Of a stretch of 64,000 bases of DNA, positions 1 to 64,000 are shown one piece after another. The notes below the pieces were generated by a model that searched no databases, was not told the origin of the DNA, and was given only the letters and a program-made list of their open reading frames with translations. A program made the position numbers and the translations under genes. Origin of the DNA: Anaerolineales bacterium (GTDB lineage: Bacteria; Chloroflexota; Anaerolineae; Anaerolineales; Villigracilaceae); NCBI GenBank assembly GCA_041287425.1, contig JBEULG010000028.1, positions 36,299 through 100,298 of the forward strand. The letters are read 5' to 3'. The number at the start of each line of letters is the position of its first letter. Position 1 is the stretch's first letter.

Positions 1-408
1 GGCAAACGCCACCCCCAGCAGCAGCGCCGGGACGAGCGAGCCGCCAAAGATGGCCCAGTCCCAGAAATTGCGCCATTTGGGGCTGGTGTGCTTGGAACGG
101 AACTCGAAAGCCACGCCGCGCACGATGAGGCCGAGCAGGAGCAGGAAGAACGCCAGATAGAAGCCGCTGAACAGAGTGGCATACCAGTGCGGGAAGGCCG
201 CAAAGGTCGCCCCGCCGGCGGTCAGCAGCCAGACCTCGTTGCCATCCCAGTGCGGGCCGATGGTGTTGATGACGGCGCGGCGTTCCTCGTCCTTCTTCCC
301 GATGAAGGGCAGCAACATGCCCACGCCGAAGTCGAAGCCTTCCAGGAAGAAGAAACCGATCCACAAAACAGCAATCAGGATAAACCAGAGGGTATTCAGG
401 TCGAACAT
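1..408 (-). CDS. cydB: Cytochrome bd ubiquinol oxidase subunit II, N-terminal 136 codons; gene continues past the left window edge
   Basis: Not in the ORF track because it is open at the window edge. Minus-strand ATG at 406-408 is preceded by TAGGAGG. My translation MFDLNTLWFILIAVLWIGFFFLEGFDFGVGMLLPFI... is a typical CydB N-terminus. It begins 10 nt after the cydA stop. Confidence 0.85.
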   Translation of the reverse strand, partial: MFDLNTLWFILIAVLWIGFFFLEGFDFGVGMLLPFIGKKDEERRAVINTIGPHWDGNEVWLLTAGGATFAAFPHWYATLFSGFYLAFFLLLLGLIVRGVAFEFRSKHTSPKWRNFWDWAIFGGSLVPALLLGVAFA

Positions 409-417
409 GGCAGCCTC

Positions 418-1809
<1,392 letters not shown>

Positions 1810-1823
1810 ATTGACCTCCGAGA

Positions 1824-2273
1824 TTAAGTTTCGACCGGCAGAACGTTTAACCGCCCCTGCACAAAAGCGGCCTCGGCTGCCAGGTCGGCAAACGTCGTGT
1901 GTTCCAGTTCGTCCAAAATGGCCTGTTGTAAGCGTCCCCAGCGACCCCGCACGGGACAATGGCCTTCAAACGGGCAGGAGGCATCCCCCAGCATGCACTC
2001 CGAAAGCAAAACCGGCCCTTCGATGATTTCAATCACCTCGCGCAGCGTCACTGCGCTGGCCGGCCGGGAAAGTTGCAAGCCGCCATCCCGGCCAGGGAAA
2101 GTTTGCACCAGGCCGCCGCGCGCCAACTGGGCTACAATCCGGCCCAGAAAGGCGCGCGGGATGAGCATTTCCTCTCCCAACGTGGAGGCGGCCACCCGCG
2201 TCCCTTCAGGTCGGCGAGCCAGGGCTAACAAAACGCGGATGGCATAATCGGTTTGGCGGTTGATACGGAACAT
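1824..2273 (-). CDS. Rrf2-family transcriptional regulator with a three-Cys cluster motif
   Basis: MFRINRQTDYAIRVLLALA... is a typical Rrf2 winged-helix N-terminus. C-terminal SECMLGDASCPFEGHCPV supplies three Cys spaced as in Fe-S binding Rrf2 proteins. It ends 14 nt upstream of cydA. Confidence 0.88.
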   Translation of the reverse strand: MFRINRQTDYAIRVLLALARRPEGTRVAASTLGEEMLIPRAFLGRIVAQLARGGLVQTFPGRDGGLQLSRPASAVTLREVIEIIEGPVLLSECMLGDASCPFEGHCPVRGRWGRLQQAILDELEHTTFADLAAEAAFVQGRLNVLPVET

Positions 2274-2291
2274 GCCATTCTTTACTCATTC

Positions 2292-2305
2292 AGTAAACGT
2301 TTACT
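2292..2305. promoter_or_regulatory. Perfect 14-bp palindrome AGTAAACGTTTACT, candidate operator upstream of the Rrf2 gene
   Basis: Read directly. It lies about 20 nt upstream of the Rrf2 start in an AT-rich spacer. An overlapping TTACTcattcAGTAA inverted repeat sits next to it. Confidence 0.45.
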
Positions 2306-2369
2306 AATATTGTAATGTTTTGACCATCCCCTTCAAGCGACTTTTGTCACAGTCTGCAGGTGACAAAAA

Positions 2370-4073
2370 TCACATCAAGGTCATCGCGCAGCCGTCGGCG
2401 CGGGGGTCGGAGCCGCCGGTCAGGACGCCGGTGGCGGGGTCGCGCCGGATGACCTGCCCGCGGCCGAAGAGCGCCCGCTCCCAGCCGGTCACGCGCCGGA
2501 CCGGTTGGCCGCGCGCCGCCAAATCGGCCATTGTCTCCCCCGGAATCCCATCCTCCAGCGCCACCGTCCCGCCGGCCGTGCCGTCTTCGATGCAAAAGCG
2601 CGGCAGGTCGAGCGCCGTCTGCGGGTCGAGGCCCTGGGCGAGGGCCAGGAAGACCTGCACATGTCCCTGGGGCTGCATGAATCCGCCCATGACGCCCATC
2701 AGCCCGAACAGCACGCCATCGCTCTCACGGGTAATCATGGCCGGGATAATCGTGTGATAGGGACGTTTCCCCGGCGCCAGTGCGTTGGGATGGGACGGGT
2801 CGAGGCTGAAGTTGTGGCCGCGGTTTTGCAGCGTGAAGCCCCAGCCTTTGGGGACGATGCCCGTGCCGAAGCCCATGTAGTTGCTGTTGATGAACGAGCA
2901 GGCGTTGCCCCATTTATCTACCACGCAGAAATAGACCGTGTCCGAACCGGCAACCGGGACGCCGCGTTGCCGGTCGATGCTGGCGCGGCGCGGGTCAATC
3001 AGCCGGCGGCGCTCGGCGGCGTATTCTTTCGAGAGCAGGGCGGAATAGGCGGAATCCGAAATCTCCTCCGAAGTCTGGAGACTTCGCTCTCCGGGGTAGC
3101 GCGGGTCGGCCACGTACCAGCGGGCATCGGCGAAAGCCAGGCGCAGGGCCTCGATTTCGAGATGCAGCCGGTCGGGATGGAGCGGGTCGGCGGGCAGGTC
3201 GAAGCCTGCGAGCAAATTCAAGGCGATGAGCGCCGCGATGCCCTGTCCGTTGGGCGGACATTCCCACAGCCGCAGGCCGCCGTAGGTGACCGAGATGGGT
3301 TCATCCCAGGTGGAGGTGTGGGCGGCCAGGTCATCGAGGCTCATGCAGCCGCCCGCCTCCCGCAGGGTGGAGACGATCGCCTCGGCAATTTCGCCCTCGT
3401 AGAAAGCCTTTTTGCCGCCCTCGGCGACGACGCGCAGGGTGCGCGCCAGGCCGGGGTTGCGGAAAATCTCGCCGGGGTTGGGGCCGCGCCCGTCGAGGGT
3501 CATTTCTGCCCCGTTCAGCGCCGACTTCAACTGCCGCTCGGCGGCGCGCTGCCAAAAATAGGACGTGACCGGCGCCACCGGGAAGCCCTCCTCCGCCAGG
3601 CGGATGGCCGGGGCGAGGACGGCAGGCAGACTCAGGCTCCCGTGCCGTTCGAGCAGGTCGCACCATCCGGCGCACGCCCCGGGGACGGTGACGGTGTAGG
3701 GGTGGTAGGGAGTCAGTTCGCGGACGGCTGACGGCTGACCGCGGACGGCGGATGGTTCAGCGTTGGACAAAAATCCTTCGGCCCGCAACCGTTCCAGGGT
3801 CAGGGCAGCCGGGGCGCGGCCGGACCCGTTGAGGGCAGTGACGCGTCCGCTCGCGGCCTCATAGTAGAGGGCGAACATGTCGCCGCCGATGCCGGTCGAG
3901 GTCGGTTCGGTGACGTTGAGCGCCGCGGCGACGGCCACCGCTGCGTCGGCGGCGTTGCCGCCCCGGGCGAGAATCTCCAGCCCGGCGGCAGTCGCCAGCG
4001 GCTGGGAGGAAGCAACCATGCCGCCGCGTCCCATCACGGGCGAACGGCGGGAGGGGTAGAGTTGTTCGGGCAT
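2370..4073 (-). CDS. ggt: Gamma-glutamyltranspeptidase
   Basis: 567-aa ORF. GGMVASSQPLAT..GGNAADAAVA..TEPTSTGIGGD and the autoprocessing region DTVYFCVVDKWGNACSFINSNY are typical GGT. Confidence 0.92.
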   Translation of the reverse strand: MPEQLYPSRRSPVMGRGGMVASSQPLATAAGLEILARGGNAADAAVAVAAALNVTEPTSTGIGGDMFALYYEAASGRVTALNGSGRAPAALTLERLRAEGFLSNAEPSAVRGQPSAVRELTPYHPYTVTVPGACAGWCDLLERHGSLSLPAVLAPAIRLAEEGFPVAPVTSYFWQRAAERQLKSALNGAEMTLDGRGPNPGEIFRNPGLARTLRVVAEGGKKAFYEGEIAEAIVSTLREAGGCMSLDDLAAHTSTWDEPISVTYGGLRLWECPPNGQGIAALIALNLLAGFDLPADPLHPDRLHLEIEALRLAFADARWYVADPRYPGERSLQTSEEISDSAYSALLSKEYAAERRRLIDPRRASIDRQRGVPVAGSDTVYFCVVDKWGNACSFINSNYMGFGTGIVPKGWGFTLQNRGHNFSLDPSHPNALAPGKRPYHTIIPAMITRESDGVLFGLMGVMGGFMQPQGHVQVFLALAQGLDPQTALDLPRFCIEDGTAGGTVALEDGIPGETMADLAARGQPVRRVTGWERALFGRGQVIRRDPATGVLTGGSDPRADGCAMTLM

Positions 4074-4086
4074 CTGGACTCCGCAA

Positions 4087-4128
4087 GGCGTGATTCGTGA
4101 GGCGTGATTCGTGAGGCGTGAGGCGTAT
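4087..4128. repeat. Six tandem heptamers (GGCGTGA/TTCGTGA alternating)
   Basis: GGCGTGA TTCGTGA GGCGTGA TTCGTGA GGCGTGA GGCGTAT, read directly in the 54-nt spacer between the CNNM-family gene stop and the ggt start. Confidence 0.8.
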
Positions 4129-5441
4129 TATGCGGCGTTCTTGCCTTCCACGGCGGGTTTGAGCGGCAGAGTCGTCACCAGCACCTTGTCAACGCGGTTG
4201 CCGTCCATGTCCATCACCTCGAAGCGCAGGCCGCCCCATTCGAAATGGTCGGCAGCCTTCGGGATGCGCCCCAGGTGGGTCATGATGAAGCCGCCCAGCG
4301 TCTCGTACTCCTCCTCGGCCGGCAGGTGACGCAGGTTGAAGATTTCCTTGAATTCATCGTTGGGCAGCATCCCGTCCAGCAGCCAGGAGCCGTCCTGCCG
4401 CTGGGTGGCCTGCGGCTCGCCGCCGAACTCGCCGACGATTTCCTCCAGGATGTCGGCCAGGGTGAGCAGGCCCTGCACCACGCCGAATTCGTCCACCACC
4501 AGCATCAGGTCGCGCTGGGTCTCGCGGAACATTTCGAGGGCGCGCGAGCCGAAGGCGGTTTCGGGGATGAAAATCGGCGGGCGCGCCAGTTTGAGCAGGT
4601 CTTTGCCGCTGCGGATATTTTCCAGTAAGACGTCCTTGGCCTTGACCACGCCAAGGGGACGGTCGAGGCTGTCCTCGCCGACCGGGAAGCGCGAGTAGGG
4701 GCTTTCGGCCATCTTGCGGCGGATTTCCTCGACGGCGTCGTTCACGTCCAGCCAGACGATTTCGTTGCGCGGCGTCATCAGGGCGTTGACGCGCCGGTCG
4801 GAGAGCGAGAAGACGCCCTCCACCATCTCCTGCTCGCTCTCCTGGAAGACTCCCGCCTGCGTGCCCTGGTCGAGTTGGACGAGCAGTTCTTCCTCGGTCA
4901 CCGGTGCTTCGGCTACCTGCCGGATGCCGAACAGACGCAAAGTCAAATCGGTGGATTTGCCCAGCAACCAGACAAAGGGGGTGAAAAGTTTGGAAAAGAA
5001 CGCCATCGGCGCGGCGATGAACGCCGCCAGCCGTTCCGGGTTTTGCAGCGCCAGCCGCTTGGGAACCAGTTCGCCGAGGACGATGGAGAAGTAGGAGGTG
5101 ACGAGGACGCCCACAGCCACGCCGATAACCCGGCTGAAGGAGGCCAGGGCGGGCGAGACCTCCAGCCAGCGGATGAACAAATCCGCCGCCAGCGCGCCGC
5201 TGATGGCGCCAATCAACACGTCAATGACGGTGATGCCAATCTGGATGGTGGAGAGAAATTGGTTGGGCGCTTCGAGCAGCCGCAGGGCGGTCTGCGCGCC
5301 GCGCTTGCCTTCATTGGCCTGCTGCTGCAAGCGCACCTTGCGCGCCGAGAGCATGGCGGCTTCAGACATGGCCAGGATTCCGTTGAAGACAATCAGGAGG
5401 AAAATGGTAAGGATTTCGTTCCAGACAGAGTTCATAAACAA
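4128..5441 (-). CDS. HlyC/CorC (CNNM) family membrane protein: DUF21 + CBS pair + CorC_HlyC
   Basis: 437-aa ORF. The N-terminal transmembrane DUF21-like region, central CBS-like region and C-terminal RFEVMDMDGNRVDKVLV match this family by eye. Confidence 0.88.
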   Translation of the reverse strand: MFMNSVWNEILTIFLLIVFNGILAMSEAAMLSARKVRLQQQANEGKRGAQTALRLLEAPNQFLSTIQIGITVIDVLIGAISGALAADLFIRWLEVSPALASFSRVIGVAVGVLVTSYFSIVLGELVPKRLALQNPERLAAFIAAPMAFFSKLFTPFVWLLGKSTDLTLRLFGIRQVAEAPVTEEELLVQLDQGTQAGVFQESEQEMVEGVFSLSDRRVNALMTPRNEIVWLDVNDAVEEIRRKMAESPYSRFPVGEDSLDRPLGVVKAKDVLLENIRSGKDLLKLARPPIFIPETAFGSRALEMFRETQRDLMLVVDEFGVVQGLLTLADILEEIVGEFGGEPQATQRQDGSWLLDGMLPNDEFKEIFNLRHLPAEEEYETLGGFIMTHLGRIPKAADHFEWGGLRFEVMDMDGNRVDKVLVTTLPLKPAVEGKNAA

Positions 5442-5469
5442 CTTTCCGGCAAGGGAATGATTGCCGGTT

Positions 5470-6102
5470 TTATTTTACCTGAGAAAGGAGAATTTCAAAG
5501 ACTTCTACAGCCGGCGCGCCGCGTTGACGCAATGCCAGCAGAGTCCCGGCATGCGCCAATTCCAGCCCCAGATGGACACCGTCTGGAATGGCTTCTGCGT
5601 AGCGCTTCCAAAACAACCCCTCGGGCAATTGACCGTGATGCATGCATGCATCCTGCTCGGCAAACAAAGCGGTGACGATTCTCTCCAGGAGCGGGTCTGG
5701 ACCCGAAACCTTGATTGGCTTGCGGCTCATATACCAGTTCGCGCCGAGCAAATCCACGCTACCCGCGTAGGGGTCACGCGCCGCGTAGGCCAGCCTCCGC
5801 ACGCCGGACATGTAGAACGTTCCCATGCACATCGGGCAGGGTTCAGTGGTAGTGTAGAGCGTGCAGGTGTGCGGGTCCACCGCGTCCATGTCGAGAGCGC
5901 GCAGGGCTTCCACTTCAGCGTGGGCCAGCGCCGCGCCGTTCCCCGATTTGACCTTCTCGAAAATGCGGTTGCGGCCGCGTGTCAGAATTTCCCCCTTCGG
6001 GCCGGTCACCACCGCGCCAATGGGAATACAGTCATTGCAATAGGCCTCCCAGGCCAGTTCCAGACAGGCCTGCCAGGGAGACAGAAGTTCAGACCACTTC
6101 AA
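5470..6102 (-). CDS. CMP/dCMP-type zinc deaminase family protein with a C-terminal extension
   Basis: HAEVEAL ... TEPCPMCMG zinc-binding signature. The start overlaps the selD stop by 14 nt. Confidence 0.8.
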   Translation of the reverse strand: MKWSELLSPWQACLELAWEAYCNDCIPIGAVVTGPKGEILTRGRNRIFEKVKSGNGAALAHAEVEALRALDMDAVDPHTCTLYTTTEPCPMCMGTFYMSGVRRLAYAARDPYAGSVDLLGANWYMSRKPIKVSGPDPLLERIVTALFAEQDACMHHGQLPEGLFWKRYAEAIPDGVHLGLELAHAGTLLALRQRGAPAVEVFEILLSQVK

Positions 6103-7150
6103 TGCCCGTTCCTTCCACGACCTCGCCGATGAGCCAGGCCGGTTGATTCATCTCTTGCGCCCGTGCCAGGAAAGCGGCGGCTGCGGACCTCGGGACGGCC
6201 AGCAGCAGCCCGCCGCTGGTCTGAGCGTCGAAGAGCAGCATTTGCCGCTCTTCGGAGATGCCCTCGGCGAAGCGGACGCGCGGCCCGAAGTAGAGGCGGT
6301 TGTCGGCCGAGCCGCCGGGGAAGGTCCACATCTCGGCGTATTTCTGGGCGCAGGAGACCAGGGGGATTTTCTCCATTTCCAGGCGGAAGCCGACGCCGGA
6401 GGCCTCGGCCATTTCGAGGCCGTGACCGAGCAAACTGAAGCCGGTCACGTCGGTGCCGCCGCGCAGACCGAATTCCTGCGCCAGGGCGGCGGCTTTGTCG
6501 TTGAGGCGTTTCATCCAGCCGACCACTTCGGCCACGTCTTCGGGAGCGGCTTTTTCGCGCTTGAGGGCGGTGGTGGTGACGCCGAAGCCGAGCGGCTTGG
6601 TGAGCATCAGCACATCCCCGGCCTTGGCTCCGCTCTTCGAAAGATATTTTTCCGGATGGACGAAGCCCAGCACCACCAGGCCGTATTTCGGCTCTTTATC
6701 CTGCACGGTGTGTCCGCCAGCGATGACCACGCCTGCTTCGCGGCATTTTTCTGCCCCGCCGCGCAGAATCTCGCCGTTGACCTCCGGCGGCAGGTCGGGC
6801 GGGAGGGCGGCCACGTTGAGGGCCAGGAAGGGACGCCCGCCCATGGCGTACACGTCCGAGAGGCTGTTGGCGGCGGCAATCGCGCCGTAATCGTAGGGGT
6901 CGTCCACCACCGGGGTGAAGAAGTCGGTGGTGATGACCAGGGCGCGCGCCGAATCCAGCCTCCAGACGGCGGCGTCGTCGCGTCCGCCGAGGCCGACCAG
7001 GAGGTCCGGGAACGGGCCGGGCTCGAAGAGGGATTGGACCGGGCGCAGGACCTGCGCCAGCGTCTCCGCGTTGAGTTTGGATGCTCAACCGGCGCAACTG
7101 GAGAGGCTGGTCAGGCGAATCTGGCGTCCGCTGGGGGCAGGAACATCCAT
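6089..7150 (-). CDS. selD: Selenide, water dikinase with in-frame UGA (selenocysteine) at codon 22 (7085-7087)
   Basis: Track ORF 6089..6910 is the SelD body (VVDDPYDYGAIAAANSLSDVYAMGG...). Reading the same frame upstream gives MDVPAPSGRQIRLTSLSSCAG-TGA-ASKLNAETLAQVL..DDAAVWRLDS..ALVITTDFFTPVVDD. The TGA sits at the position of the catalytic Cys/Sec of the SelD GxG(C/U)xxK motif. ATG at 7148-7150 with AAGGAG upstream. Confidence 0.88.
7040..7060 (-). other. Candidate SECIS apical hairpin for the selD UGA
   Basis: The minus-strand mRNA reads GGCGCAG-GUC-CUGCGCC about 30 nt downstream of the UGA. This resembles the GCAGGUCUGC apex of the E. coli fdhF SECIS. The spacing is longer than in E. coli. 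Confidence 0.45.
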
Positions 7151-7170
7151 CCGACCAAACGATCTCCTTT

Positions 7171-8175
7171 CTAGGGGTTGGGGAGCGGCAGGAGCAGCGG
7201 CGTGTCGCTGGGCAGGTACATGACCTGGACGTTGGGAGCCAGCCGCTGGATGTATTCGTAGGTCAGCAATTCGGGATTCTCGCGCAGCACTTCGGCGAGC
7301 AGCGCCCAGGCTTCCGCCTGCGCCTGAGCGCGGATGATGGTAGCCTGCGCTTCGCCCTGAGCGGCGATGACGGCCGCGTCGGCCTGGCCCTGGGCTACCT
7401 GGCGGGCCTGCTCGGCCTCCTGGCGGCGCTGCTCGACCACGAACTGAGCCTGGAGCGCCTGCTGCTCGGCAATCTGTTTCTGTTCTACGGCCGCGGCATA
7501 TTCCTCGCTGAAATGGATATCGCGCAGCACGAAGTCAATCAGGATTAAGTCGTTCTCGGCCAGTTTGTTGGCCAGTTCGGCCGTAATCATCTCCTCCAGT
7601 TCGGCGCGCTTGGTGCTGACAATTTCTTCGACACCGTATTGCGAGGCCATGTCGCGGATGATGCCGCGCGCCAGCGGCCGCACGACTTCATCCTGGTAAC
7701 GGTCCTGCCAATCAATATGCAATTGAACGACCCGTTCCGGATTGACCGCATAGATGACCGAGGCGTCAATGTACACTTCCTGGCCGTCTTTGGTGCGGGC
7801 GCGAATGGAATCATCCCCGTAAACATCGCCCTCGGTGGTCGCAACCGACATCGTGTAGGTTTGGCGGGAGATGGAATACAAGCGCACCGCCTCGCCGGGG
7901 ATGATCCAGTGCAAGCCGGGGCCAAGCGCTTCCGTTCGGTATCCCTGCGGATCGTAGGGGGAAATGACCACTCCCCGCTCCTCCGGCTGGACGAAGACCA
8001 GACCAGCCGCCAGGAGAGTCAGCACGACGGCCAGCACAATGGCGCCGACGACCACCCCGCTCAAACCGCGCACGGGGCGGGCACGCCAGGCGCGCACCAC
8101 CGCCAGGACGACCAGGCCAGCAACCACCAGCCAGGATAGGGTCGCTACACCTTTGACAAACTCTGCCAAGTTCAT
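7171..8175 (-). CDS. SPFH/Band-7 (prohibitin/HflC-like) membrane protein
   Basis: ORF 7171..8295. Likely start is MNLAEFVKG (ATG 8173-8175, TAAGGAGG upstream). One N-terminal transmembrane segment, an SPFH core, and a Gln/Ala-rich coiled-coil tail. Confidence 0.85.
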   Translation of the reverse strand: MNLAEFVKGVATLSWLVVAGLVVLAVVRAWRARPVRGLSGVVVGAIVLAVVLTLLAAGLVFVQPEERGVVISPYDPQGYRTEALGPGLHWIIPGEAVRLYSISRQTYTMSVATTEGDVYGDDSIRARTKDGQEVYIDASVIYAVNPERVVQLHIDWQDRYQDEVVRPLARGIIRDMASQYGVEEIVSTKRAELEEMITAELANKLAENDLILIDFVLRDIHFSEEYAAAVEQKQIAEQQALQAQFVVEQRRQEAEQARQVAQGQADAAVIAAQGEAQATIIRAQAQAEAWALLAEVLRENPELLTYEYIQRLAPNVQVMYLPSDTPLLLPLPNP

Positions 8176-8316
8176 TCTTTCCTCCTTAGATTTCTCGAAG
8201 AGGGGTGAGAGACAACGAATGTTTCGGGCAAGGTGAAATTCATCTCCCTTGATTATACCGTCAGCAAAACGTAACGAGGCGGATGCCTTCCACATCCGCC
8301 TCCTGGTTCGCTTCCT

Positions 8317-9273
8317 TTAGCGCCAGATCCGGAACGAGGTGGTCGTTGTCGCCACCAGACCCCCTTTTTCTACGCGCACATCGACCTCGATCAGGCTGCC
8401 CGGCACCTGATCGCGCACGGGGATGTCGGGGATGACGGCCACGCCATTGGCATCCGTGACAGCGCGATAGGTTTGAGCCGGTCCATACGAAAAGTTAATG
8501 GTGACGGTCACTTGGGCGCCGGCAACGGGCGTAAGAGTCTGGTCCTGAACAATAATGAATATGCGCTGCGTGTCGTTCGGCTGGGTGACGGCCTTGCCGG
8601 CAAAAGCCGAGGCGCGCAAAGAAGTGAGAGAAGAATCCGATCCCCGCGTCACGATTTCGAGCGGCGCGACCGGCAAGAGCCGCAGGGGGTCTTCGCCGAT
8701 GCGGTCGAAGTAAATGCGGCCCAAATCGGACAGGGTCACATTCTGACCGCGCGGCCGTTCGGGATACCACTCGAAACGGGCGCGCTCGAAATACTGGACA
8801 ATGCGGCCATCCGACTGGAATTCGAAGGCCGAAATCGGATTGCCGAAACGCGCCAGCCCACCATGCGCATCGTAGTACGTCAGGAAGTCGTAACAAACCG
8901 AGAAACCGGTGGGGAACGAACGGCAGGCGCCTGCCACGTTGACGTTCAACGACGGCGCGCCAGGCGTATAAAGCAGAGAACCGAGCGGCGTCAATTGCAC
9001 CCGCTGGCCGAGGGGCATTTCCGGCCGCCATTCGAAGCGGGCACGCTGAAAATACTGGACCGTGATTCCGGCGCGGTCAACGAATTGCTCCGTAATCGGC
9101 GAGCCAAAGACCAATTCCGCTTCGGGAACGCTCTGATAGAAAGCATAGAATTCGCCAATCAGGTTGTGGCGCGTATCGGGGAAATAACGGCCGGTCGTTT
9201 GCTGGGCATGCACAGGCCACCCTGTCGCCAGCAAAGCCAGGCAGGCGAGAAACAATACACCGCGTCTAATCAC
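8317..9273 (-). CDS. Secreted hypothetical protein with a duplicated ~75-aa module and a C-terminal Ig-like region
   Basis: Signal peptide MIRRGVLFLACLALLATGWPVHAQQ. Internal repeat: ...VQYFQRARFEWRPE... / ...VQYFERARFEWYPE... The C-terminus is beta-rich. Confidence 0.7.
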   Translation of the reverse strand: MIRRGVLFLACLALLATGWPVHAQQTTGRYFPDTRHNLIGEFYAFYQSVPEAELVFGSPITEQFVDRAGITVQYFQRARFEWRPEMPLGQRVQLTPLGSLLYTPGAPSLNVNVAGACRSFPTGFSVCYDFLTYYDAHGGLARFGNPISAFEFQSDGRIVQYFERARFEWYPERPRGQNVTLSDLGRIYFDRIGEDPLRLLPVAPLEIVTRGSDSSLTSLRASAFAGKAVTQPNDTQRIFIIVQDQTLTPVAGAQVTVTINFSYGPAQTYRAVTDANGVAVIPDIPVRDQVPGSLIEVDVRVEKGGLVATTTTSFRIWR

Positions 9274-9334
9274 GAGACTTACACCCTGTTGCTTTCATTA
9301 TACACAATCCAGCAACCAGGAACAATATGAAAAT

Positions 9335-10504
9335 CTAACGAAAATGCAAGAGCGCCTGAACGATGCGTTCTGCCGCCCGCCCATCTCCAAACGGATTGAC
9401 CGCCCGCGCCATTTGCCGGTGCGCCGCCGGGTCATCGAGCAGACGGCTGGCCGCGTCGACAATCGCGGCCCGCTCGGCGCCAACCAGTTTCAGCACGCCG
9501 GCCTCGACCCCCTCCGGCCGCTCGGTCACCGCCCGCAGGACCAGCACCGGCACGCCGAAAGCCGGGGCCTCCTCTTGGATGCCGCCCGAATCGGTCAGCA
9601 CCATCGTCGCCCGCTTCATGAGATGCACAAGAGGCAAATAATCCAGCGGCGGCAGGAGGGTAATGTGCGGCGTTCCCTCCAGCAGCCGATAAACCGGCTC
9701 CCGCACATGCGGGTTCAAATGCACCGGATAGACGATTTCGACATCGCCGCGGCGGGCCAGGTCGCCCAGGGCCAGGCAGATGTTTTCCAGCGGCTGGCCG
9801 AAATTCTCGCGCCGATGGGCGGTCACCAAGACAAGCCTCCTGTCCCCCGCTCGAACGGCCTGCCCCTCCTCAGAGCGGCCGCCCTGCGGCTCGATTCCCA
9901 GCCTGTCGAGCAACGCCTCCACCTCGGGCGGCGCCGGCTGGCTGGCCACCACCTTCAGCGCGTCGATGACCGGATTGCCGGTCACCACCACCGCCGAGGC
10001 AGGGACGCCCTCGCGCAGCAAATTCTGGCGGGCCCACTCCGTAGGGGCGAAATGCAAATCGGCAATGACGCTCGCCACCCGCCGGTTGATCTCCTCAGGA
10101 AAAGGCTGCCAGCGGTCGCCCGTCCGCAAACCGGCCTCCACATGGCCGACCCGAATACGGCGGTAGTAAGCCAGCAGGGCCGTGATGGCTACGGTGGTGG
10201 TATCCCCCTGCACCAGCACCCAGTCCGGGTCGGCCTCAGCCAGGACCGGGTCCAGGCGGGTGAAAATGGCCGCCGAGAGTTCGGCCAGCGACTGGTCTGC
10301 GCGCATCAAATCCAGGTCGTAGTCTGGCGTAATTTCGAACAGGCGCAGCACCTGATCGAGCATCTGACGGTGCTGGGCAGTGACGCAAACCCGCGCCTCG
10401 ACCCCCGGCGCGGCGGCCAGCGCCCTGACCACCGGCGCCATCTTCACGGCCTCCGGGCGGGTGCCGAACACAGACAAAACCCGCAGCGGTGACCGCGCCT
10501 TCAT
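9335..10504 (-). CDS. wecB: UDP-N-acetylglucosamine 2-epimerase (non-hydrolysing)
   Basis: ORF 9335..10582. Conserved sequence starts at MKARSPLRVLSVFGTRPEAVKMAP (ATG at 10504). DSGGIQEEAP motif present. Confidence 0.9.
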   Translation of the reverse strand: MKARSPLRVLSVFGTRPEAVKMAPVVRALAAAPGVEARVCVTAQHRQMLDQVLRLFEITPDYDLDLMRADQSLAELSAAIFTRLDPVLAEADPDWVLVQGDTTTVAITALLAYYRRIRVGHVEAGLRTGDRWQPFPEEINRRVASVIADLHFAPTEWARQNLLREGVPASAVVVTGNPVIDALKVVASQPAPPEVEALLDRLGIEPQGGRSEEGQAVRAGDRRLVLVTAHRRENFGQPLENICLALGDLARRGDVEIVYPVHLNPHVREPVYRLLEGTPHITLLPPLDYLPLVHLMKRATMVLTDSGGIQEEAPAFGVPVLVLRAVTERPEGVEAGVLKLVGAERAAIVDAASRLLDDPAAHRQMARAVNPFGDGRAAERIVQALLHFR

Positions 10505-10514
10505 CCTTTTGCCC

Positions 10515-11822
10515 TCACCTTCCCACCCCCAGCCGGAAGAGGCGAAAACCGGCCGCCTCCCAGGCGGCAGGCGCCCAGACATTGCGCATGTCCACCGCCA
10601 GCCGGGCGGGCGTCAGCCGGGCCAGTTCGGCGGGATCGAGCGCCGCGAATTGGGCATGGTGAACGAGCAAGACGACACACTCGGCCTCCCGGACGGCCTC
10701 CTCCAGGCTGGCGGCGCAAGCGATGCCGGGCAAGCCCTCGGGGCGAAAAGGTTCGAAGGCCCGCACCTGCGCCCCCGCCTCTTGCAGCAAATGGACCACC
10801 TCGGCAGCCGGACTCTCCCGCAAATCGTCCACATCCGGCTTGAAGGCCAGGCCCAGGGCGGCGATCCGTCGCCCGGCCAACGACCCCAGGGCGCGCTCGA
10901 TGAGGCGCAGGGCAAAGTGAGGCTGCGCATCGTTGACCTGCCGGGCCGTGTAAATCAAATCGGCCAAATCGGGTGCGGCCTCGACGAAGAACCACGGGTC
11001 AACGCTGATGCAGTGTCCGCCCACCCCCGGCCCGGGGCTGAGAATCTTGACCCGCGGGTGAAGATTGGCAACCGCAATCGCCTCCCAGACATCCACGCCG
11101 AAACGTTCGGCCAGCCGCGCGAACTCATTGGCAATCGCAATGTTGATGTCGCGATAGGTATTCTCCATCAATTTGACCATCTCGGCGGTGGTCGCGTCGG
11201 TGACGACGATCTGCCCTTTGACGAAGACCGCATACAGGTCGCGCCCCGCCTGACCCGCCGCCGGCGTGACCCCGCCGATGACACGGGCGTTCTCGATCAA
11301 CTCCCGTACGATCTGCCCGGGCAGGACGCGTTCGGGCGAGTAGGCCAGCAGGAAGTCCTGGCCGCCTTTCAGCCCGGATTTCTCCAGCACCGGCTGCACC
11401 AGGTCCACCGTCGTGCGCGGCGGCGAAGTCGATTCAAGCACGACCAGATTGCCCTTTCGCAAGACGGGGACAATCGCCTCGGCAGCCGCCAGGACAGCGC
11501 GCAGGTCGGCTACTTTGTAGCGCTTCCCCGCCCCCTCCCCCAGACGGTCTTCCCGAAACGGGGTCGGGACGGCGATGATGAAGGCGTCGGCTTCGACCGG
11601 CTTGTCGGAAAACGTCAACCGGCCGGAGCGGAGAGCCGCCTCGAAGGTCTCGCGCAGCCCCGGCTCCTGGATATGCAAGTCGCCGCGCCGCAGGGTAGCC
11701 ATCACTTCGGCGTTGACATCCACGCCCACGACTTCGACGCCGTGTGCCGCGAAGGTACTGGCAGTAGGCAGGCCAATATAGCCCAGGCCCAGGACACAAA
11801 TTCGATTGAACTTCACGCGCAC
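10515..11822 (-). CDS. wecC: UDP-N-acetyl-D-mannosamine (nucleotide-sugar) dehydrogenase
   Basis: Rossmann motif ICVLGLGYIGLP and catalytic-Cys region GPGVGGHCISVDP. The track start at 11822 is a GTG. A GTG two codons downstream has better SD spacing, so the start is uncertain by 6 nt. Confidence 0.88.
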   Translation of the reverse strand: MRVKFNRICVLGLGYIGLPTASTFAAHGVEVVGVDVNAEVMATLRRGDLHIQEPGLRETFEAALRSGRLTFSDKPVEADAFIIAVPTPFREDRLGEGAGKRYKVADLRAVLAAAEAIVPVLRKGNLVVLESTSPPRTTVDLVQPVLEKSGLKGGQDFLLAYSPERVLPGQIVRELIENARVIGGVTPAAGQAGRDLYAVFVKGQIVVTDATTAEMVKLMENTYRDINIAIANEFARLAERFGVDVWEAIAVANLHPRVKILSPGPGVGGHCISVDPWFFVEAAPDLADLIYTARQVNDAQPHFALRLIERALGSLAGRRIAALGLAFKPDVDDLRESPAAEVVHLLQEAGAQVRAFEPFRPEGLPGIACAASLEEAVREAECVVLLVHHAQFAALDPAELARLTPARLAVDMRNVWAPAAWEAAGFRLFRLGVGR

Positions 11823-11830
11823 TCCATCTC

Positions 11831-11844
11831 TCGAAAATTTTCGA
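11831..11844. promoter_or_regulatory. Perfect 14-bp palindrome TCGAAAATTTTCGA just upstream of wecC
   Basis: Read directly, 9 nt upstream of the wecC start in the divergent wecC/nfeD spacer. Confidence 0.35.
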
Positions 11845-11991
11845 ACCAGGCCTGCCCGCAGGCAGCCGGAGTCCAGGGCTGGATTCTACCCCAAACCCGC
11901 CCCGGCGTAAAACCAACATCTTCCGATTACGTATGATTAAGAAGTAAAAAACCCCCTCTCATGTTGTATAATAAAAACAGTCGGGAAGGAC

Positions 11992-12606
11992 ATGGGAAAG
12001 ATGGACACATTCCTGCTCAACCCCAACATCGCCTACCTGTTCCTCGTCACCGGCTCGGTGTTGACGCTGCTGGCCATTGTCACACCGGGAACGGGGATTC
12101 TGGAGGTATCGGCGCTCTTCTGCCTGGCCCTGGCTGGCTACGCCCTCTTCAACCTGGGAATCAACCTGTGGGCGCTGATTCTCCTGATTCTCAGCCTGGT
12201 GCCATTCATTTATGCCATCCGAAAGCCGAAACGCGAATGGGCGCTGGCACTGTCCATCCTGGGCTTGATCGTCAGTTCGTTGTACATCTTCCCGCCCTCC
12301 GGCTGGGCGCCGCGCCTCGACCCGCTCTTCGCCATCCTGGGGTCGGTGCTGTCGGGCGGATTCGTGTGGCTGGTCGTCCGCAAGACGCTCCAGGCGCATC
12401 TCGTCCGCCCGGCGCATGACCTGTCCGCGCTGATTGGCCAGATGGGCGAAGCAAAAACCGAGATTCACGAGACCGGCTCGGTCCAGGTCGCCGGCGAACT
12501 CTGGACCGCCCGAAGCAAGAAACCCATCCCGGCCGGCAAAATGGTCCGGGTGACAGGACGCGAAGGCTTCGTCCTGGTAGTCGAACAAGCCGAAAAAGTC
12601 AAATAA
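11992..12606 (+). CDS. NfeD-family membrane protein
   Basis: Four to five hydrophobic segments, then a C-terminal OB-like GSVQVAGELWTARSKKPIPAGKMVRVTGREGFVLVVE. It lies directly upstream of a stomatin gene, the classic NfeD-SPFH pair. Confidence 0.85.
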   Translation: MGKMDTFLLNPNIAYLFLVTGSVLTLLAIVTPGTGILEVSALFCLALAGYALFNLGINLWALILLILSLVPFIYAIRKPKREWALALSILGLIVSSLYIFPPSGWAPRLDPLFAILGSVLSGGFVWLVVRKTLQAHLVRPAHDLSALIGQMGEAKTEIHETGSVQVAGELWTARSKKPIPAGKMVRVTGREGFVLVVEQAEKVK

Positions 12607-12625
12607 TTCAATAAGGAGAAGAACT

Positions 12626-13519
12626 ATGGAATGGACCTTGCTGTTATGCGGCGTCGCCTTCATCGTCATCCTGTTGGTCATCTTCCTGGCCAACGCCATC
12701 CGCATCGTGCCGGAATACCAGCGGCTGGTCGTCTTTCGCCTCGGGCGCTGCATCGGGACGAAAGGGCCCGGCCTGATTCTGCTTATTCCGGTCATCGACC
12801 GGGCGGTCAAGGTTGATTTGCGCGAGCAGGTGCGCGAGATTCCCCACCAGACCTCCATCACCAAAGACAACGCCCCTATCTCGATTGACTTCATCTGGTA
12901 TTACAAAGTGCTCGATCCAACCGAGTCGGTCCTGCAGGTCAGCAACTTCGAGGCGGCTGCCCAAGGCATGGCCACCACCACGCTGCGCGCCGTCATCGGC
13001 GGCATCCCACTGGACGACGTCCTCTCGGAGCGCGAGCACATCAACACCATGTTGCGCACCCGCCTGGACGAGGTCACCGAGCGTTGGGGCGTGAAGGTCA
13101 CCAACGTCGAGATTCGCGAAATCATCCCGCCGCGCGAGGTGCAGGAGGCGATGAACCGCCAGATGTCGGCCGAGCGCGTCCGCCGCGCCGTGGTGACCGA
13201 GTCGACCGGTACGCGCGAGGCGGCCATCAACGTGGCCGAGGGCGAGAAACAGGCCGCCATCCTGAAGGCCGAGGGCCAGAAGCAGGCCGCCATCCTGGAA
13301 GCCGAGGGCCAGCGGCAGGCTCAGATTCTGCGCGCCGAGGGCTTCTCGACCGCCCTGGAAAAGATTTTCGCCGTCGCCAAGACCGTCGACCAGAAGACCA
13401 TGACCCTGCAGTACTTCGACACCCTCAAGGCGTTGGGCAGCGGGGCGGCCACCAAGTTCATCTTCCCGCTCGAATTCACCTCGCTGGTGGAGCAATTCGC
13501 CAAAGGCAAAGAGAAATAA
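12626..13519 (+). CDS. SPFH-domain stomatin-like protein
   Basis: RIVPEYQRLVVFRLGR..GPGLILLIPVIDR..VDLREQ is a stomatin signature. AAGGAG RBS upstream. Confidence 0.92.
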   Translation: MEWTLLLCGVAFIVILLVIFLANAIRIVPEYQRLVVFRLGRCIGTKGPGLILLIPVIDRAVKVDLREQVREIPHQTSITKDNAPISIDFIWYYKVLDPTESVLQVSNFEAAAQGMATTTLRAVIGGIPLDDVLSEREHINTMLRTRLDEVTERWGVKVTNVEIREIIPPREVQEAMNRQMSAERVRRAVVTESTGTREAAINVAEGEKQAAILKAEGQKQAAILEAEGQRQAQILRAEGFSTALEKIFAVAKTVDQKTMTLQYFDTLKALGSGAATKFIFPLEFTSLVEQFAKGKEK

Positions 13520-13546
13520 TCTGCCGCTTGAGCGTGTTAGAATTGA

Positions 13547-13575
13547 GGCCTCCCGCTGTGCGGGAGGCCGTTTTG
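13547..13575 (+). terminator. Intrinsic terminator after the nfeD-stomatin operon
   Basis: GGCCTCCCG-ctgtg-CGGGAGGCC followed by GTTTTGA. Confidence 0.75.
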
Positions 13576-13586
13576 ACGCTCCGTCT

Positions 13587-14030
13587 ATGGAAATTCTGCC
13601 CGCCTCCCTGCGCGATTTGCCTGCCCTGCGCCGCCTCGAACAGGCCTGTTTCCAACAGGACGCCTGGCCGCTGCTCGATCTGATCGCCGTGCTGACCTGG
13701 TCGGGCGTGGTGCGCCTGAAAGCCGTCGAAGACGAGCAGATGGTCGGCTTCGTCGCCGGCGACCTGCGGCCCGGCGAAACTACCGCCTGGATCGCCACCA
13801 TCGGCGTGCTGCCCGCCTACCAGCGGCGCGGCATCGGGCGGGCGCTGCTGCGGGCCTGCGAAGACCAACTGCAGGGCCAACGCATCCGTCTGTGCGTGCG
13901 CACCTCCAACCGGCCGGCCATTCAAATGTACCTGCGAGCAGGCTACGCCTCGGTGGACACCTGGAGGCGCTATTACAAAGACGGAGAAGACGCCCTGGTG
14001 ATGGAAAAAGTCCGCCCGGCGGGTTTATAA
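13587..14030 (+). CDS. rimI: GNAT N-acetyltransferase (RimI-like)
   Basis: 147 aa. Acetyl-CoA motif QRRGIGRALL and RimI-like length and layout. Confidence 0.8.
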   Translation: MEILPASLRDLPALRRLEQACFQQDAWPLLDLIAVLTWSGVVRLKAVEDEQMVGFVAGDLRPGETTAWIATIGVLPAYQRRGIGRALLRACEDQLQGQRIRLCVRTSNRPAIQMYLRAGYASVDTWRRYYKDGEDALVMEKVRPAGL

Positions 14031-14038
14031 TCGAGACG

Positions 14039-15163
14039 ATGACACCGCTCCCTCCACCTGCCTGGATCGCCGCCCCTCACGCCCTGACGCGCCTGGCCGA
14101 GGAACTCTCCCGTCAGCCGCGCCTGGCCGTGGATACCGAGTCCAATTCCCTGCACGCCTACCGCGAACAGGTCTGTTTGCTCCAATTTTCGACCCCCCAG
14201 GCAGATTACCTGGTTGACCCGCTGGCGCTCAAGGACCTCTCCCCCCTGGCAGCTTTGTTCGCCGACCCGGCCATCGAGAAAGTTTTCCACGCCGTCGAAT
14301 ACGACCTGATCGGCCTGCGCCGCGACTACGGCATCACCATCGTCAATCTGTTCGACACCATGCAGGCCGCCCGCATCCTGGGCTACAAGCGCGTCGGCCT
14401 GGACAGCCTCTTGAACGACAAATTCGGCCTCCAGATGAACAAACGTTACCAGAAAGCCGACTGGGCGCGCCGCCCGCTGCCCCCCGACCTGCTCAACTAC
14501 GCCCGGCTGGACACGCACTACCTGCTCGACCTGCGCGACATCCTGCAAGCCGAACTGATGGCGCGGGGATTGTGGCCGCTGGCCCTCGAAGAGTTCGCCC
14601 GCCTCGCCCTGGGCAACGGGAACAACAAGCACGAGGAAGCCCCCTGGCAGAAACTCGGCCGGGCCCACCACCTCGATGGGCAGCAACTGGCCATCCTGCA
14701 AGAACTGTGGGAATGGCGCGAGGCGCGGGCCAGGCGTCTCAACCGACCGGTCTTCAAAATCCTGGGCGAAAAATGGCTGATCGCCCTGGCTCAGAAAATG
14801 CCCCGCGGAATGGAAGATTTGAACCGCCTGGGACTGACCGGCCACCAAATTCACGCCTATGGGCGCGACCTGCTGGCAGCGGTCGAACGCGGCCGCCAGG
14901 CCGCCCCCCTGCGCCACACGCGCCCCTCCAGGCCCAGCCAGGCCTACCTCGACCGGCTGGAGGCCCTCAGTCAGTGGCGCAAAGGGGTCGCCCGCAAAAT
15001 GGGCGTCGATTCAGACATCGTCCTGCCGCGCCCGTTCATGCACGCCATCGCCGAACGCGCCCCCCAAACCCCCGCCGAACTGGCCGCAGCCATGCCCAAC
15101 GCTCCCTGGCGAATCGAACGCTTCGGGGCCGACATCCTGGCCGTCGTCCAGAAAAAGAAATAA
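14039..15163 (+). CDS. rnd: Ribonuclease D (DEDDy 3'-5' exonuclease + HRDC)
   Basis: ORF 13892..15163. Likely start MTPLPPPAW (ATG 14039). Motifs LAVDTESNSL, VFHAVEYDL and ARLDTHYLL, with an HRDC-like C-terminus. Confidence 0.88.
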   Translation: MTPLPPPAWIAAPHALTRLAEELSRQPRLAVDTESNSLHAYREQVCLLQFSTPQADYLVDPLALKDLSPLAALFADPAIEKVFHAVEYDLIGLRRDYGITIVNLFDTMQAARILGYKRVGLDSLLNDKFGLQMNKRYQKADWARRPLPPDLLNYARLDTHYLLDLRDILQAELMARGLWPLALEEFARLALGNGNNKHEEAPWQKLGRAHHLDGQQLAILQELWEWREARARRLNRPVFKILGEKWLIALAQKMPRGMEDLNRLGLTGHQIHAYGRDLLAAVERGRQAAPLRHTRPSRPSQAYLDRLEALSQWRKGVARKMGVDSDIVLPRPFMHAIAERAPQTPAELAAAMPNAPWRIERFGADILAVVQKKK

Positions 15164-15179
15164 CCGCCGAGGAGAGAAG

Positions 15180-16574
15180 ATGCGCATCCACTTCTACGGC
15201 GCAGCCCGCACGGTTACCGGCTCCCAATATCTGTTGGAGGCCAATGGGGCACACCTGCTTCTCGAGTGCGGCCTCTTTCAGGGCCGCCGCGCCGAGACCT
15301 ACGAACGCAACCGCAACTTCCGCTTCGACCCCGCCAGGCTCGATGCCGTCCTGCTTTCGCACGCCCACATTGACCACAGCGGCAACCTGCCCAACCTGGT
15401 CAAACGGGGCTTTGCCGGCCCTATCTACGCCACCCCCGCGACTGCCGACCTGGCCGACATCATGCTACGCGATTCAGGCCACATTCAGGAAGCCGACATC
15501 CAGTGGCTCAACAAACGCCGGCGGGAGCGCGGCGAGTATCCCCTCGAACCGCTCTATACCGAAGAGGACGCCGCCAGCGTCGCCCCGCTGTTCGAACGGC
15601 GGCCCTACAATCAGCCGTTCGAAGCCGCCGAAGGAATCACGGCCGAATTCATCGAGGCCGGGCACATCCTCGGCTCGGCGGCCATCCGGCTCACGGTCCG
15701 CGAGGGCAGCCAGACGAGGCGCCTGTGGTTTTCGGGCGACATCGGCCGCCGCGACCTGCCCCTCCTGCGCGACCCGGTCCTGCCCTCCGAGGCAGACTAC
15801 CTCATGATGGAGTGCACCTACGGCGACAAACCCCACCGCGACCCGGTCAAGGCCCATATCGAGTTTCACCAGGCCGTCTTGCGCACCGTCCGGCGCGGCG
15901 GCAAGGTCATCGTCCCGGCCTTCGCCGTCGGCCGCACCCAGGAACTGGTCTACAGCCTGCACTTGATGGCCGTCGCCGGCACACTCTCGCACATCCCCGT
16001 CTATGTGGACAGCCCTCTCGCCCTCCACGCCACCCAGGTGTTCGAAAAACATCCCGAATGCTACGACGAACAGACGCTCCACTTCATCCGCATCGGTAAA
16101 CACCCGGCCCTTTCTTTCTCCAACCTGAAATATATCCAGAGCGTCGAAGAATCCAAAGCCCTCAACGAGCGCAAAGAACCGATGGTCATCATCTCGGCCT
16201 CCGGCATGGCCGAAGCGGGGCGCATCTTGCATCACTTAAAGAACAACATCGAGGACCCGAAGAACACCATCCTCATCGTCGGCTGGCAGGCCCCCAACAC
16301 CCTGGGCCGCCGCCTGGCCGAGCGCGAACCGTTCGTCCGCATCTATGGGGAGGAATACGCCGTGCGGGCCGAGGTCGTCACCATCGGCGGACTCTCGGCC
16401 CACGCCGGCCAGGACCTGTTGACCGAATACGCCGCGGCGTTGAACGGCGCAGCGAAAGGCGTCATCCTCGTCCACGGCGAGGCGCGCGCCGCCGACGCCC
16501 TGCGCGCCAAATTGAGCGAGGCCGGCATCCGCCGTGTCGTCTACCCCGACCTGTTCACCAGCCTCGAACTTTGA
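15180..16574 (+). CDS. MBL-fold beta-CASP family RNA-metabolising hydrolase
   Basis: ORF 14859..16574. Likely start MRIHFYGAARTVTGS (ATG 15180, GGAGAG upstream). HAHIDHSG motif and beta-CASP region. Confidence 0.88.
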   Translation: MRIHFYGAARTVTGSQYLLEANGAHLLLECGLFQGRRAETYERNRNFRFDPARLDAVLLSHAHIDHSGNLPNLVKRGFAGPIYATPATADLADIMLRDSGHIQEADIQWLNKRRRERGEYPLEPLYTEEDAASVAPLFERRPYNQPFEAAEGITAEFIEAGHILGSAAIRLTVREGSQTRRLWFSGDIGRRDLPLLRDPVLPSEADYLMMECTYGDKPHRDPVKAHIEFHQAVLRTVRRGGKVIVPAFAVGRTQELVYSLHLMAVAGTLSHIPVYVDSPLALHATQVFEKHPECYDEQTLHFIRIGKHPALSFSNLKYIQSVEESKALNERKEPMVIISASGMAEAGRILHHLKNNIEDPKNTILIVGWQAPNTLGRRLAEREPFVRIYGEEYAVRAEVVTIGGLSAHAGQDLLTEYAAALNGAAKGVILVHGEARAADALRAKLSEAGIRRVVYPDLFTSLEL

Positions 16575-16624
16575 TTCTGCCCCTTGCGCCCGCAGAAATT
16601 AAGATATAATACCCGCCGCAACCG

Positions 16625-16712
16625 GGAGAGGTGCCAGAGTGGTTGAATGGGACGGTCTCGAAAACCGTTGTGGGGCTTGTCCCCACCGTGGGTTCGAATC
16701 CCACCCTCTCCG
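16625..16712 (+). tRNA. tRNA-Ser (anticodon CGA), long variable arm; CCA not encoded
   Basis: Acceptor GGAGAGG/CCTCTCC. Anticodon arm ACGGT-CTCGAAA-ACCGT. Variable arm TGTGGGGCTTGTCCCCACC. T arm GTGGG-TTCGAAT-CCCAC. Discriminator G. Confidence 0.93.
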
Positions 16713-16775
16713 CAGAAAAATGTGGCAGCCGCCTGACGGCGACTGTCACATTAACGTTTATGGTAAGATTGCCTT

Positions 16776-17624
16776 ATGAAAATCACCCTTGCCCTGGCCC
16801 AAATCAACACCCAACTGGGAGACCCGCAGGCCAACCTCGAAAAGCACCTGGCCCTGGCCAAACAGGCCTGGACGAGAGGGGCCGATATCCTGCTCTTCCC
16901 CGAACTCTCCCTGACCGGCTACGTGCTGCAAGACCTGGTGCCGGCGGTCGCCCGCCGCCCCGCAGCAGACGACCCCCTCTTCAAAGCGCTGCTCAAGGCC
17001 AGCCAAGACCTCGACCTGGTGGTAGGCTTCGTCGAAGAAGATTCCCGTCACCGCTTCTACATCGCCAGCGCCTACCTGGCCGAAGGCCGCTTCGTTCACG
17101 TGCACCGCAAAGTGCACCTGCCCACCTACACCCTCTTCGACGAGAAACGCTACCTGGCCGCCGGCGACGGCTTCCGCGCCTTCGACACCCGCTTCGGACG
17201 GCTGGGAATGCTCATTTGCGAGGACTTCTGGCACATTTCCTCGCCCTATCTGCTCTGGCTGGACGGCGCCGATCTCCTGCTGATGTCCTCCGCCTCGCCC
17301 GGGCGCGGCATCACCGGCGAACAAATCGGCTCGGCCGAGACGGTCGAGACCGTGACCCGTACCTATGCCCAGTTGTTGACCGTCTTCGTAGCCCACACCA
17401 ACCGGGTCGGCTTCGAGGACGGCTTAAAATTCTGGGGCGGCGCCACCGTCTATGACCCCGACGGCAGCCTCCTGGCCAAAGGCCCCTACGACGAGGAAGC
17501 CCTGACCCTGGCCGAACTGGACCTCGACCAGTTGCGCCGCACCCGCGCCCGTCTGCCTCTCCTGCGCGACGAGCGCCCCGAACTGGTCCGGCGTGAACTG
17601 GAAAGGATTTTGCGCCATGATTGA
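16776..17624 (+). CDS. Carbon-nitrogen hydrolase (nitrilase superfamily), probable glutaminase partner of NadE
   Basis: LLFPELSLTGY (catalytic Glu region) and GMLICEDFWH (catalytic Cys). The stop overlaps the nadE start (ATGATTGA). Confidence 0.85.
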   Translation: MKITLALAQINTQLGDPQANLEKHLALAKQAWTRGADILLFPELSLTGYVLQDLVPAVARRPAADDPLFKALLKASQDLDLVVGFVEEDSRHRFYIASAYLAEGRFVHVHRKVHLPTYTLFDEKRYLAAGDGFRAFDTRFGRLGMLICEDFWHISSPYLLWLDGADLLLMSSASPGRGITGEQIGSAETVETVTRTYAQLLTVFVAHTNRVGFEDGLKFWGGATVYDPDGSLLAKGPYDEEALTLAELDLDQLRRTRARLPLLRDERPELVRRELERILRHD

Positions 17625-18438
17625 CCTATCCATCAATCCTGCCCTGGTTCGCAAATTGCTGGTCGAATTCATCCGCTCGGAAGTGACCCGGGTCGGCTAC
17701 GCCAGGGCGGTGATTAACCTGTCCGGCGGGTTGGACTCGGCCGTCTCCTGCCTGCTGGCCGTCGAAGCGCTCGGCCCAGAAAACGTGCTCGCCCTGCGCC
17801 TGCCCTACAAGACCTCCTCCGCCGATTCGCTCGAGCACGCCCAACTCATCATCGACCAGACCGGCTGCCAGTCGCTGACCCTGCCCATCACCGAGATGGC
17901 CGACCCCCTCATCGAGCGTTTCCCGGAGATGAATCCGGTGCGCAAAGGCAACATCATGGCCCGCCTGCGCATGATCGTCGCCTACGATCAGTCGGAGGCG
18001 TTTCGCGGCCTGGTCATCGGGACGGGCAACAAGACCGAGATTCTGCTCGGCTACACCACCCTGTACGGCGACTCGGCCTGCGCCTTGAACCCCCTCGGCG
18101 ACCTGTACAAGACCCAGGTCCGGCAACTGGGGCGGGCCATCGGCGTCCCGGAAGTCATCCTTGCCAAGCCGCCATCCGCCGACCTGTGGGCTGGTCAGAC
18201 CGACGAAGGCGAACTGGGTTTCACTTACGAGGCAGTGGACCAACTGCTCTACCTGCTGGTTGACCAGCGTTACCGCCCCGAGGAGTGCGTCGCGGCCGGT
18301 TTCGCCGAAGAGTTCGTCCGCAAGGTGATTGAACGCATCCGCCGCAACCATTTCAAACGCATTCCGCCTCCCATCGCCAAACTCTCCAGCCGGACGGTCG
18401 GCTACGACTTCCTTTACCTGCGCGATTGGGGAACCTGA
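17617..18438 (+). CDS. nadE: NAD+ synthetase, single-domain type
   Basis: ORF 17593..18438. Likely start MIDLSINPALV. PP-loop SGGLDSAV. GTGNKTE motif. Confidence 0.9.
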   Translation: MIDLSINPALVRKLLVEFIRSEVTRVGYARAVINLSGGLDSAVSCLLAVEALGPENVLALRLPYKTSSADSLEHAQLIIDQTGCQSLTLPITEMADPLIERFPEMNPVRKGNIMARLRMIVAYDQSEAFRGLVIGTGNKTEILLGYTTLYGDSACALNPLGDLYKTQVRQLGRAIGVPEVILAKPPSADLWAGQTDEGELGFTYEAVDQLLYLLVDQRYRPEECVAAGFAEEFVRKVIERIRRNHFKRIPPPIAKLSSRTVGYDFLYLRDWGT

Positions 18439-18473
18439 TTCCTGCATCCCGCCTCCGAACTCCGAACCCCGCT

Positions 18474-19772
18474 ATGCACATTCCTCCTGCGCTGCGTCAT
18501 CGCCGCTATCTCTACCTGTGGTCAGGGCAGGTCATTTCCATCGCCGGTTCACAAATGCAATGGGCCGCCCTGCACTGGCACATCCGCACGCTGACCGGAG
18601 AACCGAATCCGCTCGCCCTGGGCGGCATCGGCCTGGCGCGTATTCTGCCGGTCATCCTCTTTTCGTTCCTGGGCGGCCCCGCCGCCGACACCTACAACCG
18701 GCGGCGCATCCTGTTCCTGACCCAAACCGTCATGGCGCTGACCGCCCTGGCCCTGGCCGCCCTGACCTTCGAGGGCCGCATCACCATCTGGTTCATCTAC
18801 CTGCTGACGGCTATCCAGGCCGCGGCGCAAGCCTTCGACGGGCCGGCGCGCCAGGCGCTGATTCCCAACATCGTCCCGGCCGGCGATTTGCCCAACGCCT
18901 TCAGCATGTCGTCCATCGCGATGAACACCGGCGCCATCCTCGGGCCGGTGCTGAGCGGCATCGTCATCGCCACGCTGGGACAGGGTTACACCTACCTGTT
19001 CAACGCCCTCTCTTTCCTGGCGGTCATCCTGGCGTTGATGGCGATGGGGGCCGTCGCCCAGGATACACAGAATGCGCCGGGCCTGCATCTCGAAGCGGCT
19101 GTCGCAGGCTTCCGGTTCATTTTCTCGAAACAAATCATCCTTTCGACCATGCTGATTGATTTCGTGGCGACCTTCTTCGCCTCGGCCAAAACCATGCTGC
19201 CCATCGTCGCCCGCGACCTGCTCGGGGTGGGAGAAATCGGCTACGGCTGGCTTTCGGCAGCCGAATCGATCGGCTCGGTGATTGCCGGCGGGATTCTCTC
19301 GCAAGTCGCCACCCTGCGCCGCCAGGGACGGCTGTTCCTCTCGGCCGTGACCGTCTTTGGGCTGGCCACCATCTTGTTCGGATGCGCCTATCGAATCGGC
19401 CCCGGCCTGATTCTGTTCAGCGCGCCGGGGTTGTCGGTCAGCCTGGCCTTCCTGATCGCCTTCCTCGGCCTGGCGCTGAGCGGGGCAGCCGACGCCGTCA
19501 GCACCATCATCCGCAACACCATCCGCCAGTTGAACACCCCCGATCACATGCGCGGACGGATGGTCTCGGTCAACCAGATTTTCTTCCAGGGCGGTCCGCA
19601 ACTCGGCGAGGTGGAGGCGGGCCTTGTCGCCAGCCTGTTCGGGGTCCCGGCCGCCATCATCAGCGGCGGGATCGGGTGTTTGCTGGGAGTCGGCCTGATC
19701 GCCATGAAATGGCCCGAACTGCGCCGCTACAACGGCGACGAACACCTGAGCGCCTCTCTGGCGGCCACCTGA
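18474..19772 (+). CDS. MFS transporter
   Basis: About 12 predicted transmembrane segments; RRYLYLWSGQVISIAGSQMQ is an N-terminus typical of the MFS_3/EntS-like group. The start is uncertain: TTG at 18426 or ATG at 18474. Confidence 0.8.
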   Translation: MHIPPALRHRRYLYLWSGQVISIAGSQMQWAALHWHIRTLTGEPNPLALGGIGLARILPVILFSFLGGPAADTYNRRRILFLTQTVMALTALALAALTFEGRITIWFIYLLTAIQAAAQAFDGPARQALIPNIVPAGDLPNAFSMSSIAMNTGAILGPVLSGIVIATLGQGYTYLFNALSFLAVILALMAMGAVAQDTQNAPGLHLEAAVAGFRFIFSKQIILSTMLIDFVATFFASAKTMLPIVARDLLGVGEIGYGWLSAAESIGSVIAGGILSQVATLRRQGRLFLSAVTVFGLATILFGCAYRIGPGLILFSAPGLSVSLAFLIAFLGLALSGAADAVSTIIRNTIRQLNTPDHMRGRMVSVNQIFFQGGPQLGEVEAGLVASLFGVPAAIISGGIGCLLGVGLIAMKWPELRRYNGDEHLSASLAAT

Positions 19773-19811
19773 CGCTTTCCTGACAAAACCCGTACAAAGC
19801 CACTCAAACGG

Positions 19812-19840
19812 TTGACTTCGCTCTCAAATCGCACTATACT
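19812..19840 (+). promoter_or_regulatory. Near-consensus sigma70-type promoter TTGACT-17-TATACT
   Basis: Read directly in an AT-rich intergenic region 40 nt after the MFS stop. Confidence 0.6.
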
Positions 19841-19895
19841 GAAGGCAGGTAACGCCTATGCGAGTCGTGGTGCAATACCCTGGTCTTGTTTTCTG

Positions 19896-19932
19896 AAAGG
19901 CACGTGGTCGGCGCGCGTGCCTTTCGTTTTTT
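19896..19932 (+). terminator. Intrinsic terminator about 50 nt downstream of the predicted transcription start
   Basis: AAAGGCACG-loop-CGTGCCTTT followed by CGTTTTTTA. Confidence 0.7.
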
Positions 19933-20060
19933 ATATCCTTAACAGCAGGCTCTCGCTTTTTGCATCGAATATTCGCGAATTTCTCGAAGCAAATTCGTGT
20001 CATTCGATGCCGGTAATTCTTAATCCGGATAAAGTTCATTTTTCGCACAAGGAGAAGCCC

Positions 20061-20303
20061 ATGGATTCTGGAATGATCGGCAAGATTCAGAAAGCCAAGC
20101 GCTACGCCCAAGAACGACACCGTTTCACCTTCGAATCGTTTACCGTCAGCATCGCCGGCGAAAACAACACGCACCGCGTCCGCTACGAAAACGGAAAATG
20201 GCTGTGCGATTGCGATTTCTTCCAATCTCGGAATGTCTGCACGCACACGATGGCGCTCGAAGAACTGCTCAAAGACATGATTCCCACCCCGCCGCAGGCC
20301 TGA
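20061..20303 (+). CDS. Small SWIM zinc-finger protein (80 aa)
   Basis: ORF 19812..20303. Likely start MDSGMIGK (ATG 20061, AAGGAGAA upstream). CxC-x10-CxH signature WLCDCDFFQSRNVCTH. Confidence 0.7.
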   Translation: MDSGMIGKIQKAKRYAQERHRFTFESFTVSIAGENNTHRVRYENGKWLCDCDFFQSRNVCTHTMALEELLKDMIPTPPQA

Positions 20304-20324
20304 TCGGCATGCGCTGGGCAAAAC

Positions 20325-20366
20325 GGCCTCCGGGTTCCAAATGAGACCCCGGAGGTCTCTTTTTCA
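20325..20366 (+). terminator. Intrinsic terminator after the SWIM gene
   Basis: CCTCCGGG-loop-CCCGGAGG followed by TCTCTTTTTC. Confidence 0.7.
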
Positions 20367-20381
20367 GGTAAAATTCCACCT

Positions 20382-21428
20382 ATGAAAGGTTCTCTTTCGC
20401 GTCGCGATTTCCTCAAACTGGGCGGGCTGGCGTTGGGCAGCCTGGCCTTCTCCCCTTTCCTGCCTGAAACCAGCGCCTTCGAAGACGTCGAATTGGTGCG
20501 GGTGGCAACCGATTCGGTCAGCGTCCACGTCCAGCCGAACGACGAGTACCGCATCGTGACCACCTGGCCGCGCGATTCGGTCGTTCACGTCTATGAGACG
20601 GTGGTGGCCGAGACGCCCGCCTACAACCCGGTCTGGTACCGCGTCTGGGGCGGCTACATGCACCGCGCCCGCCTTCAGAAAGTCAAGGTCATCTACAATC
20701 AGCCCTTGAGCGCCATTCCAGAGAGCGGCCTGCTCGGCGAAATCACCGTCCCCTACGCCCAGGCCTACCAATATGACGCCCTGAACGGCTGGCGCACCAC
20801 CTATCGCTTGTACTACGAATCCGTCCATTGGATCACCGCCGTCGAAGAAGGCCCCGACCGCGGCCCCTGGTATCGCATCCTCGACGAGTTGGATGAGTCC
20901 ATCTACTACGTCCCGGCCCCCCAGGTGCGCATCATTCCGCCTCACGAATTGGACCCCCTCTCGCCGGAGGTCCCCTTCGAGCAAAAGCGGGTCGAGGTCT
21001 CACTGGCGGCCCAACTCCTGACCTGCTACGAATACGACCAGCCGGTCTTTCAGGCCACCATCTCCTCCGGTCTGGCAGGCTTGAGCGGTCCCGACCGCGA
21101 ACCGACCAATACCCCCACCGGCCGGTTCAACATCCGCGTCAAGATGCCCTCCAAACACATGGGCAACGCCGACCTGGCAGCCGACATTGACGACTACGTC
21201 ATCCCTGGCGTGCCGTGGGTGGCCTTTTTCACCGAGCGCGGCCACGCCTTCCACGGCACTTACTGGCACGATAACTTTGGCGTTCCGATGAGTCACGGCT
21301 GCATCAACATGCGCACGCCGGAGGCCAAGTGGCTGTTCCGCTGGCTGCAACCGGCGGCCGCCTTCGAGGAGATTGACAAACGCACCCTCGATCGCCGCGG
21401 CTTCGGCACCCAGGTCATCATCTATTGA
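20382..21428 (+). CDS. Tat-exported L,D-transpeptidase (YkuD domain)
   Basis: Twin-arginine signal SRRDFLKLGG. Catalytic region HGTYWHDNFGVPMSHGCINM. Confidence 0.88.
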   Translation: MKGSLSRRDFLKLGGLALGSLAFSPFLPETSAFEDVELVRVATDSVSVHVQPNDEYRIVTTWPRDSVVHVYETVVAETPAYNPVWYRVWGGYMHRARLQKVKVIYNQPLSAIPESGLLGEITVPYAQAYQYDALNGWRTTYRLYYESVHWITAVEEGPDRGPWYRILDELDESIYYVPAPQVRIIPPHELDPLSPEVPFEQKRVEVSLAAQLLTCYEYDQPVFQATISSGLAGLSGPDREPTNTPTGRFNIRVKMPSKHMGNADLAADIDDYVIPGVPWVAFFTERGHAFHGTYWHDNFGVPMSHGCINMRTPEAKWLFRWLQPAAAFEEIDKRTLDRRGFGTQVIIY

Positions 21429-21431
21429 GCC

Positions 21432-22661
21432 ATGCCCACCCTCCTCTGGCCGACCAAGTCGAAAGGCATTCCTCCCAGCGCGGCGCTGAACACCGAGGCG
21501 CTCATTTACCCCGGCGGACACGGATACCCTCAACCGCCAGTCAACCGCCTGATTCTGGGCGACAACCTGAACGTCATGGCTGCCCTGTTGCCCGAATACG
21601 AAGGCCGCATCCACCTCATCTACGCCGATCCGCCCTTTTTCACCAACAAACGTTACCCCGCCCGCATCGGGCGCGGCGAAGACTCGCGCCGCCCGCGCGA
21701 ATGGCAACTGGCCGAAGGCTACGCCGATCACTGGAGCGACCTGGACGCCTACCTGGACTTCCTCTATCCGCGCCTCGAACTGATGACGCGCCTGCTCGCC
21801 CCCACCGGCAGCCTCTATCTGCACCTCGACTGGCACGCCGACGCCTATGCCCGCCTCCTGCTCGATGAACTCCTCGGCCGCGAAAACCTGCTCAACGAAA
21901 TCATCTGGGTCTATCACGGCCCCTCGCCCGTCAGACGGGCGTTCAACCGCAAACACGATACCATCCTGGCATATACCAAAAGCAAAGACTACACCTTCAA
22001 CGCCGACGCCGTCCGCGAGCCATACAACCCCAACACGCTCAAAACCTTCGAGGCCTCCCCCAAAGCGGGCTTCGGCAAAGTCCCCAACCTGGAGCGCGGC
22101 AAAGTGCCCGAGGACTGGTGGTATTTTCCGGTCGTGGCCCGCCTGCACTCCGAGCGCACCGGCTACCCGACCCAAAAACCCGAGGCGCTGATCGAACGCA
22201 TCCTGCTGGCCTCCTCCCGCCCCGGCGACCTGGTGGCCGATTTCTTCTGCGGCTCAGGCACCCTCCCCGTCAGCGCCGTCCGCCATGGACGGCGATTCCT
22301 GGCCTGCGATATCGCCTGGCGCGCCGTCCACACCACCCGTCTGCGTCTGCTGGCTCAGGAAACGCCTTTTACCCTCGAGCGCGAGACATCCTGTCCCATC
22401 CCCTCGCTCGAAACAAAAATCCGGCTGGAAATTGCCGGCCGGAAAATCAGCCTCTCTCCAGGGGACATTGAACTGGATTACTGGGAGGTTGACCCCGCCT
22501 GGGATGGCAGCGTCTTCCGCAGCCGCGCCCAAGCCCGCCGCCCAGGCCGGCTGGCCGACATCCCCCTCAGCCTCGACCTGCCGGCCCCGCCCAGCCGGCC
22601 GTGTGTGCAAGCCGTCGCTGTCAGCGGCGAATGGATACGAATCACACCGGGGCAGACCTGA
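21432..22661 (+). CDS. Beta-class DNA methyltransferase (N6-adenine or N4-cytosine) with a ~110-aa C-terminal extension
   Basis: Motif IV IYADPPFF precedes motif I DFFCGSGT. YPTQKPEAL is typical of the Mod/ParB-less N4/N6 methylase family. No nuclease gene is adjacent. Confidence 0.85.
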   Translation: MPTLLWPTKSKGIPPSAALNTEALIYPGGHGYPQPPVNRLILGDNLNVMAALLPEYEGRIHLIYADPPFFTNKRYPARIGRGEDSRRPREWQLAEGYADHWSDLDAYLDFLYPRLELMTRLLAPTGSLYLHLDWHADAYARLLLDELLGRENLLNEIIWVYHGPSPVRRAFNRKHDTILAYTKSKDYTFNADAVREPYNPNTLKTFEASPKAGFGKVPNLERGKVPEDWWYFPVVARLHSERTGYPTQKPEALIERILLASSRPGDLVADFFCGSGTLPVSAVRHGRRFLACDIAWRAVHTTRLRLLAQETPFTLERETSCPIPSLETKIRLEIAGRKISLSPGDIELDYWEVDPAWDGSVFRSRAQARRPGRLADIPLSLDLPAPPSRPCVQAVAVSGEWIRITPGQT

Positions 22662-22678
22662 AACTCTGCCCCGGCTTT

Positions 22679-23341
22679 TCAGACGTCCAACCGGTATCCC
22701 ACCCCTCGGACCGTTTTCAAGAATTTCGGCTTCTTCGGATCGGCCTCGATCGCCTCTCGCAGCCAGGAAATGTGAACGTCCAGGGTGCGCGTATCATCGG
22801 TGTAATCCGTCTCCCAAACGTACGAAAACAGTTCCTTGCGATCGATCACCTCGCCGCGGCGTTCCATCAACATCTTGAGCAGGCGAACCAGGCGCGGGGT
22901 CAGGCGCGCCCTCTTTCCCAAACTCACCACCACGCGGTTTTCCACATCCAACCGGATCGGGCCGGCGTGCAAACTGTCTCGCCCATCACAGGGGAGCAAC
23001 TGGCGAATCCGATTGACCAGTTTCTGGACGGTAAAAGGGAGCGACAGGACCACATCCGCATCGCTCTTGGTTATCTCATCTGAGGCGGTCTGGATGAGGA
23101 CGATTGGCAACTTCCCCGCTTTCTCGCGCAGCAAACGGCAAATGCGCTTCCCGCTGGTTCGCAGCGAGGCGGCGTTGACGATGACGGCGTCGAAAGAATG
23201 CTTCTTGCCCAGTAACTTTAAAGCCTCGCTCCCGCTCGGCGCGGATTCAGTTTCGAATCCCTTCTTGCGAAGAGCAGGTACAAAAACCGGACAATCTGCG
23301 TGCTTGCCCTCGATGACAAGCAATTTTGCGGATGGCGTCAT
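22679..23341 (-). CDS. OmpR/PhoB-family DNA-binding protein with a degenerate (pseudo) receiver domain
   Basis: ORF 22679..23782. Likely start MTPSAKLLVIEG (ATG at 23341). C-terminal winged helix LTPRLVRLLKMLMERRGEVIDRKELFSYVW..VHISWLREAI..VRGVGYRL. The receiver has EGK for the acidic pair, N for the phospho-Asp (AVIVNAAS) and L for the conserved Lys (SLPF). Confidence 0.8.
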   Translation of the reverse strand: MTPSAKLLVIEGKHADCPVFVPALRKKGFETESAPSGSEALKLLGKKHSFDAVIVNAASLRTSGKRICRLLREKAGKLPIVLIQTASDEITKSDADVVLSLPFTVQKLVNRIRQLLPCDGRDSLHAGPIRLDVENRVVVSLGKRARLTPRLVRLLKMLMERRGEVIDRKELFSYVWETDYTDDTRTLDVHISWLREAIEADPKKPKFLKTVRGVGYRLDV

Positions 23342-23420
23342 GCTGCTTCGATTATACACCAATCTTAAATTTTCTTGTCCTTGTTCCGGGCCCCGGCCGC
23401 GACTCGCAGCCTGGGGGTGC

Positions 23421-23449
23421 TTGCCAATCCGGCAATTCGCATGTATACT
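23421..23449 (+). promoter_or_regulatory. Promoter TTGCCA-17-TATACT
   Basis: Read directly, about 30 nt upstream of the small membrane-protein gene. Confidence 0.55.
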
Positions 23450-23480
23450 GTCAGAAATTCGATTGTCAAAGGAGGAAGAA

Positions 23481-23828
23481 ATGGAAGCCGTTCCTGTCAC
23501 CCCTACCACACTCGAGGCCCCCAAGAAGAAGTCCAAGACTGGCGCCTTGATTGCCACCATCGCGACCGCCGTGTTGTGCGGCTGCCCCGGCCTGTTCGCC
23601 ATCTGCTGGGGCGCCCTCTCGGCCATCGTCAGTTTCTTTCCCAACGCCGACATCAACATCGGTGGCAGCAGCGACCCGAACACAGCCTTCTTTGCGGGCG
23701 TCGGCGCGTTGTGCGGCGGCATCATCTTTGTCGCCATTCCCATCGTCATCGGTCTCCTGACGCTGCGGGAAAAGAAACCCAAGGCCGAAGAGGTCGTTCC
23801 TGCCGAGCCTCTGCCCCCGGCTGCATAA
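23481..23828 (+). CDS. Small membrane protein (115 aa), hypothetical
   Basis: Part of ORF 22836..23828. ATG 23481 with AAAGGAGGAAGAA upstream. Two or three hydrophobic segments (ALIATIATAVLCGCPGLFAICWGAL; GALCGGIIFVAIPIVIGLL). Confidence 0.65.
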   Translation: MEAVPVTPTTLEAPKKKSKTGALIATIATAVLCGCPGLFAICWGALSAIVSFFPNADINIGGSSDPNTAFFAGVGALCGGIIFVAIPIVIGLLTLREKKPKAEEVVPAEPLPPAA

Positions 23829-23852
23829 TCTATATCCAGGTGAAAAACAATG

Positions 23853-23890
23853 CCTGGTTATGGCGTTTTCCATAACCAGGGCTTTGTCTT
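23853..23890. terminator. Hairpin terminator, possibly bidirectional
   Basis: CCTGGTTATGG-cgtttt-CCATAACCAGG, with an A-run before it and GCTTTGTCTT after it. Confidence 0.6.
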
Positions 23891-23902
23891 GGGCGCGCGT
23901 AG

Positions 23903-23945
23903 GCCCTCTCCGTCGCCAGCGACGTGAGAGGGCTTTTCCCTTTTC
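23903..23945 (+). terminator. Second hairpin with a T-tract
   Basis: GCCCTCTC CGTC..GACG..GAGAGGGC followed by TTTTCCCTTTTC. Confidence 0.55.
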
Positions 23946-23951
23946 GAACAG

Positions 23952-24800
23952 TCAGCGCAAGCGGGCAATCCGGTCGTGGACGTCGGCCGCGAAGCGGGCG
24001 ATGAACTGCTGGATGAATTCGCCCGGGTCCAGGCCGGGATCGCGAATCAGCGGCGTCAGGTCGAGGGCATAGACCATGCCGCTGGCGATATCGGTGCCGT
24101 GCGAGGCAAAATAGGTAGCATTAGCGCGCCGGCGGCCCATCGAGGCCAGGTCGTAGCGCTTGCCGCCGGCAATTTGCGAATCGAAGACGCCCAGCAGCGC
24201 CGCCTGTAGATTCTCGTGGGCCGAGACGTCGAACGCCACCTTATCGGAGTCCACCGTCCAATCCAGGTCGCGCCAGACCTCGCAGCCGTAGAGGCGCTGC
24301 GGACGTTCGGCCTCCGCCATGCGGCGGATGGCGGCAATCGTCCGCAGGGCAACGGCCACATGGGTGTCGTGCTTATCGGCCAGGTTGTGGGTATAGACGA
24401 CATGCGGGCGGGAGGCGAACAGGATGGCAAACAAATCGTCCTCCGGCCCGCTTTGGGCGCTGTCTTTGACCGCCTGGCTGGGATGATCGAGCAGAATCTG
24501 GGCGGAATACTCGCCGATGACGGCGGCCTTCTTCTGTTCCTTGAAGCGCACCAGGCGCATTTCCTCGTCGCTGTAGCCGCGGTACAGGTCGTCGCGCGGC
24601 GAACCACGCCCGTCGGTGACGACCACGCCGGTGAACCACTTGTCCGTCCGCTGGAAGCATTCCAGGATGGGCGCGGCGGCCATGATTTCCAGGTCATCCT
24701 GGTGGGCGGCAACTGCCAGATGCGTGGTGCGCCCCAGGGCGTCCTCCGGGGGGACGCCATCGGGAACGAACAACTCGGCGGTAGGCAACGTGAACTTCAT
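23952..24800 (-). CDS. PIG-L/LmbE-family N-acetylglucosaminyl deacetylase
   Basis: HLAVAAHQDDLEIMAA matches the AHPDDE zinc motif region. 282 aa. Confidence 0.82.
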   Translation of the reverse strand: MKFTLPTAELFVPDGVPPEDALGRTTHLAVAAHQDDLEIMAAAPILECFQRTDKWFTGVVVTDGRGSPRDDLYRGYSDEEMRLVRFKEQKKAAVIGEYSAQILLDHPSQAVKDSAQSGPEDDLFAILFASRPHVVYTHNLADKHDTHVAVALRTIAAIRRMAEAERPQRLYGCEVWRDLDWTVDSDKVAFDVSAHENLQAALLGVFDSQIAGGKRYDLASMGRRRANATYFASHGTDIASGMVYALDLTPLIRDPGLDPGEFIQQFIARFAADVHDRIARLR

Positions 24801-26212
24801 AGGCCCTCCTTATCACTTTGGGGAATCTCCGGCAGACTGGCCGCCGCAATTGACTGCCCCACCCGGCGGCTCTTTTCATCGGGCAACTGAATGTGAATGT
24901 GCGCCAGGTCGGGGAATTCGGCCTGCAAGACCTGCTGGGCGCCCTCCAGAATCAACTGCCCGCCGCGGCCGGAGGTGCAGCGGCCCAAAATCAGGACGTG
25001 CCGGATAGGATAGAACTCAGCATAATGAGCAATGGCATAGCCCATATAGATGCCCATCGTCTGCCAGATTTTCAGCGCTCCGTCGTGACCGGTTTCCAGT
25101 TTCTCCTGGACGAATTTGAGTTTCTCGGCATCGGTCACCTCGGCAGGAATCTGGATGCCGGCGCGCGGCGCCAGCCGAAAGACGCACTGCTGGGAAAAAT
25201 ACTGCGACCCCACGCCACGGTCGCCAGACCACTCATCGACGGGCGCCTGCGGCTGATAATCAACCGGCGCGAAGGCCAGTTCGCTCAGCCAGGTGACGAT
25301 GTGTCCGTCCATGTCCACGTAACCGGCCGCCTCCGAGGAACCCAGGGCGATGCCCAGAATGCCGTTGTCCTCCAGCGACATCGAACCGGCCAGGGCGGTC
25401 ACATCGCCGTCGTTGATGATTTCGAGCGGCACGCCCAGTTCGCGGCGGATGCGCAGGAACAGGTCGCGCACCTTGTGATAGTCTTCTTTGGGCACGCTGC
25501 GAAAGAGCGAGGCGACCATCGGACGGTTGTTGATGTAAATGCCCGCCGAGGAGCCGCCGATGGCGTCCAGGCGCGGCATTTTCGAGGCGGCGGTGCGCAG
25601 GGCGGTCATGATTTCGCGGTAGTGATACTCCGGGTCGGCGTGTTTGCGCGGCTCCCAAACGACCTCTTCGCTATAGACGGGCTGACCGTCAATGACCGCC
25701 GAAACCTTGCGGTCGGAGGCGCCCAGGTCGAAGCCGATGCGGCATCCGTCCAGGTGGCGGCCGAGGGGTTTGCCGCGTTCATTGGCCGGCGGGACCTCCT
25801 GCGGGGCGCAGTGTACGACCGTAAACGTTCGCTCATAGACCTGTTCGCCCATGAAGTGATAGTCGAAAGCGCGCTCCCCTTCGGGCGAATAGACGCGGGC
25901 CAGGAAGTCGGCGACCGCCTTCGGCCCGCCGACGTACAGCCGCCAGCCGCCGCGCGCCCAGAGCAGGAACTTGACCAGGCGTTCGACATACATTAGGTTC
26001 GATTCGGCCTGCGGGTGAGCCTCGGGGAGGAGGTACGTCTCGAAGCGGGTGAGTTCGCCGTCACTGCGCTCCAGGCCGAGGACGAGCGGGACGCCGCCGC
26101 CCGCCTCGGCGACCCGCTGCCGGAAGAGGCGATTGGCCAGCACAGCCGGGCGAAAGGATTCATCCAAAGGGGGAACGAAACGCGGGGCGACCAGGGGCAA
26201 GGAGGAAGTCAT
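24797..26212 (-). CDS. ROK/ASKHA-fold sugar-kinase-like protein with a ~150-aa N-terminal extension
   Basis: GFDLGASDRKV (phosphate-1-like), IINDGDVTALAG and GIALGSSEAAGY are ASKHA-type motifs. Overlaps the PIG-L start by 4 nt. Confidence 0.72.
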   Translation of the reverse strand: MTSSLPLVAPRFVPPLDESFRPAVLANRLFRQRVAEAGGGVPLVLGLERSDGELTRFETYLLPEAHPQAESNLMYVERLVKFLLWARGGWRLYVGGPKAVADFLARVYSPEGERAFDYHFMGEQVYERTFTVVHCAPQEVPPANERGKPLGRHLDGCRIGFDLGASDRKVSAVIDGQPVYSEEVVWEPRKHADPEYHYREIMTALRTAASKMPRLDAIGGSSAGIYINNRPMVASLFRSVPKEDYHKVRDLFLRIRRELGVPLEIINDGDVTALAGSMSLEDNGILGIALGSSEAAGYVDMDGHIVTWLSELAFAPVDYQPQAPVDEWSGDRGVGSQYFSQQCVFRLAPRAGIQIPAEVTDAEKLKFVQEKLETGHDGALKIWQTMGIYMGYAIAHYAEFYPIRHVLILGRCTSGRGGQLILEGAQQVLQAEFPDLAHIHIQLPDEKSRRVGQSIAAASLPEIPQSDKEGL

Positions 26213-26238
26213 GGGCTGTCCTCTAAAAGCAAAATTGA

Positions 26239-26252
26239 TGTAACCGGTTACA
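26239..26252. promoter_or_regulatory. Perfect palindrome TGTAACCGGTTACA (LacI/cre-type operator consensus)
   Basis: Fits TGWAANCGNTNWCA. Located 27 nt upstream of the kinase-deacetylase operon start, in the divergent spacer with rnz. Confidence 0.45.
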
Positions 26253-26341
26253 AAACCGGAACGGGTAAATCATAGTCGGGGCGCGGGGTTCTGTCAAGAG
26301 CAAGGCGAAAACCCGCTCAAAGAGTGAGGTAAAATAGTTCA

Positions 26342-27262
26342 ATGTTCGAAATCATCTTCCTCGGCACCTCCGCCTCGGCCCCCTCGGCCCGGCGAGGCCT
26401 CTCGGCGCAAATCGTCAAACACGACGAATACCGCTTCCTGATTGATTGCGGCGAGGGCACCCAGCGCCAGATTCTCCAGGCGGGGATTGGCTTCAGGCAT
26501 CTCAACCACATTCTGATTACGCACGGCCACCTCGATCACATCCTCGGCCTGGCGGGGCTGCTGTCCACCTTCATGCGCTGGGAAACCATCGAGGAACTGA
26601 ACATCTACAGCGGCCGCTGGGCGCTGGACCGCATTCACGACTTGCTCTACGGGGTGGTGCTGCGCGGCGCCCGTCCGCCGATGACGCTCAACCTGCACGA
26701 AATCAAAGCGGGCGTCTTCTTCCAGGCCGAAGATTTCGAGGTTTCGGCTTTTCCGGTCTATCACCGCGGCTCGGAAAGTTTCGGTTTCAAGTTCGAGGAA
26801 CGCGCCCGGCGGCCGTTCCTGCCCGAAAAGGCCGAAGCCCTGGGGGTGCCGGCCGGCCCGCTGCGCCGCGACCTGGTGGAGGGCCGAATCGTCCACTTGC
26901 CTGACGGGCGGCAGGTCCGGCCCGAGGAGGTGCTCGGTCCGCTGCGCCCCGGCCTGAAACTGATTCACGTCGGCGACGCCGGCCGGACGGAGGACCTGGT
27001 CGAGGCCTGCCGCGGCGCCGATTTGCTGGTCATCGAGGCGACCTATATCGAACAGGAAGCCGAGATGGCCCGCCAGTTCTCGCACCTGACGGCCCGCCAG
27101 GCCGCCGAACTGGCCGTCCAGGCGGGCGTCCGGCGGCTGATCCTGACCCACATCTCGCGCCGCTACCGCGAGAAAGACATCCTGAGCGAGGCCCAGGCGG
27201 TTTTCCCTGAAACGCAGGTGGCGCGCGATTTCGACGTCTATCAAATCAAATCAGAAGGCTGA
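26342..27262 (+). CDS. rnz: Ribonuclease Z
   Basis: MFEIIFLGTSASAPS..RGLSAQIV..FLIDCGEGTQRQ..ITHGHLDH, typical RNase Z. Confidence 0.92.
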   Translation: MFEIIFLGTSASAPSARRGLSAQIVKHDEYRFLIDCGEGTQRQILQAGIGFRHLNHILITHGHLDHILGLAGLLSTFMRWETIEELNIYSGRWALDRIHDLLYGVVLRGARPPMTLNLHEIKAGVFFQAEDFEVSAFPVYHRGSESFGFKFEERARRPFLPEKAEALGVPAGPLRRDLVEGRIVHLPDGRQVRPEEVLGPLRPGLKLIHVGDAGRTEDLVEACRGADLLVIEATYIEQEAEMARQFSHLTARQAAELAVQAGVRRLILTHISRRYREKDILSEAQAVFPETQVARDFDVYQIKSEG

Positions 27263-27265
27263 GTT

Positions 27266-27802
27266 ATGCCCCGCTTCGAACTCGATCTCGACCCTGTGGC
27301 CCACATTACCGCCGACGCTGTCGGCCAGCCTGGTCAGCGCGTGTTTTACCTGCAGGGGTGGCGCGCCGTTGACCCCCAGCCGGTGACCATCATTCTGGAA
27401 AAGATTCAGTTGCAGTCGCTGGCGGTGGGCGTGGAGCAGTTGTTGGCCGAAGTGACCCGTCAGCACCCGGAACTGACCGAGGCCCCCGCCGATTACGACG
27501 CAGAGAAAATGCGCATCCACCCGCCGGTCGATCCGCTCTTCCGGGCCGGCGAACTGGGCCTGGGCTACGACGCCGCCCGCGACCTGGTGGTCATCCTGGC
27601 GCGCGAGATTCTGGTCGAGGGCGATGACCCCGAACAGGCAGCGGTGGTGCGCTTCTGGTGCACCCGCCCGCAAGTGCGGCGGATGGCCCATTGGGCCGCC
27701 GAGGTCATCAGCCGCGGCCGTCCCATCTGCCCGCAGTGCGGCGAGCCAATCGAGCCGGAGGGCCATTTCTGTCCCAAGAAGAACGGGCATAAGAGAAAAT
27801 AA
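27266..27802 (+). CDS. DUF3090-family protein with a C-terminal Cys-rich zinc-ribbon-like motif
   Basis: FELDLDPVAHITADAVGQPGQRVFYLQG... and C-terminal ICPQCGEPIEPEGHFCPKKNGH match my memory of this Actinobacteria/Chloroflexi family. Confidence 0.75.
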   Translation: MPRFELDLDPVAHITADAVGQPGQRVFYLQGWRAVDPQPVTIILEKIQLQSLAVGVEQLLAEVTRQHPELTEAPADYDAEKMRIHPPVDPLFRAGELGLGYDAARDLVVILAREILVEGDDPEQAAVVRFWCTRPQVRRMAHWAAEVISRGRPICPQCGEPIEPEGHFCPKKNGHKRK

Positions 27803-27830
27803 AGTCATCCGTCTTTGTCGTCAGGGCGCG

Positions 27831-28541
27831 GTGGAAAACTCTCTGGCAGCCATCTTGCAACAGGGGGAGATAGAACTCAAGGGCCAATTCTTGCCTGGCT
27901 CGAACTACACCTTTCTCGTCACGGTCAGATACGCGGGCAAAGAAATCCCGGCCGTGTACAAACCGGTGCGCGGCGAGCAGCCCTTGTGGGATTTTCCCGC
28001 CCATTCGCTGGCCGGCCGCGAGGCGGCGGCTTATCTGGTCAGTGAGGCGCTCGGCTTCGGTTTCGTCCCGCCGACCGTCCTGCGCGACGGTCCCTTCGGC
28101 CGCGGTTCGCTGCAACAATTCATTGACTACAATCCCCGTTATCATTACTTCACTTTCAGGCTGGCCGACCGTCAGCGCCTGCGGCCGGTGGCCCTTTTCG
28201 ACCTGCTGGTCAACAACGCCGACCGCAAAGGCAGCCACCTGCTGATTCAGAAGCGCACGCGCCGTCTCTTTGCCATTGATCACGGCCTGTGCTTTCACGC
28301 CGAGGACAAACTGCGCACCGTCATCTGGGATTTTGCCGGCGAACCCTTCCCCGCCGACCTGCTGACCGCGTTGCGAGAATTCCGCCGCGACTTCGATGGG
28401 CGGCACGCCGCCGCCCTGGCCGCCTACCTCCTGCCGGACGAAATCGCCGCCCTCGCCGCCCGTCTGGAGGCGCTCATCGCCCGGCCGGTTTTTCCCTTCC
28501 CGCCCCAAGACCGGCGCGCCTTTCCCTATCCGCCGCTGTGA
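27831..28541 (+). CDS. SCO1664-family protein (PI3/PI4-kinase-like fold)
   Basis: Part of ORF 27624..28541. First in-frame start after the DUF3090 stop is GTG 27831. GSNYTFLV..VYKPVRGEQPLWDFP and LVNNADRKGSHLL catalytic-loop-like motif. Confidence 0.75.
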   Translation: MENSLAAILQQGEIELKGQFLPGSNYTFLVTVRYAGKEIPAVYKPVRGEQPLWDFPAHSLAGREAAAYLVSEALGFGFVPPTVLRDGPFGRGSLQQFIDYNPRYHYFTFRLADRQRLRPVALFDLLVNNADRKGSHLLIQKRTRRLFAIDHGLCFHAEDKLRTVIWDFAGEPFPADLLTALREFRRDFDGRHAAALAAYLLPDEIAALAARLEALIARPVFPFPPQDRRAFPYPPL

Positions 28542-28596
28542 GCGTTTACCGGCCGGAACAGGCCGCGCCGCGGTTTTATAGTACAATTCTCCCTCC

Positions 28597-29235
28597 ATGA
28601 ACCAGACTGCTATTCATCACGTCGTCTTCCTGCGCCATGCCGAGTCGGTCGGCAACGCCGAGAACCGTTTCCAGGGGCATGCCGACTTCCCGCTGACCGA
28701 GCGCGGCCTGGCCCAGGCCCGCGCCCTGGCCGAACGCTGGCGGGCAGAGAGAGTCACCTTCGACCGCGCCATCGCCAGCCCGCTCCGGCGCGCCCGTCAG
28801 ACGGCCGAAATCGTCTGCGCCGCCCTCGGCCTCCCGCTCACATTCGACCCCGGCTGGATGGAAATCAACAACGGCCGAATGGCCGGTCTGACCGCCGAGG
28901 AGGAAGAGCGCCTCTTTCCGCGCCCGGCCTTCGTGACCCCCTACACGCATTACGGGGAAACGGGCGAGAGTCGCTGGGAACTGTACCTGCGGGCGGGTGC
29001 CAACATCCAGCGGCTGGTCGATTCTCCGCCGGGGCGCATCCTGGTGGTGGCGCACGGCGGCATCCTCAACATGGCCATGTATGCCATGCTCAACATCCCT
29101 CTCCAGGCCAATTCCAGCGGGCCGCGTTTCCTGTTCCGCAACCTGGCCTTCGCCACCCTCGAATACCATGCCGAGCGCCACAACTGGTACCTGCTCGGCT
29201 TCGACGGCGGCGCGCCGGACGAGGAGGCAGAATGA
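28597..29235 (+). CDS. Histidine phosphatase (phosphoglycerate-mutase-like) family protein
   Basis: RHAES.GN catalytic motif (FLRHAESVGN) and VVAHGGIL. Confidence 0.88.
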   Translation: MNQTAIHHVVFLRHAESVGNAENRFQGHADFPLTERGLAQARALAERWRAERVTFDRAIASPLRRARQTAEIVCAALGLPLTFDPGWMEINNGRMAGLTAEEEERLFPRPAFVTPYTHYGETGESRWELYLRAGANIQRLVDSPPGRILVVAHGGILNMAMYAMLNIPLQANSSGPRFLFRNLAFATLEYHAERHNWYLLGFDGGAPDEEAE

Positions 29236-30305
29236 CCCCCCTGCGCGTGCTGACCTTCGGCGCCGGCGCCATCGGCACCTACATCGGGGGCTCGCTGGCC
29301 CTGGCTGGCCATCGGGTCGTCTTCGTCGAACAGCCCCAGGCGGTGGAGGAACTGCGCCGGCGCGGTCTGCGGCTCGACCTGAGCGCCGCCCGCCGGGCTG
29401 CGGCTGGCCAGCCGCCGGCGGTCTACTCGCCCTCCTCGGCAGCCTTCTTTCCGACCCTGGCCGAAGCCCTGGAACACGGCCCCTTCGACATCGCCATCTA
29501 CGCCCTCAAGTCTTTCGACACCGCCGCTTTCCTCGCCTCGCTCGGCGGCCTGGGCGCGGCTCTCCCGCCCCTCCTGTGTCTCTCGAACGGCGTGGACAAC
29601 GAAGCGGACCTGGCAGCCGTCCTCGGCCCGGAGCGGGTCATCGCCGGGACGGTCACCTCGTCGGTGGGTCGCCGCGCCGTGGGCGACATTGTCCTCGAGC
29701 GGCTGCGCGGCGTGGGGGTGGCGCGCCCCGCCCCTGGCTGCGAAATCCAGGCCGAGAGTCTGGTCGCCGCCCTCCACAAAGCCGGTCTGAACGCCCGGCT
29801 GTTCCCCTCCGCCGCCGAGATGAAGTGGTCGAAGATGCTCACCAACCTGCCGGCCAACGCCACCGCCGCCATCTTGAGCCTGACGCCCGCCGAGGTCTTC
29901 GCTCATCCGGGCCTGTTCCGCCTGGAAATGGCGATGCTGGGCGAGGCCCTGGCCGTGATGCGGGCGCTGGGCATGCGGGTCATTGACCTGCCCGGCGTGC
30001 CGGTGCGGGCGCTGGCGCTGGGGACGCGCCTGCCGGAGGCCATCGCCCGGCCGCTGATGCGCAAAGCCGTCGGCGGCGGGCGCGGCGGCAAGATGCCCTC
30101 TTTCCACATCGACCTGCACTCCGGGCGCGGCCGCTCGGAGGTCGAGTGGTTGAACGGAGCGGTCGTCCGCTACGGCGAGCAGGCCGGCGTCCAGACGCCG
30201 GTTAACCGGCTGCTCACCGAGACCCTCCTGGCCCTGACCCGCGGCGAACAGCCGCTCGAAACCTATGCCCGCCAGCCGCAAAAACTCCTGGCTCTGGCGG
30301 GCTGA
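29232..30305 (+). CDS. panE: 2-dehydropantoate 2-reductase family (ApbA/PanE)
   Basis: VLTFGAGAIGTYIGG Rossmann motif, family-typical length, ATGA overlap with the upstream gene. Confidence 0.8.
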   Translation: MTPLRVLTFGAGAIGTYIGGSLALAGHRVVFVEQPQAVEELRRRGLRLDLSAARRAAAGQPPAVYSPSSAAFFPTLAEALEHGPFDIAIYALKSFDTAAFLASLGGLGAALPPLLCLSNGVDNEADLAAVLGPERVIAGTVTSSVGRRAVGDIVLERLRGVGVARPAPGCEIQAESLVAALHKAGLNARLFPSAAEMKWSKMLTNLPANATAAILSLTPAEVFAHPGLFRLEMAMLGEALAVMRALGMRVIDLPGVPVRALALGTRLPEAIARPLMRKAVGGGRGGKMPSFHIDLHSGRGRSEVEWLNGAVVRYGEQAGVQTPVNRLLTETLLALTRGEQPLETYARQPQKLLALAG

Positions 30306-30326
30306 CCTCGTTGGTTCGGATGCCCT

Positions 30327-32036
30327 ATGAATGCCAAGATTCAACTCGTCTCGCCGAGCGATACGGTCGAGGTGCATTTGCCCGACGGCCGCACCCTGGC
30401 CGGCCCGCGCGGCGCCAGCGCAGCCGACTTCCTGCGCCCCATCGAGGCCGAATTGCCCGGCCCGCTGATGGGCGCGGTGGTCAACAACGTGCTGCACGAA
30501 TTGACCTACCCCATCACCATGGAGTCGAACATCGCCCCGGTCACCATGGCCGACGCCGACGGGGCGCGCATCTACCGCCGCTCGCTGACCTTCCTGCTCG
30601 AAACAGCCTTCGCCGCCCTCTTCCCCGGCGGCGGCGTGCTGATCATCGACCACTCCATCACCAGCGGCGGCTACTATTGCCATCTCAACGGCCGTCCGCC
30701 CCTCGACCGGCACGAATTGCACCGCCTGGAAGCCGAAATGCAACGCCTGGTCGAGGCCGACCTGCCCTTCGAACGGCGCGAAATGCCGCTCGAAGAGGCC
30801 ATCTCTTACTTCGAGCGCGAGAACTACCCCGACAAAGTACGTCTCTTGCGCCACCGCCGCAAACCCTACGTCACCCTCTACAATCTGAACGGCCATGTGG
30901 ACTACCACCACGGCTACATGGTGCCTTCCACCGGTTACCTCAAGTGGTTTTCCCTGCTGCCGGCCGAGAGCGGGTTTACGCTGCGCTTCCCGCGCCGCCG
31001 CAGCCCGACCAGCCTCTCGCCGCTCCAGGATTACCCCAAACTGCTGGCCGCCTTCCGCCTCTACGGCGACTGGCTCGAACGCCTCGGCATTGACAACGTC
31101 GGGGCGCTGAACGACGCCATCCAGGCCGGCCGCAGCCGCGAGGTCATCCTCGTCTCCGAGGCGCTCCACGAACAGCACATCGCCGACATCGCCCGTCAGA
31201 TCGCCGGCCGCCGCCAGGACGCCCGCATCGTACTCATCTCCGGGCCGTCTTCCTCGGGCAAGACCACCTTTTCCCGCCGCCTGGCCGTCCAGTTGCTGGC
31301 GCTCGGCCTCTCGCCCTTTGCCCTCGAACTGGACAACTTTTTCGTCGACCGCGAGCAGACTCCCCTCGACGAGCAAGGTCAGTATGATTTCGAGGCCCTC
31401 GAGGCAATCGACCTGGACCTGCTGGCCGCCACGCTGCAGCGCTTGCTGGCGGGGGAGGCGGTGGCGATCCCGCACTACAACTTCAAGAGCGGCAAACGCG
31501 AGCCGGGCGAGACCGTCCAGTTGAGCCGCGACCATCTCATCATCCTGGAAGGAATCCACGGCTTGAACCCGCGCCTGCTGCCCGATTCGTTGGCCGGGCG
31601 CGCCTTCCGCATCTACGGTGCGGCGCTGACGCAACTGAACCTCGACCGTCACAACCGCGTCTCGACCACCGACACGCGTCTCATCCGCCGCATCGTGCGC
31701 GACGCCCGCGAACGCGGCTACACCGCCCAGGAAACCATCCGCCGCTGGGAATCGGTCCAACGCGGCGAGGAACGGCACATCTTCCCCTACCAGGAGAACG
31801 CCGATGTGATGTTCAATTCGGCCCTGGTGTACGAACTGGCCGCCCTGCAGCCGCTGGCCGAACCGCTCTTGCGCCAGGTCTCGTATGGGACGCCCGAACA
31901 CATCGAGGCCAAGCGCCTGCTGGCCTTCCTGGAGTGGTTCCTGCCGGTCGAGACCAGCCTGATTCCCGACAATTCCATCCTGCGCGAATTCGTCGGCGGC
32001 TCGATTCTGAAAGATTTCAAAATCTGGAAAGTATGA
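30327..32036 (+). CDS. TGS-domain / uridine-kinase-family P-loop nucleoside kinase fusion
   Basis: N-terminal TGS-like VEVHLPDGRTL. P-loop ISGPSSSGKTTF. Udk/PRK-type C-terminal half. Confidence 0.78.
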   Translation: MNAKIQLVSPSDTVEVHLPDGRTLAGPRGASAADFLRPIEAELPGPLMGAVVNNVLHELTYPITMESNIAPVTMADADGARIYRRSLTFLLETAFAALFPGGGVLIIDHSITSGGYYCHLNGRPPLDRHELHRLEAEMQRLVEADLPFERREMPLEEAISYFERENYPDKVRLLRHRRKPYVTLYNLNGHVDYHHGYMVPSTGYLKWFSLLPAESGFTLRFPRRRSPTSLSPLQDYPKLLAAFRLYGDWLERLGIDNVGALNDAIQAGRSREVILVSEALHEQHIADIARQIAGRRQDARIVLISGPSSSGKTTFSRRLAVQLLALGLSPFALELDNFFVDREQTPLDEQGQYDFEALEAIDLDLLAATLQRLLAGEAVAIPHYNFKSGKREPGETVQLSRDHLIILEGIHGLNPRLLPDSLAGRAFRIYGAALTQLNLDRHNRVSTTDTRLIRRIVRDARERGYTAQETIRRWESVQRGEERHIFPYQENADVMFNSALVYELAALQPLAEPLLRQVSYGTPEHIEAKRLLAFLEWFLPVETSLIPDNSILREFVGGSILKDFKIWKV

Positions 32037-32593
32037 GTTTCATCGAGGTTCTGCTCATCGCCCTCAGCATGGCCATGGACGCCTTCGCCGTTTGCCTCGG
32101 CGCCGGGACGACCGGCCAGGCCAACGGTCCCCGGCCGACCTTTCGGCTGGCGTTCCATTTCGGCCTTTTTCAATTCCTGATGCCGCTGATCGGCTGGTTC
32201 GCCGGAATCACCATCGAGCGTTACATTGCCTCTTATGACCACTGGATTGCCTTTGGTCTGCTGGCCTTCGTGGGAGGGCGCATGATTCGCTCCGGCCTGG
32301 ACCCCAACGGCGAACACGACCATCTCGATCCGTCGCGCGGCTGGACGCTGGTCATGCTCTCGATCGCCGTCAGCATCGACGCCCTGGCCATCGGCCTCAG
32401 CCTGGGGCTGATCGGCGTGGCCATCTGGTATCCGGCCATCGTCATCGGCCTGGTGACCGGCCTGATGTCCTGGCTCGGTTTGCGGCTGGGAGGCGGCTTG
32501 GGCAAGAAGTTCGGCAAGCGCATGGAAATCGTGGGCGGCCTGGTGCTGATCGGCATCGGCATCCGCATCGTGATCGCCCATTTATTGACCTGA
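32033..32593 (+). CDS. mntP: Manganese efflux pump MntP
   Basis: Part of ORF 31934..32593. Start MSFIEVLLIALSMAMDAFAV (ATGA overlap with the upstream stop). Duplicated DAFAV/DALAIG motif. Confidence 0.88.
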   Translation: MSFIEVLLIALSMAMDAFAVCLGAGTTGQANGPRPTFRLAFHFGLFQFLMPLIGWFAGITIERYIASYDHWIAFGLLAFVGGRMIRSGLDPNGEHDHLDPSRGWTLVMLSIAVSIDALAIGLSLGLIGVAIWYPAIVIGLVTGLMSWLGLRLGGGLGKKFGKRMEIVGGLVLIGIGIRIVIAHLLT

Positions 32594-32616
32594 ACCTGCA
32601 GCGAGGAGAGTGTCTT

Positions 32617-33102
32617 ATGGAAACCCTGGAAGCCATCCGCAAGCGGCGCAGCATCCGCAAATACAAACCCGACCCGATTCCGCGCCAGCACCTGGAGACC
32701 ATCGTCGACGCCGGGCGGCTGGCGGCCACCGGCAGCAACCGTCAGCCGTGGGATTTCATCGTCGTCCAGGAACGGGCGACCATCGCCCGATTCAAATCGG
32801 CCGGCGGGTGGATCGAATCGGCGCCGGCCGTCATCGCGGTGGTGCTCGACCCGTCCTCGCGCTGGTGGGTGGAGGACGGCGCGGCCGCCATCGAGAACAT
32901 GCTGCTGGCCTGCACCGCCCTGGGCTATGGTTCCTGCTGGGTGGAAGGCGATGCCCTGCCGCGCGAAGAGGAGTTCAAGCGCCTGCTGGGAGTGCCGCCC
33001 GAAAAGCGCCTGATGGCGCTGGTGCCGGTCGGCGTGCCAGACGAAAGCCCGACGCGGGAAAAGAAACCTCTCGAGCAGGTGATTCACTGGGAGAAGTATT
33101 GA
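32617..33102 (+). CDS. Nitroreductase-family protein
   Basis: AIRKRRSIRKY..RLAATGSNRQPWDFIVV signature. GAGGAG RBS. Confidence 0.88.
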   Translation: METLEAIRKRRSIRKYKPDPIPRQHLETIVDAGRLAATGSNRQPWDFIVVQERATIARFKSAGGWIESAPAVIAVVLDPSSRWWVEDGAAAIENMLLACTALGYGSCWVEGDALPREEEFKRLLGVPPEKRLMALVPVGVPDESPTREKKPLEQVIHWEKY

Positions 33103-33284
33103 TTAGGTGACAAAAACACAAGGCTCATCTATCCAAAGAGTGAGCGTGGTTGCGAGGGCCGGTGCTCTCCCGGCCCGAAGCAATCCCCCTCGTGGTTTTC
33201 TACGTGCAAAAGACAGGAGACTGCTTCGTCGGGCAAAAGGCGCCCTCCTCGCAGCGACACGGTTTACTTATGTAGGTGTATTCC

Positions 33285-34175
33285 CTATCGGTCGGAGAGT
33301 TGGCAGTCGAGAATTCTCTTCTCTGCCAATTGTACATATTTTTCGTCCACTTCGTAGCCGACGTAATGGCGCCCGGAGCGGAGGGCGGCGAGAGCCGTCT
33401 GCCCGCTGCCCATGAAGGGGTCGAGGACGACCTCGCCAGCAAAAGTATAGAGTTGAATCAACCGCCGCGGCAACTCGACCGGGAACGGCGCCGGGTGCCC
33501 GACCTTGCGCGCCGGTTCGGCGGGAAACGTCCAGACGGACTTGTTGTACTCGAGGAATTCCTGACGGCTAATCGTGCTGGCGCGGCGCTGCGGATTGGCG
33601 CGCTTGAAAGTCTGCTTGCTGAAGACCAGGATGTACTCGTGCACGTCGCGCAGGGTGGGATTGGAGGCCGATTGCCACGACCCCCAGGCGGTGGACGGGG
33701 AGGCGCTGGCGGCCTTGTTCCAGATGATTTCGCCGCGCATCAAAAAGCCCAGGCGGACGGCCTGTTCGGCGACGTAGGCATGCAGGGGGATATACGGCTT
33801 GCGCCCCAGGTTGGCGAGGTTGATGGCCATCCGTCCCCCCGGCACAAGGACGCGCCAGGTCTCCTTCCAGACGCGCTCCAGGAAGGCCAGGTACTCGCCC
33901 AGCGAGAGGTCGGCGTCGTAGTCCTTGCCGACGTTGTAGGGCGGCGAGGTGACCATGAGATGGACGCTGCAATCGGGCAGTTCGGTCATCGTCTCGGCGG
34001 AGCGGCAGAAGATGCGGTCGAGGCAACCGGAGGGGAGGGGGTTCTCGCAGTAGGGGGCGTCCTGCTCCTGCGGCTGGTCGGCGTAGAGGCGGCTGTTGTA
34101 GAACGGCGTCGCGTCGTGTCCGACCCGGCCGGGGGAGCCGAAGGAGGAGGTGGAGGTGGTTTTTCGCTTGGGCAT
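33285..34175 (-). CDS. Beta-class DNA methyltransferase with SPPY motif IV (N4-cytosine type likely)
   Basis: HLMVTSPPYNVGKDY (motif IV) precedes LDPFMGSGQT (motif I). HPAPFPVELP is typical of the N4/N6 methylase family. Confidence 0.88.
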   Translation of the reverse strand: MPKRKTTSTSSFGSPGRVGHDATPFYNSRLYADQPQEQDAPYCENPLPSGCLDRIFCRSAETMTELPDCSVHLMVTSPPYNVGKDYDADLSLGEYLAFLERVWKETWRVLVPGGRMAINLANLGRKPYIPLHAYVAEQAVRLGFLMRGEIIWNKAASASPSTAWGSWQSASNPTLRDVHEYILVFSKQTFKRANPQRRASTISRQEFLEYNKSVWTFPAEPARKVGHPAPFPVELPRRLIQLYTFAGEVVLDPFMGSGQTALAALRSGRHYVGYEVDEKYVQLAEKRILDCQLSDR

Positions 34176-34195
34176 GCTAGTTCATATTTTCATAA

Positions 34196-34272
34196 CACGA
34201 AGGACGCCACGAACCCACGAAGGAACACCAAGATACTTCGTGACCTTTGTGCTAACCTTCGTGCCCTTTGTG
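34196..34272. repeat. Cluster of five CACGAAG/CTTCGTG cores: three forward, two inverted within 16-bp direct repeats
   Basis: CACGAAGGA at 34196 and 34216, CACGAAC at 34208. CTTCGTGaCCTTTGTG at 34236 and CTTCGTGcCCTTTGTG at 34257. This fills the 98-nt spacer between the HAS-barrel-like gene and the methyltransferase. Confidence 0.85.
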
Positions 34273-34273
34273 T

Positions 34274-34867
34274 TTAAACCACCTCCCCCAGCGCGCCCAG
34301 CACGGACATGAGAGTCGGATAATCATCGCGCAAGAGGGTAATCAGTTCCTGGATTGCGGCCTCGACCCATTTTTCGTCCTTCGTCTGCTGCTTCACCTGC
34401 AGGAGATGCGCCGCCAGCACCTCGCCGATGGGCGTCTCCTCCGCCCGCAGCAGGTGACGGAAGTAGCCGAAGCGCCCGGCGGTGACGAAGCGGGTCAGTT
34501 CGGCCGCCGTGCAGAGGTAGATGACATCCAGGCTGAGCGGCGGACGCGGCGGCAGCAGATGATAGATTTTGCCGTCCTGTTCGTAGCCGACCGTCAGCAC
34601 GCTCATCTCGACCGGCACGATGCGCCGCTCGCGGTTGTCGTGCATGACCTCCGGCGTGATGTTGTCGGCGGTGACCAGTTGGCGCACCAGGCCGTCATCC
34701 TCGATGTGGATGTCGGTGATGAGGCCATAGACGGCGTATCCGCCCTCCAGCGGGGCGCGGACGAGCGCGCCCAGGGCGGGGGCTTCCAGTTGCGCCACCG
34801 AGCAGCCGGCCACGAAGCCGGTCGTGCCGGAGCGCAGAAGATGTCCGATGCGGAGGGTGTCTGTCAT
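34274..34867 (-). CDS. Hypothetical 197-aa protein, possible stand-alone HAS-barrel (HerA N-terminal-like) domain plus helical tail
   Basis: Track ORF 34274..35554, but its 5' 229 codons are Arg/Pro-rich and overlap nurA out of frame. Likely start MTDTLRIGHLL (ATG 34865-34867) overlaps the nurA stop as ATGA. IGHLLRSGTTGFVAGCSV...YGLITDIHIEDD is beta-barrel-like. No Walker motifs. Confidence 0.6.
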   Translation of the reverse strand: MTDTLRIGHLLRSGTTGFVAGCSVAQLEAPALGALVRAPLEGGYAVYGLITDIHIEDDGLVRQLVTADNITPEVMHDNRERRIVPVEMSVLTVGYEQDGKIYHLLPPRPPLSLDVIYLCTAAELTRFVTAGRFGYFRHLLRAEETPIGEVLAAHLLQVKQQTKDEKWVEAAIQELITLLRDDYPTLMSVLGALGEVV

Positions 34868-36039
34868 TTTGTTCGCGTCCTTCCCGGCAAATCCTTCGCC
34901 GATTGCTTGCCCGATTTCTCGCCCACCTCGCCGCCGGCGCGGCGCAGTTCGAGGGCGAGCATCGCCTCGACTTGCTGTTTCTCCTCGAATCCGACCACCG
35001 CCACCTCGTGGGCGCGGTGCAGAATGTACGGGTACGGCCGCGCCCCCATGATGCGGCACTGCTCGACGAGGGCGGCGTGCAGGGCGTTCAAACTGGCCTC
35101 GTCCTCGGCCACCCACTTGGGGAATTCGACCCGCGCCAGGGCGGGATGCTTCTCGTCGCCGGCGTTCAGGTAGAAGAAGTGCAGCGCCAGGTCGCCGGTG
35201 TAGTGGAGGCGCGAACTGGACTGGAGACCGAAGACGGCAGAGCGCTGACCGCCCCGCAGCAGGCGGCCGAAGAGCCACAAGTCGGTGACGCCGCGCAGGG
35301 GATGGCGCTGGCGCACGTCTTTCAATTCGTCTTCCGGCAGGGCGGCAATTTCCAGCAAGCGGATGACCAGGTCGGCGGCGGGCTTGTCCACGTAACCGGC
35401 GGGCAGAATGCCCCGTTCCTGCATCTGGGAGAGAATCGACTTGTGCATTTCGAGATGGCGGCGGTACTCTTCCTGGCCGCCGTCTTTGGCCCCCCACAGT
35501 TCCACCGGCCCATCGGTCAACGCCAGGCACGGACCTTCGCCCTGCCGCGCCCATTCGAGCAGTTTGCGCCGTTCGGCCAGGTCGCGGCGCAGGGCGAGGG
35601 CCTCCTCGGTCAGCACGCCGCTCTCGGTGTACATCTCCTCGTCGAACAGGAGATTGCTCTCGGTGACGACCTCGGGGGCCGCGCCGGAGCCGGGGCGGAG
35701 GGCGATGACCGCCACATTGACCAGGCTGTAGAGGACGGCCGCGTGCCGGTCGGGGGCGATCTGCGAGCCGTCGGCGGCGAGGAGGGTCGGGGTAACGGGA
35801 GCAGGCGCGGGGTCGAAGGCCGAAGCGAGCGGCGCCCCGAGGGGGAGGGCGCAGCGCAGGGTGGGGTCATGGCCTCGGGCGCGTTCGACTTTTTCGGCCA
35901 GGAGCGCCGCTTTGTCCTGCCAGGCCTGGAAGAGGTCCCAGGCGCGCTGGCGCTGACGCTCCAGGTTTTGGCGGCGCGCCTGCGCTCCCTGGCCGATGAG
36001 GCGGATTTTTTCATAGACTTGCTGGAAGTTGAGGGCCAT
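34864..36039 (-). CDS. nurA: NurA-domain 5'-3' nuclease
   Basis: LLAADGSQI (catalytic Asp region), LTDGPVELWG, and RVEFPKWV...YPYILHRAHEVAVV match NurA-family conserved blocks by eye. Confidence 0.75.
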   Translation of the reverse strand: MALNFQQVYEKIRLIGQGAQARRQNLERQRQRAWDLFQAWQDKAALLAEKVERARGHDPTLRCALPLGAPLASAFDPAPAPVTPTLLAADGSQIAPDRHAAVLYSLVNVAVIALRPGSGAAPEVVTESNLLFDEEMYTESGVLTEEALALRRDLAERRKLLEWARQGEGPCLALTDGPVELWGAKDGGQEEYRRHLEMHKSILSQMQERGILPAGYVDKPAADLVIRLLEIAALPEDELKDVRQRHPLRGVTDLWLFGRLLRGGQRSAVFGLQSSSRLHYTGDLALHFFYLNAGDEKHPALARVEFPKWVAEDEASLNALHAALVEQCRIMGARPYPYILHRAHEVAVVGFEEKQQVEAMLALELRRAGGEVGEKSGKQSAKDLPGRTRTK

Positions 36040-36066
36040 GACCGTTCCTTAGAACATTTGTATCGG

Positions 36067-36095
36067 ATTGTACAGGGATTTGGGGTAAAATACAA
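36067..36095 (-). promoter_or_regulatory. Promoter TTGTAT-17-TACAAT for nurA
   Basis: Minus-strand read. The -10 lies 28 nt upstream of the nurA ATG, with an AAGGA RBS between. Confidence 0.5.
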
Positions 36096-36179
36096 GGCGT
36101 GAGGGGAACTTTTTCATGCCTGACGGCGTCTGTTTCCCATTCGTTCATATCCGACATTCATATCCAAAAGGAGGTTTGT

Positions 36180-36902
36180 ATGCGTTCTAAATTGTTCTGG
36201 CTTGCGCCGGTTTTAGCCCTGGCCCTGATTCTGACGGCCTGCAGTTCCCGGCCGTCTTCCGAGCAGGCGGCGCCGCGCACTCTCAACGTGACCGGCGTCG
36301 GCACCGTCTATCTGAGCCCCGACATCGCCTATCTTTATATGGGCGTGCATACAGAGGACGCCGACATTTCTGCGGCGGTGGATGAAAACAACCGCCAGAC
36401 CCAGGCAGTGGTGAATGCCCTCACCGCGATGGGCATTGCAGCCAGCGACATCCAGACCAGCAATTTCTCGGTCTGGGGGTCGCAGCAGTACGATCCGGTG
36501 ACGGGGACGCAGGCCGGTATCATCTATATGGTAGACAACACCGTCTATGTGACCGTCCGCGACCTGGACAAACTGCCCGATGTGCTGGATGCCGCCATCT
36601 CGGCCGGGGCGAACAACATCAACAGTCTGCAGTTCGACGTGGCCGATAAATCTGCCGCCCTGCAGGAAGCCCGTCAACTGGCGATGGAAAACGCCAACCG
36701 GCTGGCGGCCGAACTGGCCGACAACGCCGGACTGGAACTGGGCGAGATTCAGACGCTCTCCTACAGCGACTCGCTGCCGGTTTCGTATGGCTATGGATAC
36801 GGCATGGGCGGAGGCGGAGGCGAGGGGGGCGCAGCGACGCCCATCAGTCCCGGCCAATTGCCGTTGACCGTCTATTTGACCATCACCTACGAGATTCGCT
36901 GA
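36180..36902 (+). CDS. SIMPL-domain (DUF541) lipoprotein, copy 1
   Basis: Part of ORF 36099..36902. Start MRSKLFWLAPVLALALILTAC (lipobox). SIMPL-like LNVTGVGTVYLSPDIAYLYMGV. Confidence 0.85.
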   Translation: MRSKLFWLAPVLALALILTACSSRPSSEQAAPRTLNVTGVGTVYLSPDIAYLYMGVHTEDADISAAVDENNRQTQAVVNALTAMGIAASDIQTSNFSVWGSQQYDPVTGTQAGIIYMVDNTVYVTVRDLDKLPDVLDAAISAGANNINSLQFDVADKSAALQEARQLAMENANRLAAELADNAGLELGEIQTLSYSDSLPVSYGYGYGMGGGGGEGGAATPISPGQLPLTVYLTITYEIR

Positions 36903-37011
36903 GGCCGTTTGCAGAACCGCCCTCCCCGCCAATGTGCAGGGAGGGCGGAACTTTTCCGAAGAGGACAACGTCAGAGCAATGTCATTCCCTTTTGTTCTGA
37001 AGGAGAAAACC

Positions 37012-37737
37012 ATGCGCACCCGTTTTCTGTCTCTGGCTGTGCTTTCGATTTTGAGCCTGCTGCTGGCCGCTTGCGGTCAGACCACCATCTACGCCCAGCC
37101 CGCGCCGCAGGAACGCACTCTCACCGTCAGCGGCAGCGGGATGGTCACCCTGACCCCCGATATCGCTTACGTCTCGATTGGCGTTCACACCCAGGACGAA
37201 AGCGCCAATGCGGCCATCGGTGCCAACAACGCCCGCGCCGAGGCGGTCATCCGCGCCCTGCGCGGCTTCGGGATTGAAGAGCGCGACATCCAGACCACCA
37301 ATTTCAGCATCTATCCCCAGCCCATCTACGATGAGAATTACAATCAGATTGGCGTGACTTACGTGGTGGACAACACCGTCTATGTGACCGTACGCGACCT
37401 GGAGGTGTTGGGCGAATTGCTCGATTCGGCGGTGCGGGCCGGGGCGACGACGATTGGCAGCATTGCCTTCGACGTCTCCGACCGCACCGAGGCCCTCTCC
37501 CAGGCCCGGCTGGCGGCGGTCGAAAACGCCCGCCGTCAGGCCGAGGAACTGGCCTCGGCGACGGGCGTCGCCCTGGGCGAGGTGATCACCATCTCATACT
37601 ACGACAGCACTCCCCTCCCCTACACCGACGCGGCCCGCATCAACGCCCCGATGGCCGAGATGGCGGCCAGCGTGCCGGTCCAGGCCGGGACATTGCAGAT
37701 CACCACCACGGTCACGATTGTGTACTCGCTGCATTGA
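37012..37737 (+). CDS. SIMPL-domain (DUF541) lipoprotein, copy 2 (tandem paralog)
   Basis: Part of ORF 36934..37737. Start MRTRFLSLAVLSILSLLLAAC. Colinear similarity to copy 1 (VDNTVYVTVRDL shared). Confidence 0.85.
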   Translation: MRTRFLSLAVLSILSLLLAACGQTTIYAQPAPQERTLTVSGSGMVTLTPDIAYVSIGVHTQDESANAAIGANNARAEAVIRALRGFGIEERDIQTTNFSIYPQPIYDENYNQIGVTYVVDNTVYVTVRDLEVLGELLDSAVRAGATTIGSIAFDVSDRTEALSQARLAAVENARRQAEELASATGVALGEVITISYYDSTPLPYTDAARINAPMAEMAASVPVQAGTLQITTTVTIVYSLH

Positions 37738-37835
37738 CCGGCAAGAGGGTCGCCGCGCCGGTTTTCGATGAAAAACGGAAGCCTTCCGGCAAGTCGGAAG
37801 GCTTCCACCCATTTGAGGCCAGATTTTCTTCCCCA

Positions 37836-38765
37836 TCAGAACCAATCTCGTTTGATAAAGACGAAGACGGCGACAGCCACCAGCAGCATCGAGATTCCCA
37901 ACACAATGAAAAAGGCGTGGGGATGCTCTTGCACAGGCAAAGACACATTCATGCCGTAAAAGGAAGCGACAATAGTGGGGACGTTGATGATGATGGTCAA
38001 GGCTGCCAGGGCCTTCATGACGGTGTTGAGGTTGTTCGAAATAATCGAGGCGAAGGCGTCCATCAGACCGTTGAGGATGCTGGTTTGGATGTTGGTCATC
38101 TCGATGGCTTGTTGATTCTCGGTGATGACATCCTCCAGGAGTTCCTGGTCTTCCTCGAATTGATTGAACATGCGGACGCGTTGCAGGCGTTCCATGAGCA
38201 CTTGATTGGAACGCAGGCCGGTGGTGAAATAGACCAGGCTCTTCTGTACTTTGAGCAATTCCAACACCTCGCGGTTGCGCGTCGAGAGTTGCAACTGGTC
38301 TTCGAGCGCCTCGGTGATGCGGTTGATTTCCCGCAAGTAACTCAGATAGCGGAGCGCCGTCTCGAGGAAAACATACAAGGCGAAGCGGTAACGCTTGGCC
38401 GTCTTCAAGCCGCGATATTTGCCGTTGCACAAGGCGCGGACGATGTCGTTTTCGTAGCGGCAGATGGTCACCACGAAACGGTCGGTCAGGATAATTCCTA
38501 AGGGGATGGTGATGTGGGGGATGTCGGTGCCGGAACCCTGAAAATAGGGGATGCGCAGGAGGATGAAAACATAGTTTTCATCCCGTTCCATGTGCGCCAT
38601 CTCGTCTTGGTCGAGAGAGTAGTTGATCAGGTCTGTTTCGATCCCCCAAGCCTGCAACTGGGCAATTTCATCGGGGGTGGGCTCGACAGCGTTGATCCAG
38701 CATCCATTGATAACATCGTCGAAGCGCTGCAGGCCTTGTTCTGTGTTTTTGTAAATTGCCAGCAT
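37836..38765 (-). CDS. corA: CorA-family magnesium/cobalt transporter
   Basis: YGMNV (GMN) motif followed by two C-terminal transmembrane helices. 309 aa. Confidence 0.9.
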   Translation of the reverse strand: MLAIYKNTEQGLQRFDDVINGCWINAVEPTPDEIAQLQAWGIETDLINYSLDQDEMAHMERDENYVFILLRIPYFQGSGTDIPHITIPLGIILTDRFVVTICRYENDIVRALCNGKYRGLKTAKRYRFALYVFLETALRYLSYLREINRITEALEDQLQLSTRNREVLELLKVQKSLVYFTTGLRSNQVLMERLQRVRMFNQFEEDQELLEDVITENQQAIEMTNIQTSILNGLMDAFASIISNNLNTVMKALAALTIIINVPTIVASFYGMNVSLPVQEHPHAFFIVLGISMLLVAVAVFVFIKRDWF

Positions 38766-38770
38766 GCCAA

Positions 38771-38818
38771 CCTCCCCGGCGCCAGACCATCACCGGAGAG
38801 GCTGATTCCCCTCCCCGG
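38771..38818 (-). promoter_or_regulatory. Candidate SD-sequestering switch in the corA leader
   Basis: The mRNA reads CCGGGGAGG-ggaatcag-CCTCTCCGG-(13 nt)-CCGGGGAGG-ttggc-AUG. The anti-SD CCUCUCCGG can pair with either identical copy, and the downstream copy is the RBS. Confidence 0.4.
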
Positions 38819-39079
38819 CAGTCGTGCGCCTGTTGTGTGATGCAAAGCTGCGTTTTGCAGACTCGGAAGAATCGCTATCCTCGTGATTCATTCTGCCTTT
38901 CCTTGCTGTCGTCCAACCAACGCCCCAATTTTACGCCTTCTTGGCTTCTCTCACAATACCTGGCGCTGACAAAAAAGCCAGGACTTACACAAAATAAACC
39001 GCCAAGGCGCTGAGAACGCCAAGAAGGCTTGGCGACTCGGCGGTGAGAAAAACATCGTTCTGCGTAAGTCCTAAAAGCA

Positions 39080-39114
39080 ACAAAAAACGGCTCCCGACCT
39101 GAAGCCGGGAGCCG
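39080..39114 (-). terminator. Intrinsic terminator after lexA
   Basis: Minus strand: CGGCTCCCG-loop-CGGGAGCCG followed by TTTTTTG. Confidence 0.8.
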
Positions 39115-39124
39115 CTCGAGGAGG

Positions 39125-39802
39125 TCACTTTGCGCCGCTCTGCTCCACCTTGCGGATGACCATCACCACTTTGCCTTTGATTTCCAAAGGTTCCTCCTTG
39201 CTGATGATGATGGGCTGCATAGTCGGATTGGCCGGCTGGAGGCGGTAATGGTCGCCTTCTTTGAAGAAGTATTTCAGCGTCGTCTCGTCGCGGTGAGGCA
39301 GCCAAATGGCGACCATCTCACCATTGTTGGCGTTGGCTGCCCGCTTCATGATGACGATGTCGCCGTCGTTGATCATGGCGTCAATCATCGAATCGCCTTG
39401 AACTCTCAGGGCGTATAAATCGTCCTCTTTTTCGCGGCTTGGGATGACGCTGCGGGCGATGTCCACGGCGTCGAGGTCCTCTCCTACATAGGTGGGGCCG
39501 GCATCGGGGACCAGGATGGGCAAGCCGGCGGCAATGGGGCCTAAAATGGGAATCCGCACCAGTTCCTGGGCGGGGAGCGGACCGGGCAGCCGCAGGGCGC
39601 GCGAGTAACGGGCATCCCGTTCAATTAGCCCCAGGTCGGCCAGTTGCTTGAGGTAGTAAGTGACCACCGAGGTGGACGAGATGCCGGTCGCCTGACCAAT
39701 TTCGCGGATGGATGGCGGGTAGCCCTGTTCGCGCAGCCGTTTGTTGATGTAATCGAGGATTTTCTGGTGTCGTTCGGTCAGACCTTTGCGAGTGCGGACC
39801 AT
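39125..39802 (-). CDS. lexA: LexA repressor
   Basis: LTERHQKILDYI..GYPPSIREIG wHTH. Cleavage and S24 peptidase region VQGDSMIDA..DGDIVIM..NGEMVA. Confidence 0.93.
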   Translation of the reverse strand: MVRTRKGLTERHQKILDYINKRLREQGYPPSIREIGQATGISSTSVVTYYLKQLADLGLIERDARYSRALRLPGPLPAQELVRIPILGPIAAGLPILVPDAGPTYVGEDLDAVDIARSVIPSREKEDDLYALRVQGDSMIDAMINDGDIVIMKRAANANNGEMVAIWLPHRDETTLKYFFKEGDHYRLQPANPTMQPIIISKEEPLEIKGKVVMVIRKVEQSGAK

Positions 39803-39843
39803 GACACACTTCCTTTCTGAGCAGATTCGCTCATTTGTGCTAT

Positions 39844-39873
39844 ATCATAACACGAACATACGTTCTGTGTCAA
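39844..39873 (-). promoter_or_regulatory. lexA promoter TTGACA-18-TATGAT with an embedded SOS box CGAACATACGTTCT (39853-39866)
   Basis: Read directly. The GAAC-N4-GTTC palindrome matches the Gram-positive/Chloroflexi-type LexA box and sits in the promoter spacer. Confidence 0.7.
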
Positions 39874-39927
39874 GTAGGAATCTCGATTTTTCAGATGCGG
39901 ATTGGGACGATGAGAAAGGCCCCCAAA

Positions 39928-41661
39928 TCAGAATTCGCCCGCACCAGGCAGACGGAATTTTTCGATGAGCAGGATGCCGGCGCCGGTCACGAGCATGAGG
40001 AGGGTGGCCATGGCCATCGCCTGGCCATAGTTCATCCCGCCGGGCTGCGAGAGGAAGCGGTAGATGGCCGTCGGCAAGGTGGGGTATTCAGGACGCGCCA
40101 GCAAGGCCGCCGCCCCAAATTCACCCAACGAGACGGTGAAGGCGAAGACTGCCGCCGCCAGGGTCGCCCGGCGCACGATCGGCCAGTCCACCGTCTGCCA
40201 GACGCGGAAGGGGGCGGCGCCCAGCGAGGCGGCTGCCTGGCGTAGCCGCGGCGGGATGGCAGCCAGCGCCGGCTGCAAGGTGCGGATGACGAAGGGCAGG
40301 GCAATCAGGGTGTGCGCCAGCGGGACAAACACGGGGGAGGCCAGCCAGCGGCCAAAGGAGACGATGAAGCCCAGGCCGAGGGTCACGGCCGAAGCGCCGA
40401 GCGGCAGCATGAGCAGCGGGTCGAGCAAGCGTTCCAGGCGTCCCGGCCGCGCCAGGGCCGAGGCGACCGGGAAGCCGAGGGCGAGGGCGAGAATCACCGT
40501 CAGGCCGGCATAGGCCAGGGAGTTGAACAACGCCCGAAAGGGCGGGACGTAGAACAGTGAGCCGCTGCGGTTGACGAACAGTTCGGCGTAGTAAGCGCCG
40601 GTCAGACCATAGCGCACGCCGCCGCGGTCGCCGAGGTCGGCTTCCAGGCGGGTGAGCGAGCGGAGCGGCAGCGAGAGGAGCGGCAGGACGAAGAGGAGTA
40701 CCAGCAGCGCTGAGAGGCCGATGACGAAGAGCCGCTGGCGAGCGGTGCGCGGCCGGCGCAGGTTGACGGCTGCCGGGCGGGGGCCGAGCGGGGCGGTCAG
40801 GCGCGTCGCCAGGCGGCTGTAGAGCGCCGAAAAGGCCAGGGTGCACAGCAGTTGAATCAGGGCCAGCCAGGCAGCCAGCGGCAAATTGAAGAATTGGATG
40901 GTCTGCAAGTAGATTTCCACCTCGAGGGTGGCAAAGCGCGCCCCTCCCAGAAGCAGGATGACGCCGAAACTGGTGAAGTCGAACAGGAAGACCAGCAGAG
41001 CGGCCGCCAGCAGCGGCGGGCGCAGCAAAGGCAGGGTCACCGCCGTGAAGAGCCGGCGCGGGGTGGCCCCCAGAGTGCGGGCGGCCTGCTCCAGGCGCGG
41101 GTCGAGGTGAGTCAGGGCGTTGCCGACCAGGCGGACGACGATGGTGGTGTTGTAGAAGACGTGCGCCAGCAGGATGGCGGCCAGGCTGCCGACGAAGCGG
41201 ATGGGCGGTGCATCCAGCCCGAGAGTGTTCATTAGCAAGAGGTTGAGCCAGCCGCGCCCTCCCAGCCAGGCGTTGAACCCGGCAGCGACGACCACGGTCG
41301 GCAGCATGAAGGGGATGGCAGTCAGGGCGCGCAGCCAGGCGCGGGCGCGGAAATCGTAGCGCGCAAAGAGCCAGGCGGCGGGCAGGCCCACCAGGAGCGT
41401 CAGCAGGGCCGAGAGGGCAGCCTGAAAGAAGGTGAAAGCGAAGACCGAGGCCGCCCGTCCGAGGCTGGCCGGGCTCAGGGCGGCAGGGTCCAGGCTGAGG
41501 GTCAGGATGCGGGCCAGGGGGTAGAAAAAGAAGACCGCCAGGAACAGCAAAGCCGGAAGCCAGAGAGCGAGGCGGCGCCCGGGGAGGGCGGCGATTCGGC
41601 GGAGCAGAGCGGGCCGCTCCGGCCGAATCGCCGAATCGAGAAGTTGAGGCTGGCGGCTCAA
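39928..41661 (-). CDS. thiP: ABC transporter permease, two-module (ThiP-like)
   Basis: 577 aa with about 12 transmembrane segments and two EAA-like loops. Overlaps the thiB stop. The operon is under a TPP riboswitch. Confidence 0.82.
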
Positions 41662-42701
41662 CGCAGCACCACCTCGGCCCAGGCGGCGATCCAGCGTTCG
41701 CGGTTGGCGGCGATCAGCGCCGGGTCGAGACTGGCGGGCTGTTCGGCGGTCTGCGCCCAGCGGACGAATTCAGGCGGGAGCGCCGCCCGCTGGTTGACCG
41801 GATAGACGAACATTTGCAGGGGCATATCTTCCTGGAAGCGGGTGTCGAGCATGAAATCAACGAAGGCTTCGGCCAGCGGCCGATTGGCCGCCCCGCGCAG
41901 GATGCCGACGAATTCGATTTGCCGGAAGCAGGTGCCGGGGGCGGTGATGGCGGCGGTGGGGGCCGTCTCGACCGGCGGGTCAGCGTAGATGACTTCTGCC
42001 GCCGGGCTGGAGGCGTAGGAGACGACCAGCGGCTGCGGCCCGCGGCCGGACGAACCGCTGAAGTTGGTGTAGTAGGCCGTGCCCCAATCGTCCACCACAA
42101 CCAGGCCGTTGGCGCGCAGGCCGGCCCAGTAGTCCAGGTAGCCGTCTTCGCCAAAGGCGGCGATGGTGGCCAGCAGGAAGGAGAGGCCGGTGGAGGAAGT
42201 GGCCGGGTTCTCGACCACCAGCAGGCCGCGGTAGGCGGGGTCGAGCAAGTCGTCGAGGCGCTGGGGGAGCGGCAGGCCGCGCTGTTCGAACCAGGCGATG
42301 TCGTAATTGAGGCAGACGTCGCCGTAATCGACCGGCAGGGCGCGGTGTTGTGGGTCGAGTTCGAAGGCATCAGGGATGTCGGCCAGGCGCGGCGATTCAT
42401 AGGGTTCGAAGATACCGGCTTCGAGGGCGCGCGAGAGGAAGGTGTTGTCCACGCCGTAGAAGACGTCGGCCAGCGGGGCTTCGGCGCTCAGGATGGCTTT
42501 GTTGAGCGCCTCGCCGACCGAACCGCTGCGCAGAATCACGACCTCGACGTTGTGCTGCTGCTCGAACTCGGCGATGACCTCTTCGCTGATGGCGAAATCA
42601 TCGTGGGTCATGACCGTCAGCGTGGCAGGCTGCCGCGCCCGGCAGGCGGGCAGCAGCGTCAGGCAAAGGACAAGCAGGAAAACAAGGAATGAGCGTTTCA
42701 T
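41658..42701 (-). CDS. thiB: Thiamine-type ABC substrate-binding lipoprotein
   Basis: Lipobox LTLLPAC. ThiB/iron(III)-family periplasmic binding fold by similarity. The thiamine assignment rests on the riboswitch context. Confidence 0.78.
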
Positions 42702-42722
42702 CGGGACCTCCCAAAAGATGAG

Positions 42723-43367
42723 TTATTTCTGACGGCGGTGAACGACCAGCAGCAAGCCAGATGCCAGCGAGACGGCCGCCTGCTCGGCGAGCAGTTCGTT
42801 GCTGACGCCGCGGGTTTGCTCCGGATAGAGAGTTTCGGCGCGCAGCGGCCAGCGCAGGCCCTCGGTGACCACGCCGGCGGCCGGCCCGCCCCAGGGCAGC
42901 AGGGAGACCAGGTCACCGGGGCGGCCTGCCAGGTCGGCGCGGCTGCGGACGAAGAAGGCCTCTTCGAGGCCGTCGTCGAGGCGGATGGGGAGGGCGGCGA
43001 AGCGCGGGGCAGTGAGCAGGGCCAGGTTGGCGAGGGTCTGGTCGAGGCGGCCGCCCAGGGCGGCCAGGATGACGACGGCTGCGCAGTCCTGCTGGAGGGC
43101 GAAGTCGAGGGCCAGTTCGAGGTCGGTCTGGTCTTTGTCGGGCGGGTGGGTGATGAGGCGCGCTCCGCCAGCCTCCAGCCGACGGCGGTCGGCGACGGAG
43201 AGCGAGTCGAGGTCGCCGATGACGGCGGCGGGCAGCAGGCCGAGGGCGAGGGCGTGGCGGCTGCCGCCGTCGGCAGCCAGGAGCAGGTCATCGGGTCGGA
43301 CGAGGCGGCGGGCCGCCTGGAGGTCGGGCAGGCTGCCGTTGGCAAATATCAGGGCGCGTGGGTACAT
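42723..43367 (-). CDS. thiN: Thiamine pyrophosphokinase
   Basis: ALIFANGS...LLLAADGG...AVIGDLDS signature and a C-terminal thiamine-binding beta domain. Confidence 0.85.
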   Translation of the reverse strand: MYPRALIFANGSLPDLQAARRLVRPDDLLLAADGGSRHALALGLLPAAVIGDLDSLSVADRRRLEAGGARLITHPPDKDQTDLELALDFALQQDCAAVVILAALGGRLDQTLANLALLTAPRFAALPIRLDDGLEEAFFVRSRADLAGRPGDLVSLLPWGGPAAGVVTEGLRWPLRAETLYPEQTRGVSNELLAEQAAVSLASGLLLVVHRRQK

Positions 43368-43396
43368 GTCACCACCATCCGAGGCGGGAAGCCCGT

Positions 43397-43428
43397 CGAA
43401 AAGAAAACCATCCTCCGGGGAGGATGGT
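43397..43428 (-). terminator. Riboswitch expression-platform terminator
   Basis: Minus strand: ACCATCCT-CCCCGG-AGGATGGT followed by TTTTCTTTTC, between the TPP aptamer and thiN. Confidence 0.7.
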
Positions 43429-43435
43429 GATGAGT

Positions 43436-43532
43436 CGAGCGCGTATCCCTCCGCCGGTATGATCCGGATCAGGTTCTGCGGGTCGAAGGCTGGACCTTCC
43501 TCTCAGCCCGTGGACGGGCTCCCCGTTAGATT
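43436..43532 (-). promoter_or_regulatory. TPP (THI-box) riboswitch aptamer
   Basis: Minus strand: GGGGAGCCCGTCCACGGGCTGAGAGG...ACCCGCAGAACCTGATCCGGATCATACCGGCGGAGGGA. Contains the CUGAGA and ACCUGAUCYGGAUNAURCCRGCG core. Confidence 0.9.
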
Positions 43533-43541
43533 GTTGTCACT

Positions 43542-43570
43542 AGTATACGGCGAGGGGGCGCGGCTGTCAA
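43542..43570 (-). promoter_or_regulatory. Consensus promoter TTGACA-17-TATACT driving the riboswitch/thiamine operon
   Basis: Read directly on the minus strand. Confidence 0.7.
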
Positions 43571-43594
43571 GATAAAAACTGGCCGGCAGGCGAC

Positions 43595-44386
43595 TCAGCG
43601 CACGCGGCGTTTCCACTCGTCTTTCAATTGCAACTGGCGCGGGCTGTCGCCGGATATGAGCGCCAGGAAGTCGGTCAGCAGGCGGTTGAACTTGGCGCTT
43701 TCGTCAATCATCGGGAAATGGCCGGATTCATCCAGGATGATTTGGTGAATGCGTTCCGGCATGTCCATGATGCGCTCATAAGAGGGGGTTTGGATGGCGG
43801 GGTCATTCTGTCCATGGACGATGAGGCAGGGGGTGTTGAGAGTATCCATGAGCGGGAGGAGGCTGGCGCCGTCCAGGTCGTTGAAGGAGGCGACGATGGC
43901 GGCCGGGTCGGCTTTGGGGGCGTCGGTGCGGGCCGGTTCGGTGAGGGGGTCACGGCTCAGCAGCCAGTCGGCCAGATCGGCGGGGGAGGCGGGGGAACGC
44001 AGGCGAGCATTGACGGCGCCGATTTCGAACGGCACGCTGACGGCCATCAGGCGGTCGACCATCTCAGGAACGCGGCGGGCGAAGAGAATGCCGATCAGGG
44101 CACCCAGGCCGTGACCGACCAGAGCCACCTTGCCGATGCCCATCTCAACCATGAACTGTTCGAGCAGGGCGGTCTGTTTTTCGAGGCTGTAGCAGGAGGT
44201 GTCTTTGGCGGTGTCGCCGAATCCCCACAGGTCGAGGGCATAGGCGCGGAAAGAGATGGCCGCGGTCTGCATGGCGGGCACCCAGTAACGCCAGGAACCC
44301 ACCCAGCCGTGCAGGAAGATGATCGGACGGCCGCGCCCGAGCACCTCGTAATGCACAATTTTTTCGTCAATCAAGATCGCGCTCAT
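43595..44386 (-). CDS. Alpha/beta-hydrolase-fold protein lacking the nucleophile Ser (GHGLG)
   Basis: Colinear paralog of 56236..57033 (IVHYEVLGRGRPIIFLHGW...). Nucleophile elbow reads LVGHGLGAL. The Asp (HGQNDP) and His (SGHFPM) positions are retained. Confidence 0.85.
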   Translation of the reverse strand: MSAILIDEKIVHYEVLGRGRPIIFLHGWVGSWRYWVPAMQTAAISFRAYALDLWGFGDTAKDTSCYSLEKQTALLEQFMVEMGIGKVALVGHGLGALIGILFARRVPEMVDRLMAVSVPFEIGAVNARLRSPASPADLADWLLSRDPLTEPARTDAPKADPAAIVASFNDLDGASLLPLMDTLNTPCLIVHGQNDPAIQTPSYERIMDMPERIHQIILDESGHFPMIDESAKFNRLLTDFLALISGDSPRQLQLKDEWKRRVR

Positions 44387-44482
44387 GCCTCGTTCGGCTT
44401 CTTTTCAGAGGGTTGCAATCTTTGTTTTCGGACACCTGTTTCTGTCTGCCGCGCCGAATCGCCTCGATCAACACGCATTGGC

Positions 44483-44857
44483 TCATTTCTTGTGCTGGGC
44501 CAGGATGGTCTGAATGCGCGCCGTGAGTTGGTCGGGGGCAAAGGGTTTGAGCAGATATTCGGTCGCGCCCGCCGACAGCCCGGCCTGAATCTCGGCTTCC
44601 TGGCCCTTGGCGGAGAGGAACATGACCGGGATATCCTGCAGGGCCGGGTCGGCTTTGATGGCGGCGCAGGCTTCGTAGCCGGTCATGCGCGGCATGCGCA
44701 CGTCCATGAGAATCAGGTCCGGTTTTTCCTGCTGGGCGAGGGAGACGGCCTCTTCGCCATTGCTGGCGGCGACCACTTCGTAGCCGGCGAAGCGCAGGGT
44801 AAAGGTAATCAGGTCTCGAATGTCGCGTTCGTCTTCTGCAATCAAAATCTTTGCCAT
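44483..44857 (-). CDS. Single-domain CheY-like response regulator
   Basis: ORF 44483..44866. Likely start MAKILIAEDE (AGGAG upstream). Canonical DE, D (LILMDVRMP), S/T and K (LLKPF). Confidence 0.9.
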   Translation of the reverse strand: MAKILIAEDERDIRDLITFTLRFAGYEVVAASNGEEAVSLAQQEKPDLILMDVRMPRMTGYEACAAIKADPALQDIPVMFLSAKGQEAEIQAGLSAGATEYLLKPFAPDQLTARIQTILAQHKK

Positions 44858-44862
44858 GGATG

Positions 44863-47800
44863 TCACTCCTCAGCCTTGTAGACGGGTAAGGTAAACGAGA
44901 AGGTGCTCCCCTCACCCGGAATCCCCTTGCTGGTCATCCAGATGCGGCCCTGGTGCATTTCGACCAGTTGCTGGACGATGGACAGGCCCAAGCCGGTGCC
45001 GGGCGTCTCCAACACCAGCGGGTGCTCACCGCGGAAGAAACGGTCGAAGATGCGTTCCTGGTCAGCCAGGTCAATGCCGATGCCGTTGTCCTGGACATCT
45101 ACCTGGACCTCTTCGCCTTCCTGATGGATGCGGATGTGAATCTGGCCGTTGGCCGGGGTGTAGTGGTAAGCGTTGTCCATCAGGTTGTCGAGGATTTGGC
45201 GGACGCGCTCCTCGTCGCCGCGCACGAAGGGCAGGTCGGGCGGGGCGTCGAGGCTGAGGCCCATCGGGCGGTTCTCCTCCTGGGAGCGGCGCAACACATC
45301 GGCGAGGACGTCTTCGGCGATCTGGCGCAGGTCGAGCGGCTGCATGCTCAGGGTGATGCGGCCGGCCTCGATGCGCGAGATGTCGAGCAGGTCGTTGACC
45401 AGGATGCTCAGGCGGTCGGTGTTGGCGCGGACGATTTCGAGGAAATGTGTCTGGGTCTCGTTCAAGGCGCCCGCCGCGCCCATCAGCAGGATATCCACAT
45501 ATCCTTTAATAGAAGTCATCGGCGTGCGCAACTCGTGGCTGACGGTGGCGACGAACTCGGACTTGAGACGGTCCACCTCGACCTCGTGGGTGATATCGCG
45601 GAAGATGGAGACCGTGCCGAGGAATTCGTTGCGCCAGATGACCGGCGCCAGATGGACCAAGACCACCCGTCCGTTTTCGAGGGTCAACTGTTCGGCGTAG
45701 GTATCGCCGACCTGGTAACTGGCCGGGTTCTCCGACCAGGTGTGGATGGTCTGCATCCAGGTCTGGGCCGCTTTGCCGAACAGACCGACGAAATTTTCGA
45801 GCGGCTGGCCGCGCACTTGCTCGCCTTGCAGGTTGAGGATGCGTTCGGTGGAGGAGTTGACAAAGGTAATTTTGTTGTCGGGGTCGGTGACCAGGACGCC
45901 GTCGGCGACGGCCTCCAGAATCGCTTGCTGGCGGCTGGCTTCGACCTGTTGGTTGCGCAACATGCTGCCCAAACGCTCGGCCTGGTCGCGAATCAGTTCA
46001 TACAGGTGAGCGTTGTTGATGGCGACGGCCACCTGTGAGCCGATGGCCTGCACCAGGTTCATGTGGTCGGAGGTAAAGTAGCCCACCTGGCGATGGAAGA
46101 CCATGATGGCGCCGATGACTTCTTCGCCGACGGTCAGCGGGGCGGCGATGACGCTGCGATGCTGGGGGGCATTGGAAGGCAGTTTGACCCAGCGCTTGTC
46201 CTTGCGGACATCCTCCAGCAAAACGCTCTGGCGGTTCTTGATGACCCAACCGGCCAGCCCTTCGCCGACTTTGAGCGGGGTCGGGCGGGGGCCTTCGGTC
46301 ATGACGGGGGTGACGTAGCCGTAGCCGGCGCGGTACTGGATGGTATTGTCCTCGGGGTTGACCATCAGGATGCTGCCCTGTTCGGCGCCGATGGCGTCGT
46401 TGAGCAGCGCCAGGGTGCGGTTGAGCGCCCGATCCAGGTCGAGGCTGGCCGAGACCTCGGTCAGGATGCGCAGCAGGGTTTCGGTGTTGCGTTGCTCGCG
46501 GGCCAGTTCGGCGGTGCGTTCGATGACGCGTTGCTCGAGTTCCTCCGCCAGGCGGCGGGTCTCGGCAAACAGACGGCCGTTCTGGATGGCCACGGCGGCC
46601 TGGTTGGCCAGGGTGCTCAAAATCTGCTGGTCATCTTCGGTGTAAACGTTCGGTGTGTAACTCTGGGCCGAGAGCATACCGATGACTTTGCCGCCCAGGA
46701 TGATAGGCACAGCAACGATGGAGCGTGGCTGGCCCTGGCCATAGGTGCGGCCCTCGAAATTCTGGACGGCAGCCACATCGGCAATCAAGAGCGGTTCGCC
46801 GCTGGAGATAATCCGTCCGCTGAGGCCCTGTCCATACGGCAGACGCATGTTCGGGGCGCGTCCTTTGGGGTCCATCAGATAGACGCCTTCAATTTCATTG
46901 GCCTGTTCATCCAACAGGGCGATGACGAAGGACTCGGCTTCCATCATCTGGGCAGCGGCGCGGTGGATGGCAGCGTAGATTTCCTCGGGGTCGAGGCTGA
47001 GGGCAATCTCGTAGGAGGCGCGGTTGATGGTGGCCAGTTGTTCGGCGCGCGAGACGGTATCCTGATACAGCCGGGCGCTTTCGAGGGCGATGGCGGCCTG
47101 GTTGCTGACGGTGCGGGCCAGTTCGATTTCGGTCGGGGTGAAGCGGTAAGCCTCGCCTATGTGAACGAACATCAACGCCCGCAGGCTGGCTCCGCTGATG
47201 AGCGGCAGAACGAGCAGGGAGCGGGTGCCTTTGAGCAGTTCGGCCAGCGGTTCGAGGTCGGCCTCGGCTTCTACGTTGTCGGTGCTGAAGACGCCCAGCG
47301 AATCGCGCAGCCGCTCGAAGAGCGGGGCAGGCGGCAAGTTGTGGGGACGGAAACGGGCCGGTTCGGGGACGACCAGCCGCAGCACGGCTTCGCCACCGCG
47401 CCCAAAGGTGACGACCGAGACGCGGCGCGCCGAGAGGGCCTGACGCAGTTCCTCGGCCGTCAGGCGCAGAATCTGTTCCTCGCTCAGCGAACCACTCAGT
47501 TCGGCCGAGAGGCGGTTGAGCAAAGCCAGGCGCTGCGAGCGCTGATCGAGTTCGGCGGCGCGGCGCAGACTCTCTTCGTATAGGCGGGCATTTTCGAGCG
47601 CCACCGCCGCCTGGCTGGCAAACGTCGTCGCCAGTTGGGTGTATTCGACGGTGTAGAAGTGGGGCTCGGTCTTCTCGAGGGCCAGGACGCCAATCACCTC
47701 GCCCTTGGAAACCAGCGGCACGCCCAGCCAGGAAAGGCGCTCGGCGGCAACCAGGGCAGGGAAGCGGGGGTCGGCGCGCACGTCGCCGACGACGATGCCC

Positions 47801-50800
47801 TGCGAGGTGGTAATCATCTCGGTCAGCAGAGCCGAATCCTCGACCGCCACCTCCAGGCCGAGGCGCTCCTCGTCATCGGGGAAGCCGCGCGCCGCCGCCA
47901 CGACCATGTTCTTGCCTCGCCGCAGCCAGAGAATGGCCGTGTCGTAGGGCAGGACGGTCTTCAACTGGTCGAGCAGGCTGGCAATCAGTTCGCTGGACTG
48001 CAGGCTGGCCGCCATCTCGGCCGAGACCTCGGTGAGAGCCTGCAATTGGCCGGCGCGCTCCTGCGAAGCCTGCACCAGGCGGACGTTTTCGAGCGAGAGC
48101 GCCACTTGCTGAGTCAACGATTGCAGCAGGTTCTCATCGTCGGCCGAGAAGGCCGCCGGGGTGTTGAAGTTGTCGAGCACCAGCAAGCCCAGGATGCGCT
48201 CGCCGGTCTGAATGGGAACCAGCAGGCTGGAGACCGGCAGGCGTCCGCCGGTGGCTTCGCGGTACAGGAGCAGGTTCTCAGCCGCCAGGTTGTAGTCGCG
48301 GGCAAAGTTGACTTCTTCGACCCGGCGCGCTTTGCGCGCTTCGAAGACCTGGCCGGGCAAGGCTTCGCCGGAACGGAATGAAATTTGCAGCAGGCTGTCG
48401 ATGGCGGCATAATTGGCGGCCACGACCGGGACGAGGACCTGTTCCTGTTCTTTCCAGATTAACACCGCCCCGGCATGGGCGGCGGTGACCACCCGCAGGG
48501 CGCTGTCGAGCAGGGATTTGAGGATACTCTGCGGGTCGAGGCCGCTCAACTGGCGGCTGAAGTCGAGCAGGAGGTTGACTTCGCGCAGACGCCGGCGGGT
48601 TTCGGTCAGCAGGCTGATGTTTTGCAGGATGATGGAAACCTGACGGGCAATCTGATAATAGACCTGGCGGTCCTCCTCGGTCAGGGGAGGCATCGGCTCG
48701 AGGCTGATGGCCAGCACCCCCGCCACCGGTTTGTCGTCAATCAGGATGGGCAGGCAGATGAATCCTTTGGCATGCAGACTGCTGAGCAGGGGCGTATCTC
48801 GCCAGGTATCATCTTCCTCCAGATTCGTGACCAGCAGAGTTTCGCCTGTCTGCAGGCTGTAGCGCAGCGGGTTACGCTGGCCAAAGAGCGCCTCGGGGCT
48901 GGTGCCGCGCGGGATGTTGCCCAAGACATGCAGCAGCCGCGCTCCCTCCTCGGTGTTCTCGGCGACGATGGAGATGTGCATCTCCAGATGGGTCAGGATT
49001 TCGCGCCCCAGCGCCTGGAGGGCCGAGGGGCCGTCCACCTGGCGGTTGATGGTCTCGGTGATTTCCAATCCGGCGCGGATGCGGCGGCTGCGCCGCTCCA
49101 GGTTGCGGATGGCGATCATCTGCTCCAGGTCTTTGTGTAGCAGAACGGGCAGGTGGGTCTGGCTGATGGCCAGCAATTGCTGCTGGCGCTCCAGGCTGGT
49201 GGAGAGGGTCTCGACCTGGTTGCGGTAAGAGTTGAGACGGTGGACGCTTTGGATGAGCAGGGCAGCCTGGGCGGCGAAGATTTCGACCGTCTCGAGGGTG
49301 TTGCGGTTGGGGCGCAGGCCGTCGCGGGGCGCGTCCAGGCTGATGATTCCGATGGTGGCCCCTTCGTCGTCTTTGAGCGGGTAGAAGAGGGCATCTTCGG
49401 GGTGCCAGGCGTTGGGGGCCTGGGCGGTCGGCTCGCGCATGATGGTGACGATTTGAACGTCTTGCGAGAGGAGCGGGCGCTGGTCGTGCGGGATGAGGTA
49501 GCCCTCGCCGACCTTGAATTCGGGGCGCATCAACTGTTCGAGGGCCGAGTAGGGCTGCTGGCGGGCCTTCATCATGTTCAGGGTTTCGAGCGGCATGCCC
49601 ACCCCGGCGACGCGCCGCTGCATGCCGGTCTCTTTGTCCACCACGCTGATGAGCACCACCTGGAAGGGGGTCGCTTCCTGAATGCCGTAAGCCAGCGCCT
49701 CGAGCGATTCTTCCAGCGGACGGTCGAGGCCGATTTCGCGCGTGGTTTCGAAGAGTTTGGACAGCGTCTCGGCGCGCTGACGGAGCAGTTCGTTGCGGCT
49801 CACCTGTTCCTGATAGCGCTGGGCGTTGCCCAGGGCAATCGCCGCCTGGACGGCCAGGGTCATGATGATGTCCAGGGCCACCTGGTCGAAACGGTGGGGT
49901 TCGAAGGCATGCAAGTGAATCAGGCCGGCGGTTTTGCCCTGATAAGCAATGGGGACCACCAGAGCCGAAAGGACGCCCTCGTGCGCCGGCGAGTCGGCGC
50001 TTTGAGAGAAATCATCCACCAGGCGCGGCTCGCCGCGTTCGATGACCTCCCGCTCGAGGGGCGAGAGTTGCGCCGCCGGTTCATCTCCCAGGTGGAAGAC
50101 CGGGCGCGGATCGGCCTGCGAGGGGGCGTTCATGTCGAACAACAGGATGGTGCCGCAATCGGCGCGGGTGGTCCGCAGGCTTTCATCGTAGACCACCTGG
50201 AGCAAATACTGCCAGTCGAGGGTGGTGTTCAGTTCGCGGCCGATGCGGGTCATGGCCGTCAACTGGTCGACGCGCCGGCGCAGGCTCTCGTCGGTCTGTG
50301 AGGAGAGCGAGGCCCCCTCTACCGCGGCGGCCAGTTGCCCGGCAGCAGTCGAGACGACCTGTAAATCGTAATTGTTGAAGAAGTCGGCCTTCTTGCTGGC
50401 CAGCATCAGTTCCCCCAGGCTGCGCTCGCGCACGATGAGGGGAACGATGATGACCGATTCCATCTTCAACTTGTCCACCAGCGGCCGATAGACAGACAGC
50501 AGCCGCTCGTCGGCCGAGAGGTTGCTCGACAGGAAGGAGCGCTGGCTGCCCGTGACGGTGAAATGGAATTGGGGGTCATCCACATAGATGCGGCTGAAGG
50601 AGTCCACCGCTTCGGCCGAGACGCCGAAGAGCGAATCCAGGTGCAGGCGCGAGATGCCCTGGGCTTCGTTCAACAGGAAGACCGCCCCCATGTCGGCCTG
50701 AATCAGACGGGCCAGTTCCTGAACGGTATAGCGCAGCATCTCATCGGCGGTGGCCGAGGAACTCGTCAGGCTGGCGATGCGGCGCAGGGCCTCGGCGCGC

Positions 50801-52302
50801 TGGGCGCGTTGACGCGCTTGCTGCACCAGGGCGACGTTGTCGATGATGGGCGCCGTCTGGTTGGCGATGATGTTGAGCAAACGCATCTCGTCGGACGAAA
50901 ATGCACTCTCCCGGACGCGGTGATTGGCGATTTGCAGGAAACCGAGCGAACGTCCCGCCGAGACGAGGGGGATGAGGGCGACATCGCGCCAGGAAGCGGC
51001 CCGGGCAAAATCCTGGAAGCCCATCTCCCGCCAGAGTTCATCCTCCTGGGCGTTGCGGGTGATGAGCGCCTCGCGGCTGAGCAGGCGCTCCTCGAGCACG
51101 CCGCCGGCCGGGACGGGCAGGCGGTACAGGTCCACGAATTGGGCCGGCATGCCGATGAACGGCACCTGTCCCTCCAGCGAGCGGCGGCTCTCGTTGTAGA
51201 GGAGAAAGCCAAGCACCTGGACGTCCAGCAGCGGGGCGACGCTCTGCACCAGGCGGGTGAAGAGGTCGCGCGGGTCGCGGGTGGCGCCAATCGCCTGCGC
51301 CAGGTTGGCCAGGCCGCTCAACTCGGCGGTGCGGCGTTGTTCGTCTTCGAGCAATTGGGCGTTGCGCAAGGCGACGGCAGCCTGACCGGCAATCAACTGC
51401 AGGATGTCCATGTCCTCGCGCGAGAAGGCCTCGGCGCTGGCCAGCCCGACCGACAGAGTGCCCACTACCTCGTTCTGGATGAGGAGCGGCAGACCGATGT
51501 AGGAGCGGACGGGGGCTTGCTCTTCGCCCTCCTCGTAGGGAATCTCGGCGTAGGCACGCGTGTCTGGGATGAACAAGGGCTTGCGCTGTTCGAGCAGGTA
51601 AGCCGTATAACCCGTCGCCGGGCGCGGCAAACTCTTCTCGAGGGAGGCGGCGGCGCGAGGTCCGCTGGCGAAGCGGTAGACGACGACCTTGGCGTCGGCG
51701 GCGTTCCACAAGCCGACCTCCAGCAGGTCGGCCGGCACGAGACGCTGGACGTTTTCCATCAAGGTCTGGATGGTGGCCGTCAAGCCCCGGCTGACTGCCA
51801 GGCTCTGGCTGAACTCGGTCAGGATTTTGAGGGCCGAGCCGGAAACCTCGGCCGACTCGGGGGCGAGGGCAGAGGCGACGTCGACCCGGCGCAGGCTGAC
51901 CAGCAGGGCGGGAGTCGGGCCGGGGATGGCATAGGAGATGCCGTCCACCGGCCGGCCGTTGATGGAGAAGCGCGCCCAGCCCTCGGCGGCGCACAATTTC
52001 AAGAAATCCTCGCTGGGGCGGATACGCCGGGCCAGCAGTTCGAGGTTGGGCAGTTCTCCCTCGCGCAGGTTGAAATATTGCTGGGCCAGGCGGTTCATGT
52101 ATCCCACCCGTCCGCCAGCCTGCACCAGCAAGACGGCGTAATCATGCCCTCCCTGGTCAGGCAGGAAGGGCAGGAAGGAGGCCTTGGGGAGAGGCCGGTG
52201 CAGGCGGGGAATCAAACGCGCCAAGCCCCAGACCAGGAAAAAGAAGAGAAACCCGGTCAGGAGCAGGCCGATTCCCAGCAACACCGACTGCCCGGAAAAC
52301 AT
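44863..52302 (-). CDS. Giant (2479 aa) membrane-anchored sensor histidine kinase: about 11 tandem GAF domains, PAS, HisKA, HATPase_c
   Basis: N-terminal transmembrane segment. Recurrent GAF-like modules are separated by coiled-coil linkers (LLEDEQRRTAEL, LYEESLRRAAEL, LFAETRRLAEEL and others). H-box VSHELRTPMTSI. N/G boxes DNLMDNAYHYT, DNGIGI, GTGLGLSIV. The GAF count is a by-eye estimate. Confidence 0.9.
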   Translation of the reverse strand: MFSGQSVLLGIGLLLTGFLFFFLVWGLARLIPRLHRPLPKASFLPFLPDQGGHDYAVLLVQAGGRVGYMNRLAQQYFNLREGELPNLELLARRIRPSEDFLKLCAAEGWARFSINGRPVDGISYAIPGPTPALLVSLRRVDVASALAPESAEVSGSALKILTEFSQSLAVSRGLTATIQTLMENVQRLVPADLLEVGLWNAADAKVVVYRFASGPRAAASLEKSLPRPATGYTAYLLEQRKPLFIPDTRAYAEIPYEEGEEQAPVRSYIGLPLLIQNEVVGTLSVGLASAEAFSREDMDILQLIAGQAAVALRNAQLLEDEQRRTAELSGLANLAQAIGATRDPRDLFTRLVQSVAPLLDVQVLGFLLYNESRRSLEGQVPFIGMPAQFVDLYRLPVPAGGVLEERLLSREALITRNAQEDELWREMGFQDFARAASWRDVALIPLVSAGRSLGFLQIANHRVRESAFSSDEMRLLNIIANQTAPIIDNVALVQQARQRAQRAEALRRIASLTSSSATADEMLRYTVQELARLIQADMGAVFLLNEAQGISRLHLDSLFGVSAEAVDSFSRIYVDDPQFHFTVTGSQRSFLSSNLSADERLLSVYRPLVDKLKMESVIIVPLIVRERSLGELMLASKKADFFNNYDLQVVSTAAGQLAAAVEGASLSSQTDESLRRRVDQLTAMTRIGRELNTTLDWQYLLQVVYDESLRTTRADCGTILLFDMNAPSQADPRPVFHLGDEPAAQLSPLEREVIERGEPRLVDDFSQSADSPAHEGVLSALVVPIAYQGKTAGLIHLHAFEPHRFDQVALDIIMTLAVQAAIALGNAQRYQEQVSRNELLRQRAETLSKLFETTREIGLDRPLEESLEALAYGIQEATPFQVVLISVVDKETGMQRRVAGVGMPLETLNMMKARQQPYSALEQLMRPEFKVGEGYLIPHDQRPLLSQDVQIVTIMREPTAQAPNAWHPEDALFYPLKDDEGATIGIISLDAPRDGLRPNRNTLETVEIFAAQAALLIQSVHRLNSYRNQVETLSTSLERQQQLLAISQTHLPVLLHKDLEQMIAIRNLERRSRRIRAGLEITETINRQVDGPSALQALGREILTHLEMHISIVAENTEEGARLLHVLGNIPRGTSPEALFGQRNPLRYSLQTGETLLVTNLEEDDTWRDTPLLSSLHAKGFICLPILIDDKPVAGVLAISLEPMPPLTEEDRQVYYQIARQVSIILQNISLLTETRRRLREVNLLLDFSRQLSGLDPQSILKSLLDSALRVVTAAHAGAVLIWKEQEQVLVPVVAANYAAIDSLLQISFRSGEALPGQVFEARKARRVEEVNFARDYNLAAENLLLYREATGGRLPVSSLLVPIQTGERILGLLVLDNFNTPAAFSADDENLLQSLTQQVALSLENVRLVQASQERAGQLQALTEVSAEMAASLQSSELIASLLDQLKTVLPYDTAILWLRRGKNMVVAAARGFPDDEERLGLEVAVEDSALLTEMITTSQGIVVGDVRADPRFPALVAAERLSWLGVPLVSKGEVIGVLALEKTEPHFYTVEYTQLATTFASQAAVALENARLYEESLRRAAELDQRSQRLALLNRLSAELSGSLSEEQILRLTAEELRQALSARRVSVVTFGRGGEAVLRLVVPEPARFRPHNLPPAPLFERLRDSLGVFSTDNVEAEADLEPLAELLKGTRSLLVLPLISGASLRALMFVHIGEAYRFTPTEIELARTVSNQAAIALESARLYQDTVSRAEQLATINRASYEIALSLDPEEIYAAIHRAAAQMMEAESFVIALLDEQANEIEGVYLMDPKGRAPNMRLPYGQGLSGRIISSGEPLLIADVAAVQNFEGRTYGQGQPRSIVAVPIILGGKVIGMLSAQSYTPNVYTEDDQQILSTLANQAAVAIQNGRLFAETRRLAEELEQRVIERTAELAREQRNTETLLRILTEVSASLDLDRALNRTLALLNDAIGAEQGSILMVNPEDNTIQYRAGYGYVTPVMTEGPRPTPLKVGEGLAGWVIKNRQSVLLEDVRKDKRWVKLPSNAPQHRSVIAAPLTVGEEVIGAIMVFHRQVGYFTSDHMNLVQAIGSQVAVAINNAHLYELIRDQAERLGSMLRNQQVEASRQQAILEAVADGVLVTDPDNKITFVNSSTERILNLQGEQVRGQPLENFVGLFGKAAQTWMQTIHTWSENPASYQVGDTYAEQLTLENGRVVLVHLAPVIWRNEFLGTVSIFRDITHEVEVDRLKSEFVATVSHELRTPMTSIKGYVDILLMGAAGALNETQTHFLEIVRANTDRLSILVNDLLDISRIEAGRITLSMQPLDLRQIAEDVLADVLRRSQEENRPMGLSLDAPPDLPFVRGDEERVRQILDNLMDNAYHYTPANGQIHIRIHQEGEEVQVDVQDNGIGIDLADQERIFDRFFRGEHPLVLETPGTGLGLSIVQQLVEMHQGRIWMTSKGIPGEGSTFSFTLPVYKAEE

Positions 52303-52311
52303 AGGCGAGGA

Positions 52312-53220
52312 TTATCCTTTGGTCGGCAGAGGCGGCATATCCTGACGGCGCACCTCGGCGGCCAGTTCGGTAATCTCGCGGATATCGGCAAAAGTCTGTT
52401 CTTTGGGCGTGACGATTCCCACCGAGAGGGTCATCAAGGGCGTCTTTTCGGTCACGCCGCCGGGGCCAGAGGTCAGAATATATCCCTGCTGGCGGTCGAT
52501 GAAGTTGTAGTGCGTCAGCACTTCCTCGGCGAAGCGCGCCTTGAGGCGTTGACGGATGTTCTCGGCCGCGCTCTCGGAGGTGATGATGATGAAATTGTCG
52601 CCGCCAGCATGGCCGATGAAGTCGGTGGCATTGCCGAGTTCGTCCACCACTTCGCCCATCAGCATGGCGGTGAAGCGCAGGACGTCATCGCCGGCCACGA
52701 AGCCATAGACATCGTTGAACTGCGAAAAGTAATTGATGCGGATGTCCATGTACGCCCAGCCGCCCTGGCGGATGGTCTGCCGCAATTGTTCCTCGATCAG
52801 GCGGCCGGCCGGCAGGCCAGAACGCGGGTCGGTCAGCGCCTCGCGCTCGGCGCGGCGGATGGCGCCCTGGACGCGCAGTTTCAGTTCCTCGATGTCGAAG
52901 GGCTTGGTGATGTAATCATCCGCACCCAGTTCGAGGCCCTGCAACTTGTCGCTGCGCTCGTCCTTCTGCGTGAGGAAAATCACCGGGATGTGGCTGGTGC
53001 GCGTGTTCGTCCGCAGGGTGCGGCAAACCTCGTAGCCATCAATGTCTGGCAGCATGATGTCCAGCACGATGAGATGAGGCAAGACCTGACGCGTCTTTTC
53101 GAGGGCGTCGGCCCCCCGCGGGGCCACGTCCACGTCGTAGCCCAGCCCGCTGAAGTAAATCTTCAGCATATTGGAGATGTCATGATCATCTTCGACGACC
53201 AACAGGCGAGATTTTCCCAT
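52312..53220 (-). CDS. Response regulator with a GGDEF-like domain carrying GGDNF
   Basis: Canonical REC (LLVVEDDHD, IVLDIMLPDIDG, ITKPF), then a GGDEF-fold region: DPRSGLPAGR..YMDIRINYFSQFNDVYGFVAGDDVL..IGHAGGDNFIIIT. Confidence 0.85.
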   Translation of the reverse strand: MGKSRLLVVEDDHDISNMLKIYFSGLGYDVDVAPRGADALEKTRQVLPHLIVLDIMLPDIDGYEVCRTLRTNTRTSHIPVIFLTQKDERSDKLQGLELGADDYITKPFDIEELKLRVQGAIRRAEREALTDPRSGLPAGRLIEEQLRQTIRQGGWAYMDIRINYFSQFNDVYGFVAGDDVLRFTAMLMGEVVDELGNATDFIGHAGGDNFIIITSESAAENIRQRLKARFAEEVLTHYNFIDRQQGYILTSGPGGVTEKTPLMTLSVGIVTPKEQTFADIREITELAAEVRRQDMPPLPTKG

Positions 53221-53232
53221 AGTGCCTCCCGT

Positions 53233-54324
53233 TCAACTGCGAATACGGCGGGCTTGGCGCGCCGCCTGGCGTATGGCCTGAATCTGTTCTTCTGTCACTG
53301 CGCGCTCGAAGGAGCGGAAACCGCTCAGGCGGAAGCCGTGCTTGGCCGCCAGGGCGGAAATCTCCTCGACTCGTTCACGCGCGATGTTTTTGCCCAAAGT
53401 GTAATCCTCGAAACGGCCCTCCAGGGCCAGCGTCATCGTCTCCGCCATACAGGCATAGGCCTTGCCCGGCGGGAAACCGAAGTTAAAGTGGAAGTCGACG
53501 GGTCCCGGCACATCCACCATGCCGCCGTCTATCACTAATATATCATGTCTGACCGCTGCCACCATTGCAGAAACGTCACGAGGGCGGGCCACATCGCACA
53601 CCACGCTGCCCGGCTGGAGGTGCTCTGGATAGATGAGCTCGTGCACGGCGCTGGTGACAGTCAGAATCAACTGCGCCTGGGCGATGTCGTTGACGCGCGT
53701 GCTCGTCCGCAGGGCAGCCCGGCCGGGACCCTGCAACTGTTCGCGCAGGGCTTCGAGCGTCTCCTGGCGGCGGCCGATGAGAATCAACTCGGCTACATCG
53801 TCGGCCAACAGGTCGGCACAAACCCGGCCGATCGAGCCGGTTGCGCCGACCACGGCAGCCGTCGCCTGGCGGAGGGGAATCTCCATCACGCGCGCCGCCT
53901 CGCGCACGGCTGCGACGGCGATTGCCACCGTGTACGAATCGCCGGTTGTGACGGGGATGTCGAGCGCCCGGGCAATCGTCAGGCCGGCATCGCCGATGAC
54001 GGAGGTGAAGGCACCCAGCCCCAGGATTTGGGCGCCGAGTCTTTCTGCAAGGCGGCCCGTCTGAATAATCTTACGATAAACTGTCTGTTCGCGCAACTCC
54101 ATCATGCGGCGCGGTGTATAGGGGCAGGCGATGAACCAGCCGCGAATCTCCTTGCCGGTCGCCTGCGAGGTGATGCCGGTAATCTCGGAAATATAGACGG
54201 GCGGGAAAAAAGTCGAAAAGAAATCTATCTGCCGCTCGCTGAGCAGGCGGCCAAGCAGGGGGAATTTCCGACTGACATCCCGCTTGGGATCAATCGGGTG
54301 GATGATGAAGGCAAAGGTGTCCAC
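53233..54324 (-). CDS. Acyl-ACP-reductase (cyanobacterial AAR)-like NAD(P)-dependent oxidoreductase
   Basis: Blocks align by eye with AAR: FAFIIHP.., LGAFTSVIGD, VTTGDSYT, ATAAVVGATGSIGRVCADLL, and YACMAETMTLALEG (Cys at the AAR catalytic-Cys position). Confidence 0.7.
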   Translation of the reverse strand: MDTFAFIIHPIDPKRDVSRKFPLLGRLLSERQIDFFSTFFPPVYISEITGITSQATGKEIRGWFIACPYTPRRMMELREQTVYRKIIQTGRLAERLGAQILGLGAFTSVIGDAGLTIARALDIPVTTGDSYTVAIAVAAVREAARVMEIPLRQATAAVVGATGSIGRVCADLLADDVAELILIGRRQETLEALREQLQGPGRAALRTSTRVNDIAQAQLILTVTSAVHELIYPEHLQPGSVVCDVARPRDVSAMVAAVRHDILVIDGGMVDVPGPVDFHFNFGFPPGKAYACMAETMTLALEGRFEDYTLGKNIARERVEEISALAAKHGFRLSGFRSFERAVTEEQIQAIRQAARQARRIRS

Positions 54325-54328
54325 GCGT

Positions 54329-55606
54329 TTACCACGAGGTCAGATCCGCTTCGCCGCGGCGGGGATACAGGCGCGGGTGTTTGCTGGCATCTTTGAGTTT
54401 GTGGTGGTCGCTCTGTTCGTACTTGACATCCCGGTCGATGATGCGGCGTTCGGCCGAACCGAACAGCACCACGTCCGACTCGATGGTGCGGGCGGGGAAG
54501 ACGATCATACCGGCGCCGATGCGGCAGTTGTGGCCGACGCATCCGCCCAGCACCGGCCGGTTGGCAAATGCCAGTTGGTCGCTGCCATCCAGCGCTCGGA
54601 TGGGCGAGGGAATCAAATTATAATCGGTAAACGTGTTACCGGCGCCGATGAAGGTGTTGCGCCCCACGACGCACATTTGCAGGCAGGTGTTCTGGGCGAC
54701 CATGCCGTTTTCCATGATGGTGGTCATGAACAGAGAAGCCCGGAAAGGCAGGAAGGTGCCATCGCCCACCACCGAGAGCATCAACTGACAGCCCTGCGAG
54801 ATGTTGACGTTGCTGCCGATGATGCAGTTCTCGATGACGGCCCCGGCGTTGATGGTGACGTTGTCGCCGATGGTGGTCGGGCCGTGGATGATGGCAGTGG
54901 GGTCAATGACGCAGTTCTTGCCGACCTTGACGAGTTTGGAACACTCCAGCAATTGCTTGCCCTCGTAGATGGCGGTTGCCAGAACGCCCAGTTTGAACCA
55001 CAGGTCGCGGGCCAGGCGTTCTTCGAAGCGCGCCCCGCGGGCGAACAGGCCGAAGACGCCGTCGGCGATGAAGATGTGCGTCCAGCAGTCGATGGCCATC
55101 ATCGCCCGCAGCGGGACCTGATAGACCAGGTCGCCGCTTTCGGTGGCCATGTAGGTCGGCACGTGATAATAGCCGATTTCGCGCGCCTGCATGTCGATCA
55201 CCAGGGGTTCGACATCGGCTTCCGGCCCATTGGGGTAATACCATAGGTCAGCGTAGTACAGATTGCCGGCCGGGGTATAGGAGACGGACAAGGGCAAGGC
55301 ATGTTCACGGAAGGCGGCGTCGTCCAGCGAAAAGGCAGCCCGGACGGCGCGGTTGCGCTTTTTGGCCTGGGTCAGGAATTCGGTGATGTAGTATTCATCG
55401 AAGAACAGATTGTCGCGGTAGACAATCATCGGCTCGCGCGAAATCGGCAGGTGGGCGCCGGGTGGGAGTTCGATTTCACGGTCCACGTAGGGAGCCAGCA
55501 GGTCGCGCTGATTCAGCCACAGCGGCTTGTTCTGGATGCGCAAGTCGCGCGCCGGTTCGTTGAAAGGCGGAATGTGGCGGGGAGCCTGGAGGATGACCTT
55601 GAGCAT
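54329..55606 (-). CDS. Left-handed beta-helix (hexapeptide-repeat) protein, transferase-like
   Basis: C-terminal half is rich in imperfect hexapeptide repeats (IGDNVTINAGAVIENCIIGSNVNISQGC...VGRNTFIGAGNTF...VGHNCRIGAGMIV). The N-terminal ~220 aa are unassigned. Confidence 0.7.
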   Translation of the reverse strand: MLKVILQAPRHIPPFNEPARDLRIQNKPLWLNQRDLLAPYVDREIELPPGAHLPISREPMIVYRDNLFFDEYYITEFLTQAKKRNRAVRAAFSLDDAAFREHALPLSVSYTPAGNLYYADLWYYPNGPEADVEPLVIDMQAREIGYYHVPTYMATESGDLVYQVPLRAMMAIDCWTHIFIADGVFGLFARGARFEERLARDLWFKLGVLATAIYEGKQLLECSKLVKVGKNCVIDPTAIIHGPTTIGDNVTINAGAVIENCIIGSNVNISQGCQLMLSVVGDGTFLPFRASLFMTTIMENGMVAQNTCLQMCVVGRNTFIGAGNTFTDYNLIPSPIRALDGSDQLAFANRPVLGGCVGHNCRIGAGMIVFPARTIESDVVLFGSAERRIIDRDVKYEQSDHHKLKDASKHPRLYPRRGEADLTSW

Positions 55607-55609
55607 AGA

Positions 55610-56239
55610 TTATCCGATTGGGGTCCGATTAATTATTATTGTACACGCGCTGTCCCCAGACGCAATACATTTCGTCTCTTCCACCTGGAAGTATTTTCCC
55701 CCGCTGAGCCAGTACAAAGACTCTTGCAGCAAGCCGACCGCCAGGTGACAAGCCGGGCCATCGGTCTGGCGCTGCCAGCAGAGCGGACAGCGTTCGATGT
55801 GCCAGTAGAGGTTGTGTTCGTCTGATTCCAGGCGCACCCGTTGGTCGGTGAAATCGTTGAACAGGGCTGCCAGCGCCTCGCTGCCGGTCTTGATTTTGGT
55901 CGCCAGCGGCAAGAGGCGGAACGCCAGGTCGGTCAGTCCCAGTTCGGGGCCGAATTCTCGCAGGCCATATTTCAGACAGGCGCGTCCGGCGCGCAGCGCC
56001 AGTCCGCGCCCGCCGCGCGGGCCGTAGGCGGCCTCCAGGCTGGCTTGCAGCCGGCTGACCTGCTCGAAGGGAAATTTGCGGTCGTGGTTGTGGGGAGGAT
56101 AATGCCCAATATATTCCGAAAGAGAGGCCAGGTGGAGGACGGCGTTGATGCCATTCCGCCCCAGAATCTCTTCCATGGCGAGGAGAATGATGCGCCCCAT
56201 CGAGTTGGGGTAGAAGTAGGCCTCTGCAGGTGTTTTCAT
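55610..56239 (-). CDS. V4R-domain (4-vinyl-reductase-type small-molecule-binding) protein
   Basis: C-terminal ERCPLCWQRQTDGPACHLAVGLLQESLYWLSGGKYFQVEETKCIASGDSACTIII fits the V4R Cys pattern. ATGA overlap with the upstream hydrolase gene. Confidence 0.75.
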   Translation of the reverse strand: MKTPAEAYFYPNSMGRIILLAMEEILGRNGINAVLHLASLSEYIGHYPPHNHDRKFPFEQVSRLQASLEAAYGPRGGRGLALRAGRACLKYGLREFGPELGLTDLAFRLLPLATKIKTGSEALAALFNDFTDQRVRLESDEHNLYWHIERCPLCWQRQTDGPACHLAVGLLQESLYWLSGGKYFQVEETKCIASGDSACTIIINRTPIG

Positions 56240-57033
56240 CCGGCAGGTGTCTCTTCGTCCAGGAATTGTTTCAGTTTGTGCATGAAAGGCTCGGGGTCAT
56301 CGAGCATGATGAAGTGGCCGGCCTGTTCGAAGCGCTCGATGCGGGCGTGAGGGACGCCCTCCAACAAGGGTCGCCATTGCATGGGATGGACGATGATGTC
56401 CTTGTCCCCATACATTCCCATCACCGGGATGCGAATCTGGTCGAGCAGGGGGCGCAAGTCGGTGCGCCGCAGCGAAGCGATGCTGAGCAGGAAAGACTCG
56501 AGGGTGGTGCGTGACAGGTCTTTGTCCATCATGTCGGGGAAGCGGGGGTCTTTGCAGATAAAAGGAGAAGCCACCCTCATCCCCAGCCGGAAGGCCCACA
56601 TCATGTTGAACAGCATGACCGCGATCGGCCGCCGCCCGGCCATCTTCAACGCCCAGGCCAGCGAGGACCCGACGATGGGCGAGCCGACGACAACGACTTT
56701 CCTGGCCCGCTGGGGATATTGAATGGCCACCGACAGGCTGACCGTCCCGCCCATGCTGTGACCGACCAGCGGCGCCGAGTCGATGCCCAGGTGGTTCATG
56801 AATTGGTCCACCAGGCTGACAAAATCCTGAACGGCATAGGTCTCACGTTTTTTGCCCGATTCGCCAAATCCCCAAAAATCGAGCGCGTAGGTGCGGTAGA
56901 AACGCCCCAAATACGTCATCGTCTCCTGCCACAGGCCCCACGAACCGAGCCAGCCATGCAACAGGATGACCGGACGTCCGCGTCCATAGACTTCGTAATG
57001 TACAATACCCTGGTCGGTGGTTATCGAGGACAC
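56236..57033 (-). CDS. Alpha/beta hydrolase with an intact Ser-Asp-His triad
   Basis: HGWLGSW, nucleophile elbow VGHSMGG, YGDKD, and AGHFIM. Confidence 0.88.
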   Translation of the reverse strand: MSSITTDQGIVHYEVYGRGRPVILLHGWLGSWGLWQETMTYLGRFYRTYALDFWGFGESGKKRETYAVQDFVSLVDQFMNHLGIDSAPLVGHSMGGTVSLSVAIQYPQRARKVVVVGSPIVGSSLAWALKMAGRRPIAVMLFNMMWAFRLGMRVASPFICKDPRFPDMMDKDLSRTTLESFLLSIASLRRTDLRPLLDQIRIPVMGMYGDKDIIVHPMQWRPLLEGVPHARIERFEQAGHFIMLDDPEPFMHKLKQFLDEETPAG

Positions 57034-57057
57034 GGTGTTTACAACGAGATGGAGAGA

Positions 57058-57600
57058 TTATTTCTCCCCACCCTCCATCTCAGCCAGGATGCTGTAGAGC
57101 AATTCGAGCAGCACCGTCTTGACTGAGTCGCGGTCGGTGGCCACACAGGGCAAGAATTTGACTTTCGAATCGAGCCGCAGGGCGAGGCGCATATCCTCCA
57201 ATTCCCAGGCGTCTTTCTTGTCCTGTTTGTTGGCGGCCACCACGTAAGGGGTCGGGGCGTAGGCGCGGAAGGTCTCCAGAATCGAGCGCGCCTCGCGAAA
57301 AGTCTCTGGACGGGTGCTGTCCACCAGGACGATGAAGCCCAACATCCCCTCCGAGAGAATCTCCCACATAAAGTCGAAGCGCTTTTGGCCGGGGGTGCCA
57401 AACAAATACAAGACTAGGTCCTCGTCCACCGTGATGCGGCCGAAGTCCATCGCCACGGTGGTGGCCTCTTTGACCGTCCGCTCCAGGGCGCTGGAGATTT
57501 TTCGCTCGGTCGAAACCACATCAATCTCGCTGACCGAACGGATGAATTCCGTCTTGCCGGCGTTGAAAGGACCTGTAACGACCATTTTGACCGTTTGCAT
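57058..57600 (-). CDS. Small Ras-like GTPase (COG2229/CvnD/MglA-related ATP/GTP-binding protein)
   Basis: ORF 57058..57618 (TTG). Likely start MQTVKMVVTGPFNAGKT (ATG 57600, GAGG upstream). G1 GPFNAGKT, G3 GTPGQKRF, G4 ANKQD. Confidence 0.85.
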   Translation of the reverse strand: MQTVKMVVTGPFNAGKTEFIRSVSEIDVVSTERKISSALERTVKEATTVAMDFGRITVDEDLVLYLFGTPGQKRFDFMWEILSEGMLGFIVLVDSTRPETFREARSILETFRAYAPTPYVVAANKQDKKDAWELEDMRLALRLDSKVKFLPCVATDRDSVKTVLLELLYSILAEMEGGEK

Positions 57601-57621
57601 GATGACTATCCTCGACAAAAT

Positions 57622-58437
57622 TTAGAGCGACCGAATGCGGTTGATCAGGCGGTTGACCAGAGATTTCTGCTCATCCTTGTTCTCGGTCGGGAACATGCGC
57701 GCCGGTGGAGGCGGGGGCGCTCCCTCCGGACGACAAATCTCTACCAAGCCGGCCTGCAGCAACCCGTAAACAATCCGGCGGATTTCCAGGTCGTTCATCT
57801 TGGTTGCGTTGGCAATCTGGCGGATGGTGTTCTTGGGGTTGATGTAGGAAACCACCCGCCACTCTTCCACGCTCAAATTGACCTTGCGCAGATTCGCATC
57901 CGGCCGGTCGGTGAACTTGAGCGCCATATCCAGGCTGGGGATTTCATCCTGCAACTGCTCCCACTCGCGCAATTGCCGCGAACCCTCGATGATCAAATTC
58001 TCGAGGTCCAGACGGACGTTGATGCGGTCTTCAGGCGGCAGTTGATCGTTTTCGAAGCGGAAAAATCCCTCCACCCAGGTAAACAATCGCTGGACGATAT
58101 CGGTGAAATGCTGTTGCAAATTCGTGAGGATGTCTTCCTGGGTGACGTAGCCGGCATTGATGAGCAGGAGGCCGAGTTCCTTGTCGGAAATGGAACCGGC
58201 CCGCTGCTGGATGGCTCGATATTGACCGGCAGACAACTTGTTGGCTTTGTACAGAATGGACGCTAGCCCTCCATCTTCGCGGCCAATCTGCGCGTAGGCT
58301 AGTTTCCCGTCACGGAACGACACCTGGGCAGTCTCGCTGGGACCTTCGACAATCAGCGTCCCCGTTTTGCGGGCCAGGTTGATAAGATTGAGGAGTTGCG
58401 TTATCGTAAAATCACGCAGATTACCACGCAGCGCCAT
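57622..58437 (-). CDS. DUF4388/PATAN-domain protein with a C-terminal wHTH-like region
   Basis: ORF 57622..58470. Likely start MALRGNLRDFTITQLLNLINL (typical DUF4388 N-terminus). The start could also be 58470. Confidence 0.75.
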   Translation of the reverse strand: MALRGNLRDFTITQLLNLINLARKTGTLIVEGPSETAQVSFRDGKLAYAQIGREDGGLASILYKANKLSAGQYRAIQQRAGSISDKELGLLLINAGYVTQEDILTNLQQHFTDIVQRLFTWVEGFFRFENDQLPPEDRINVRLDLENLIIEGSRQLREWEQLQDEIPSLDMALKFTDRPDANLRKVNLSVEEWRVVSYINPKNTIRQIANATKMNDLEIRRIVYGLLQAGLVEICRPEGAPPPPPARMFPTENKDEQKSLVNRLINRIRSL

Positions 58438-58481
58438 GGCAGCCTCAGAGCATGTCCCTGGAAGGGACACAAGGTAAAATG

Positions 58482-58510
58482 ATTATACTTGTAAGGGTGT
58501 CTTGCGTCAA
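58482..58510 (-). promoter_or_regulatory. Near-consensus promoter TTGACG-17-TATAAT heading the ten-gene operon
   Basis: Read directly on the minus strand in an AT-rich spacer. Confidence 0.65.
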
Positions 58511-58555
58511 ACCTTCGAAGCCTAGTAATTCTGTAAGGCTGGAGAGCGTGACATG

Positions 58556-58588
58556 ATGAACCCGTTCTCTTGTAGGGAACGGGTTCAT
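58556..58588 (-). terminator. Perfect 12-bp-stem hairpin after the PBP gene, no clear U-tract
   Basis: ATGAACCCGTTC-9 nt-GAACGGGTTCAT, 18 nt downstream of the PBP stop. Confidence 0.45.
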
Positions 58589-58605
58589 CCTAAAAGCAGG
58601 GCGGC

Positions 58606-61395
58606 CTACGGGTTGACCGTAAATTCGAGTTCGGCCTCGGCGGTATTGCCGACCCGGTCGGCGGCGACGGCGCGCAGGGTATGCTCGCCGCGCCGCGCCG
58701 TCCACGAGAAGGTAAACGGTTCGCTCGTCAGACTCGTCAGACGGCGGCCATCGAGGTAGAAGGTCACCTGCGCCAGGTAGGGGTCGCTGGCCTGAACCTG
58801 GAAGAGGACTTGCGGCTCGGTTTGCGAATCGACCTCCTGACCAGGCCGGGGATAAAGGATGGCCACTTGCGGCGGGGTGTTATCCACCACCACCTGAGTC
58901 ACTGCCTGGCGGACGCGCTGGCCCTCATAGACGACCAATAGACGCAGCGCATAGAGGCCGTTCAGGCCGCCTGTCTCCCAAACTGCCAGGCGGCCCTCGA
59001 TGACCGGTTCGGTCCTATCGCTGCCAATCTGAATCCAGGTTGAGGGGTTCAGTCCCTGACCATACTCCAGGCGATAGGAAACGAATCCCTCGCCGGTGGC
59101 TGCGCCGGTAATGAGCACTTCGCCGTGCACGTCGGCGAACAATTCGGGCGAGGTGAGGTGCGCTTCGGCCAGCGGCGGCTGGGGCTGAATGGAATCGTAA
59201 GCGGTCGGGGGGACCGGCAGCCCCTGGCCCTCGGCCCAGGGGCGCGCCTCGGCCGGCACCATCAGGTAGACGCGGCGTTCGATGAGTTCGGGGGGCGTGA
59301 AAATGGTCGCCAGCAGACCGGTCTCGCGGTTGATTTCGTAGGCGCGGTAGAGCGTATCGGCCTGGACTGGTTCGCTGCCCGCCAGGAAGACCTCGGTGAC
59401 CACATTCGGGCAGGCGTCGGTGGGCAGCAGGCCCGAGGGGTCGCAGACCGAACGTGTGACGATGCCGGCCGGCGTTTCCCAGGTCGCGGCAGAGGAGGCG
59501 GCCGCCTGGCGCAGCAAAGCGTTCCATAAACCGCCCGAGGCCGCCTGCATGCCGCTTCCCTTGCCGCCGTCCACCCAGACGACCACCACACGATCCGGCG
59601 TGTATCCTACCGTCCAGGCAGAGGTGCCGGAGGCAAAATTGCCCTGTTTGACTCCGGCCGGGAAACCGACCTCCAGCGGATTGCCGCGCCCCAGCGAGGG
59701 CCAGCGGGCGATTTCATCGCTGAGCACGTGGGTCATCAGGTAGGTGAGTTCGGGCGAGACCACCGATTGGGTGCGCGCTGTACTCCAATCTCCCCAGATG
59801 GCGCCATCCACGCCGGTGACGGTCAGGACGGCGGAGGGACGAATGGTCTGGTCGGAGAAGACCTGACCGGCGCGCTGGCCTTCGGCGGCGAAGATGGCAT
59901 ACGCGCCGGCCAGGTCGAGCGGAGAGACGGAAACATTTCCGCTCAGCAGGTCGGCATCGGGCGGCAGGACCAGGCCAAACGGCTCGCTCAGGCGGCGCAC
60001 GCTCTCGCTCCCAAATTGATCGAGCAAACGGGCCGCCGGCGGCAGGTAATCGTTCACCAGCGCCAGGCGTAAGCGCACCGGCCCGCGATATTGGCCATCG
60101 AAATTGGCGACTGCGCCGGGGATGTCCCAGCCCAGGCTGGCCGGGCTGAAGCCGCGCGTGAAGGCGGTCAGGTAGATGAATGGCGTCAACACCGTCCCAG
60201 CCGGATGGGAAAGGAGCGCCGCCGACTCGCCGCCCGAATAGGTATCGCCGACGGCGGACAGCACCTGGCCGCGGCGCGGGTCGAGAATCAGGGCGCTGGC
60301 CGAGGCATCGGGCAAGGGCGGCAGGGCAGGCAGAGGCGGCAGCAGGCGCGCCGCCACACAGCCGCTTTCCGGCGCCTCCCCCTCGCCGGTCAGCCGAGCC
60401 ACTTGAGCCTGAACGGCGCAGGCGGCCTGGACCTGCAAATCGTAGTCCAGGCTGGTGATGACGATGAGGCCGCCGCGTTCCACTCGCCCGCCGCCGAAGA
60501 CGCTCTCCAACTGGGCCAGGCTGAGAGAGACAAAGGCCGGGGCAAAGGGCGGCTCGGACTCGGGGTAAGACATCAAAACCGGCAGGTGGCCCAGTTCGCG
60601 GTTCAACTCGTCGGGGGTGAGCAAGCCGAGGGCCAGCATGGCGCGCAGGGTTTCCTGGCGGCGCTGTTCGGCGGCCTGGGGCGCATCCACCGGGTTGAGG
60701 GCGGGGGCCGCGGCGACGGCGGCCAGCATGGCGCACTCGCTGTAGCCCAGGGCGGTGACCGATTTGCCGAAGTACAACTGGGCGGCGGCCTCGGCACCGT
60801 AGGCATGGTTGCCGTAGTCGGCGCTGTTCAGGTACCATTCCAGCACCTGCGCCCGCCCGTAGCGGGCCACCAGTTGACCGGCCAACAGCCGCTCCCGAAG
60901 CGCCCGGCGGATGGAGGGCGGCTCGTTCCACAAGAGCAAGTCCGAGACCAGTTGCTGGGCGATGGTCGGGTGGGTGGTGGGGTCGCGCCAGCCGGCCAGC
61001 CGGTAGCCGGGGCTGCGCCAGAACGCCGGCTCGGCGACGGCAATGGTCGCTTCCAGGCAGGCCTGCGGGAAGCGGTTGTAAGGCAGGAAGGTGCGCGGGG
61101 CGTCGGCCGGGGCCAGGACGCGCAGCAGGTGCGTCCCGCTGCGGTCGTACAGACGGGTCGGCTGGCGCAGCAAGCCGGTCTGGGGGTCGAGCAGGATGGG
61201 GAGCGTTTCGAGAGACGGCAGGTCGCGGGTCAGGTCGGCGTAGGCCAGGCCGGTCGTCAGGAGGAGGACGACTAAGAGGGTGGTGGCAACAAAGCCCAGG
61301 CCGAAGAAAGTCTGGCGGGCGCGTCCATCGACACTGCGGCGGCGGTGCTCGCGGCGTTTGCGGCGCTGGCGGACGATGGTGAGCGTGGAGGACAT
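58606..61395 (-). CDS. Class-A penicillin-binding-protein homolog (GT51 + transpeptidase fold + C-terminal Ig-like domains) with degenerate transpeptidase motifs
   Basis: N-terminal transmembrane segment. GT51 blocks (HPTIAQQLV, RRALRE, VLEWYLNSADYGNHAYGAEAAAQLYFGK, APALNP). The transpeptidase fold is colinear with PBP1A, but SxxK reads TVLT, SxN reads VND/NDY and KTG reads KQG. Confidence 0.82.
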   Translation of the reverse strand: MSSTLTIVRQRRKRREHRRRSVDGRARQTFFGLGFVATTLLVVLLLTTGLAYADLTRDLPSLETLPILLDPQTGLLRQPTRLYDRSGTHLLRVLAPADAPRTFLPYNRFPQACLEATIAVAEPAFWRSPGYRLAGWRDPTTHPTIAQQLVSDLLLWNEPPSIRRALRERLLAGQLVARYGRAQVLEWYLNSADYGNHAYGAEAAAQLYFGKSVTALGYSECAMLAAVAAAPALNPVDAPQAAEQRRQETLRAMLALGLLTPDELNRELGHLPVLMSYPESEPPFAPAFVSLSLAQLESVFGGGRVERGGLIVITSLDYDLQVQAACAVQAQVARLTGEGEAPESGCVAARLLPPLPALPPLPDASASALILDPRRGQVLSAVGDTYSGGESAALLSHPAGTVLTPFIYLTAFTRGFSPASLGWDIPGAVANFDGQYRGPVRLRLALVNDYLPPAARLLDQFGSESVRRLSEPFGLVLPPDADLLSGNVSVSPLDLAGAYAIFAAEGQRAGQVFSDQTIRPSAVLTVTGVDGAIWGDWSTARTQSVVSPELTYLMTHVLSDEIARWPSLGRGNPLEVGFPAGVKQGNFASGTSAWTVGYTPDRVVVVWVDGGKGSGMQAASGGLWNALLRQAAASSAATWETPAGIVTRSVCDPSGLLPTDACPNVVTEVFLAGSEPVQADTLYRAYEINRETGLLATIFTPPELIERRVYLMVPAEARPWAEGQGLPVPPTAYDSIQPQPPLAEAHLTSPELFADVHGEVLITGAATGEGFVSYRLEYGQGLNPSTWIQIGSDRTEPVIEGRLAVWETGGLNGLYALRLLVVYEGQRVRQAVTQVVVDNTPPQVAILYPRPGQEVDSQTEPQVLFQVQASDPYLAQVTFYLDGRRLTSLTSEPFTFSWTARRGEHTLRAVAADRVGNTAEAELEFTVNP

Positions 61396-61396
61396 G

Positions 61397-62281
61397 TCAC
61401 TGGCGGCGCACGATGGCGTCGGTCATCCTGACCAGGCGCGCCATGGCCGGCACATCATGGACGCGCACGATGTCGGCGCCGCGCGTGATGCCGACGGCGA
61501 CGGCCGCAGCCGTCCCCTCCAGGCGCTGGTCGGGCGGCAGGTCGAGGGTGTAGCCGATGAAGGATTTGCGCGACGGTCCCAGCAGGACGGGGAAACCCAG
61601 GGCGCGAATCTCGCCCAGGCGGTCAATTAATTCGAGATTTTGGGCGACCGTCTTGCCGAAGCCGATGCCGGGGTCGAGGATGATGTGCGTCTCGGGAATG
61701 CCCGCCTGGCGGGCCAGTTCGACCGATTCCATCAGGTCGCGCCTGACATCCGTCAGCAGGTCGGTGTACTCGGCGCCCCGGTAGGCCGCGCCGAGGCGCT
61801 CGCGGACCTCGACGTTGGCCGGCTGGCTGCGGTTGTGCATCAGGATGACGGCCGCGCCGCGCCGGGCAACGACCGCCGCCAGGTCGGGGTCGGCGCGCAG
61901 GCCCCAGACGTCGTTGACGAGGCAGGCCCCGGCCTGCAGGGCGGCCTCGGCCACGGCGGCCTTATAGGTATCAATCGAAATCAGGGCAGCAGGGAAGGCG
62001 GCGGCGAGGGCGCGGATGACAGGGACGACGCGGTCCATCTCCTCCGCGGCCGGCACCGGCTGGGAGCCGGGGCGGGTGGACTCGCCGCCGACATCGAGGA
62101 AATCGGCCCCGGCGGCCAGGAAGGCGTCCGCCTGGGCTACCGCCCGTTCGACCGCATCGCCAGCCGAGGCGGAAAGCAAGCCATCCCCCGAAAAACTGTC
62201 GGGAGTGACGTTGAGGATGCCCATCAGGTAGGTGCGTTGGCCCCAGGTCAGGGCGCGGCCGCGCAGTGTCAGGGTGGACAT
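61397..62281 (-). CDS. folP: Dihydropteroate synthase
   Basis: ORF 61397..62431. Likely start MSTLTLRGRALTWGQRTYLMGILNVTPDSFSGDG. DVGGESTRPG motif. Confidence 0.9.
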   Translation of the reverse strand: MSTLTLRGRALTWGQRTYLMGILNVTPDSFSGDGLLSASAGDAVERAVAQADAFLAAGADFLDVGGESTRPGSQPVPAAEEMDRVVPVIRALAAAFPAALISIDTYKAAVAEAALQAGACLVNDVWGLRADPDLAAVVARRGAAVILMHNRSQPANVEVRERLGAAYRGAEYTDLLTDVRRDLMESVELARQAGIPETHIILDPGIGFGKTVAQNLELIDRLGEIRALGFPVLLGPSRKSFIGYTLDLPPDQRLEGTAAAVAVGITRGADIVRVHDVPAMARLVRMTDAIVRRQ

Positions 62282-62306
62282 ACAGGCAGGGGGCCGGCCG
62301 GCGAAT

Positions 62307-62729
62307 CTACGGCAACTGGTCGAGCGGACGCGAGAGCCAGGCCTCGGCGGCGTCCATGTCGGTGAAGATTTTGATGGCCGCCGAACTCTGCGGCGAGGCG
62401 GCGTAGTAGATTTCGCGGACGGCGTTGGCAATCTGTTCGTTCGCCACCACCACCGCCAGGCGGATGAAACGCGCCGCCGGGTCGCTGTTGACCTCGATGG
62501 CGATGCGAATGGCCTTTTCGGGGATGTCGCCCACCTGGCGCAGGTCGTACAGGTTGCGGGTCAGCCGGTCGGCGCCGAGCAGATGCTCGAGGGCGAAATC
62601 GTGCCAGTGTTGAATGGTGGCATCCGACAGGTCGGTAAAAGTGAGAGTCATGCCTCCATCCGGGCGGCGGACGACGTTGTAGCCGATGCCCGGGGCGGGC
62701 CGAAAGTAAAGGGGTTTCAATTCAGTCAT
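62307..62729 (-). CDS. Hypothetical protein (140 aa)
   Basis: ORF 62307..62753. Likely start MTELKPLYF (GGAGG 5 nt upstream). No family recognised. Confidence 0.6.
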   Translation of the reverse strand: MTELKPLYFRPAPGIGYNVVRRPDGGMTLTFTDLSDATIQHWHDFALEHLLGADRLTRNLYDLRQVGDIPEKAIRIAIEVNSDPAARFIRLAVVVANEQIANAVREIYYAASPQSSAAIKIFTDMDAAEAWLSRPLDQLP

Positions 62730-62801
62730 CGGACCTCCTGGCGTTTCACTCATTATAACCCGAACAGCACCGCTCCCGTTGCCGGGACAGAGCGGCGGGG
62801 G

Positions 62802-63479
62802 TCATTTGTTGTCCGGTTTGGGTAATTGCGGAATGATCCAGTTGATGAGCGCCTGGGGGGAACGCGTCTGGATGAAGACCCGGCCCGGGCCGGTCAATTC
62901 GATGACCAGGCCCTCGCCCGACAGGAGGGTGGATTTCAGCCCGCCGACCGGGCGCGGCTGGAGGCGAATCGTGCCGTCGAAGGCCACCAGGTGGGAGGAA
63001 TCGACGATGTATGGTTCGCCGGCGGCAAGTCTTTTCTCATAGATGGCGCCGTAGGAGGAGACCAGCAGTTTGCCGGCTCCCTTGGCCTCGAGGATAGACA
63101 GGCCCTCGCCGGCCATGAAGGCCTTGCCAGAGAGTTTGGCTTCCACCTCGACGCCGATTTCGGCAGCCATGAAGGCGCCAATCTGCACCATGACGGTCTC
63201 GCCTTGCAATTCGAGCACAGCGATGTCGCCGGGCAGTTCGGGGGCCAGGGTGACCTCGCCGCCCTGCGGCCCGGCCTTCCAGAAGTTTTGGAAGAGCGAC
63301 TCGCCGCCCAGCACGGCGCGGCCGAGCGATTTGAGCAGGCCGCCCTCCATCTTGGTCTCGATTTCGACGCCGGCCGAAAAACTGACCATCGCGCCCGGTT
63401 CGGCGCGGATGCGTTCGTTGGCGCCCAGCCGGGCGATGGCCAGGGAATAGGACGGGCGGTGCAGAATTTCGATTTCCAT
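62802..63479 (-). CDS. AIM24/DUF124 (TIGR00266) family protein
   Basis: Part of ORF 62802..63620. Start MEIEILHRPSYSLAIARL (AAGGAG upstream). AEPGAMV...GGESLF...GPGRVFIQT pattern. Confidence 0.8.
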   Translation of the reverse strand: MEIEILHRPSYSLAIARLGANERIRAEPGAMVSFSAGVEIETKMEGGLLKSLGRAVLGGESLFQNFWKAGPQGGEVTLAPELPGDIAVLELQGETVMVQIGAFMAAEIGVEVEAKLSGKAFMAGEGLSILEAKGAGKLLVSSYGAIYEKRLAAGEPYIVDSSHLVAFDGTIRLQPRPVGGLKSTLLSGEGLVIELTGPGRVFIQTRSPQALINWIIPQLPKPDNK

Positions 63480-63489
63480 GTCAGTCTCC

Positions 63490-63987
63490 TTAAAGTAGTT
63501 TGCCAGAGGCCTGGTCGCAGCGCACGATGCCGGTCGTATCCAGGGCGGCCAGCAGGTCGCGCACCGTCTGCCCCAGGCGCGGGTGGACGAGGTCGGGGGC
63601 CAGGTCGGCCAGCGGGACAAGGACGAAGGCGCGTTCGTGCAGGCGCGGGTGAGGCAGGGTCAGAGCGGGCGAATCGAGCACCAGGTCATCATAGAAGAGC
63701 AGGTCGAGGTCAATCAGGCGCGGGCCGTAGCGGACGGAAGGGAGACGCCCCAGGCGGGTTTCCAGGCGTTTGAGATGGGAGAGCAAATCCAGCGGCGGCA
63801 GGCCGGTTTCGGCCTCGGCGGCCATGTTGAGAAAGGCCGGCTGGTCGGTCAGGCCCCAGGGGGGCGTCTCATAGACCGGCGAGAGGCGCCGCAGGCGGAC
63901 TTCCGGCGGCAGGGCGTCTAGGGCGGCCTGTAGATTGGCGCGCCGGTCGCCGAGGTTGCTGCCCAGAGCGAGGTAGATGCAGGCCAT
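63490..63987 (-). CDS. folK: 2-amino-4-hydroxy-6-hydroxymethyldihydropterin pyrophosphokinase
   Basis: IYLALGSNLGDR...YETPPWG...IDLDLL..PHPRLHERAFVL signature. Confidence 0.9.
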   Translation of the reverse strand: MACIYLALGSNLGDRRANLQAALDALPPEVRLRRLSPVYETPPWGLTDQPAFLNMAAEAETGLPPLDLLSHLKRLETRLGRLPSVRYGPRLIDLDLLFYDDLVLDSPALTLPHPRLHERAFVLVPLADLAPDLVHPRLGQTVRDLLAALDTTGIVRCDQASGKLL

Positions 63988-64000
63988 GTGCAGGGAGGCC

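Follow-up and report, generated by a model that had tools for sequence, protein, structure and literature searches.

The 64-kb stretch of DNA analysed here (the window) carries on its minus strand nurA, a gene for a 197-aa protein (the small gene), a spacer filled with repeats and a gene for a beta-class DNA methyltransferase (the methylase), preceded by a promoter and an operator-like motif (Table 1). An earlier note on this DNA had described a 391-aa NurA-like ORF, a second ORF overlapping it through ATGA, a 98-nt repeat-filled spacer, a methyltransferase with the SPPY motif and a promoter of the form TTGTAT-17-TACAAT, and all of these were recovered: the first ORF matches the Pfam NurA family, the ATG of the 197-aa ORF and the TGA of nurA overlap at 34864-34867, the spacer consists of CACRAAGG/CCTTYGTG repeats, and the methyltransferase matches PF01555 (E=8.6e-46) with both SPPY and DPFMGSG present. 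The genes nearby (two SIMPL genes, Era, YhhN, gyrA and lexA) are housekeeping genes, and the flanks of the locus are syntenic across species.

Table 1 Positions of the annotated features in the window
Feature	Position	Strand	Description
nurA	34864..36039	-	391 aa, NurA-family nuclease; PF09376 E=3.4e-29
HAS-barrel-only protein gene	34274..34867	-	197 aa; ATGA overlap with nurA
Hairpin spacer	34176..34273	-	98 nt, CACRAAGG / CCTTYGTG units
Beta-class N4/N6 DNA methyltransferase	33285..34175	-	296 aa; PF01555, SPPY, DPFMGSG
nurA promoter, -35 element TTGTAT	36090..36095	-	Within block CTTGTATTTT, recurrent in relatives
nurA promoter, -10 element TACAAT	36067..36072	-	17 nt past -35; conserved across relatives
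Operator-like motif ATACAAATGTTCT	36051..36063	-	Conserved; candidate LexA/SOS box
Second beta-class methylase	21432-22661		DPPF motif

NurA aligns with positions 2-254 of the 254 positions of the PF09376 model at 102.5 bits (cutoff 21), and residues D90 (in DGS), D153, E156, D176, E180, H344 and E345 show a conservation of 98% or more among 53 orthologues; these acidic and histidine residues are intact and, by analogy, probably of the catalytic type. Searches of the PDB with the single sequence and with a 5-sequence profile matched no NurA structure.

The -35 block CTTGTATTTT and the -10 region recur upstream of nurA in an alignment of 41 distinct sequences from relatives; a generic promoter scan did not list the nurA promoter. 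The operator-like motif ATACAAATGTTCT has the family consensus (G/A)(T/A)ACAWWTGTTCTA, and ACAWWTGTTCT matches the window only there; in 929 kb of loci it has 61 matches, 44 of which lie no more than 150 nt upstream of nurA. The motif resembles the one perfect GAAC-N4-GTTC of the window, found at the lexA promoter (39854-39865), with a left arm 1-2 bases off GAAC. This resemblance to a LexA box makes induction of the operon by DNA damage probable, with LexA as the presumed protein at the motif. Downstream, the spacer repeats fold into a nested hairpin (dG -36.6 kcal/mol, z=-2.8), and in close relatives the same units also fill the spacers between the genes of this operon. Rfam gave no match on 33000-36400, and a generic terminator scan found no terminator in the 98-nt spacer. 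An integron attC-like identity of the hairpins was considered and dropped, since on reading the spacer one sees no attC consensus core, and there is no integrase next to it.

The 197-aa protein and its family

Sequence searches with the 197-aa protein against the PDB, Pfam, NCBIfam and PADLOC returned nothing significant: the HAS-barrel family PF09378 stayed below its Pfam cutoff (13.3 bits vs 25.2, E=0.091), and Pfam gave sub-threshold matches only, with no match to the DUF87/HerA ATPase domain. The fold was recognised instead by structure prediction and fold search. The AF2 model (pLDDT 94.7, pTM 0.89) predicts an N-terminal beta-barrel (approximately residues 5-118) followed by a C-terminal helical bundle (121-196), with no P-loop. 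In a Foldseek search against the PDB the 50 best matches are HerA chains without exception (E 1e-5 to 1e-3, 116-153 aligned columns, TM normalised to the query 0.39-0.51), and TdpA chains, which rank high in this list, have the highest identity (19-22%); a search of a viral fold library gave no match at E<=0.001.

As all 50 of these matches are HerA chains, the protein can be assigned a HAS barrel, and the guess of a HerA-type barrel made in the earlier note is borne out; its further claim, that the ATPase domain is missing, agrees with both Pfam and the AF2 model. Lacking a P-loop ATPase domain, the protein is therefore HerA-like in its barrel and not a HerA. The hhalign and Pfam alignments suggest that the part of HerA matched is the N-terminal one. 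Against the cognate HerA family, hhalign gives a weak N-terminal match for the small-protein family (P ~1e-3, 52 columns), on which ground a recent duplication of the 5' end of the cognate herA was rejected as the source of the small gene.

The family is large and conserved, comprising 5740 clusters at 90% identity and 433 representatives at 50%, of ~200 aa and many of them 77-88% identical, with near-invariant positions G8, G33, G48, G94 and an LPPxPP motif. Members of only 28% identity still adjoin NurA (locus L067) or HerA (L068, L069). It had been called uncharacterised, as is consistent with the lack of a significant Pfam, NCBIfam or PADLOC family match, and no account of either a HAS-barrel-only partner or a NurA–HerA operon from Chloroflexi came up in our literature search. 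In the databases these proteins are annotated merely as 'hypothetical protein'.

HerA and gene order in related loci

In ~60 related Anaerolineae loci nurA comes first, followed by the small gene, variable cargo and finally herA. NurA lies upstream of the small gene in 51 of 53 loci, and a full-length HerA, with Walker A/B motifs and a HAS barrel of its own, is encoded downstream in 33 of the 34 loci with at least 6 kb of downstream sequence, at a distance of 0.07-5.7 kb in almost all relatives. By sequence, the HerA of a relative (L001) matches SIR2-associated HerA and Sulfolobus HerA, while D. radiodurans HerA was not matched at E<=0.001.

The window itself was said to hold no HerA, and tblastn indeed finds none. 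However, an intact HerA (P0272), 93% identical to the HerA of the nearest relative and carrying GATGTGKS and a Walker B motif, is recorded on one 119,922-bp contig, and the NurA, small protein and methylase of the window are recorded on a contig of identical size. Because of this equality in size, herA of this genome most probably lies outside the window, displaced, and most likely elsewhere on the same 119.9-kb contig, a placement drawn from the contig records and not from sequence. With HerA following in nearly all relatives and P0272 on record, the idea of an 'ATPase-less' module very probably does not hold.

The small gene overlaps or abuts nurA in most loci, with an ATGA overlap or zero gap in the window and in L006, L014, L015, L016, L020 and L060. 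L063 and L068/L069 pair the small gene with herA in the absence of nurA, and in the window and L065 it stays with nurA while herA is displaced.

Gain and vertical inheritance of the methylase

The methylase has as its best PDB relative 2zie, a 'putative modification methylase' (1.4e-40), and also matches the cytosine-N4 methylases 8s9n and 8s9m; in PADLOC only generic methyltransferase models respond (MTase_II PDLC03350, 9e-130). SPPY is present in 29/29 orthologues, and a homology search returned the same orthologous group only (at least 76% identical). No cognate restriction endonuclease lies beside it: its neighbours in the window are the small protein and a nitroreductase, and those in relatives are PDDEXK_3 mini-genes and UDG-like, SAM-methyltransferase or herA genes, none of them consistently paired. 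One relative (L020) carries a LAGLIDADG intein inside the methylase.

A survey of its linkage, as the earlier note had proposed, finds the methylase with the NurA/small-protein pair in 23/41 loci, and its start lies 18-183 nt past the small gene in 21/27 loci. The methylase-bearing loci form one clade; in the other 18 of the 41, which make up whole sister clades, nurA, the small gene and herA are retained but a DNA methylase is lacking, and in L065/L066 the methylase has been lost. The methylase was gained once, in one clade, inserted downstream of the small gene in the variable zone that ends at herA; thereafter it was inherited vertically under strong constraint. Its distances correlate with those of NurA (r=0.79), and mean pairwise identity among related loci is 0.84 for HerA, 0.80 for the methylase and 0.79 for the small protein, the last being higher than that of NurA (0.69). 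In the window and in L063, which are rearranged in different ways, the methylase still adjoins the small gene. Being as conserved as the core genes and persistently adjacent to the small gene, it could have a functional tie to the operon, as opposed to hitch-hiking.

The nuclease/methylase module suggested earlier stands in part: the methylase is linked, but the linkage is confined to one clade. Of the two findings that would speak against such a module, a herA encoded elsewhere is largely borne out by P0272, whereas a methylase unlinked from the pair is seen only outside that clade.

A proposed end-processing machine and its alternatives

The reading that we favour, with somewhat better than even confidence, is that the locus encodes a NurA–HerA machine for processing DNA ends that is inducible by damage, has a new HAS-barrel protein as accessory subunit and carries an orphan methylase within its operon; as part of this whole reading, and with the same reserve, the window would hold the front part of a bacterial NurA–HerA machine specific to the Anaerolineae/Chloroflexota lineage. 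The conserved promoter with its operator-like motif drives nurA, to which the 197-aa gene is translationally coupled, and NurA would be a nuclease working with the hexameric HerA translocase. The 197-aa protein, a putative stand-alone copy of the HerA N-terminal HAS barrel joined to a helical bundle, would be a third subunit without catalytic activity, with NurA, HerA or both as binding partners, and would serve as an adaptor or assembly regulator, one possibility being that it holds NurA until loading on HerA. This role is suggested because in solved complexes the HAS barrel of HerA is the docking surface for NurA, as in D. radiodurans (PMC9960219) and T. kodakarensis (PMC12977600); for the protein at hand, partner and role are deduced from homology and gene order and are to be taken as probable at most. 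Against this role, the cognate HerA already carries a HAS barrel of its own. Induction by DNA damage would fit a role in repair or recombination. The methylase would be an orphan enzyme, probably an N4-cytosine methylase, co-transcribed with nurA; it is presumably not mechanistically required by nurA, because whole sister clades run the operon without it.

The first part of this reading to be questioned is the partner of the small protein, which may instead be mainly a HerA-side factor (an extra hexamer ring, an assembly chaperone or a DNA-end clamp) and not a NurA-binding adaptor. The loci in which the small gene accompanies herA without nurA (L063, L068/L069) point this way, as do the description of HAS-like beta-barrels as DNA-binding modules in other proteins (PMC12839542) and the acidic pI of the small protein (5.1), which is near that of the HerA N-terminal region (5.3). 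However, the small gene is joined to nurA by overlap or abutment in most loci, and it remains with nurA in the window and L065 when herA is displaced, so that we regard this alternative as unlikely, if still worth some weight. Far less credible, to the point of being negligible, is the view that the 197-aa ORF is what decay has left of a truncated or split herA and is itself functionless. It would explain a HerA N-terminal fold without ATPase at a site where herA could once have begun, but it was rejected on the conservation of the family, whose thousands of clusters have a length of ~200 aa and whose mean identity exceeds that of NurA; moreover, the fold is confidently predicted with a C-terminal helical domain of its own, a complete HerA with its own barrel coexists in 33/34 loci, and the hhalign similarity to the cognate HerA N-terminus is too weak for a recent fragment.

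A methylation-guided defence role is unlikely as well. In such a restriction-like scheme NurA, HerA and the small barrel protein would degrade DNA lacking the mark of the SPPY methylase, in a manner comparable to TdpABC, in which the HerA-like TdpA and its partner TdpB work with one modification gene, tdpC; we give it a distinctly small chance. The corresponding claim for the methylase-bearing Anaerolineales clade, namely that herA, nurA, an m4C-type methylase and the gene of the HAS-barrel protein make up a new restriction-modification-like system in which a processive NurA–HerA nuclease-translocase is licensed or blocked by base methylation and the stand-alone barrel protein acts in coupling or sensing, appears just as improbable. 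The place of the methylase inside the operon, usually close behind the small gene, its conservation on a par with the core genes and the lack of a cognate restriction enzyme seen beside it are all compatible with the scheme, as is the high rank of TdpA in the fold search with the small protein, tdpC alone being sufficient for modification in tdpABC (PMC12914056). Defence systems built on HerA are known, and for canonical HerA–NurA, which cuts both strands in vitro, a role in the destruction of foreign DNA was proposed (PMC12977600). Nevertheless, the methylase is absent from whole sister clades and was lost in L065/L066, neither NurA nor the small protein matched any family of PADLOC-DB v2, neither the gene calls of the window region nor the annotations of related loci include a TdpC-type phosphorothioate modification gene, and the conserved housekeeping context, vertical inheritance and very high identity are atypical of defence islands. 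Together with the SOS-box-like operator at the nurA promoter, these observations leave the defence reading of the earlier note with little support. Nor is a reader of base methylation evident, because NurA and HerA bind DNA irrespective of its sequence.

NurA–HerA is regarded as a machine of two proteins, and what is known of it comes mostly from archaea and Deinococcus-Thermus; archaeal HerA–NurA operons have, to our knowledge, neither a third subunit nor a methylase. The locus resembles the archaeal systems of Sulfolobus and Thermococcus (4d2i, 9x1l/9x1m) in that the small-protein fold matches HerA, probably in its N-terminal part, and the catalytic-type residues of NurA are conserved, and differs from them in that no mre11/rad50 is linked in the loci examined here. 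As in the D. radiodurans type (PMC9960219), relatives encode in one cluster a NurA nuclease and a HerA/DUF87 ATPase that has a HAS barrel and Walker A/B motifs, while here a conserved HAS-barrel-only gene stands between nurA and herA, a variable cargo zone with a DNA methylase precedes herA, and herA is not adjacent in this genome. The thermophile phosphorothioate defence system TdpABC (8wfd, 8wet; PMC12914056) likewise combines a HerA-like ATPase, a partner and a single DNA-modification gene, and its TdpA resembles the small protein; in contrast, the present locus has a SAM-dependent base methylase in place of TdpC, one that is missing from many orthologous operons, and no defence-island context. 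The anti-phage systems SIR2–HerA and DUF4297–HerA share a HerA with HAS barrel, their HerA chains being the best Foldseek matches of the small protein, but here there is no SIR2 or DUF4297 effector and the PADLOC models miss NurA and the small protein. Finally, the methylase shares the PF01555 fold, SPPY/DPFMGSG and the lack of an adjacent endonuclease with orphan beta-class (CcrM-like) and Type II modification methylases (2zie, M.PvuII, M.RsrI), from which it differs in being embedded in a NurA–HerA operon and vertically inherited with it.

If the favoured reading holds, a whole bacterial class keeps a strongly conserved third subunit for which Pfam, NCBIfam and PADLOC have no model. As a putative free-standing copy of the HerA domain on which NurA docks, this subunit would offer a handle on how NurA is gated and assembled on HerA. 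Whether canonical HerA–NurA serves repair or acts on foreign DNA is still debated (PMC12977600), and the methylase makes the operon a natural setting in which to ask if NurA–HerA works in repair, in the destruction of foreign DNA, or in both.

Gene order and the probable herA of this genome

The nurA gene, the 197-aa ORF (the small gene) and the methylase gene occupy exactly the minus-strand positions proposed in the earlier note, which had also correctly described the ATGA joining the nurA stop to the start of the small gene, the repeat-filled spacer and the SPPY motif of the methylase. The methylase also carries a DPFMGSG motif. The same note had proposed an ATPase-less nuclease/methylase module, and searching the window by tblastn with two HerA proteins indeed gave no match.

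The co-occurrence of these genes was surveyed by scanning one genome per GTDB species, yielding 57 loci, nearly all labelled Anaerolineae/Chloroflexota, with more added via individual homologues. When the loci are mapped by tblastn, one arrangement keeps returning, with nurA first, then the small gene, a stretch of variable content and finally herA: among non-redundant loci, NurA lies upstream of the small gene in 51 of the 53 with enough sequence, HerA lies downstream in 33 of the 34 with at least 6 kb, and the methylase is found in 23 of 41. The HerA proteins of these relatives are full-length (DUF87/HerA_C, mostly 560-580 aa) with their own N-terminal barrel, and the representative in L003 carries the Walker A motif GATGTGKS.

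A HerA protein that very probably belongs to the window's own genome, P0272 (MEZ0396492.1, 561 aa, 'ATP-binding protein [Anaerolineales bacterium]'), is 93% identical to that of the nearest relative, L005, and has intact Walker A and B motifs. Because P0272 is recorded on a single 119,922-bp contig, as are the window's NurA, small protein and methylase, each, its gene would lie on nurA's contig, outside the 64-kb window and at least 28 kb from nurA, a placement based on the equal length of 119,922 bp and not on sequence. The absence of HerA holds for the window, but the idea of an ATPase-less module arises largely from where the window ends and from a local rearrangement.

Coordinates of features in the window and in related, mostly Anaerolineae, loci (L numbers)
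Feature	Locus	Position	Strand	Remarks
nurA	window	34864-36039	minus	391 aa; Pfam NurA, whole model, E=3.4e-29, 102.5 bits (cutoff 21)
Small gene	window	34274-34867	minus	197 aa; ATG within the ATGA containing the nurA stop
Spacer, small gene to methylase	window	34176-34273		98 nt; octamer repeats, hairpin
Methylase	window	33285-34175	minus	296 aa; PF01555, E=8.6e-46
Second beta-class DNA methyltransferase	window	21432-22661	plus	409 aa; PF01555, E=4e-49; motif DPPF
lexA	window	39125-39802	minus	LexA_DNA_bind + Peptidase_S24; 3 kb from nurA
Perfect GAAC-N4-GTTC	window	39854-39865		lexA promoter
nurA promoter TTGTAT-17-TACAAT	window	36095-36067	minus	-35 and -10 blocks recur in relatives
Operator-like motif (G/A)(T/A)ACAWWTGTTCTA	window	36051-36063		directly after nurA -10
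AAAGTTCCC block	window	36101-36115		about 10-20 nt upstream of nurA -35
Octamer array	L001	9525-10018
Octamer array	L005	10584-16256
Octamer array	L008	6154-7691
Octamer array	L037	5304-5942
Octamer array	L062	7532-9112
Octamer array	L063	11519-11859
Cargo zone	L001	8655-10050
Cargo zone	L004	8656-11037
Cargo zone	L005	10580-16288
Cargo zone	L036	4377-5822
Cargo zone	L053	10615-12006
Acetyltransferase gene	L004	7236-7988		GNAT/YoaP-like
Split herA	L068	2467-6732		group II intron ORF (RVT_1, GIIM, HNH)
Methylase with probable intein	L020	10654-12576

Members of the small-protein family only 28% identical to that of the window still adjoin NurA (L067) or HerA (L068/L069), and the small protein is therefore a dedicated partner within this lineage of NurA–HerA. 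In L065/L066 (small protein 84% identical) gyrA comes next after the nurA–small gene pair and herA is absent within 10 kb, and L063 has the order small gene–methylase–herA without nurA; the cluster can therefore be broken, the small gene staying with either partner. Several loci show local insertions: herA is split in L068/L069, in L068 by a group II intron ORF beside the distant small-protein homologue, and an acetyltransferase gene between nurA and the small gene in L004 (and in L017, same contig) breaks the translational coupling seen in the window. A similar nurA-to-small gene gap (about 780-1000 nt) occurs in L022, L023, L025, L052, L056, L058 and L059. A typical Anaerolineales nurA–small gene pair on a 4.3-kb contig (L042, JBLNAU010000562.1) of a MAG labelled Syntrophothermus sp. 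is probably mis-binned.

Fold of the small protein

By sequence, the small protein has no significant match in NCBIfam, PADLOC or the PDB, and only a sub-threshold one to the Pfam HAS-barrel (E=0.09). Its family is nonetheless large and very well conserved. Clustering at 90% identity gives 5740 clusters, and the best 120 share 66-88% identity with the query at a length of about 197 aa, every named one being a 'hypothetical protein' from Anaerolineales/Chloroflexota; at 50% identity, 433 representatives are found in 1.84 billion proteins, the full-length ones nearly all of about 200 aa. An alignment of 70 diverse members, in which G8, G33, G48, G94, an LPPxPP loop and F127 are near-invariant, was used as input for AlphaFold2. 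In the resulting model (pLDDT 94.7, pTM 0.89), a beta-barrel (approximately residues 5-118) that contains a helical insert precedes a helical bundle (121-196), consistent with a HAS-barrel protein without the ATPase part and, as the earlier note had it, without Walker motifs. The best 50 Foldseek matches in the PDB are HerA chains only (E 1e-5 to 1e-3, 116-153 aligned columns), including DUF4297–HerA, TdpA of TdpAB, T. kodakarensis HerA–NurA, SIR2–HerA, Sulfolobus HerA and D. radiodurans HerA, and the HAS-barrel guess made from sequence was therefore correct; a viral fold library gave no match. Alignment of the family with the HerA N-terminus by hhalign is weak (P about 1e-3), which rules out a recent herA fragment and indicates an old paralogue.

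Cargo zone and embedded methylase

Between the small gene and herA, related loci have a cargo zone of variable content, carrying DNA methylases (27), PDDEXK_3/GxxExxY mini-genes (19), a UDG-superfamily gene (12), metallophosphoesterases (6) and SAM methyltransferases (5), as well as membrane proteins, a Fic protein, a probable transposase gene, an ORF of about 870 aa that looks like a putative sensor/signalling protein, and eight short ORFs resembling four-helix-bundle proteins, one of which was searched against Pfam without a match. The window spacer holds five of the window's eight CACRAAGG/CCTTYGTG octamers and folds as a nested hairpin (dG -36.6 kcal/mol, z=-2.8). In closer relatives of the window, tandem or inverted arrays of this octamer occupy the spacers between the operon's genes and flank inserted mini-genes such as PDDEXK_3. 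Clusters of at least three units were seen only once outside the operon (L027); the units are possible cassette borders, RNA processing sites or regulator sites.

In 21 of 27 loci, 18-183 nt separate the small gene from the methylase start, and SPPY, a motif generally associated with N4-cytosine rather than N6-adenine methylation, is present in all 29 copies. The full-length window copy is matched by a PADLOC model for Type II MTases (9e-130); its best PDB relative is 2zie, a 'putative modification methylase' (1.4e-40), and cytosine-N4 enzymes also match. No consistent restriction-enzyme partner was found among the loci compared, the neighbours being PDDEXK_3 'GxxExxY' mini-genes, a UDG-superfamily gene, a small-molecule-type SAM methyltransferase or herA. 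A neighbour-joining tree of NurA and the small protein groups every methylase-bearing locus into one clade, and every locus outside it is without methylase; absences inside the clade are only due to contig ends, disruption (L019; L020) or loss (L065/L066). Methylase pairwise identities correlate with NurA identities (r=0.79) and with small-protein identities (r=0.61), and the methylase mean of 0.80 is on a par with the core genes (0.69 for NurA, 0.79 for the small protein and 0.84 for HerA). The methylase is not a universal part of the NurA–HerA system, and its phylogenetic pattern argues for a single gain followed by long vertical inheritance as an orphan methylase. The L020 methylase is interrupted, immediately behind the catalytic SPPYNVGK, by some 340 aa inserted in frame. 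This insertion has Cys as its first residue and includes a LAGLIDADG_3 domain (E=1.7e-8), so that it is most likely an intein carrying a homing endonuclease. The second methyltransferase of the window adjoins an L,D-transpeptidase gene and a response-regulator gene, with no obvious endonuclease beside it.

Regulation and function: repair or defence

The nurA promoter reported in the earlier note is present, its -35 and -10 blocks recurring upstream of nurA in 41 distinct relatives' sequences; a generic consensus promoter scan did not list it. The core of the operator-like motif, ACAWWTGTTCT, occurs once in the 64-kb window and 61 times in 929 kb of loci, 44 of these in the 150 nt preceding nurA; the small gene, methylase and herA have none upstream. 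Relative to the Cheo-type LexA box GAAC-N4-GTTC, its right arm is invariant and its left arm one to two bases off; the only perfect box in the window lies between TTGACA and TATGAT at lexA. This candidate operator suggests that nurA may be under LexA control, which would fit a DNA-damage role. The AAAGTTCCC block, found in a substantial minority (roughly a third) of relatives' upstream sequences, may serve as an UP element or, since it includes GTTC, as another half-site for a regulator.

That the operon and its methylase form a defence system, the alternative raised in the earlier note, seems improbable. TdpABC, where a HerA-like protein and its partner act with one modification gene, offers a precedent, HerA–NurA cuts both strands in vitro with a suggested role against foreign DNA (PMC12977600), and the methylase gene lies very close to the small gene. 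However, no PADLOC model matches NurA or the small protein, and the flanks are not a defence island but housekeeping genes (two SIMPL genes, Era, YhhN, YitT, a dehydrogenase and gyrA, with lexA in the window), with synteny kept between species that share only 66% NurA identity; very high sequence conservation, vertical inheritance and the LexA-box-like motif after the nurA -10 likewise point to repair. The system is neither TdpABC (no TdpC), nor SIR2–HerA or DUF4297–HerA (neither effector), nor Type II R-M (no endonuclease next to the methylase).

By its NurA and HerA components it belongs with the bacterial and archaeal NurA–HerA systems and works alike, but differs from them in a conserved third subunit matching no Pfam, NCBIfam or PADLOC family, in the variable cargo zone inside the operon and, in one clade, in the embedded orphan methylase; the literature searched describes neither a partner consisting of a HAS barrel only nor a NurA–HerA operon in Chloroflexi. 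In established NurA–HerA complexes, the HAS barrels of HerA form a ring to which dimeric NurA binds, and the dsDNA is passed to NurA by HerA (PMC9960219; PMC12977600). The methylase, presumably co-transcribed with the operon, would be mechanistically separable. Produced in step with NurA, the stand-alone HAS-barrel protein would bind the NurA surface that recognises HAS barrels, either by itself or stacked on HerA; its acidity (pI 5.1, similar to 5.3 for the HerA N-terminal region) is weak evidence compatible with this. It may act as an adaptor or gatekeeper when the nuclease is assembled on its motor.

Follow-up and report, generated by a model that had tools for sequence, protein, structure and literature searches.

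A cluster of ten genes in which a small GTPase is encoded beside PATAN (DUF4388), V4R, two-component and enzyme-like proteins raises the question of what kind of system it encodes: a conservon-like G-protein/two-component hybrid, as an initial annotation proposed, a biosynthetic operon, a set of juxtaposed modules or a signalling switch with partners of its own. The question is of some weight, as sediments, sludge and soils harbour Anaerolineae in abundance, yet the genetics of these bacteria are almost unstudied. The locus is among their most strongly conserved multi-gene signalling loci, and none of its proteins has been characterised. It was analysed here within a 64-kb stretch of DNA (the window), to which all coordinates refer.

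Gene order, promoter and boundaries

The operon comprises ten co-directional minus-strand open reading frames (43595–58437), numbered here g01 to g10 from the promoter onwards. These genes and the elements that flank them are as follows.

58555..58589, minus strand: 13-bp perfect inverted repeat past the upstream PBP1-type gene, sequence GATGAACCCGTTC...GAACGGGTTCATC
58482..58510, minus strand: sigma-70-type operon promoter TTGACG-17-TATAAT, 11/12 consensus positions in the scan
57622..58437, minus strand: g01, PATAN (DUF4388) protein, 271 aa (Pfam DUF4388 9e-28)
57058..57600, minus strand: g02, MglA-family small GTPase of GTPGQ type, 180 aa (ATP_bind_1 1e-20, Ras 3e-10)
56236..57033, minus strand: g03, alpha/beta hydrolase, 265 aa (Abhydrolase_1 2.5e-32)
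55610..56239, minus strand: g04, stand-alone V4R protein, 209 aa (V4R 1e-8, MetOD1 2e-5)
54329..55606, minus strand: g05, GlmU/GMPPA-like protein, 425 aa (Hexapep 1e-11, residues 226–259 only)
53233..54324, minus strand: g06, AAR/PigE-N-type NAD(P)H thioester reductase, 363 aa (PigE N-terminal domain 9e-65, AcACP_reductase 2e-37)
52312..53220, minus strand: g07, response regulator, REC with degenerate GGDEF (Response_reg 1e-28, GGDEF 2e-12)
44863..52302, minus strand: g08, membrane-anchored histidine kinase, 2479 aa (Pfam domains)
44483..44866, minus strand: g09, single-domain CheY-like receiver (Response_reg 3e-32)
43595..44386, minus strand: g10, alpha/beta-hydrolase-fold paralogue of g03 (Abhydrolase_6 1.5e-18)
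43429..43570, minus strand: next unit, promoter (11/12) and TPP riboswitch (RF00059, 71 bits)

The nine junctions from g01 to g10 measure 21, 24, −4, 3, 4, 12, 9, −4 and 96 nt; the 4-nt overlaps are those of g03/g04 and g08/g09, and the 96-nt gap lies between g09 and g10. The most likely start codons of g01 and g02 are ATG 58437 (rather than GTG 58470) and ATG 57600, respectively. Only two 11/12 promoter matches were found in the 17 kb scanned, the operon promoter among them, and the scan gave no second strong promoter inside the operon. Of 66 related loci, 60 have the promoter motif about 40 nt ahead of the PATAN gene; its spacer (GCATG..TTGCATG) is conserved as well. The upstream neighbour (58606–61395) is a transglycosylase/PBP gene, and the inverted repeat likely marks a transcript boundary, albeit without a T-run. 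At the other end, the promoter (43570–43542) and TPP riboswitch (43429–43535) of the thiamine unit are followed 3' by thiamin pyrophosphokinase (TPK) and ABC transporter genes; this unit is clearly separate from the operon. The ten genes almost certainly form a conserved, co-transcribed cluster. The minus-strand operon read from TTGACG-17-TATAAT and the thiamine promoter next to it are thereby confirmed as initially annotated, and Pfam/NCBIfam searches with all ten proteins upheld the PATAN, GTPase, V4R, hydrolase, REC-GGDNF, 11xGAF kinase and CheY calls.

A conserved core with optional layers

Of about 52 loci from species-representative genomes that could be fully evaluated, 40 show g01–g08 in collinear order. 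Among metagenome loci of at least 4 kb, g08, g09 and g10 were adjacent in 47 of 47, with g10 always adjoining g09, and all ten genes were present in one locus (L090). The cluster is typical of Anaerolineae and Thermoflexia and is nearly unchanged in many Anaerolineae-type Chloroflexota. The initial picture of an indivisible ten-gene unit was nevertheless not borne out. One locus (L047) holds only the PATAN, GTPase, V4R and CheY genes, between the TrpRS and MetRS genes; another (L162) holds only the PATAN–GTPase–V4R triad, with unrelated genes on either side, its V4R protein being 40% identical to g04 and its GTPase 84% identical to g02. In a third (L172), the triad is joined by REC-GGDEF, multi-GAF kinase and CheY genes, V4R to CheY being free of enzyme-like genes, on a contig that ends before any g10 position. 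The CheY gene directly follows the V4R gene in minimal loci (L013, L028, L029 and L047), g01–g03 are lost in L024, and of the five divergent V4R relatives that were informative, two lie beside neither a GTPase nor a PATAN gene. The V4R gene remains with the GTPase gene where the hydrolase is absent, and the V4R/hydrolase 'pair' of the initial annotation is therefore not obligate. These arrangements point to a core made up of a PATAN–winged-helix protein, a GTPGQ MglA-family GTPase and a Zn-site V4R protein, usually with CheY. Over this core lies a layer of REC-GGDNF protein, multi-GAF kinase and CheY, to which the full form adds four enzyme-like genes.

Synteny alone is a weak sign of functional coupling, since the lineage keeps gene order and the unrelated thiamine unit is syntenic too, lying 3' of g10 in 22 of 29 loci. 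The operon could thus be a row of independent modules, namely a PATAN–GTPase–V4R switch, a metabolic cassette (g03, g05 and g06) and a two-component set (g07–g09 with g10), joined by lineage-wide synteny and shared transcription. Such an origin would agree with the finding that any layer may be missing while others persist, and with a kinase sensor part that differs between lineages, being dCache-HAMP-multiGAF in Thermoflexales-type relatives. However, the two 4-nt overlaps, the gaps of 3 to 24 nt at other junctions, the single conserved promoter and the position of V4R among the enzyme-like genes all argue against it. Unless triad and phosphorelay are linked, the adjacency of CheY and V4R in minimal loci is difficult to account for. 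Three conserved pseudoenzymes do not suit a plain metabolic cassette. Independent modules are regarded as fairly unlikely.

Within the core, g01 matches PF14332 over the full profile (E 9e-28), with a helical insertion, and continues into a winged-helix-like domain on the C-terminal side, ending in a basic helix. In its AF2 model (mean pLDDT 69.5), residues 172–235 form a strand-helix-helix-helix-strand arrangement, for which Foldseek comparison with winged-helix domains gave a probability of 1.0 and E values of at least 0.02, which are not significant and refer to a medium-confidence model; the MarR_2 match is weak (E 0.014). The initial annotation called the output unclear, as no DNA-binding response regulator lies in the operon; a DNA-binding output through the modelled domain is possible. 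The g01 proteins are 49–99% identical across loci, with about 77% identity across orders. Pfam gave no REC domain in g01; REC is encoded apart, in g09 and g07.

The GTPase gene g02 is the most conserved of the operon (median identity 88%), its product being about 88% identical across orders. Its product looks active because the P-loop GPF[SN]AGKT, GTPGQ (76 of 76 loci) and NKQD (75 of 76) are kept, and the invariant GTPGQ G3 motif places it, by motif assignment, in MglA groups 2–5, the clade that also contains the conservon GTPase CvnD (PMC4316618). The closest PDB structure is T. thermophilus MglA (E 6e-7, whole-length alignment). Switch I reads KEATTVAMDFG, with Thr-Thr at the position of the intrinsic Arg finger of group 1. 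As the initial annotation stated for the operon, neither Robl_LC7 (Roadblock/MglB) nor DUF742 was matched by Pfam in any of the ten proteins, nor in the immediate neighbours. Neither the cluster nor the conserved flanks of related loci encode MglB, and these flanks contain no additional conserved gene.

The V4R protein g04 scores 35.5 bits against PF02830 (cut-off 31) and has six invariant residues: C151, C154, C164, E188, C191 and C199. The stretch C164..E188..C191..C199 aligns with the phenol-sensor domain of MopR and PoxR, and we take this Cys/Glu/Cys/Cys stretch to correspond to the Zn ligands of MopR. An extra CP[LVIMF]CW (CPxCW) motif is present in 82 of 82 loci. Fusions of the same V4R subfamily to TIR, CHAT-FHA and Ser/Thr kinase domains also occur, as would be expected of a regulatory input domain. 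These fusions might also recall an anti-phage or conflict system, but such a role is highly improbable: an effector domain is absent, generic REC apart, the operon proteins match no PADLOC model, the locus is stable and passed on vertically with housekeeping genes around it, and its very high sequence conservation, best seen in the GTPase, is unlike that of fast-evolving defence islands.

Phosphorelay and enzyme-like genes

The kinase g08 has one N-terminal TM helix (the N-terminal hydrophobic segment is present), followed by 11 GAF domains, PAS, HisKA and HATPase_c. Its H-box reads SHELRTP, and HATPase_c extends to residue 2474 of 2479, the C-terminus being ...FTLPVYKAEE; g08 is the least conserved gene of the operon (median identity 57%). 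The receiver g09 retains its Asp in every one of 78 loci. The phospho-acceptor Asp is also kept in g07, whose second domain reads GGDNF in 51 of 69 loci; the other variants likewise have no Glu at the fourth position, GG[DE]EF occurs in none of the 69, and NATD stands in place of the RxxD I-site.

Of the enzyme-like proteins, g03 keeps its nucleophile elbow intact (GHSMGG, 68 of 68 loci) and looks to be an active hydrolase; the PDB entries related to it are those of generic esterases, epoxide hydrolases and MCP hydrolases, and about ten related loci have no g03. Its paralogue g10 (30% identity) has Gly for the nucleophile Ser (GHGLG against the expected GHSMG) in 79 of 80 homologues and is likely a pseudoenzyme without a nucleophile, in keeping with its first description as a Ser-less hydrolase paralogue. 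The annotation of g06 as AAR-like also proved sound. Structures 4ppm (7.5e-33) and 6jzq (1.5e-31) align with it, catalytic Cys included, YACMAE is found in 57 of 58 loci and the NAD(P)-binding GATGxIG is kept. With both catalytic Cys and NAD(P) motif in place, the reductase looks active, and the homologous domain of PigE reduces a thioester to an aldehyde (PMC8341465). On sequence grounds, g06 is a member of the AAR/PigE-N family and an orthologue of neither, since it scores below both NCBIfam equivalog cut-offs (129 against 450 and 219 against 850). Of the 'two lipid-type enzymes' initially listed, this reductase has support as acyl/lipid related, whereas the second does not.

The protein g05, first read as a beta-helix protein, does contain a left-handed beta-helix (LbH) by Hexapep; it is not LpxA-like, but carries a GlmU/GMPPA-like nucleotidyltransferase fold before the LbH. 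No Pfam model matched its N-terminal half. Its AF2 model (pLDDT 60) is confident for residues 1–140 only, and the top Foldseek matches are ST0452, GlmU and GMPPA/B (E 4e-8, low TM); the resemblance to GlmU/GMPPA comes from Foldseek, sequence similarity being confined to the hexapeptide repeats. The Gly-rich NTP loop (GxGTR) is absent from g05, whose N-terminus VILQAPRHIPPFNEPARDL is invariant in relatives. Three domains are thus conserved yet degenerate (g10 with GHGLG, g07 with GGDNF and g05 without the NTP loop), and this retention of enzyme folds in dead form argues for signalling rather than metabolism.

The same genes bear on whether the operon is biosynthetic, making a lipid or envelope compound of acyl or aldehyde origin, with V4R as carrier of a hydrophobic intermediate and with the GTPase and two-component genes as regulators only. 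A carrier role has been proposed for BchJ-type V4R proteins. The thioester reductase and Ser hydrolase sites look active, an LbH fold is characteristic of acyl and acetyl transferases, and V4R-fold proteins bind hydrophobic ligands (PMC10933270), all of which would suit such a pathway. However, the reductase is absent from nine otherwise complete loci and all enzyme-like genes from L047, L162 and L172, g05 and g10 have lost the NTP loop and the nucleophile, and the most conserved, invariant genes are the signalling ones. A biosynthetic operon is therefore distinctly improbable.

A proposed switch and its relation to known systems

A GTPase-centred signalling role is very probable. The fuller scheme, a two-component-linked small-GTPase switch with V4R and PATAN instead of Roadblock and DUF742, is put forward tentatively, at slightly less than an even chance. 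To our knowledge, neither GAP nor GEF activity has been reported for PATAN or bacterial V4R proteins. In the proposed switch, V4R would be the ligand-sensing input, binding a hydrophobic or acyl-derived molecule in keeping with the hydrophobic cavity of the V4R/TRAPPC3 fold (PMC10933270); that V4R is a sensor coupled to the GTPase is about as probable as not. V4R and PATAN would hold the place of Roadblock/MglB and DUF742 and jointly set the GTP/GDP state, and the PATAN protein would serve as adaptor or output element, as in PatA-type regulators, with phospho-CheY acting on it in trans as a 'split PatA'. In the extended form, a second input would come from the 11-GAF-PAS membrane kinase, which would phosphorylate CheY and the REC protein with the dead GGDEF.

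A ligand-handling set, consisting of the putatively active Ser hydrolase, its nucleophile-less paralogue, the GlmU/GMPPA-like protein without an NTP loop and the AAR/PigE-type reductase converting an acyl thioester to an aldehyde, may make, modify or remove the V4R ligand. That the enzymes supply this ligand is possible but somewhat doubtful: several lineages do without the enzyme-like genes, and there the ligand would have to come from elsewhere. The output of the switch would most likely lie at the protein level and bear on localisation, on polarity or on processes of the envelope in these filamentous bacteria, and a specifically non-transcriptional polarity or envelope output is given rather low credence. 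An output role for PATAN has a precedent in PixE, whose PATAN domain by itself binds PilB1 and PilC and so switches phototaxis (bioRxiv 10.1101/2021.06.11.447907). The three conserved pseudoenzyme domains make the locus a candidate model for ligand-sensing dead enzymes in bacterial signalling.

No description of a PATAN–GTPase–V4R operon was found in the literature, in agreement with the initial annotation, which knew of none with this composition. The nearest system is the conservon (CvnA–D; Mfp in mycobacteria), in which a sensor histidine kinase and a GTPGQ MglA-family GTPase likewise share an operon that has no DNA-binding response regulator, which makes the GTPase its probable hub (PMC4316618, PMC13621833, PMC13343842). 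On a conservon-like reading, the kinase would act directly upstream of the GTPase, the GTPase would be the output and the rest would be accessories analogous to CvnB, CvnC and CvnF. The G3 motif shared with CvnD (PMC4316618) and a sensor kinase that is co-operonic in most loci are consistent with this. However, the conservon has Roadblock (CvnB) and DUF742 (CvnC, a GEF; PMC11343762), neither of which is encoded here, where PATAN and V4R are the constant partners. The G4 motif is NKQD rather than the NxFD of conservon group 2 (PMC4316618), and g08 has a bona fide HisKA/HATPase and ends without the LPxR extension of CvnA-type kinases. Two cognate receivers flank g08, as expected of ordinary phosphotransfer partners, and L047 and L162 have the triad without any kinase. 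Conservons belong to Actinomycetota, whereas the present host is a member of Chloroflexota. Conservon membership was rejected on the missing CvnB/CvnC, the G4 motif, the kinase tail and the host, and a conservon-like mode of action is quite unlikely. What stands of the hybrid first proposed is a small-GTPase module joined to a two-component system.

The two-component-linked switch with PATAN and V4R also resembles the MglA–MglB(–RomRX) switch of Myxococcus and Thermus, from which the best structural match of g02 comes, and MglA-family genes are known to lie occasionally near PATAN genes (PMC4316618, citing Makarova 2006). However, group 1 MglA has TVPGQ and the intrinsic Arg finger, where g02 has GTPGQ and Thr-Thr; MglB is neither in nor beside the cluster, and no type IV pilus or gliding genes lie nearby. 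PATAN with V4R would add a third partner set for prokaryotic MglA-family GTPases, beside MglB/RomRX and Roadblock/DUF742. In the cyanobacterial PatA-type proteins (PatA, PixG, PixE and PilG), PATAN likewise occurs with a receiver under a sensory kinase pathway and is the output domain (bioRxiv 10.1101/2021.06.11.447907), but it is fused to REC; here each of the two has its own gene, PATAN carries a winged-helix-like domain and its gene is always followed by the GTPase gene. The V4R domain and Zn-site stretch of g04 are shared with MopR, PoxR and DmpR, in which V4R is fused to a sigma-54 activator, whereas g04 is stand-alone (~210 aa) with the extra invariant CPxCW. GMPPA and eIF2B gamma/epsilon have the two-domain architecture of g05 with a degenerate nucleotide-binding loop (Foldseek, low-confidence model), and a regulatory role like theirs would be by analogy only.

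Finally, the eukaryotic TRAPP Rab-GEF contains Bet3 subunits, to which V4R is the prokaryotic relative (PMC2253512, PMC10933270), a kinship that would link the operon to eukaryotic trafficking. Members of the Bet3 family act directly on a GTPase of the Ras superfamily (PMC2253512, PMC10152722), and g04 might, together with PATAN, be a direct ligand-gated (GEF-like or GDI-like) regulator of g02, with an acyl-derived ligand from the neighbouring enzymes; this bolder reading is on balance unlikely. The Bet3 fold is assembled with longin subunits, g04 has neither a longin nor a Roadblock partner, and its action on the GTPase is a candidate only. If it were true, the partnership of the V4R/Bet3 fold with Ras-superfamily GTPases would be older than eukaryotes. 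In Asgard archaea, GTPases and TRAPPC3/V4R genes showed no operon linkage in one study (PMC10933270); the tight, conserved GTPase–V4R gene pair described here offers a concrete system for asking whether both folds cooperated in prokaryotes already.

Anatomy and boundaries of the operon

The ten genes described in the initial annotation (g01–g10 in the order of transcription) were recovered in the same order on the minus strand, and their open reading frames span window positions 43595–58437. The junctions measure 21, 24, −4, 3, 4, 12, 9, −4 and 96 nt, matching the reported range from a 4-nt overlap to a 24-nt gap with one gap of 96 nt. Two start codons were revised: judging from the start points of homologues and the fixed distance between promoter and ATG, g01 most likely begins at ATG 58437 and g02 most likely at ATG 57600. 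All of the earlier domain calls were reproduced with Pfam and NCBIfam, namely PATAN/DUF4388 (g01), small GTPase (g02), alpha/beta hydrolase (g03), V4R (g04), hexapeptide-repeat (LbH) protein (g05), AAR/PigE-N-like reductase (g06), REC-GGDEF with GGDNF (g07), a kinase of 2479 amino acids with 11 GAF, PAS, HisKA and HATPase domains (g08), CheY (g09) and a second hydrolase with GHGLG replacing GxSxG (g10). The near-consensus promoter and the adjoining thiamine unit were likewise found as proposed, the latter comprising a promoter, a TPP riboswitch and then genes for thiamin pyrophosphokinase and an ABC transporter.

58510–58482, minus strand: operon promoter, TTGACG-17-TATAAT
43570–43542, minus strand: promoter of the thiamine unit, directly behind g10
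43429–43535, minus strand: TPP riboswitch (RF00059, 71 bits)
43428–43407, minus strand: terminator-like hairpin of the TPP riboswitch

These two promoters are the only 11-of-12 matches within the 17 kb scanned. The operon promoter is retained in 60 of 66 related loci, at a distance of approximately 40 nt to the start of the PATAN gene, and its 17-nt spacer is also conserved as TTGACGCATG-N7-CCTTGCATGTATAAT, containing two GCATG motifs (window 58482–58510; orthologous sites in loci L002–L081). This conservation of promoter and spacer provides strong evidence that the predicted promoter is real, and the conserved spacer possibly also contains an operator overlapping it. On the upstream side lies a PBP1-type gene that ends at 58606, with a 13-bp perfect inverted repeat behind it. 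The 96-nt gap ahead of g10 (44387–44482), which revealed neither a promoter-like nor a terminator-like site, is peculiar to the lineage of the window, the g09–g10 gap being approximately 6 nt in most relatives. The riboswitch region with its hairpin (43407–43570, minus strand) sets in 25 nt past the last stop codon of the operon; as a terminator is absent between the operon and the thiamine unit, the riboswitch terminator would halt read-through from the operon.

Among the flanking genes of the window (PBP, FolP, AIM24, LexA, CorA, SIMPL, NurA and methylase), Roadblock, pilus and motility genes are absent. Further features of the window are as follows.

16625–16712: tRNA
24797–26212, minus strand: long ORF of 471 amino acids
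27624–28541, plus strand: ORF with a PI3/PI4-kinase-like catalytic domain match (E 8e-8), unusual for a bacterium
28950–31901, minus strand: long ORF of 983 amino acids
33285–36039, minus strand, and 36099–37737, plus strand: N6/N4 DNA methylase adjoining a NurA-domain nuclease, then two tandem SIMPL/DUF541 paralogues
39125–39802: LexA

The ORFs of 471 and 983 amino acids share a high GC3 and lack Pfam matches at E ≤ 1e-5; they represent either unknown proteins or wrongly called frames.

Conservation and modularity of the cluster

Conservation was investigated in one genome per species (GTDB r232) using an alignment of V4R homologues as the query, which gave 284 stretches encoding a relative. 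[quoted passage not shown] Villigracilis. When gene content was scored by tblastn with the ten operon proteins, g01–g08 were found in the same order and on the same strand in 40 of approximately 52 fully evaluable loci, nine further loci lacked the reductase g06 only and approximately ten lacked the first hydrolase g03. A second scan, of metagenome contigs anchored on g10, found g08–g09–g10 adjacent in 47 of 47 loci of at least 4 kb and g06–g10 adjacent wherever the contig extends far enough; locus L090 contains all ten genes. The operon is real and strongly conserved.

Median identity of related proteins to the window protein
PATAN (g01): 77%
GTPase (g02): 88%
Hydrolase 1 (g03): 78.5%
V4R (g04): 65%
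LbH protein (g05): 74%
Reductase (g06): 77%
REC-GGDNF (g07): 78%
Kinase (g08): 57%
CheY (g09): 75%
Hydrolase 2 (g10): 60%

Conservation does not extend to the upstream flank (20 of 60 loci at most). The thiamine unit, which is regulated separately, lies behind g10 in 22 of 29 related loci, with inserted genes in some (L092 and L120). Gene order is generally sticky in this lineage, so that synteny alone is no proof of functional coupling; a rival explanation is that the operon consists of independent modules placed side by side.

By its gene content, the cluster is modular, and this modularity is the most informative result. A minimal form, PATAN–GTPase–V4R–CheY only, is flanked by TrpRS and MetRS genes in locus L047, and L013, L028 and L029 have the same minimal appearance. 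A V4R profile search of 1.84 billion representative proteins gave 316 clusters at E ≤ 1e-30, and look-up of divergent V4R members led to one locus in which PATAN, GTPase and V4R stand by themselves, flanked by genes for a glycosyltransferase and a ThDP enzyme (L162), and to another with adjacent GTPase and V4R genes (L169); in these two loci V4R is 40–43% and the GTPase 81–84% identical to the window proteins. The GTPase and PATAN neighbours are absent from two divergent V4R relatives. In L172, the PATAN–GTPase–V4R triad is followed by REC-GGDEF, a multi-GAF kinase of 1936 amino acids and CheY, the enzyme-like genes are absent between V4R and CheY, and the contig stops short of any g10 position. 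Loci of the Thermoflexales type keep g01–g07, with an inserted periplasmic-binding-protein gene and a dCache-HAMP-multiGAF kinase. From L024, g01–g03 have been lost. The dead paralogue g10 was likewise not found where g03 is absent (six loci). These variants reveal a core of PATAN, GTPase and V4R, usually with CheY, a second layer formed by the phosphorelay and a third layer of four enzyme-like genes.

Properties of the encoded proteins

The motifs of the GTPase, GPF[SN]AGKT, GTPGQ (76 of 76) and NKQD, are invariant, and among proteins of known structure T. thermophilus MglA is its best relative. MglA groups 2–5 are defined by GTPGQ combined with Thr-Thr in switch I, as opposed to the TVPGQ and intrinsic Arg of group 1 (PMC4316618). 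The AF2 model of the PATAN protein (pLDDT 69.5) begins with the PATAN strands, which carry a helical insertion; a long helix, a strand–helix–helix–helix–strand unit at residues 172–235 and a basic terminal helix follow in this order. The 172–235 unit matched winged-helix domains in Foldseek with a probability of 1.0 and non-significant E-values, and the matches of the model to GATOR1/NPRL and RPC39 come from this C-terminal winged helix only (E ≥ 0.02). The PATAN part of this model lacks a significant match in the PDB, and a hidden Roadblock/longin fold, which would have supplied a missing MglB, was not supported. The last ∼17 residues (KSLVNRLINRIRSL; window 57622–57680) form a conserved basic amphipathic helix, which could target a membrane or bind a partner.

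The invariant residues C164, E188, C191 and C199 of the V4R protein align with a stretch in the phenol-sensor domains of MopR and PoxR in which their Zn ligands lie. An additional CPxCW motif is invariant in V4R. Some members of the same CPxCW subfamily are fused to TIR, Ser/Thr kinase, kinase and TIR, or CHAT-FHA, and no fusion to GTPase or PATAN was found among the longer relatives. The fusion proteins (P0410, P0437, P0442, P0463, P0478 and P0493) are encoded in L163, L164–L166 and L167, the last of which has two V4R–Ser/Thr kinase genes in tandem. Their genes lack GTPase and PATAN neighbours, and this pattern fits with V4R being a portable sensory or regulatory domain; the fusions make up an uncharacterized set of V4R-regulated effector proteins. 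A rival explanation, that the operon is itself a defence system, received no support from PADLOC.

According to another rival explanation, the operon is biosynthetic. The reductase g06 keeps the NAD(P) motif and catalytic Cys of AAR/PigE, the homologous PigE domain reducing thioesters to aldehydes (PMC8341465), and g03 retains GHSMGG in 68 of 68 loci. In g10, the nucleophile position is Gly in 79 of 80 homologues. An assignment of g03 and g10 to receptor hydrolases of the RsbQ/KAI2/D14 type had no specific support, the best PDB relatives being generic epoxide hydrolases, esterases and MCP hydrolases. The g05 model is confident at residues 1–140 only; Foldseek matched the architecture of ST0452, GlmU and GMPPA/B (E 4e-8, low TM), in preference to an LpxA/LpxD-type lipid acyltransferase, which was not supported, and an invariant PRHIPPFNEPARDL stands in place of the Gly-rich NTP loop. 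A role of g07 as c-di-GMP synthase or I-site receptor was rejected: GGDNF is present, RxxD is absent and GG[DE]EF occurs in its homologues in none of the loci. That three dead-enzyme domains have been conserved speaks for a regulatory rather than metabolic role, at least in part, of the accessory layer.

Proposed mechanism and relation to known systems

The mechanism proposed as the most likely would be a small-GTPase switch. The MglA-family GTPase would be regulated by the PATAN and V4R proteins, replacing Roadblock/MglB and DUF742. V4R may bring in a small molecule, hydrophobic or acyl-derived, as an input; hydrophobic ligand cavities are known in proteins of the V4R/TRAPPC3 fold (PMC10933270). 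The hydrolase pair, the GlmU-like protein and the thioester reductase might make or process this ligand. [quoted passage not shown] Cytoplasmic inputs would be fed in by the multi-GAF kinase via CheY and REC-GGDNF.

The initial annotation knew of no described system with this composition, and no joint mention of 'PATAN domain' and 'V4R' was found in the open-access papers searched. These papers likewise gave no account of the layered operon, of how widely it occurs in Anaerolineae, or of V4R as a third partner that is always present. The proximity of PATAN and MglA has been noted as occasional (PMC4316618). DUF4388 is mentioned in five papers, and in one of these the cluster genes of Anaerolinea thermolimosa are listed solely as neighbours of the nitrite reductase gene nirS (PMC8756737). 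The GTPase–V4R pairing is of evolutionary interest since the Bet3 subunits of the Rab-GEF TRAPP have V4R as their prokaryotic relative. A true conservon-like logic is the remaining rival explanation. In the proposed reading, the operon would work like the actinobacterial conservon (AGPS), as the hybrid suggested initially implied, and also like MglA systems, but membership tests placed it outside both. Among prokaryotic small-GTPase signalling systems, the operon is a new variant.

Follow-up and report, generated by a model that had tools for sequence, protein, structure and literature searches.

A V4R protein encoded beside a Ras-like GTPase in Anaerolineae: a candidate ligand sensor for an MglA/MglB-type switch

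The window analysed here, a stretch of 64,000 nucleotides from an Anaerolineales bacterium (contig JBEULG010000028.1), carries on its minus strand a ten-gene operon. It encodes, in order, a PATAN/DUF4388 protein, a small Ras-like GTPase, an alpha/beta-fold serine hydrolase (hydrolase-1), a stand-alone V4R protein, a nucleotidyltransferase-like/LbH protein, an acyl-ACP-reductase-like protein, a response regulator with REC and GGDEF (GGDNF) domains, a GAF kinase of 2479 aa, a single-domain receiver (REC) and a pseudo-hydrolase (hydrolase-2). A promoter-like site lies 5' of the PATAN gene (58482–58510, minus strand; TTGACG-17-TATAAT, 11 of 12 matches to the consensus only), and the next one on this strand, at 43570-43542 and likewise a consensus match only, falls past the last gene of the operon. 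The PATAN gene (57622–58470, 282 aa) ends 3 nt before the GTPase gene (57058–57618, 186 aa), while at the other end of the operon the REC gene (44483–44866, 127 aa) overlaps the stop of the kinase by 4 nt. As noticed in a preliminary description of this DNA, a single gene, that of hydrolase-1 (56236–57033, 265 aa), separates the GTPase from the V4R protein (55610–56239, 209 aa), and its stop overlaps the V4R start in an ATGA. This 4-nt overlap is seen again in at least 24 of 51 loci; hydrolase-1 would be translationally coupled to V4R.

The GTPase motifs read earlier from the sequence (G1 GPFNAGKT, G3 GTPGQ and G4 NKQD) are all present in the translation, which matches Pfam ATP_bind_1 (1e-20), Ras (3e-10) and Arf (3e-8). 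The G3 Asp of Ras is replaced, as it is in MglA, with Gly standing here and Thr in MglA. The closest PDB entry is MglA of T. thermophilus (3t12, E = 6e-7), with Arf and Rab chains behind it; judged by its G1, G3 and G4 motifs and by this nearest solved relative, the protein belongs to the MglA family. Alignments with orthologues begin at residue 2–7, so translation may in fact start from the ATG near 57600. The GTPase is 80–99% identical across the order, and it is the one GTPase of this kind in the 2.9 Mb of the genome. The PATAN protein (Pfam DUF4388, PF14332; E = 8.8e-28, 97.2 bits against a cut-off of 25) is its invariant upstream neighbour, encoded immediately 5' of the GTPase in every type-A locus. 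At 20 GTPase loci of other Chloroflexota lineages PATAN is found in this same position in 13, and Roadblock adjoins the GTPase orthologue in 7. The preliminary statement that the operon has no Roadblock/MglB gene holds for the window, but it overlooked the PATAN gene as well as two Roadblock (Robl_LC7) genes elsewhere in the genome (C3:117754-118125, 68.8 bits, and C21:16586-16960), one of them directly upstream of a V4R paralogue. A candidate cognate Roadblock/MglB partner for the GTPase would be encoded in this way, away from the operon.

The V4R assignment survives a profile search (Pfam PF02830, 35.5 bits against a cut-off of 31); MetOD1 is also matched, and all 58 aligned relatives match Pfam V4R. 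The AF2 model (pLDDT 94.5) has the two-layer alpha/beta fold common to MJ1460, MopR and PoxR; sequence matches to MopR and MJ1460 are weak. Foldseek relates the model to H-NOX (TMq 0.61–0.63), to MopR and PoxR (probability 1.0 for MopR 5kbe and PoxR 5frz; TMq 0.48–0.53 for MopR) and to Bet3/TRAPPC3 folds (TMq 0.46–0.55; 1wc8/1wc9, mouse Bet3, with TMt up to 0.69, 6aq3 and 7yh3), with Thor-TRAPPC3 also among the matches. The predicted structure is nearer to H-NOX than to Bet3, and the ligand sensors MopR and PoxR score about as Bet3 does. MopR and PoxR are phenol sensors, and TRAPPC3 binds palmitate. The top H-NOX fold matches prompted us to consider heme binding, which was rejected because the only His of the region, H146, is not conserved. 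Conserved features include a YGPRGGRG motif and a cluster of Cys residues (Cys151, 154, 164, 191 and 199, each at least 90% conserved), whose equivalent is a Zn site in PoxR and Thor-TRAPPC3. The conserved YGPRGGRGLALRAGRA motif is rich in Arg, which might indicate an anionic ligand instead of a hydrophobic one. The ten long matches scanned in the best 150 representatives include close relatives with fused TIR, kinase-TIR, CHAT-FHA or Zn-ribbon domains; none has Roadblock, GTPase or PATAN as fusion partner. Fusion to TIR or CHAT effectors looks like behaviour typical of sensor domains.

Several putative enzymes are encoded around V4R. Hydrolase-1 (Pfam Abhydrolase_1, 2.5e-32) has the nucleophile elbow GHSMGG, and its PDB relatives are esterases, epoxide hydrolases and C-C hydrolases. 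Its paralogue hydrolase-2, the product of the last gene (43595–44386, minus strand; an ORF with Pfam Abhydrolase_6 at 1.5e-18), is 30% identical to it and has Gly in place of the nucleophile (GHGLG); an alpha/beta-hydrolase is also found 3' of the kinase and REC genes in several relatives (e.g. L109, L121, L125, L129 and L131). The gene next after V4R, here and in most type-A loci, encodes a protein of 425 aa (54329–55606) with a left-handed beta-helix (LbH, hexapeptide) C-terminal half (Pfam Hexapep 1e-11; LbH_EIF2B below its cut-off) and a divergent nucleotidyltransferase-like N-terminal half. Its model is of low confidence (pLDDT 59), and the best PDB matches, ST0452 and GDP-mannose pyrophosphorylases, are a hint only. 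The acyl-ACP-reductase-like or PigE-N-terminal-like NAD(P) reductase (53233–54324, 363 aa) scores 9e-65 with NCBIfam PigE and 1.7e-37 with AcACP_reductase, both under the equivalog cut-offs, and matches 4ppm (7.5e-33) and the cyanobacterial AAR 6jzq (1.5e-31) in the PDB. It is a true relative of AAR and PigE-N and kin to acyl-thioester reductases. Three signalling proteins follow on the same strand: the response regulator with its degenerate GGDEF domain (52312–53220; Pfam Response_reg 1.3e-28, GGDEF 2.4e-12), the giant multi-GAF/PAS histidine kinase (44863–52302; an ORF with HisKA/HATPase motifs in the translation), which is kept downstream in relatives, and the REC protein (an ORF with Pfam Response_reg at 2.7e-32).

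How general this arrangement is can be seen from a census, made with a 5-sequence V4R alignment as query, of 81 V4R genes in 80 GTDB species-representative Anaerolineae loci. V4R follows PATAN-GTPase in 54 cases and Roadblock/MglB in 18; five genes follow neither of these, and for four no judgement could be made. Anaerolinea thermophila (L115) is among the species that have the operon. All 18 relatives examined within the order show the arrangement PATAN-GTPase-hydrolase-V4R, and a response regulator of the degenerate REC-GGDEF type lies 3' of V4R in 69 of the 80 V4R genes scored. V4R/GTPase adjacency is far above chance and strongly conserved outside this genome, so the pairing singled out in the preliminary description is enriched well beyond the locus where it was noticed. 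Conservation within one class partly reflects shared ancestry. The same genome, like most relatives, also carries a paralogous module, Roadblock-V4R followed by a regulator of the degenerate REC-GGDEF type. It adjoins the PATAN-GTPase-V4R module at L104, and Roadblock is inserted into the operon itself at L120, L136 and L061. In the V4R tree the Roadblock-linked proteins form one clade (support 100/99), placed beside type-A operons that still contain Roadblock. The occurrence of V4R next to Roadblock/MglB in this module would fit V4R belonging to small-GTPase regulation. Since V4R is kept beside the GTPase across this class of filamentous bacteria, the two very probably work together. The genes of the operon could also share their regulation while V4R and the GTPase make no contact.

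We consider it rather probable that, within an Anaerolineae signalling operon, V4R is linked to an MglA/MglB-type switch as its hydrophobic-ligand sensor or adaptor. At the core of the operon lies a known prokaryotic switch, made up of the PATAN protein and the MglA-family GTPase, with Roadblock/MglB provided from elsewhere or, in some relatives, from inside the operon. V4R, given its H-NOX/V4R/Bet3 fold and Cys cluster, would most likely bind a hydrophobic, probably lipid-derived small molecule, the level of which might be set by the serine hydrolase, the acyl-ACP-reductase-like protein and the LbH protein. V4R may then signal its ligand state, through direct binding, to the switch formed by GTPase and Roadblock and to the degenerate REC-GGDEF regulator, on which the giant GAF kinase would also act. 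By analogy with PATAN and MglA/MglB, the system might control type IV pili or polarity as its output. The pilus motor PilB1 is a binding partner of PATAN (10.1101/2021.06.11.447907). There are no pilus genes in the operon; two T2SSE ATPases are encoded elsewhere in the genome. A similar logic, in which V4R senses the small-molecule product of a neighbouring enzyme and controls an effector, has been proposed for V4R-effector fusions (bioRxiv 10.64898/2026.10.19.760177). With these and with the XylR/DmpR/MopR/PoxR sensors our protein shares the Pfam domain and a Cys-containing C-terminal segment; unlike them it stands alone, and its presumed effector, the MglA/Roadblock switch, is encoded in trans.

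The closest known system is the MglA/MglB polarity switch with PATAN neighbours, of MglA-family Group 5 type (Wuichet and Sogaard-Andersen 2015, PMC4316618), for which PATAN-MglA/MglB gene neighbourhoods are published; V4R occurs 0 times in that paper. The likeness lies in a GTPase without the G3 Asp, in MglA as its best PDB match, in PATAN directly upstream and in Roadblock/MglB encoded in the genome and, in some relatives, in the operon; the GTPase here would be a candidate member of Group 5. Unlike that system, the operon adds V4R, two alpha/beta-hydrolase paralogues, the AAR-like reductase, the LbH protein and a kinase-REC relay. Makarova et al. 2006 is reportedly a further source for the MglA/MglB switch with PATAN neighbours.

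A second reading, which we hold possible but distinctly less probable than a sensor, is that V4R does no more than carry or chaperone a hydrophobic compound which the adjacent enzymes (the hydrolase, the AAR-like protein, the LbH protein) use or make, and that the GTPase merely shares the promoter. Such a role is the one proposed for BchJ. The overlap of hydrolase stop and V4R start, here and in the other loci, speaks for it, as does the AAR-like enzyme being a real relative of acyl-thioester reductases. V4R is moreover repeatedly paired with alpha/beta hydrolases at GTPase-free loci, and an independent third module, V4R-V4R-Hydrolase_4, lacks any GTPase or Roadblock gene across the loci of about 12 kb examined. 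Yet genes for a response regulator and a REC-ParA-like ATPase lie about 3 kb upstream of even this module; PATAN-GTPase-V4R remains after loss of the hydrolase (L055, L100, L128, L141 and L168), and the Roadblock-V4R-regulator module includes no enzymes at all.

The core of TRAPP combines the Bet3/TRAPPC3 family with longin-type subunits and is a GEF for Rab. We find it improbable that the MglA-family GTPase is regulated in TRAPP-like fashion by V4R, acting by itself or together with Roadblock, be it as a GEF or as a modulator of GAP or GEF. The relationship of V4R to Bet3, on which the preliminary description built its proposal, is published as homology and a fold link (PMC2253512) and was reproduced by Foldseek, mouse Bet3 and Thor-TRAPPC3 included. 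The locus resembles the eukaryotic TRAPP core and Asgard TRAPPC3 (PMC10933270) in the V4R/Bet3 fold, in a predicted hydrophobic-ligand pocket, in the candidate Cys/Zn site shared with Thor-TRAPPC3 and in a genomic association with a small GTPase and Roadblock-fold proteins, which is reminiscent of the way TRAPP combines Bet3 with longin/roadblock-type proteins. A recognised GEF gene is absent from the operon. Of the helix-packing motif typical of Bet3, the first part (G73-x3-G77) is invariant in V4R, and the second Gly doublet was not seen there. On the other side, none of the 58 family members matches Pfam TRAPP_Bet3 (PF04051) at E<=1, the model resembles H-NOX more than it does Bet3 and retains the Cys cluster found in ligand-binding V4Rs, and the fused relatives among the long matches of the best 150 representatives carry sensor-type links to TIR and CHAT effectors with no Roadblock or GTPase among them. 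The GTPase is of MglA and not of Rab type, and MglB itself can provide both GAP and GEF activity (10.1101/2023.03.05.531159). Finally, V4R lies alongside GTPase orthologues of other Chloroflexota classes at 1 of 20 loci only; it is dispensable in those lineages and therefore an accessory rather than an obligatory partner or exchange factor. Altogether, a role as a small-molecule sensor that informs the switch is better supported for V4R than one as a TRAPP-like exchange factor. That V4R and a Roadblock-fold protein form a bacterial TRAPP/Ragulator-like platform, which would directly and ligand-dependently regulate exchange or hydrolysis on the MglA-family GTPase, is an equally long shot.

The idea that the adjacency is chance or hitch-hiking without functional meaning can draw on the gene that separates V4R from the GTPase and on the confinement of the link mainly to one bacterial class, but it is already contradicted by linkage in two thirds of the V4R genes through several independent rearrangements, by the paralogous Roadblock-V4R pairing and by an archaeal Roadblock/MinD/tandem-V4R cluster conserved in 4 genomes, and we regard it as very improbable. 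Three neighbours in the archaeal cluster looked PATAN-like by eye and were confirmed neither by Pfam nor by the PATAN HMM.

Another signalling unit to compare is the actinobacterial conservon, composed of the CvnA kinase, the CvnB Roadblock protein, the CvnC DUF742 protein and the CvnD GTPase. As there, an MglA-family GTPase and a histidine kinase are encoded together, and a conservon can gain accessory proteins such as CvnF8 (PMC13343842). Unlike the conservon, the operon has PATAN, V4R and enzymes in place of DUF742 and an in-operon Roadblock, neither of which was found in Pfam scans of the nine operon proteins other than the kinase, so the conservon set of four genes is incomplete here.

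Among open-access papers and preprints on V4R with MglA, MglB, PATAN, conservon or Anaerolinea, none was found that describes this operon. Eukaryotic membrane-traffic regulators are assembled from small Ras-like GTPases, Roadblock/longin platforms and Bet3-fold proteins. In Asgard archaea the GTPases and their candidate regulators generally lie outside operons (2024 structural study, PMC10933270), therefore partners are hard to assign, whereas the fixed compact operon of Anaerolineae and the paralogous Roadblock-V4R module offer concrete protein pairs for tests of binding, exchange and GAP activity. Should V4R be 'only' a sensor, it would be the first example found in which a small molecule feeds into an MglA/MglB-type switch and candidate ligand-making enzymes are co-encoded. 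Should the V4R-Roadblock platform be real, the partnership of Bet3 fold, Roadblock/longin fold and small GTPase would be older than eukaryotes and open to study through a defined bacterial operon. In sequencing runs the sequence of this hot-spring MAG was found in 0 RNA runs and in three DNA runs, all from hot springs.

The V4R gene (window positions 55610-56239) is the fourth of ten closely packed genes on the minus strand (43595-58470) of a MAG of Anaerolineales (Chloroflexota) with a hot-spring origin. The first gene, which was absent from the preliminary description, encodes a PATAN/DUF4388 protein (57622-58470; Pfam, 97 bits) and ends 3 nt ahead of the small GTPase gene (57058-57618). It is preceded directly by a near-consensus promoter-like site, and no further site of this kind occurs on the strand until just past the last gene. 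An alpha/beta serine hydrolase (56236-57033, GHSMGG) is encoded between the GTPase and the stand-alone V4R protein. Downstream are a 425-aa hexapeptide/left-handed beta-helix (LbH) protein (54329-55606), an acyl-ACP-reductase-like protein (53233-54324), a REC-GGDEF response regulator with a degenerate GGDNF (52312-53220), a multi-GAF histidine kinase of 2479 aa (44863-52302), a single REC (44483-44866) and a second hydrolase paralogue with GHGLG (43595-44386). Neighbouring genes overlap by up to 4 nt or are at most 24 nt apart, except for 96 nt ahead of the last gene. Features described previously are all found here: the GTPase motifs GPFNAGKT, GTPGQ and NKQD, the ATGA shared by the hydrolase stop and the V4R start, and the lack of a Roadblock gene in the operon; the V4R call also holds (35.5 bits versus a Pfam cut-off of 31).

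Our data show that the adjacency of V4R and GTPase extends beyond this genome. The order PATAN-GTPase-hydrolase-V4R is retained in 18/18 relatives of the same order, most of which also keep the downstream LbH, reductase-like, degenerate REC-GGDEF and kinase genes. Searching a single genome for each GTDB species gave 540 relatives of the V4R protein, and labels of the best 80 loci are all Anaerolineae or Chloroflexota except for two MAG records (Nitrotoga, Archaeoglobales). In these 80 loci there are 81 V4R genes, of which 54 follow PATAN-GTPase within 3 kb and 18 follow a Roadblock gene, counts that are inflated by shared ancestry. Five follow neither, all with a degenerate REC-GGDEF gene downstream, and the other four lie too close to a contig end or have an uncalled V4R ORF. 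The linkage persists through rearrangements: loci L055, L100, L128, L141 and L168 have PATAN-GTPase-V4R without the hydrolase, L120, L136 and L061 carry one or two Roadblock genes between GTPase and V4R, and in L104 a Roadblock-V4R-response regulator module immediately precedes the main operon.

Among solved structures the GTPase is best matched by Thermus MglA (3t12, E 6e-7), and the G3 Asp is absent from both. Homologues occur in 32/150 Chloroflexota genomes. Of 20 loci from lineages beyond the order, 13 have PATAN immediately before the GTPase and 7 have Roadblock next to it; V4R is present in only one (L061, again with LbH and hydrolase). PATAN, with or without Roadblock, is therefore the core partner set of the GTPase, in agreement with published PATAN-MglA/MglB gene neighbourhoods (PMC4316618), and V4R with the enzymes is an accessory layer fixed mainly in Anaerolineae.

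Three further V4R genes are found in the same genome. One belongs to a triad with a Roadblock gene (Robl_LC7, 68.8 bits) and a degenerate REC-GGDEF gene, which is kept in most relatives. Another module (contig C3:69416-75473, outside the window) comprises an OmpR-type response regulator, a REC-ParA/TadZ-like ATPase, HTH, GNAT, two V4R genes and a Hydrolase_4 lipase-like gene; the first two lie ∼3 kb upstream of the V4R pair, and V4R-V4R-Hydrolase_4 with two upstream response regulator genes recurs in about half of the loci examined. In a maximum-likelihood tree Roadblock-linked V4Rs form a single clade (support 100/99). Since this clade adjoins GTPase-linked operons that retain Roadblock, the tree, whose root is uncertain, suggests that the triad arose by duplication from an ancestral PATAN-GTPase-Roadblock-V4R arrangement. 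In one archaeal phylum, reached through locus L103, V4R occurs in 50 and Roadblock in 39 of 101 sampled genomes. Four of these (L177-L180) share a cluster of PilB-like ATPase, Roadblock-fusion, Roadblock, two unknowns, MinD/ParA ATPase, REC-PAS (detected in L177, not detected in L178-L180), tandem-V4R, one unknown and type IV prepilin peptidase genes. In this setting V4R and Roadblock accompany type IV filament genes and a switch of the ParA type.

In the best-supported reading, which we hold to be somewhat more probable than not, V4R acts as a small-molecule sensor or adaptor that feeds the MglA/Roadblock/PATAN switch. The gene linkage and the domain identities are established by the data; beyond these, we infer a ligand that is probably hydrophobic or lipid-derived and would be made or removed by the hydrolase, reductase-like and LbH proteins. 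Its state would be relayed through V4R contacts to the switch and to the degenerate REC-GGDEF regulator, which the GAF kinase would also address. The output may be control of type IV pili or polarity, as PATAN-PilB1 binding (10.1101/2021.06.11.447907) and MglA/MglB suggest by analogy; the genome has two T2SSE ATPases. The reductase is genuinely related to cyanobacterial acyl-ACP reductase and the PigE N-terminal domain. A low-confidence model of the LbH protein resembles nucleotidyltransferase-LbH enzymes (best ST0452, GDP-mannose pyrophosphorylase and GMPPA/B), and the GGxGTRL nucleotide-binding signature is missing from its N-terminus; by analogy with GMPPA or eIF2B gamma/epsilon it may be a non-catalytic regulatory member. 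In the second hydrolase paralogue Gly replaces the nucleophilic Ser, and this protein may serve as a ligand receptor and not as an enzyme. It is possible, but rather unlikely, that V4R serves only the co-encoded enzymes: GTPase-V4R loci without the hydrolase and the enzyme-free Roadblock-V4R-response regulator triad both weaken this explanation.

It was previously proposed that V4R is a TRAPP/Bet3-like exchange or effector partner of the GTPase. The confident V4R model (pLDDT 94.5) does match palmitate-bound TRAPPC3/Bet3 (TMt up to 0.69) and Thor-TRAPPC3, as well as H-NOX (TMq 0.61-0.63) and the phenol sensors MopR and PoxR; H-NOX, V4R and Bet3 are a known fold group (PMC2253512, PMC10933270). 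By sequence, the protein is V4R and not Bet3, with 58/58 relatives matching the V4R profile and 0/58 matching TRAPP_Bet3. A putative TRAPP-like GEF or regulator, with or without Roadblock, is attractive but seems improbable to us, as V4R is usually missing beside GTPase orthologues elsewhere and its relatives are sensor-like. In some of the nearest relatives V4R is preceded at the N-terminus by TIR, kinase-TIR or CHAT-FHA domains. Sensor domains that control effectors have this architecture, and a recent preprint argues the same for other V4Rs (10.64898/2026.10.19.760177). Least of all do we credit coincidence: only one GTPase of this family is encoded in 2.9 Mb, so a random gene would lie this near to it ∼0.2% of the time, and the adjacency is more than chance.

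While the PATAN-MglA-MglB core is already known, we found no open-access paper or preprint placing V4R and the enzyme set in it. The V4R profile finds 1625 proteins in a library of 1.8 billion representatives; none of the ten long matches scanned among the best 150 representatives is a fusion to Roadblock, PATAN or GTPase. In the close relatives P0148, P0164, P0172, P0202, P0231 and P0210 V4R is fused to TIR, protein kinase-TIR, CHAT-FHA or Zn-ribbon, architectures of immune or effector type. Within the subfamily a YGPRGGRG...R..GR helix cap is invariant and a Cys cluster is conserved. The Gly/Arg-rich motif (residues 72-87, YGPRGGRGLALRAGRA), at the start of a long helix, resembles an anion-binding cap, a hint that a ligand or partner carries phosphate or carboxylate groups. 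The preliminary description also lacked two Roadblock genes elsewhere in the genome. One of these is that of the triad; the other is an orphan (contig C21:16586-16960, outside the window) flanked by apparent IMP dehydrogenase and CTP synthase genes, as read from translations. This orphan, closely paralogous to the V4R-linked gene, is a candidate for the MglB of the single GTPase. Seven V4R genes stand in tandem in one Anaerolineales genome (L057, G035:C6:52004-57912).
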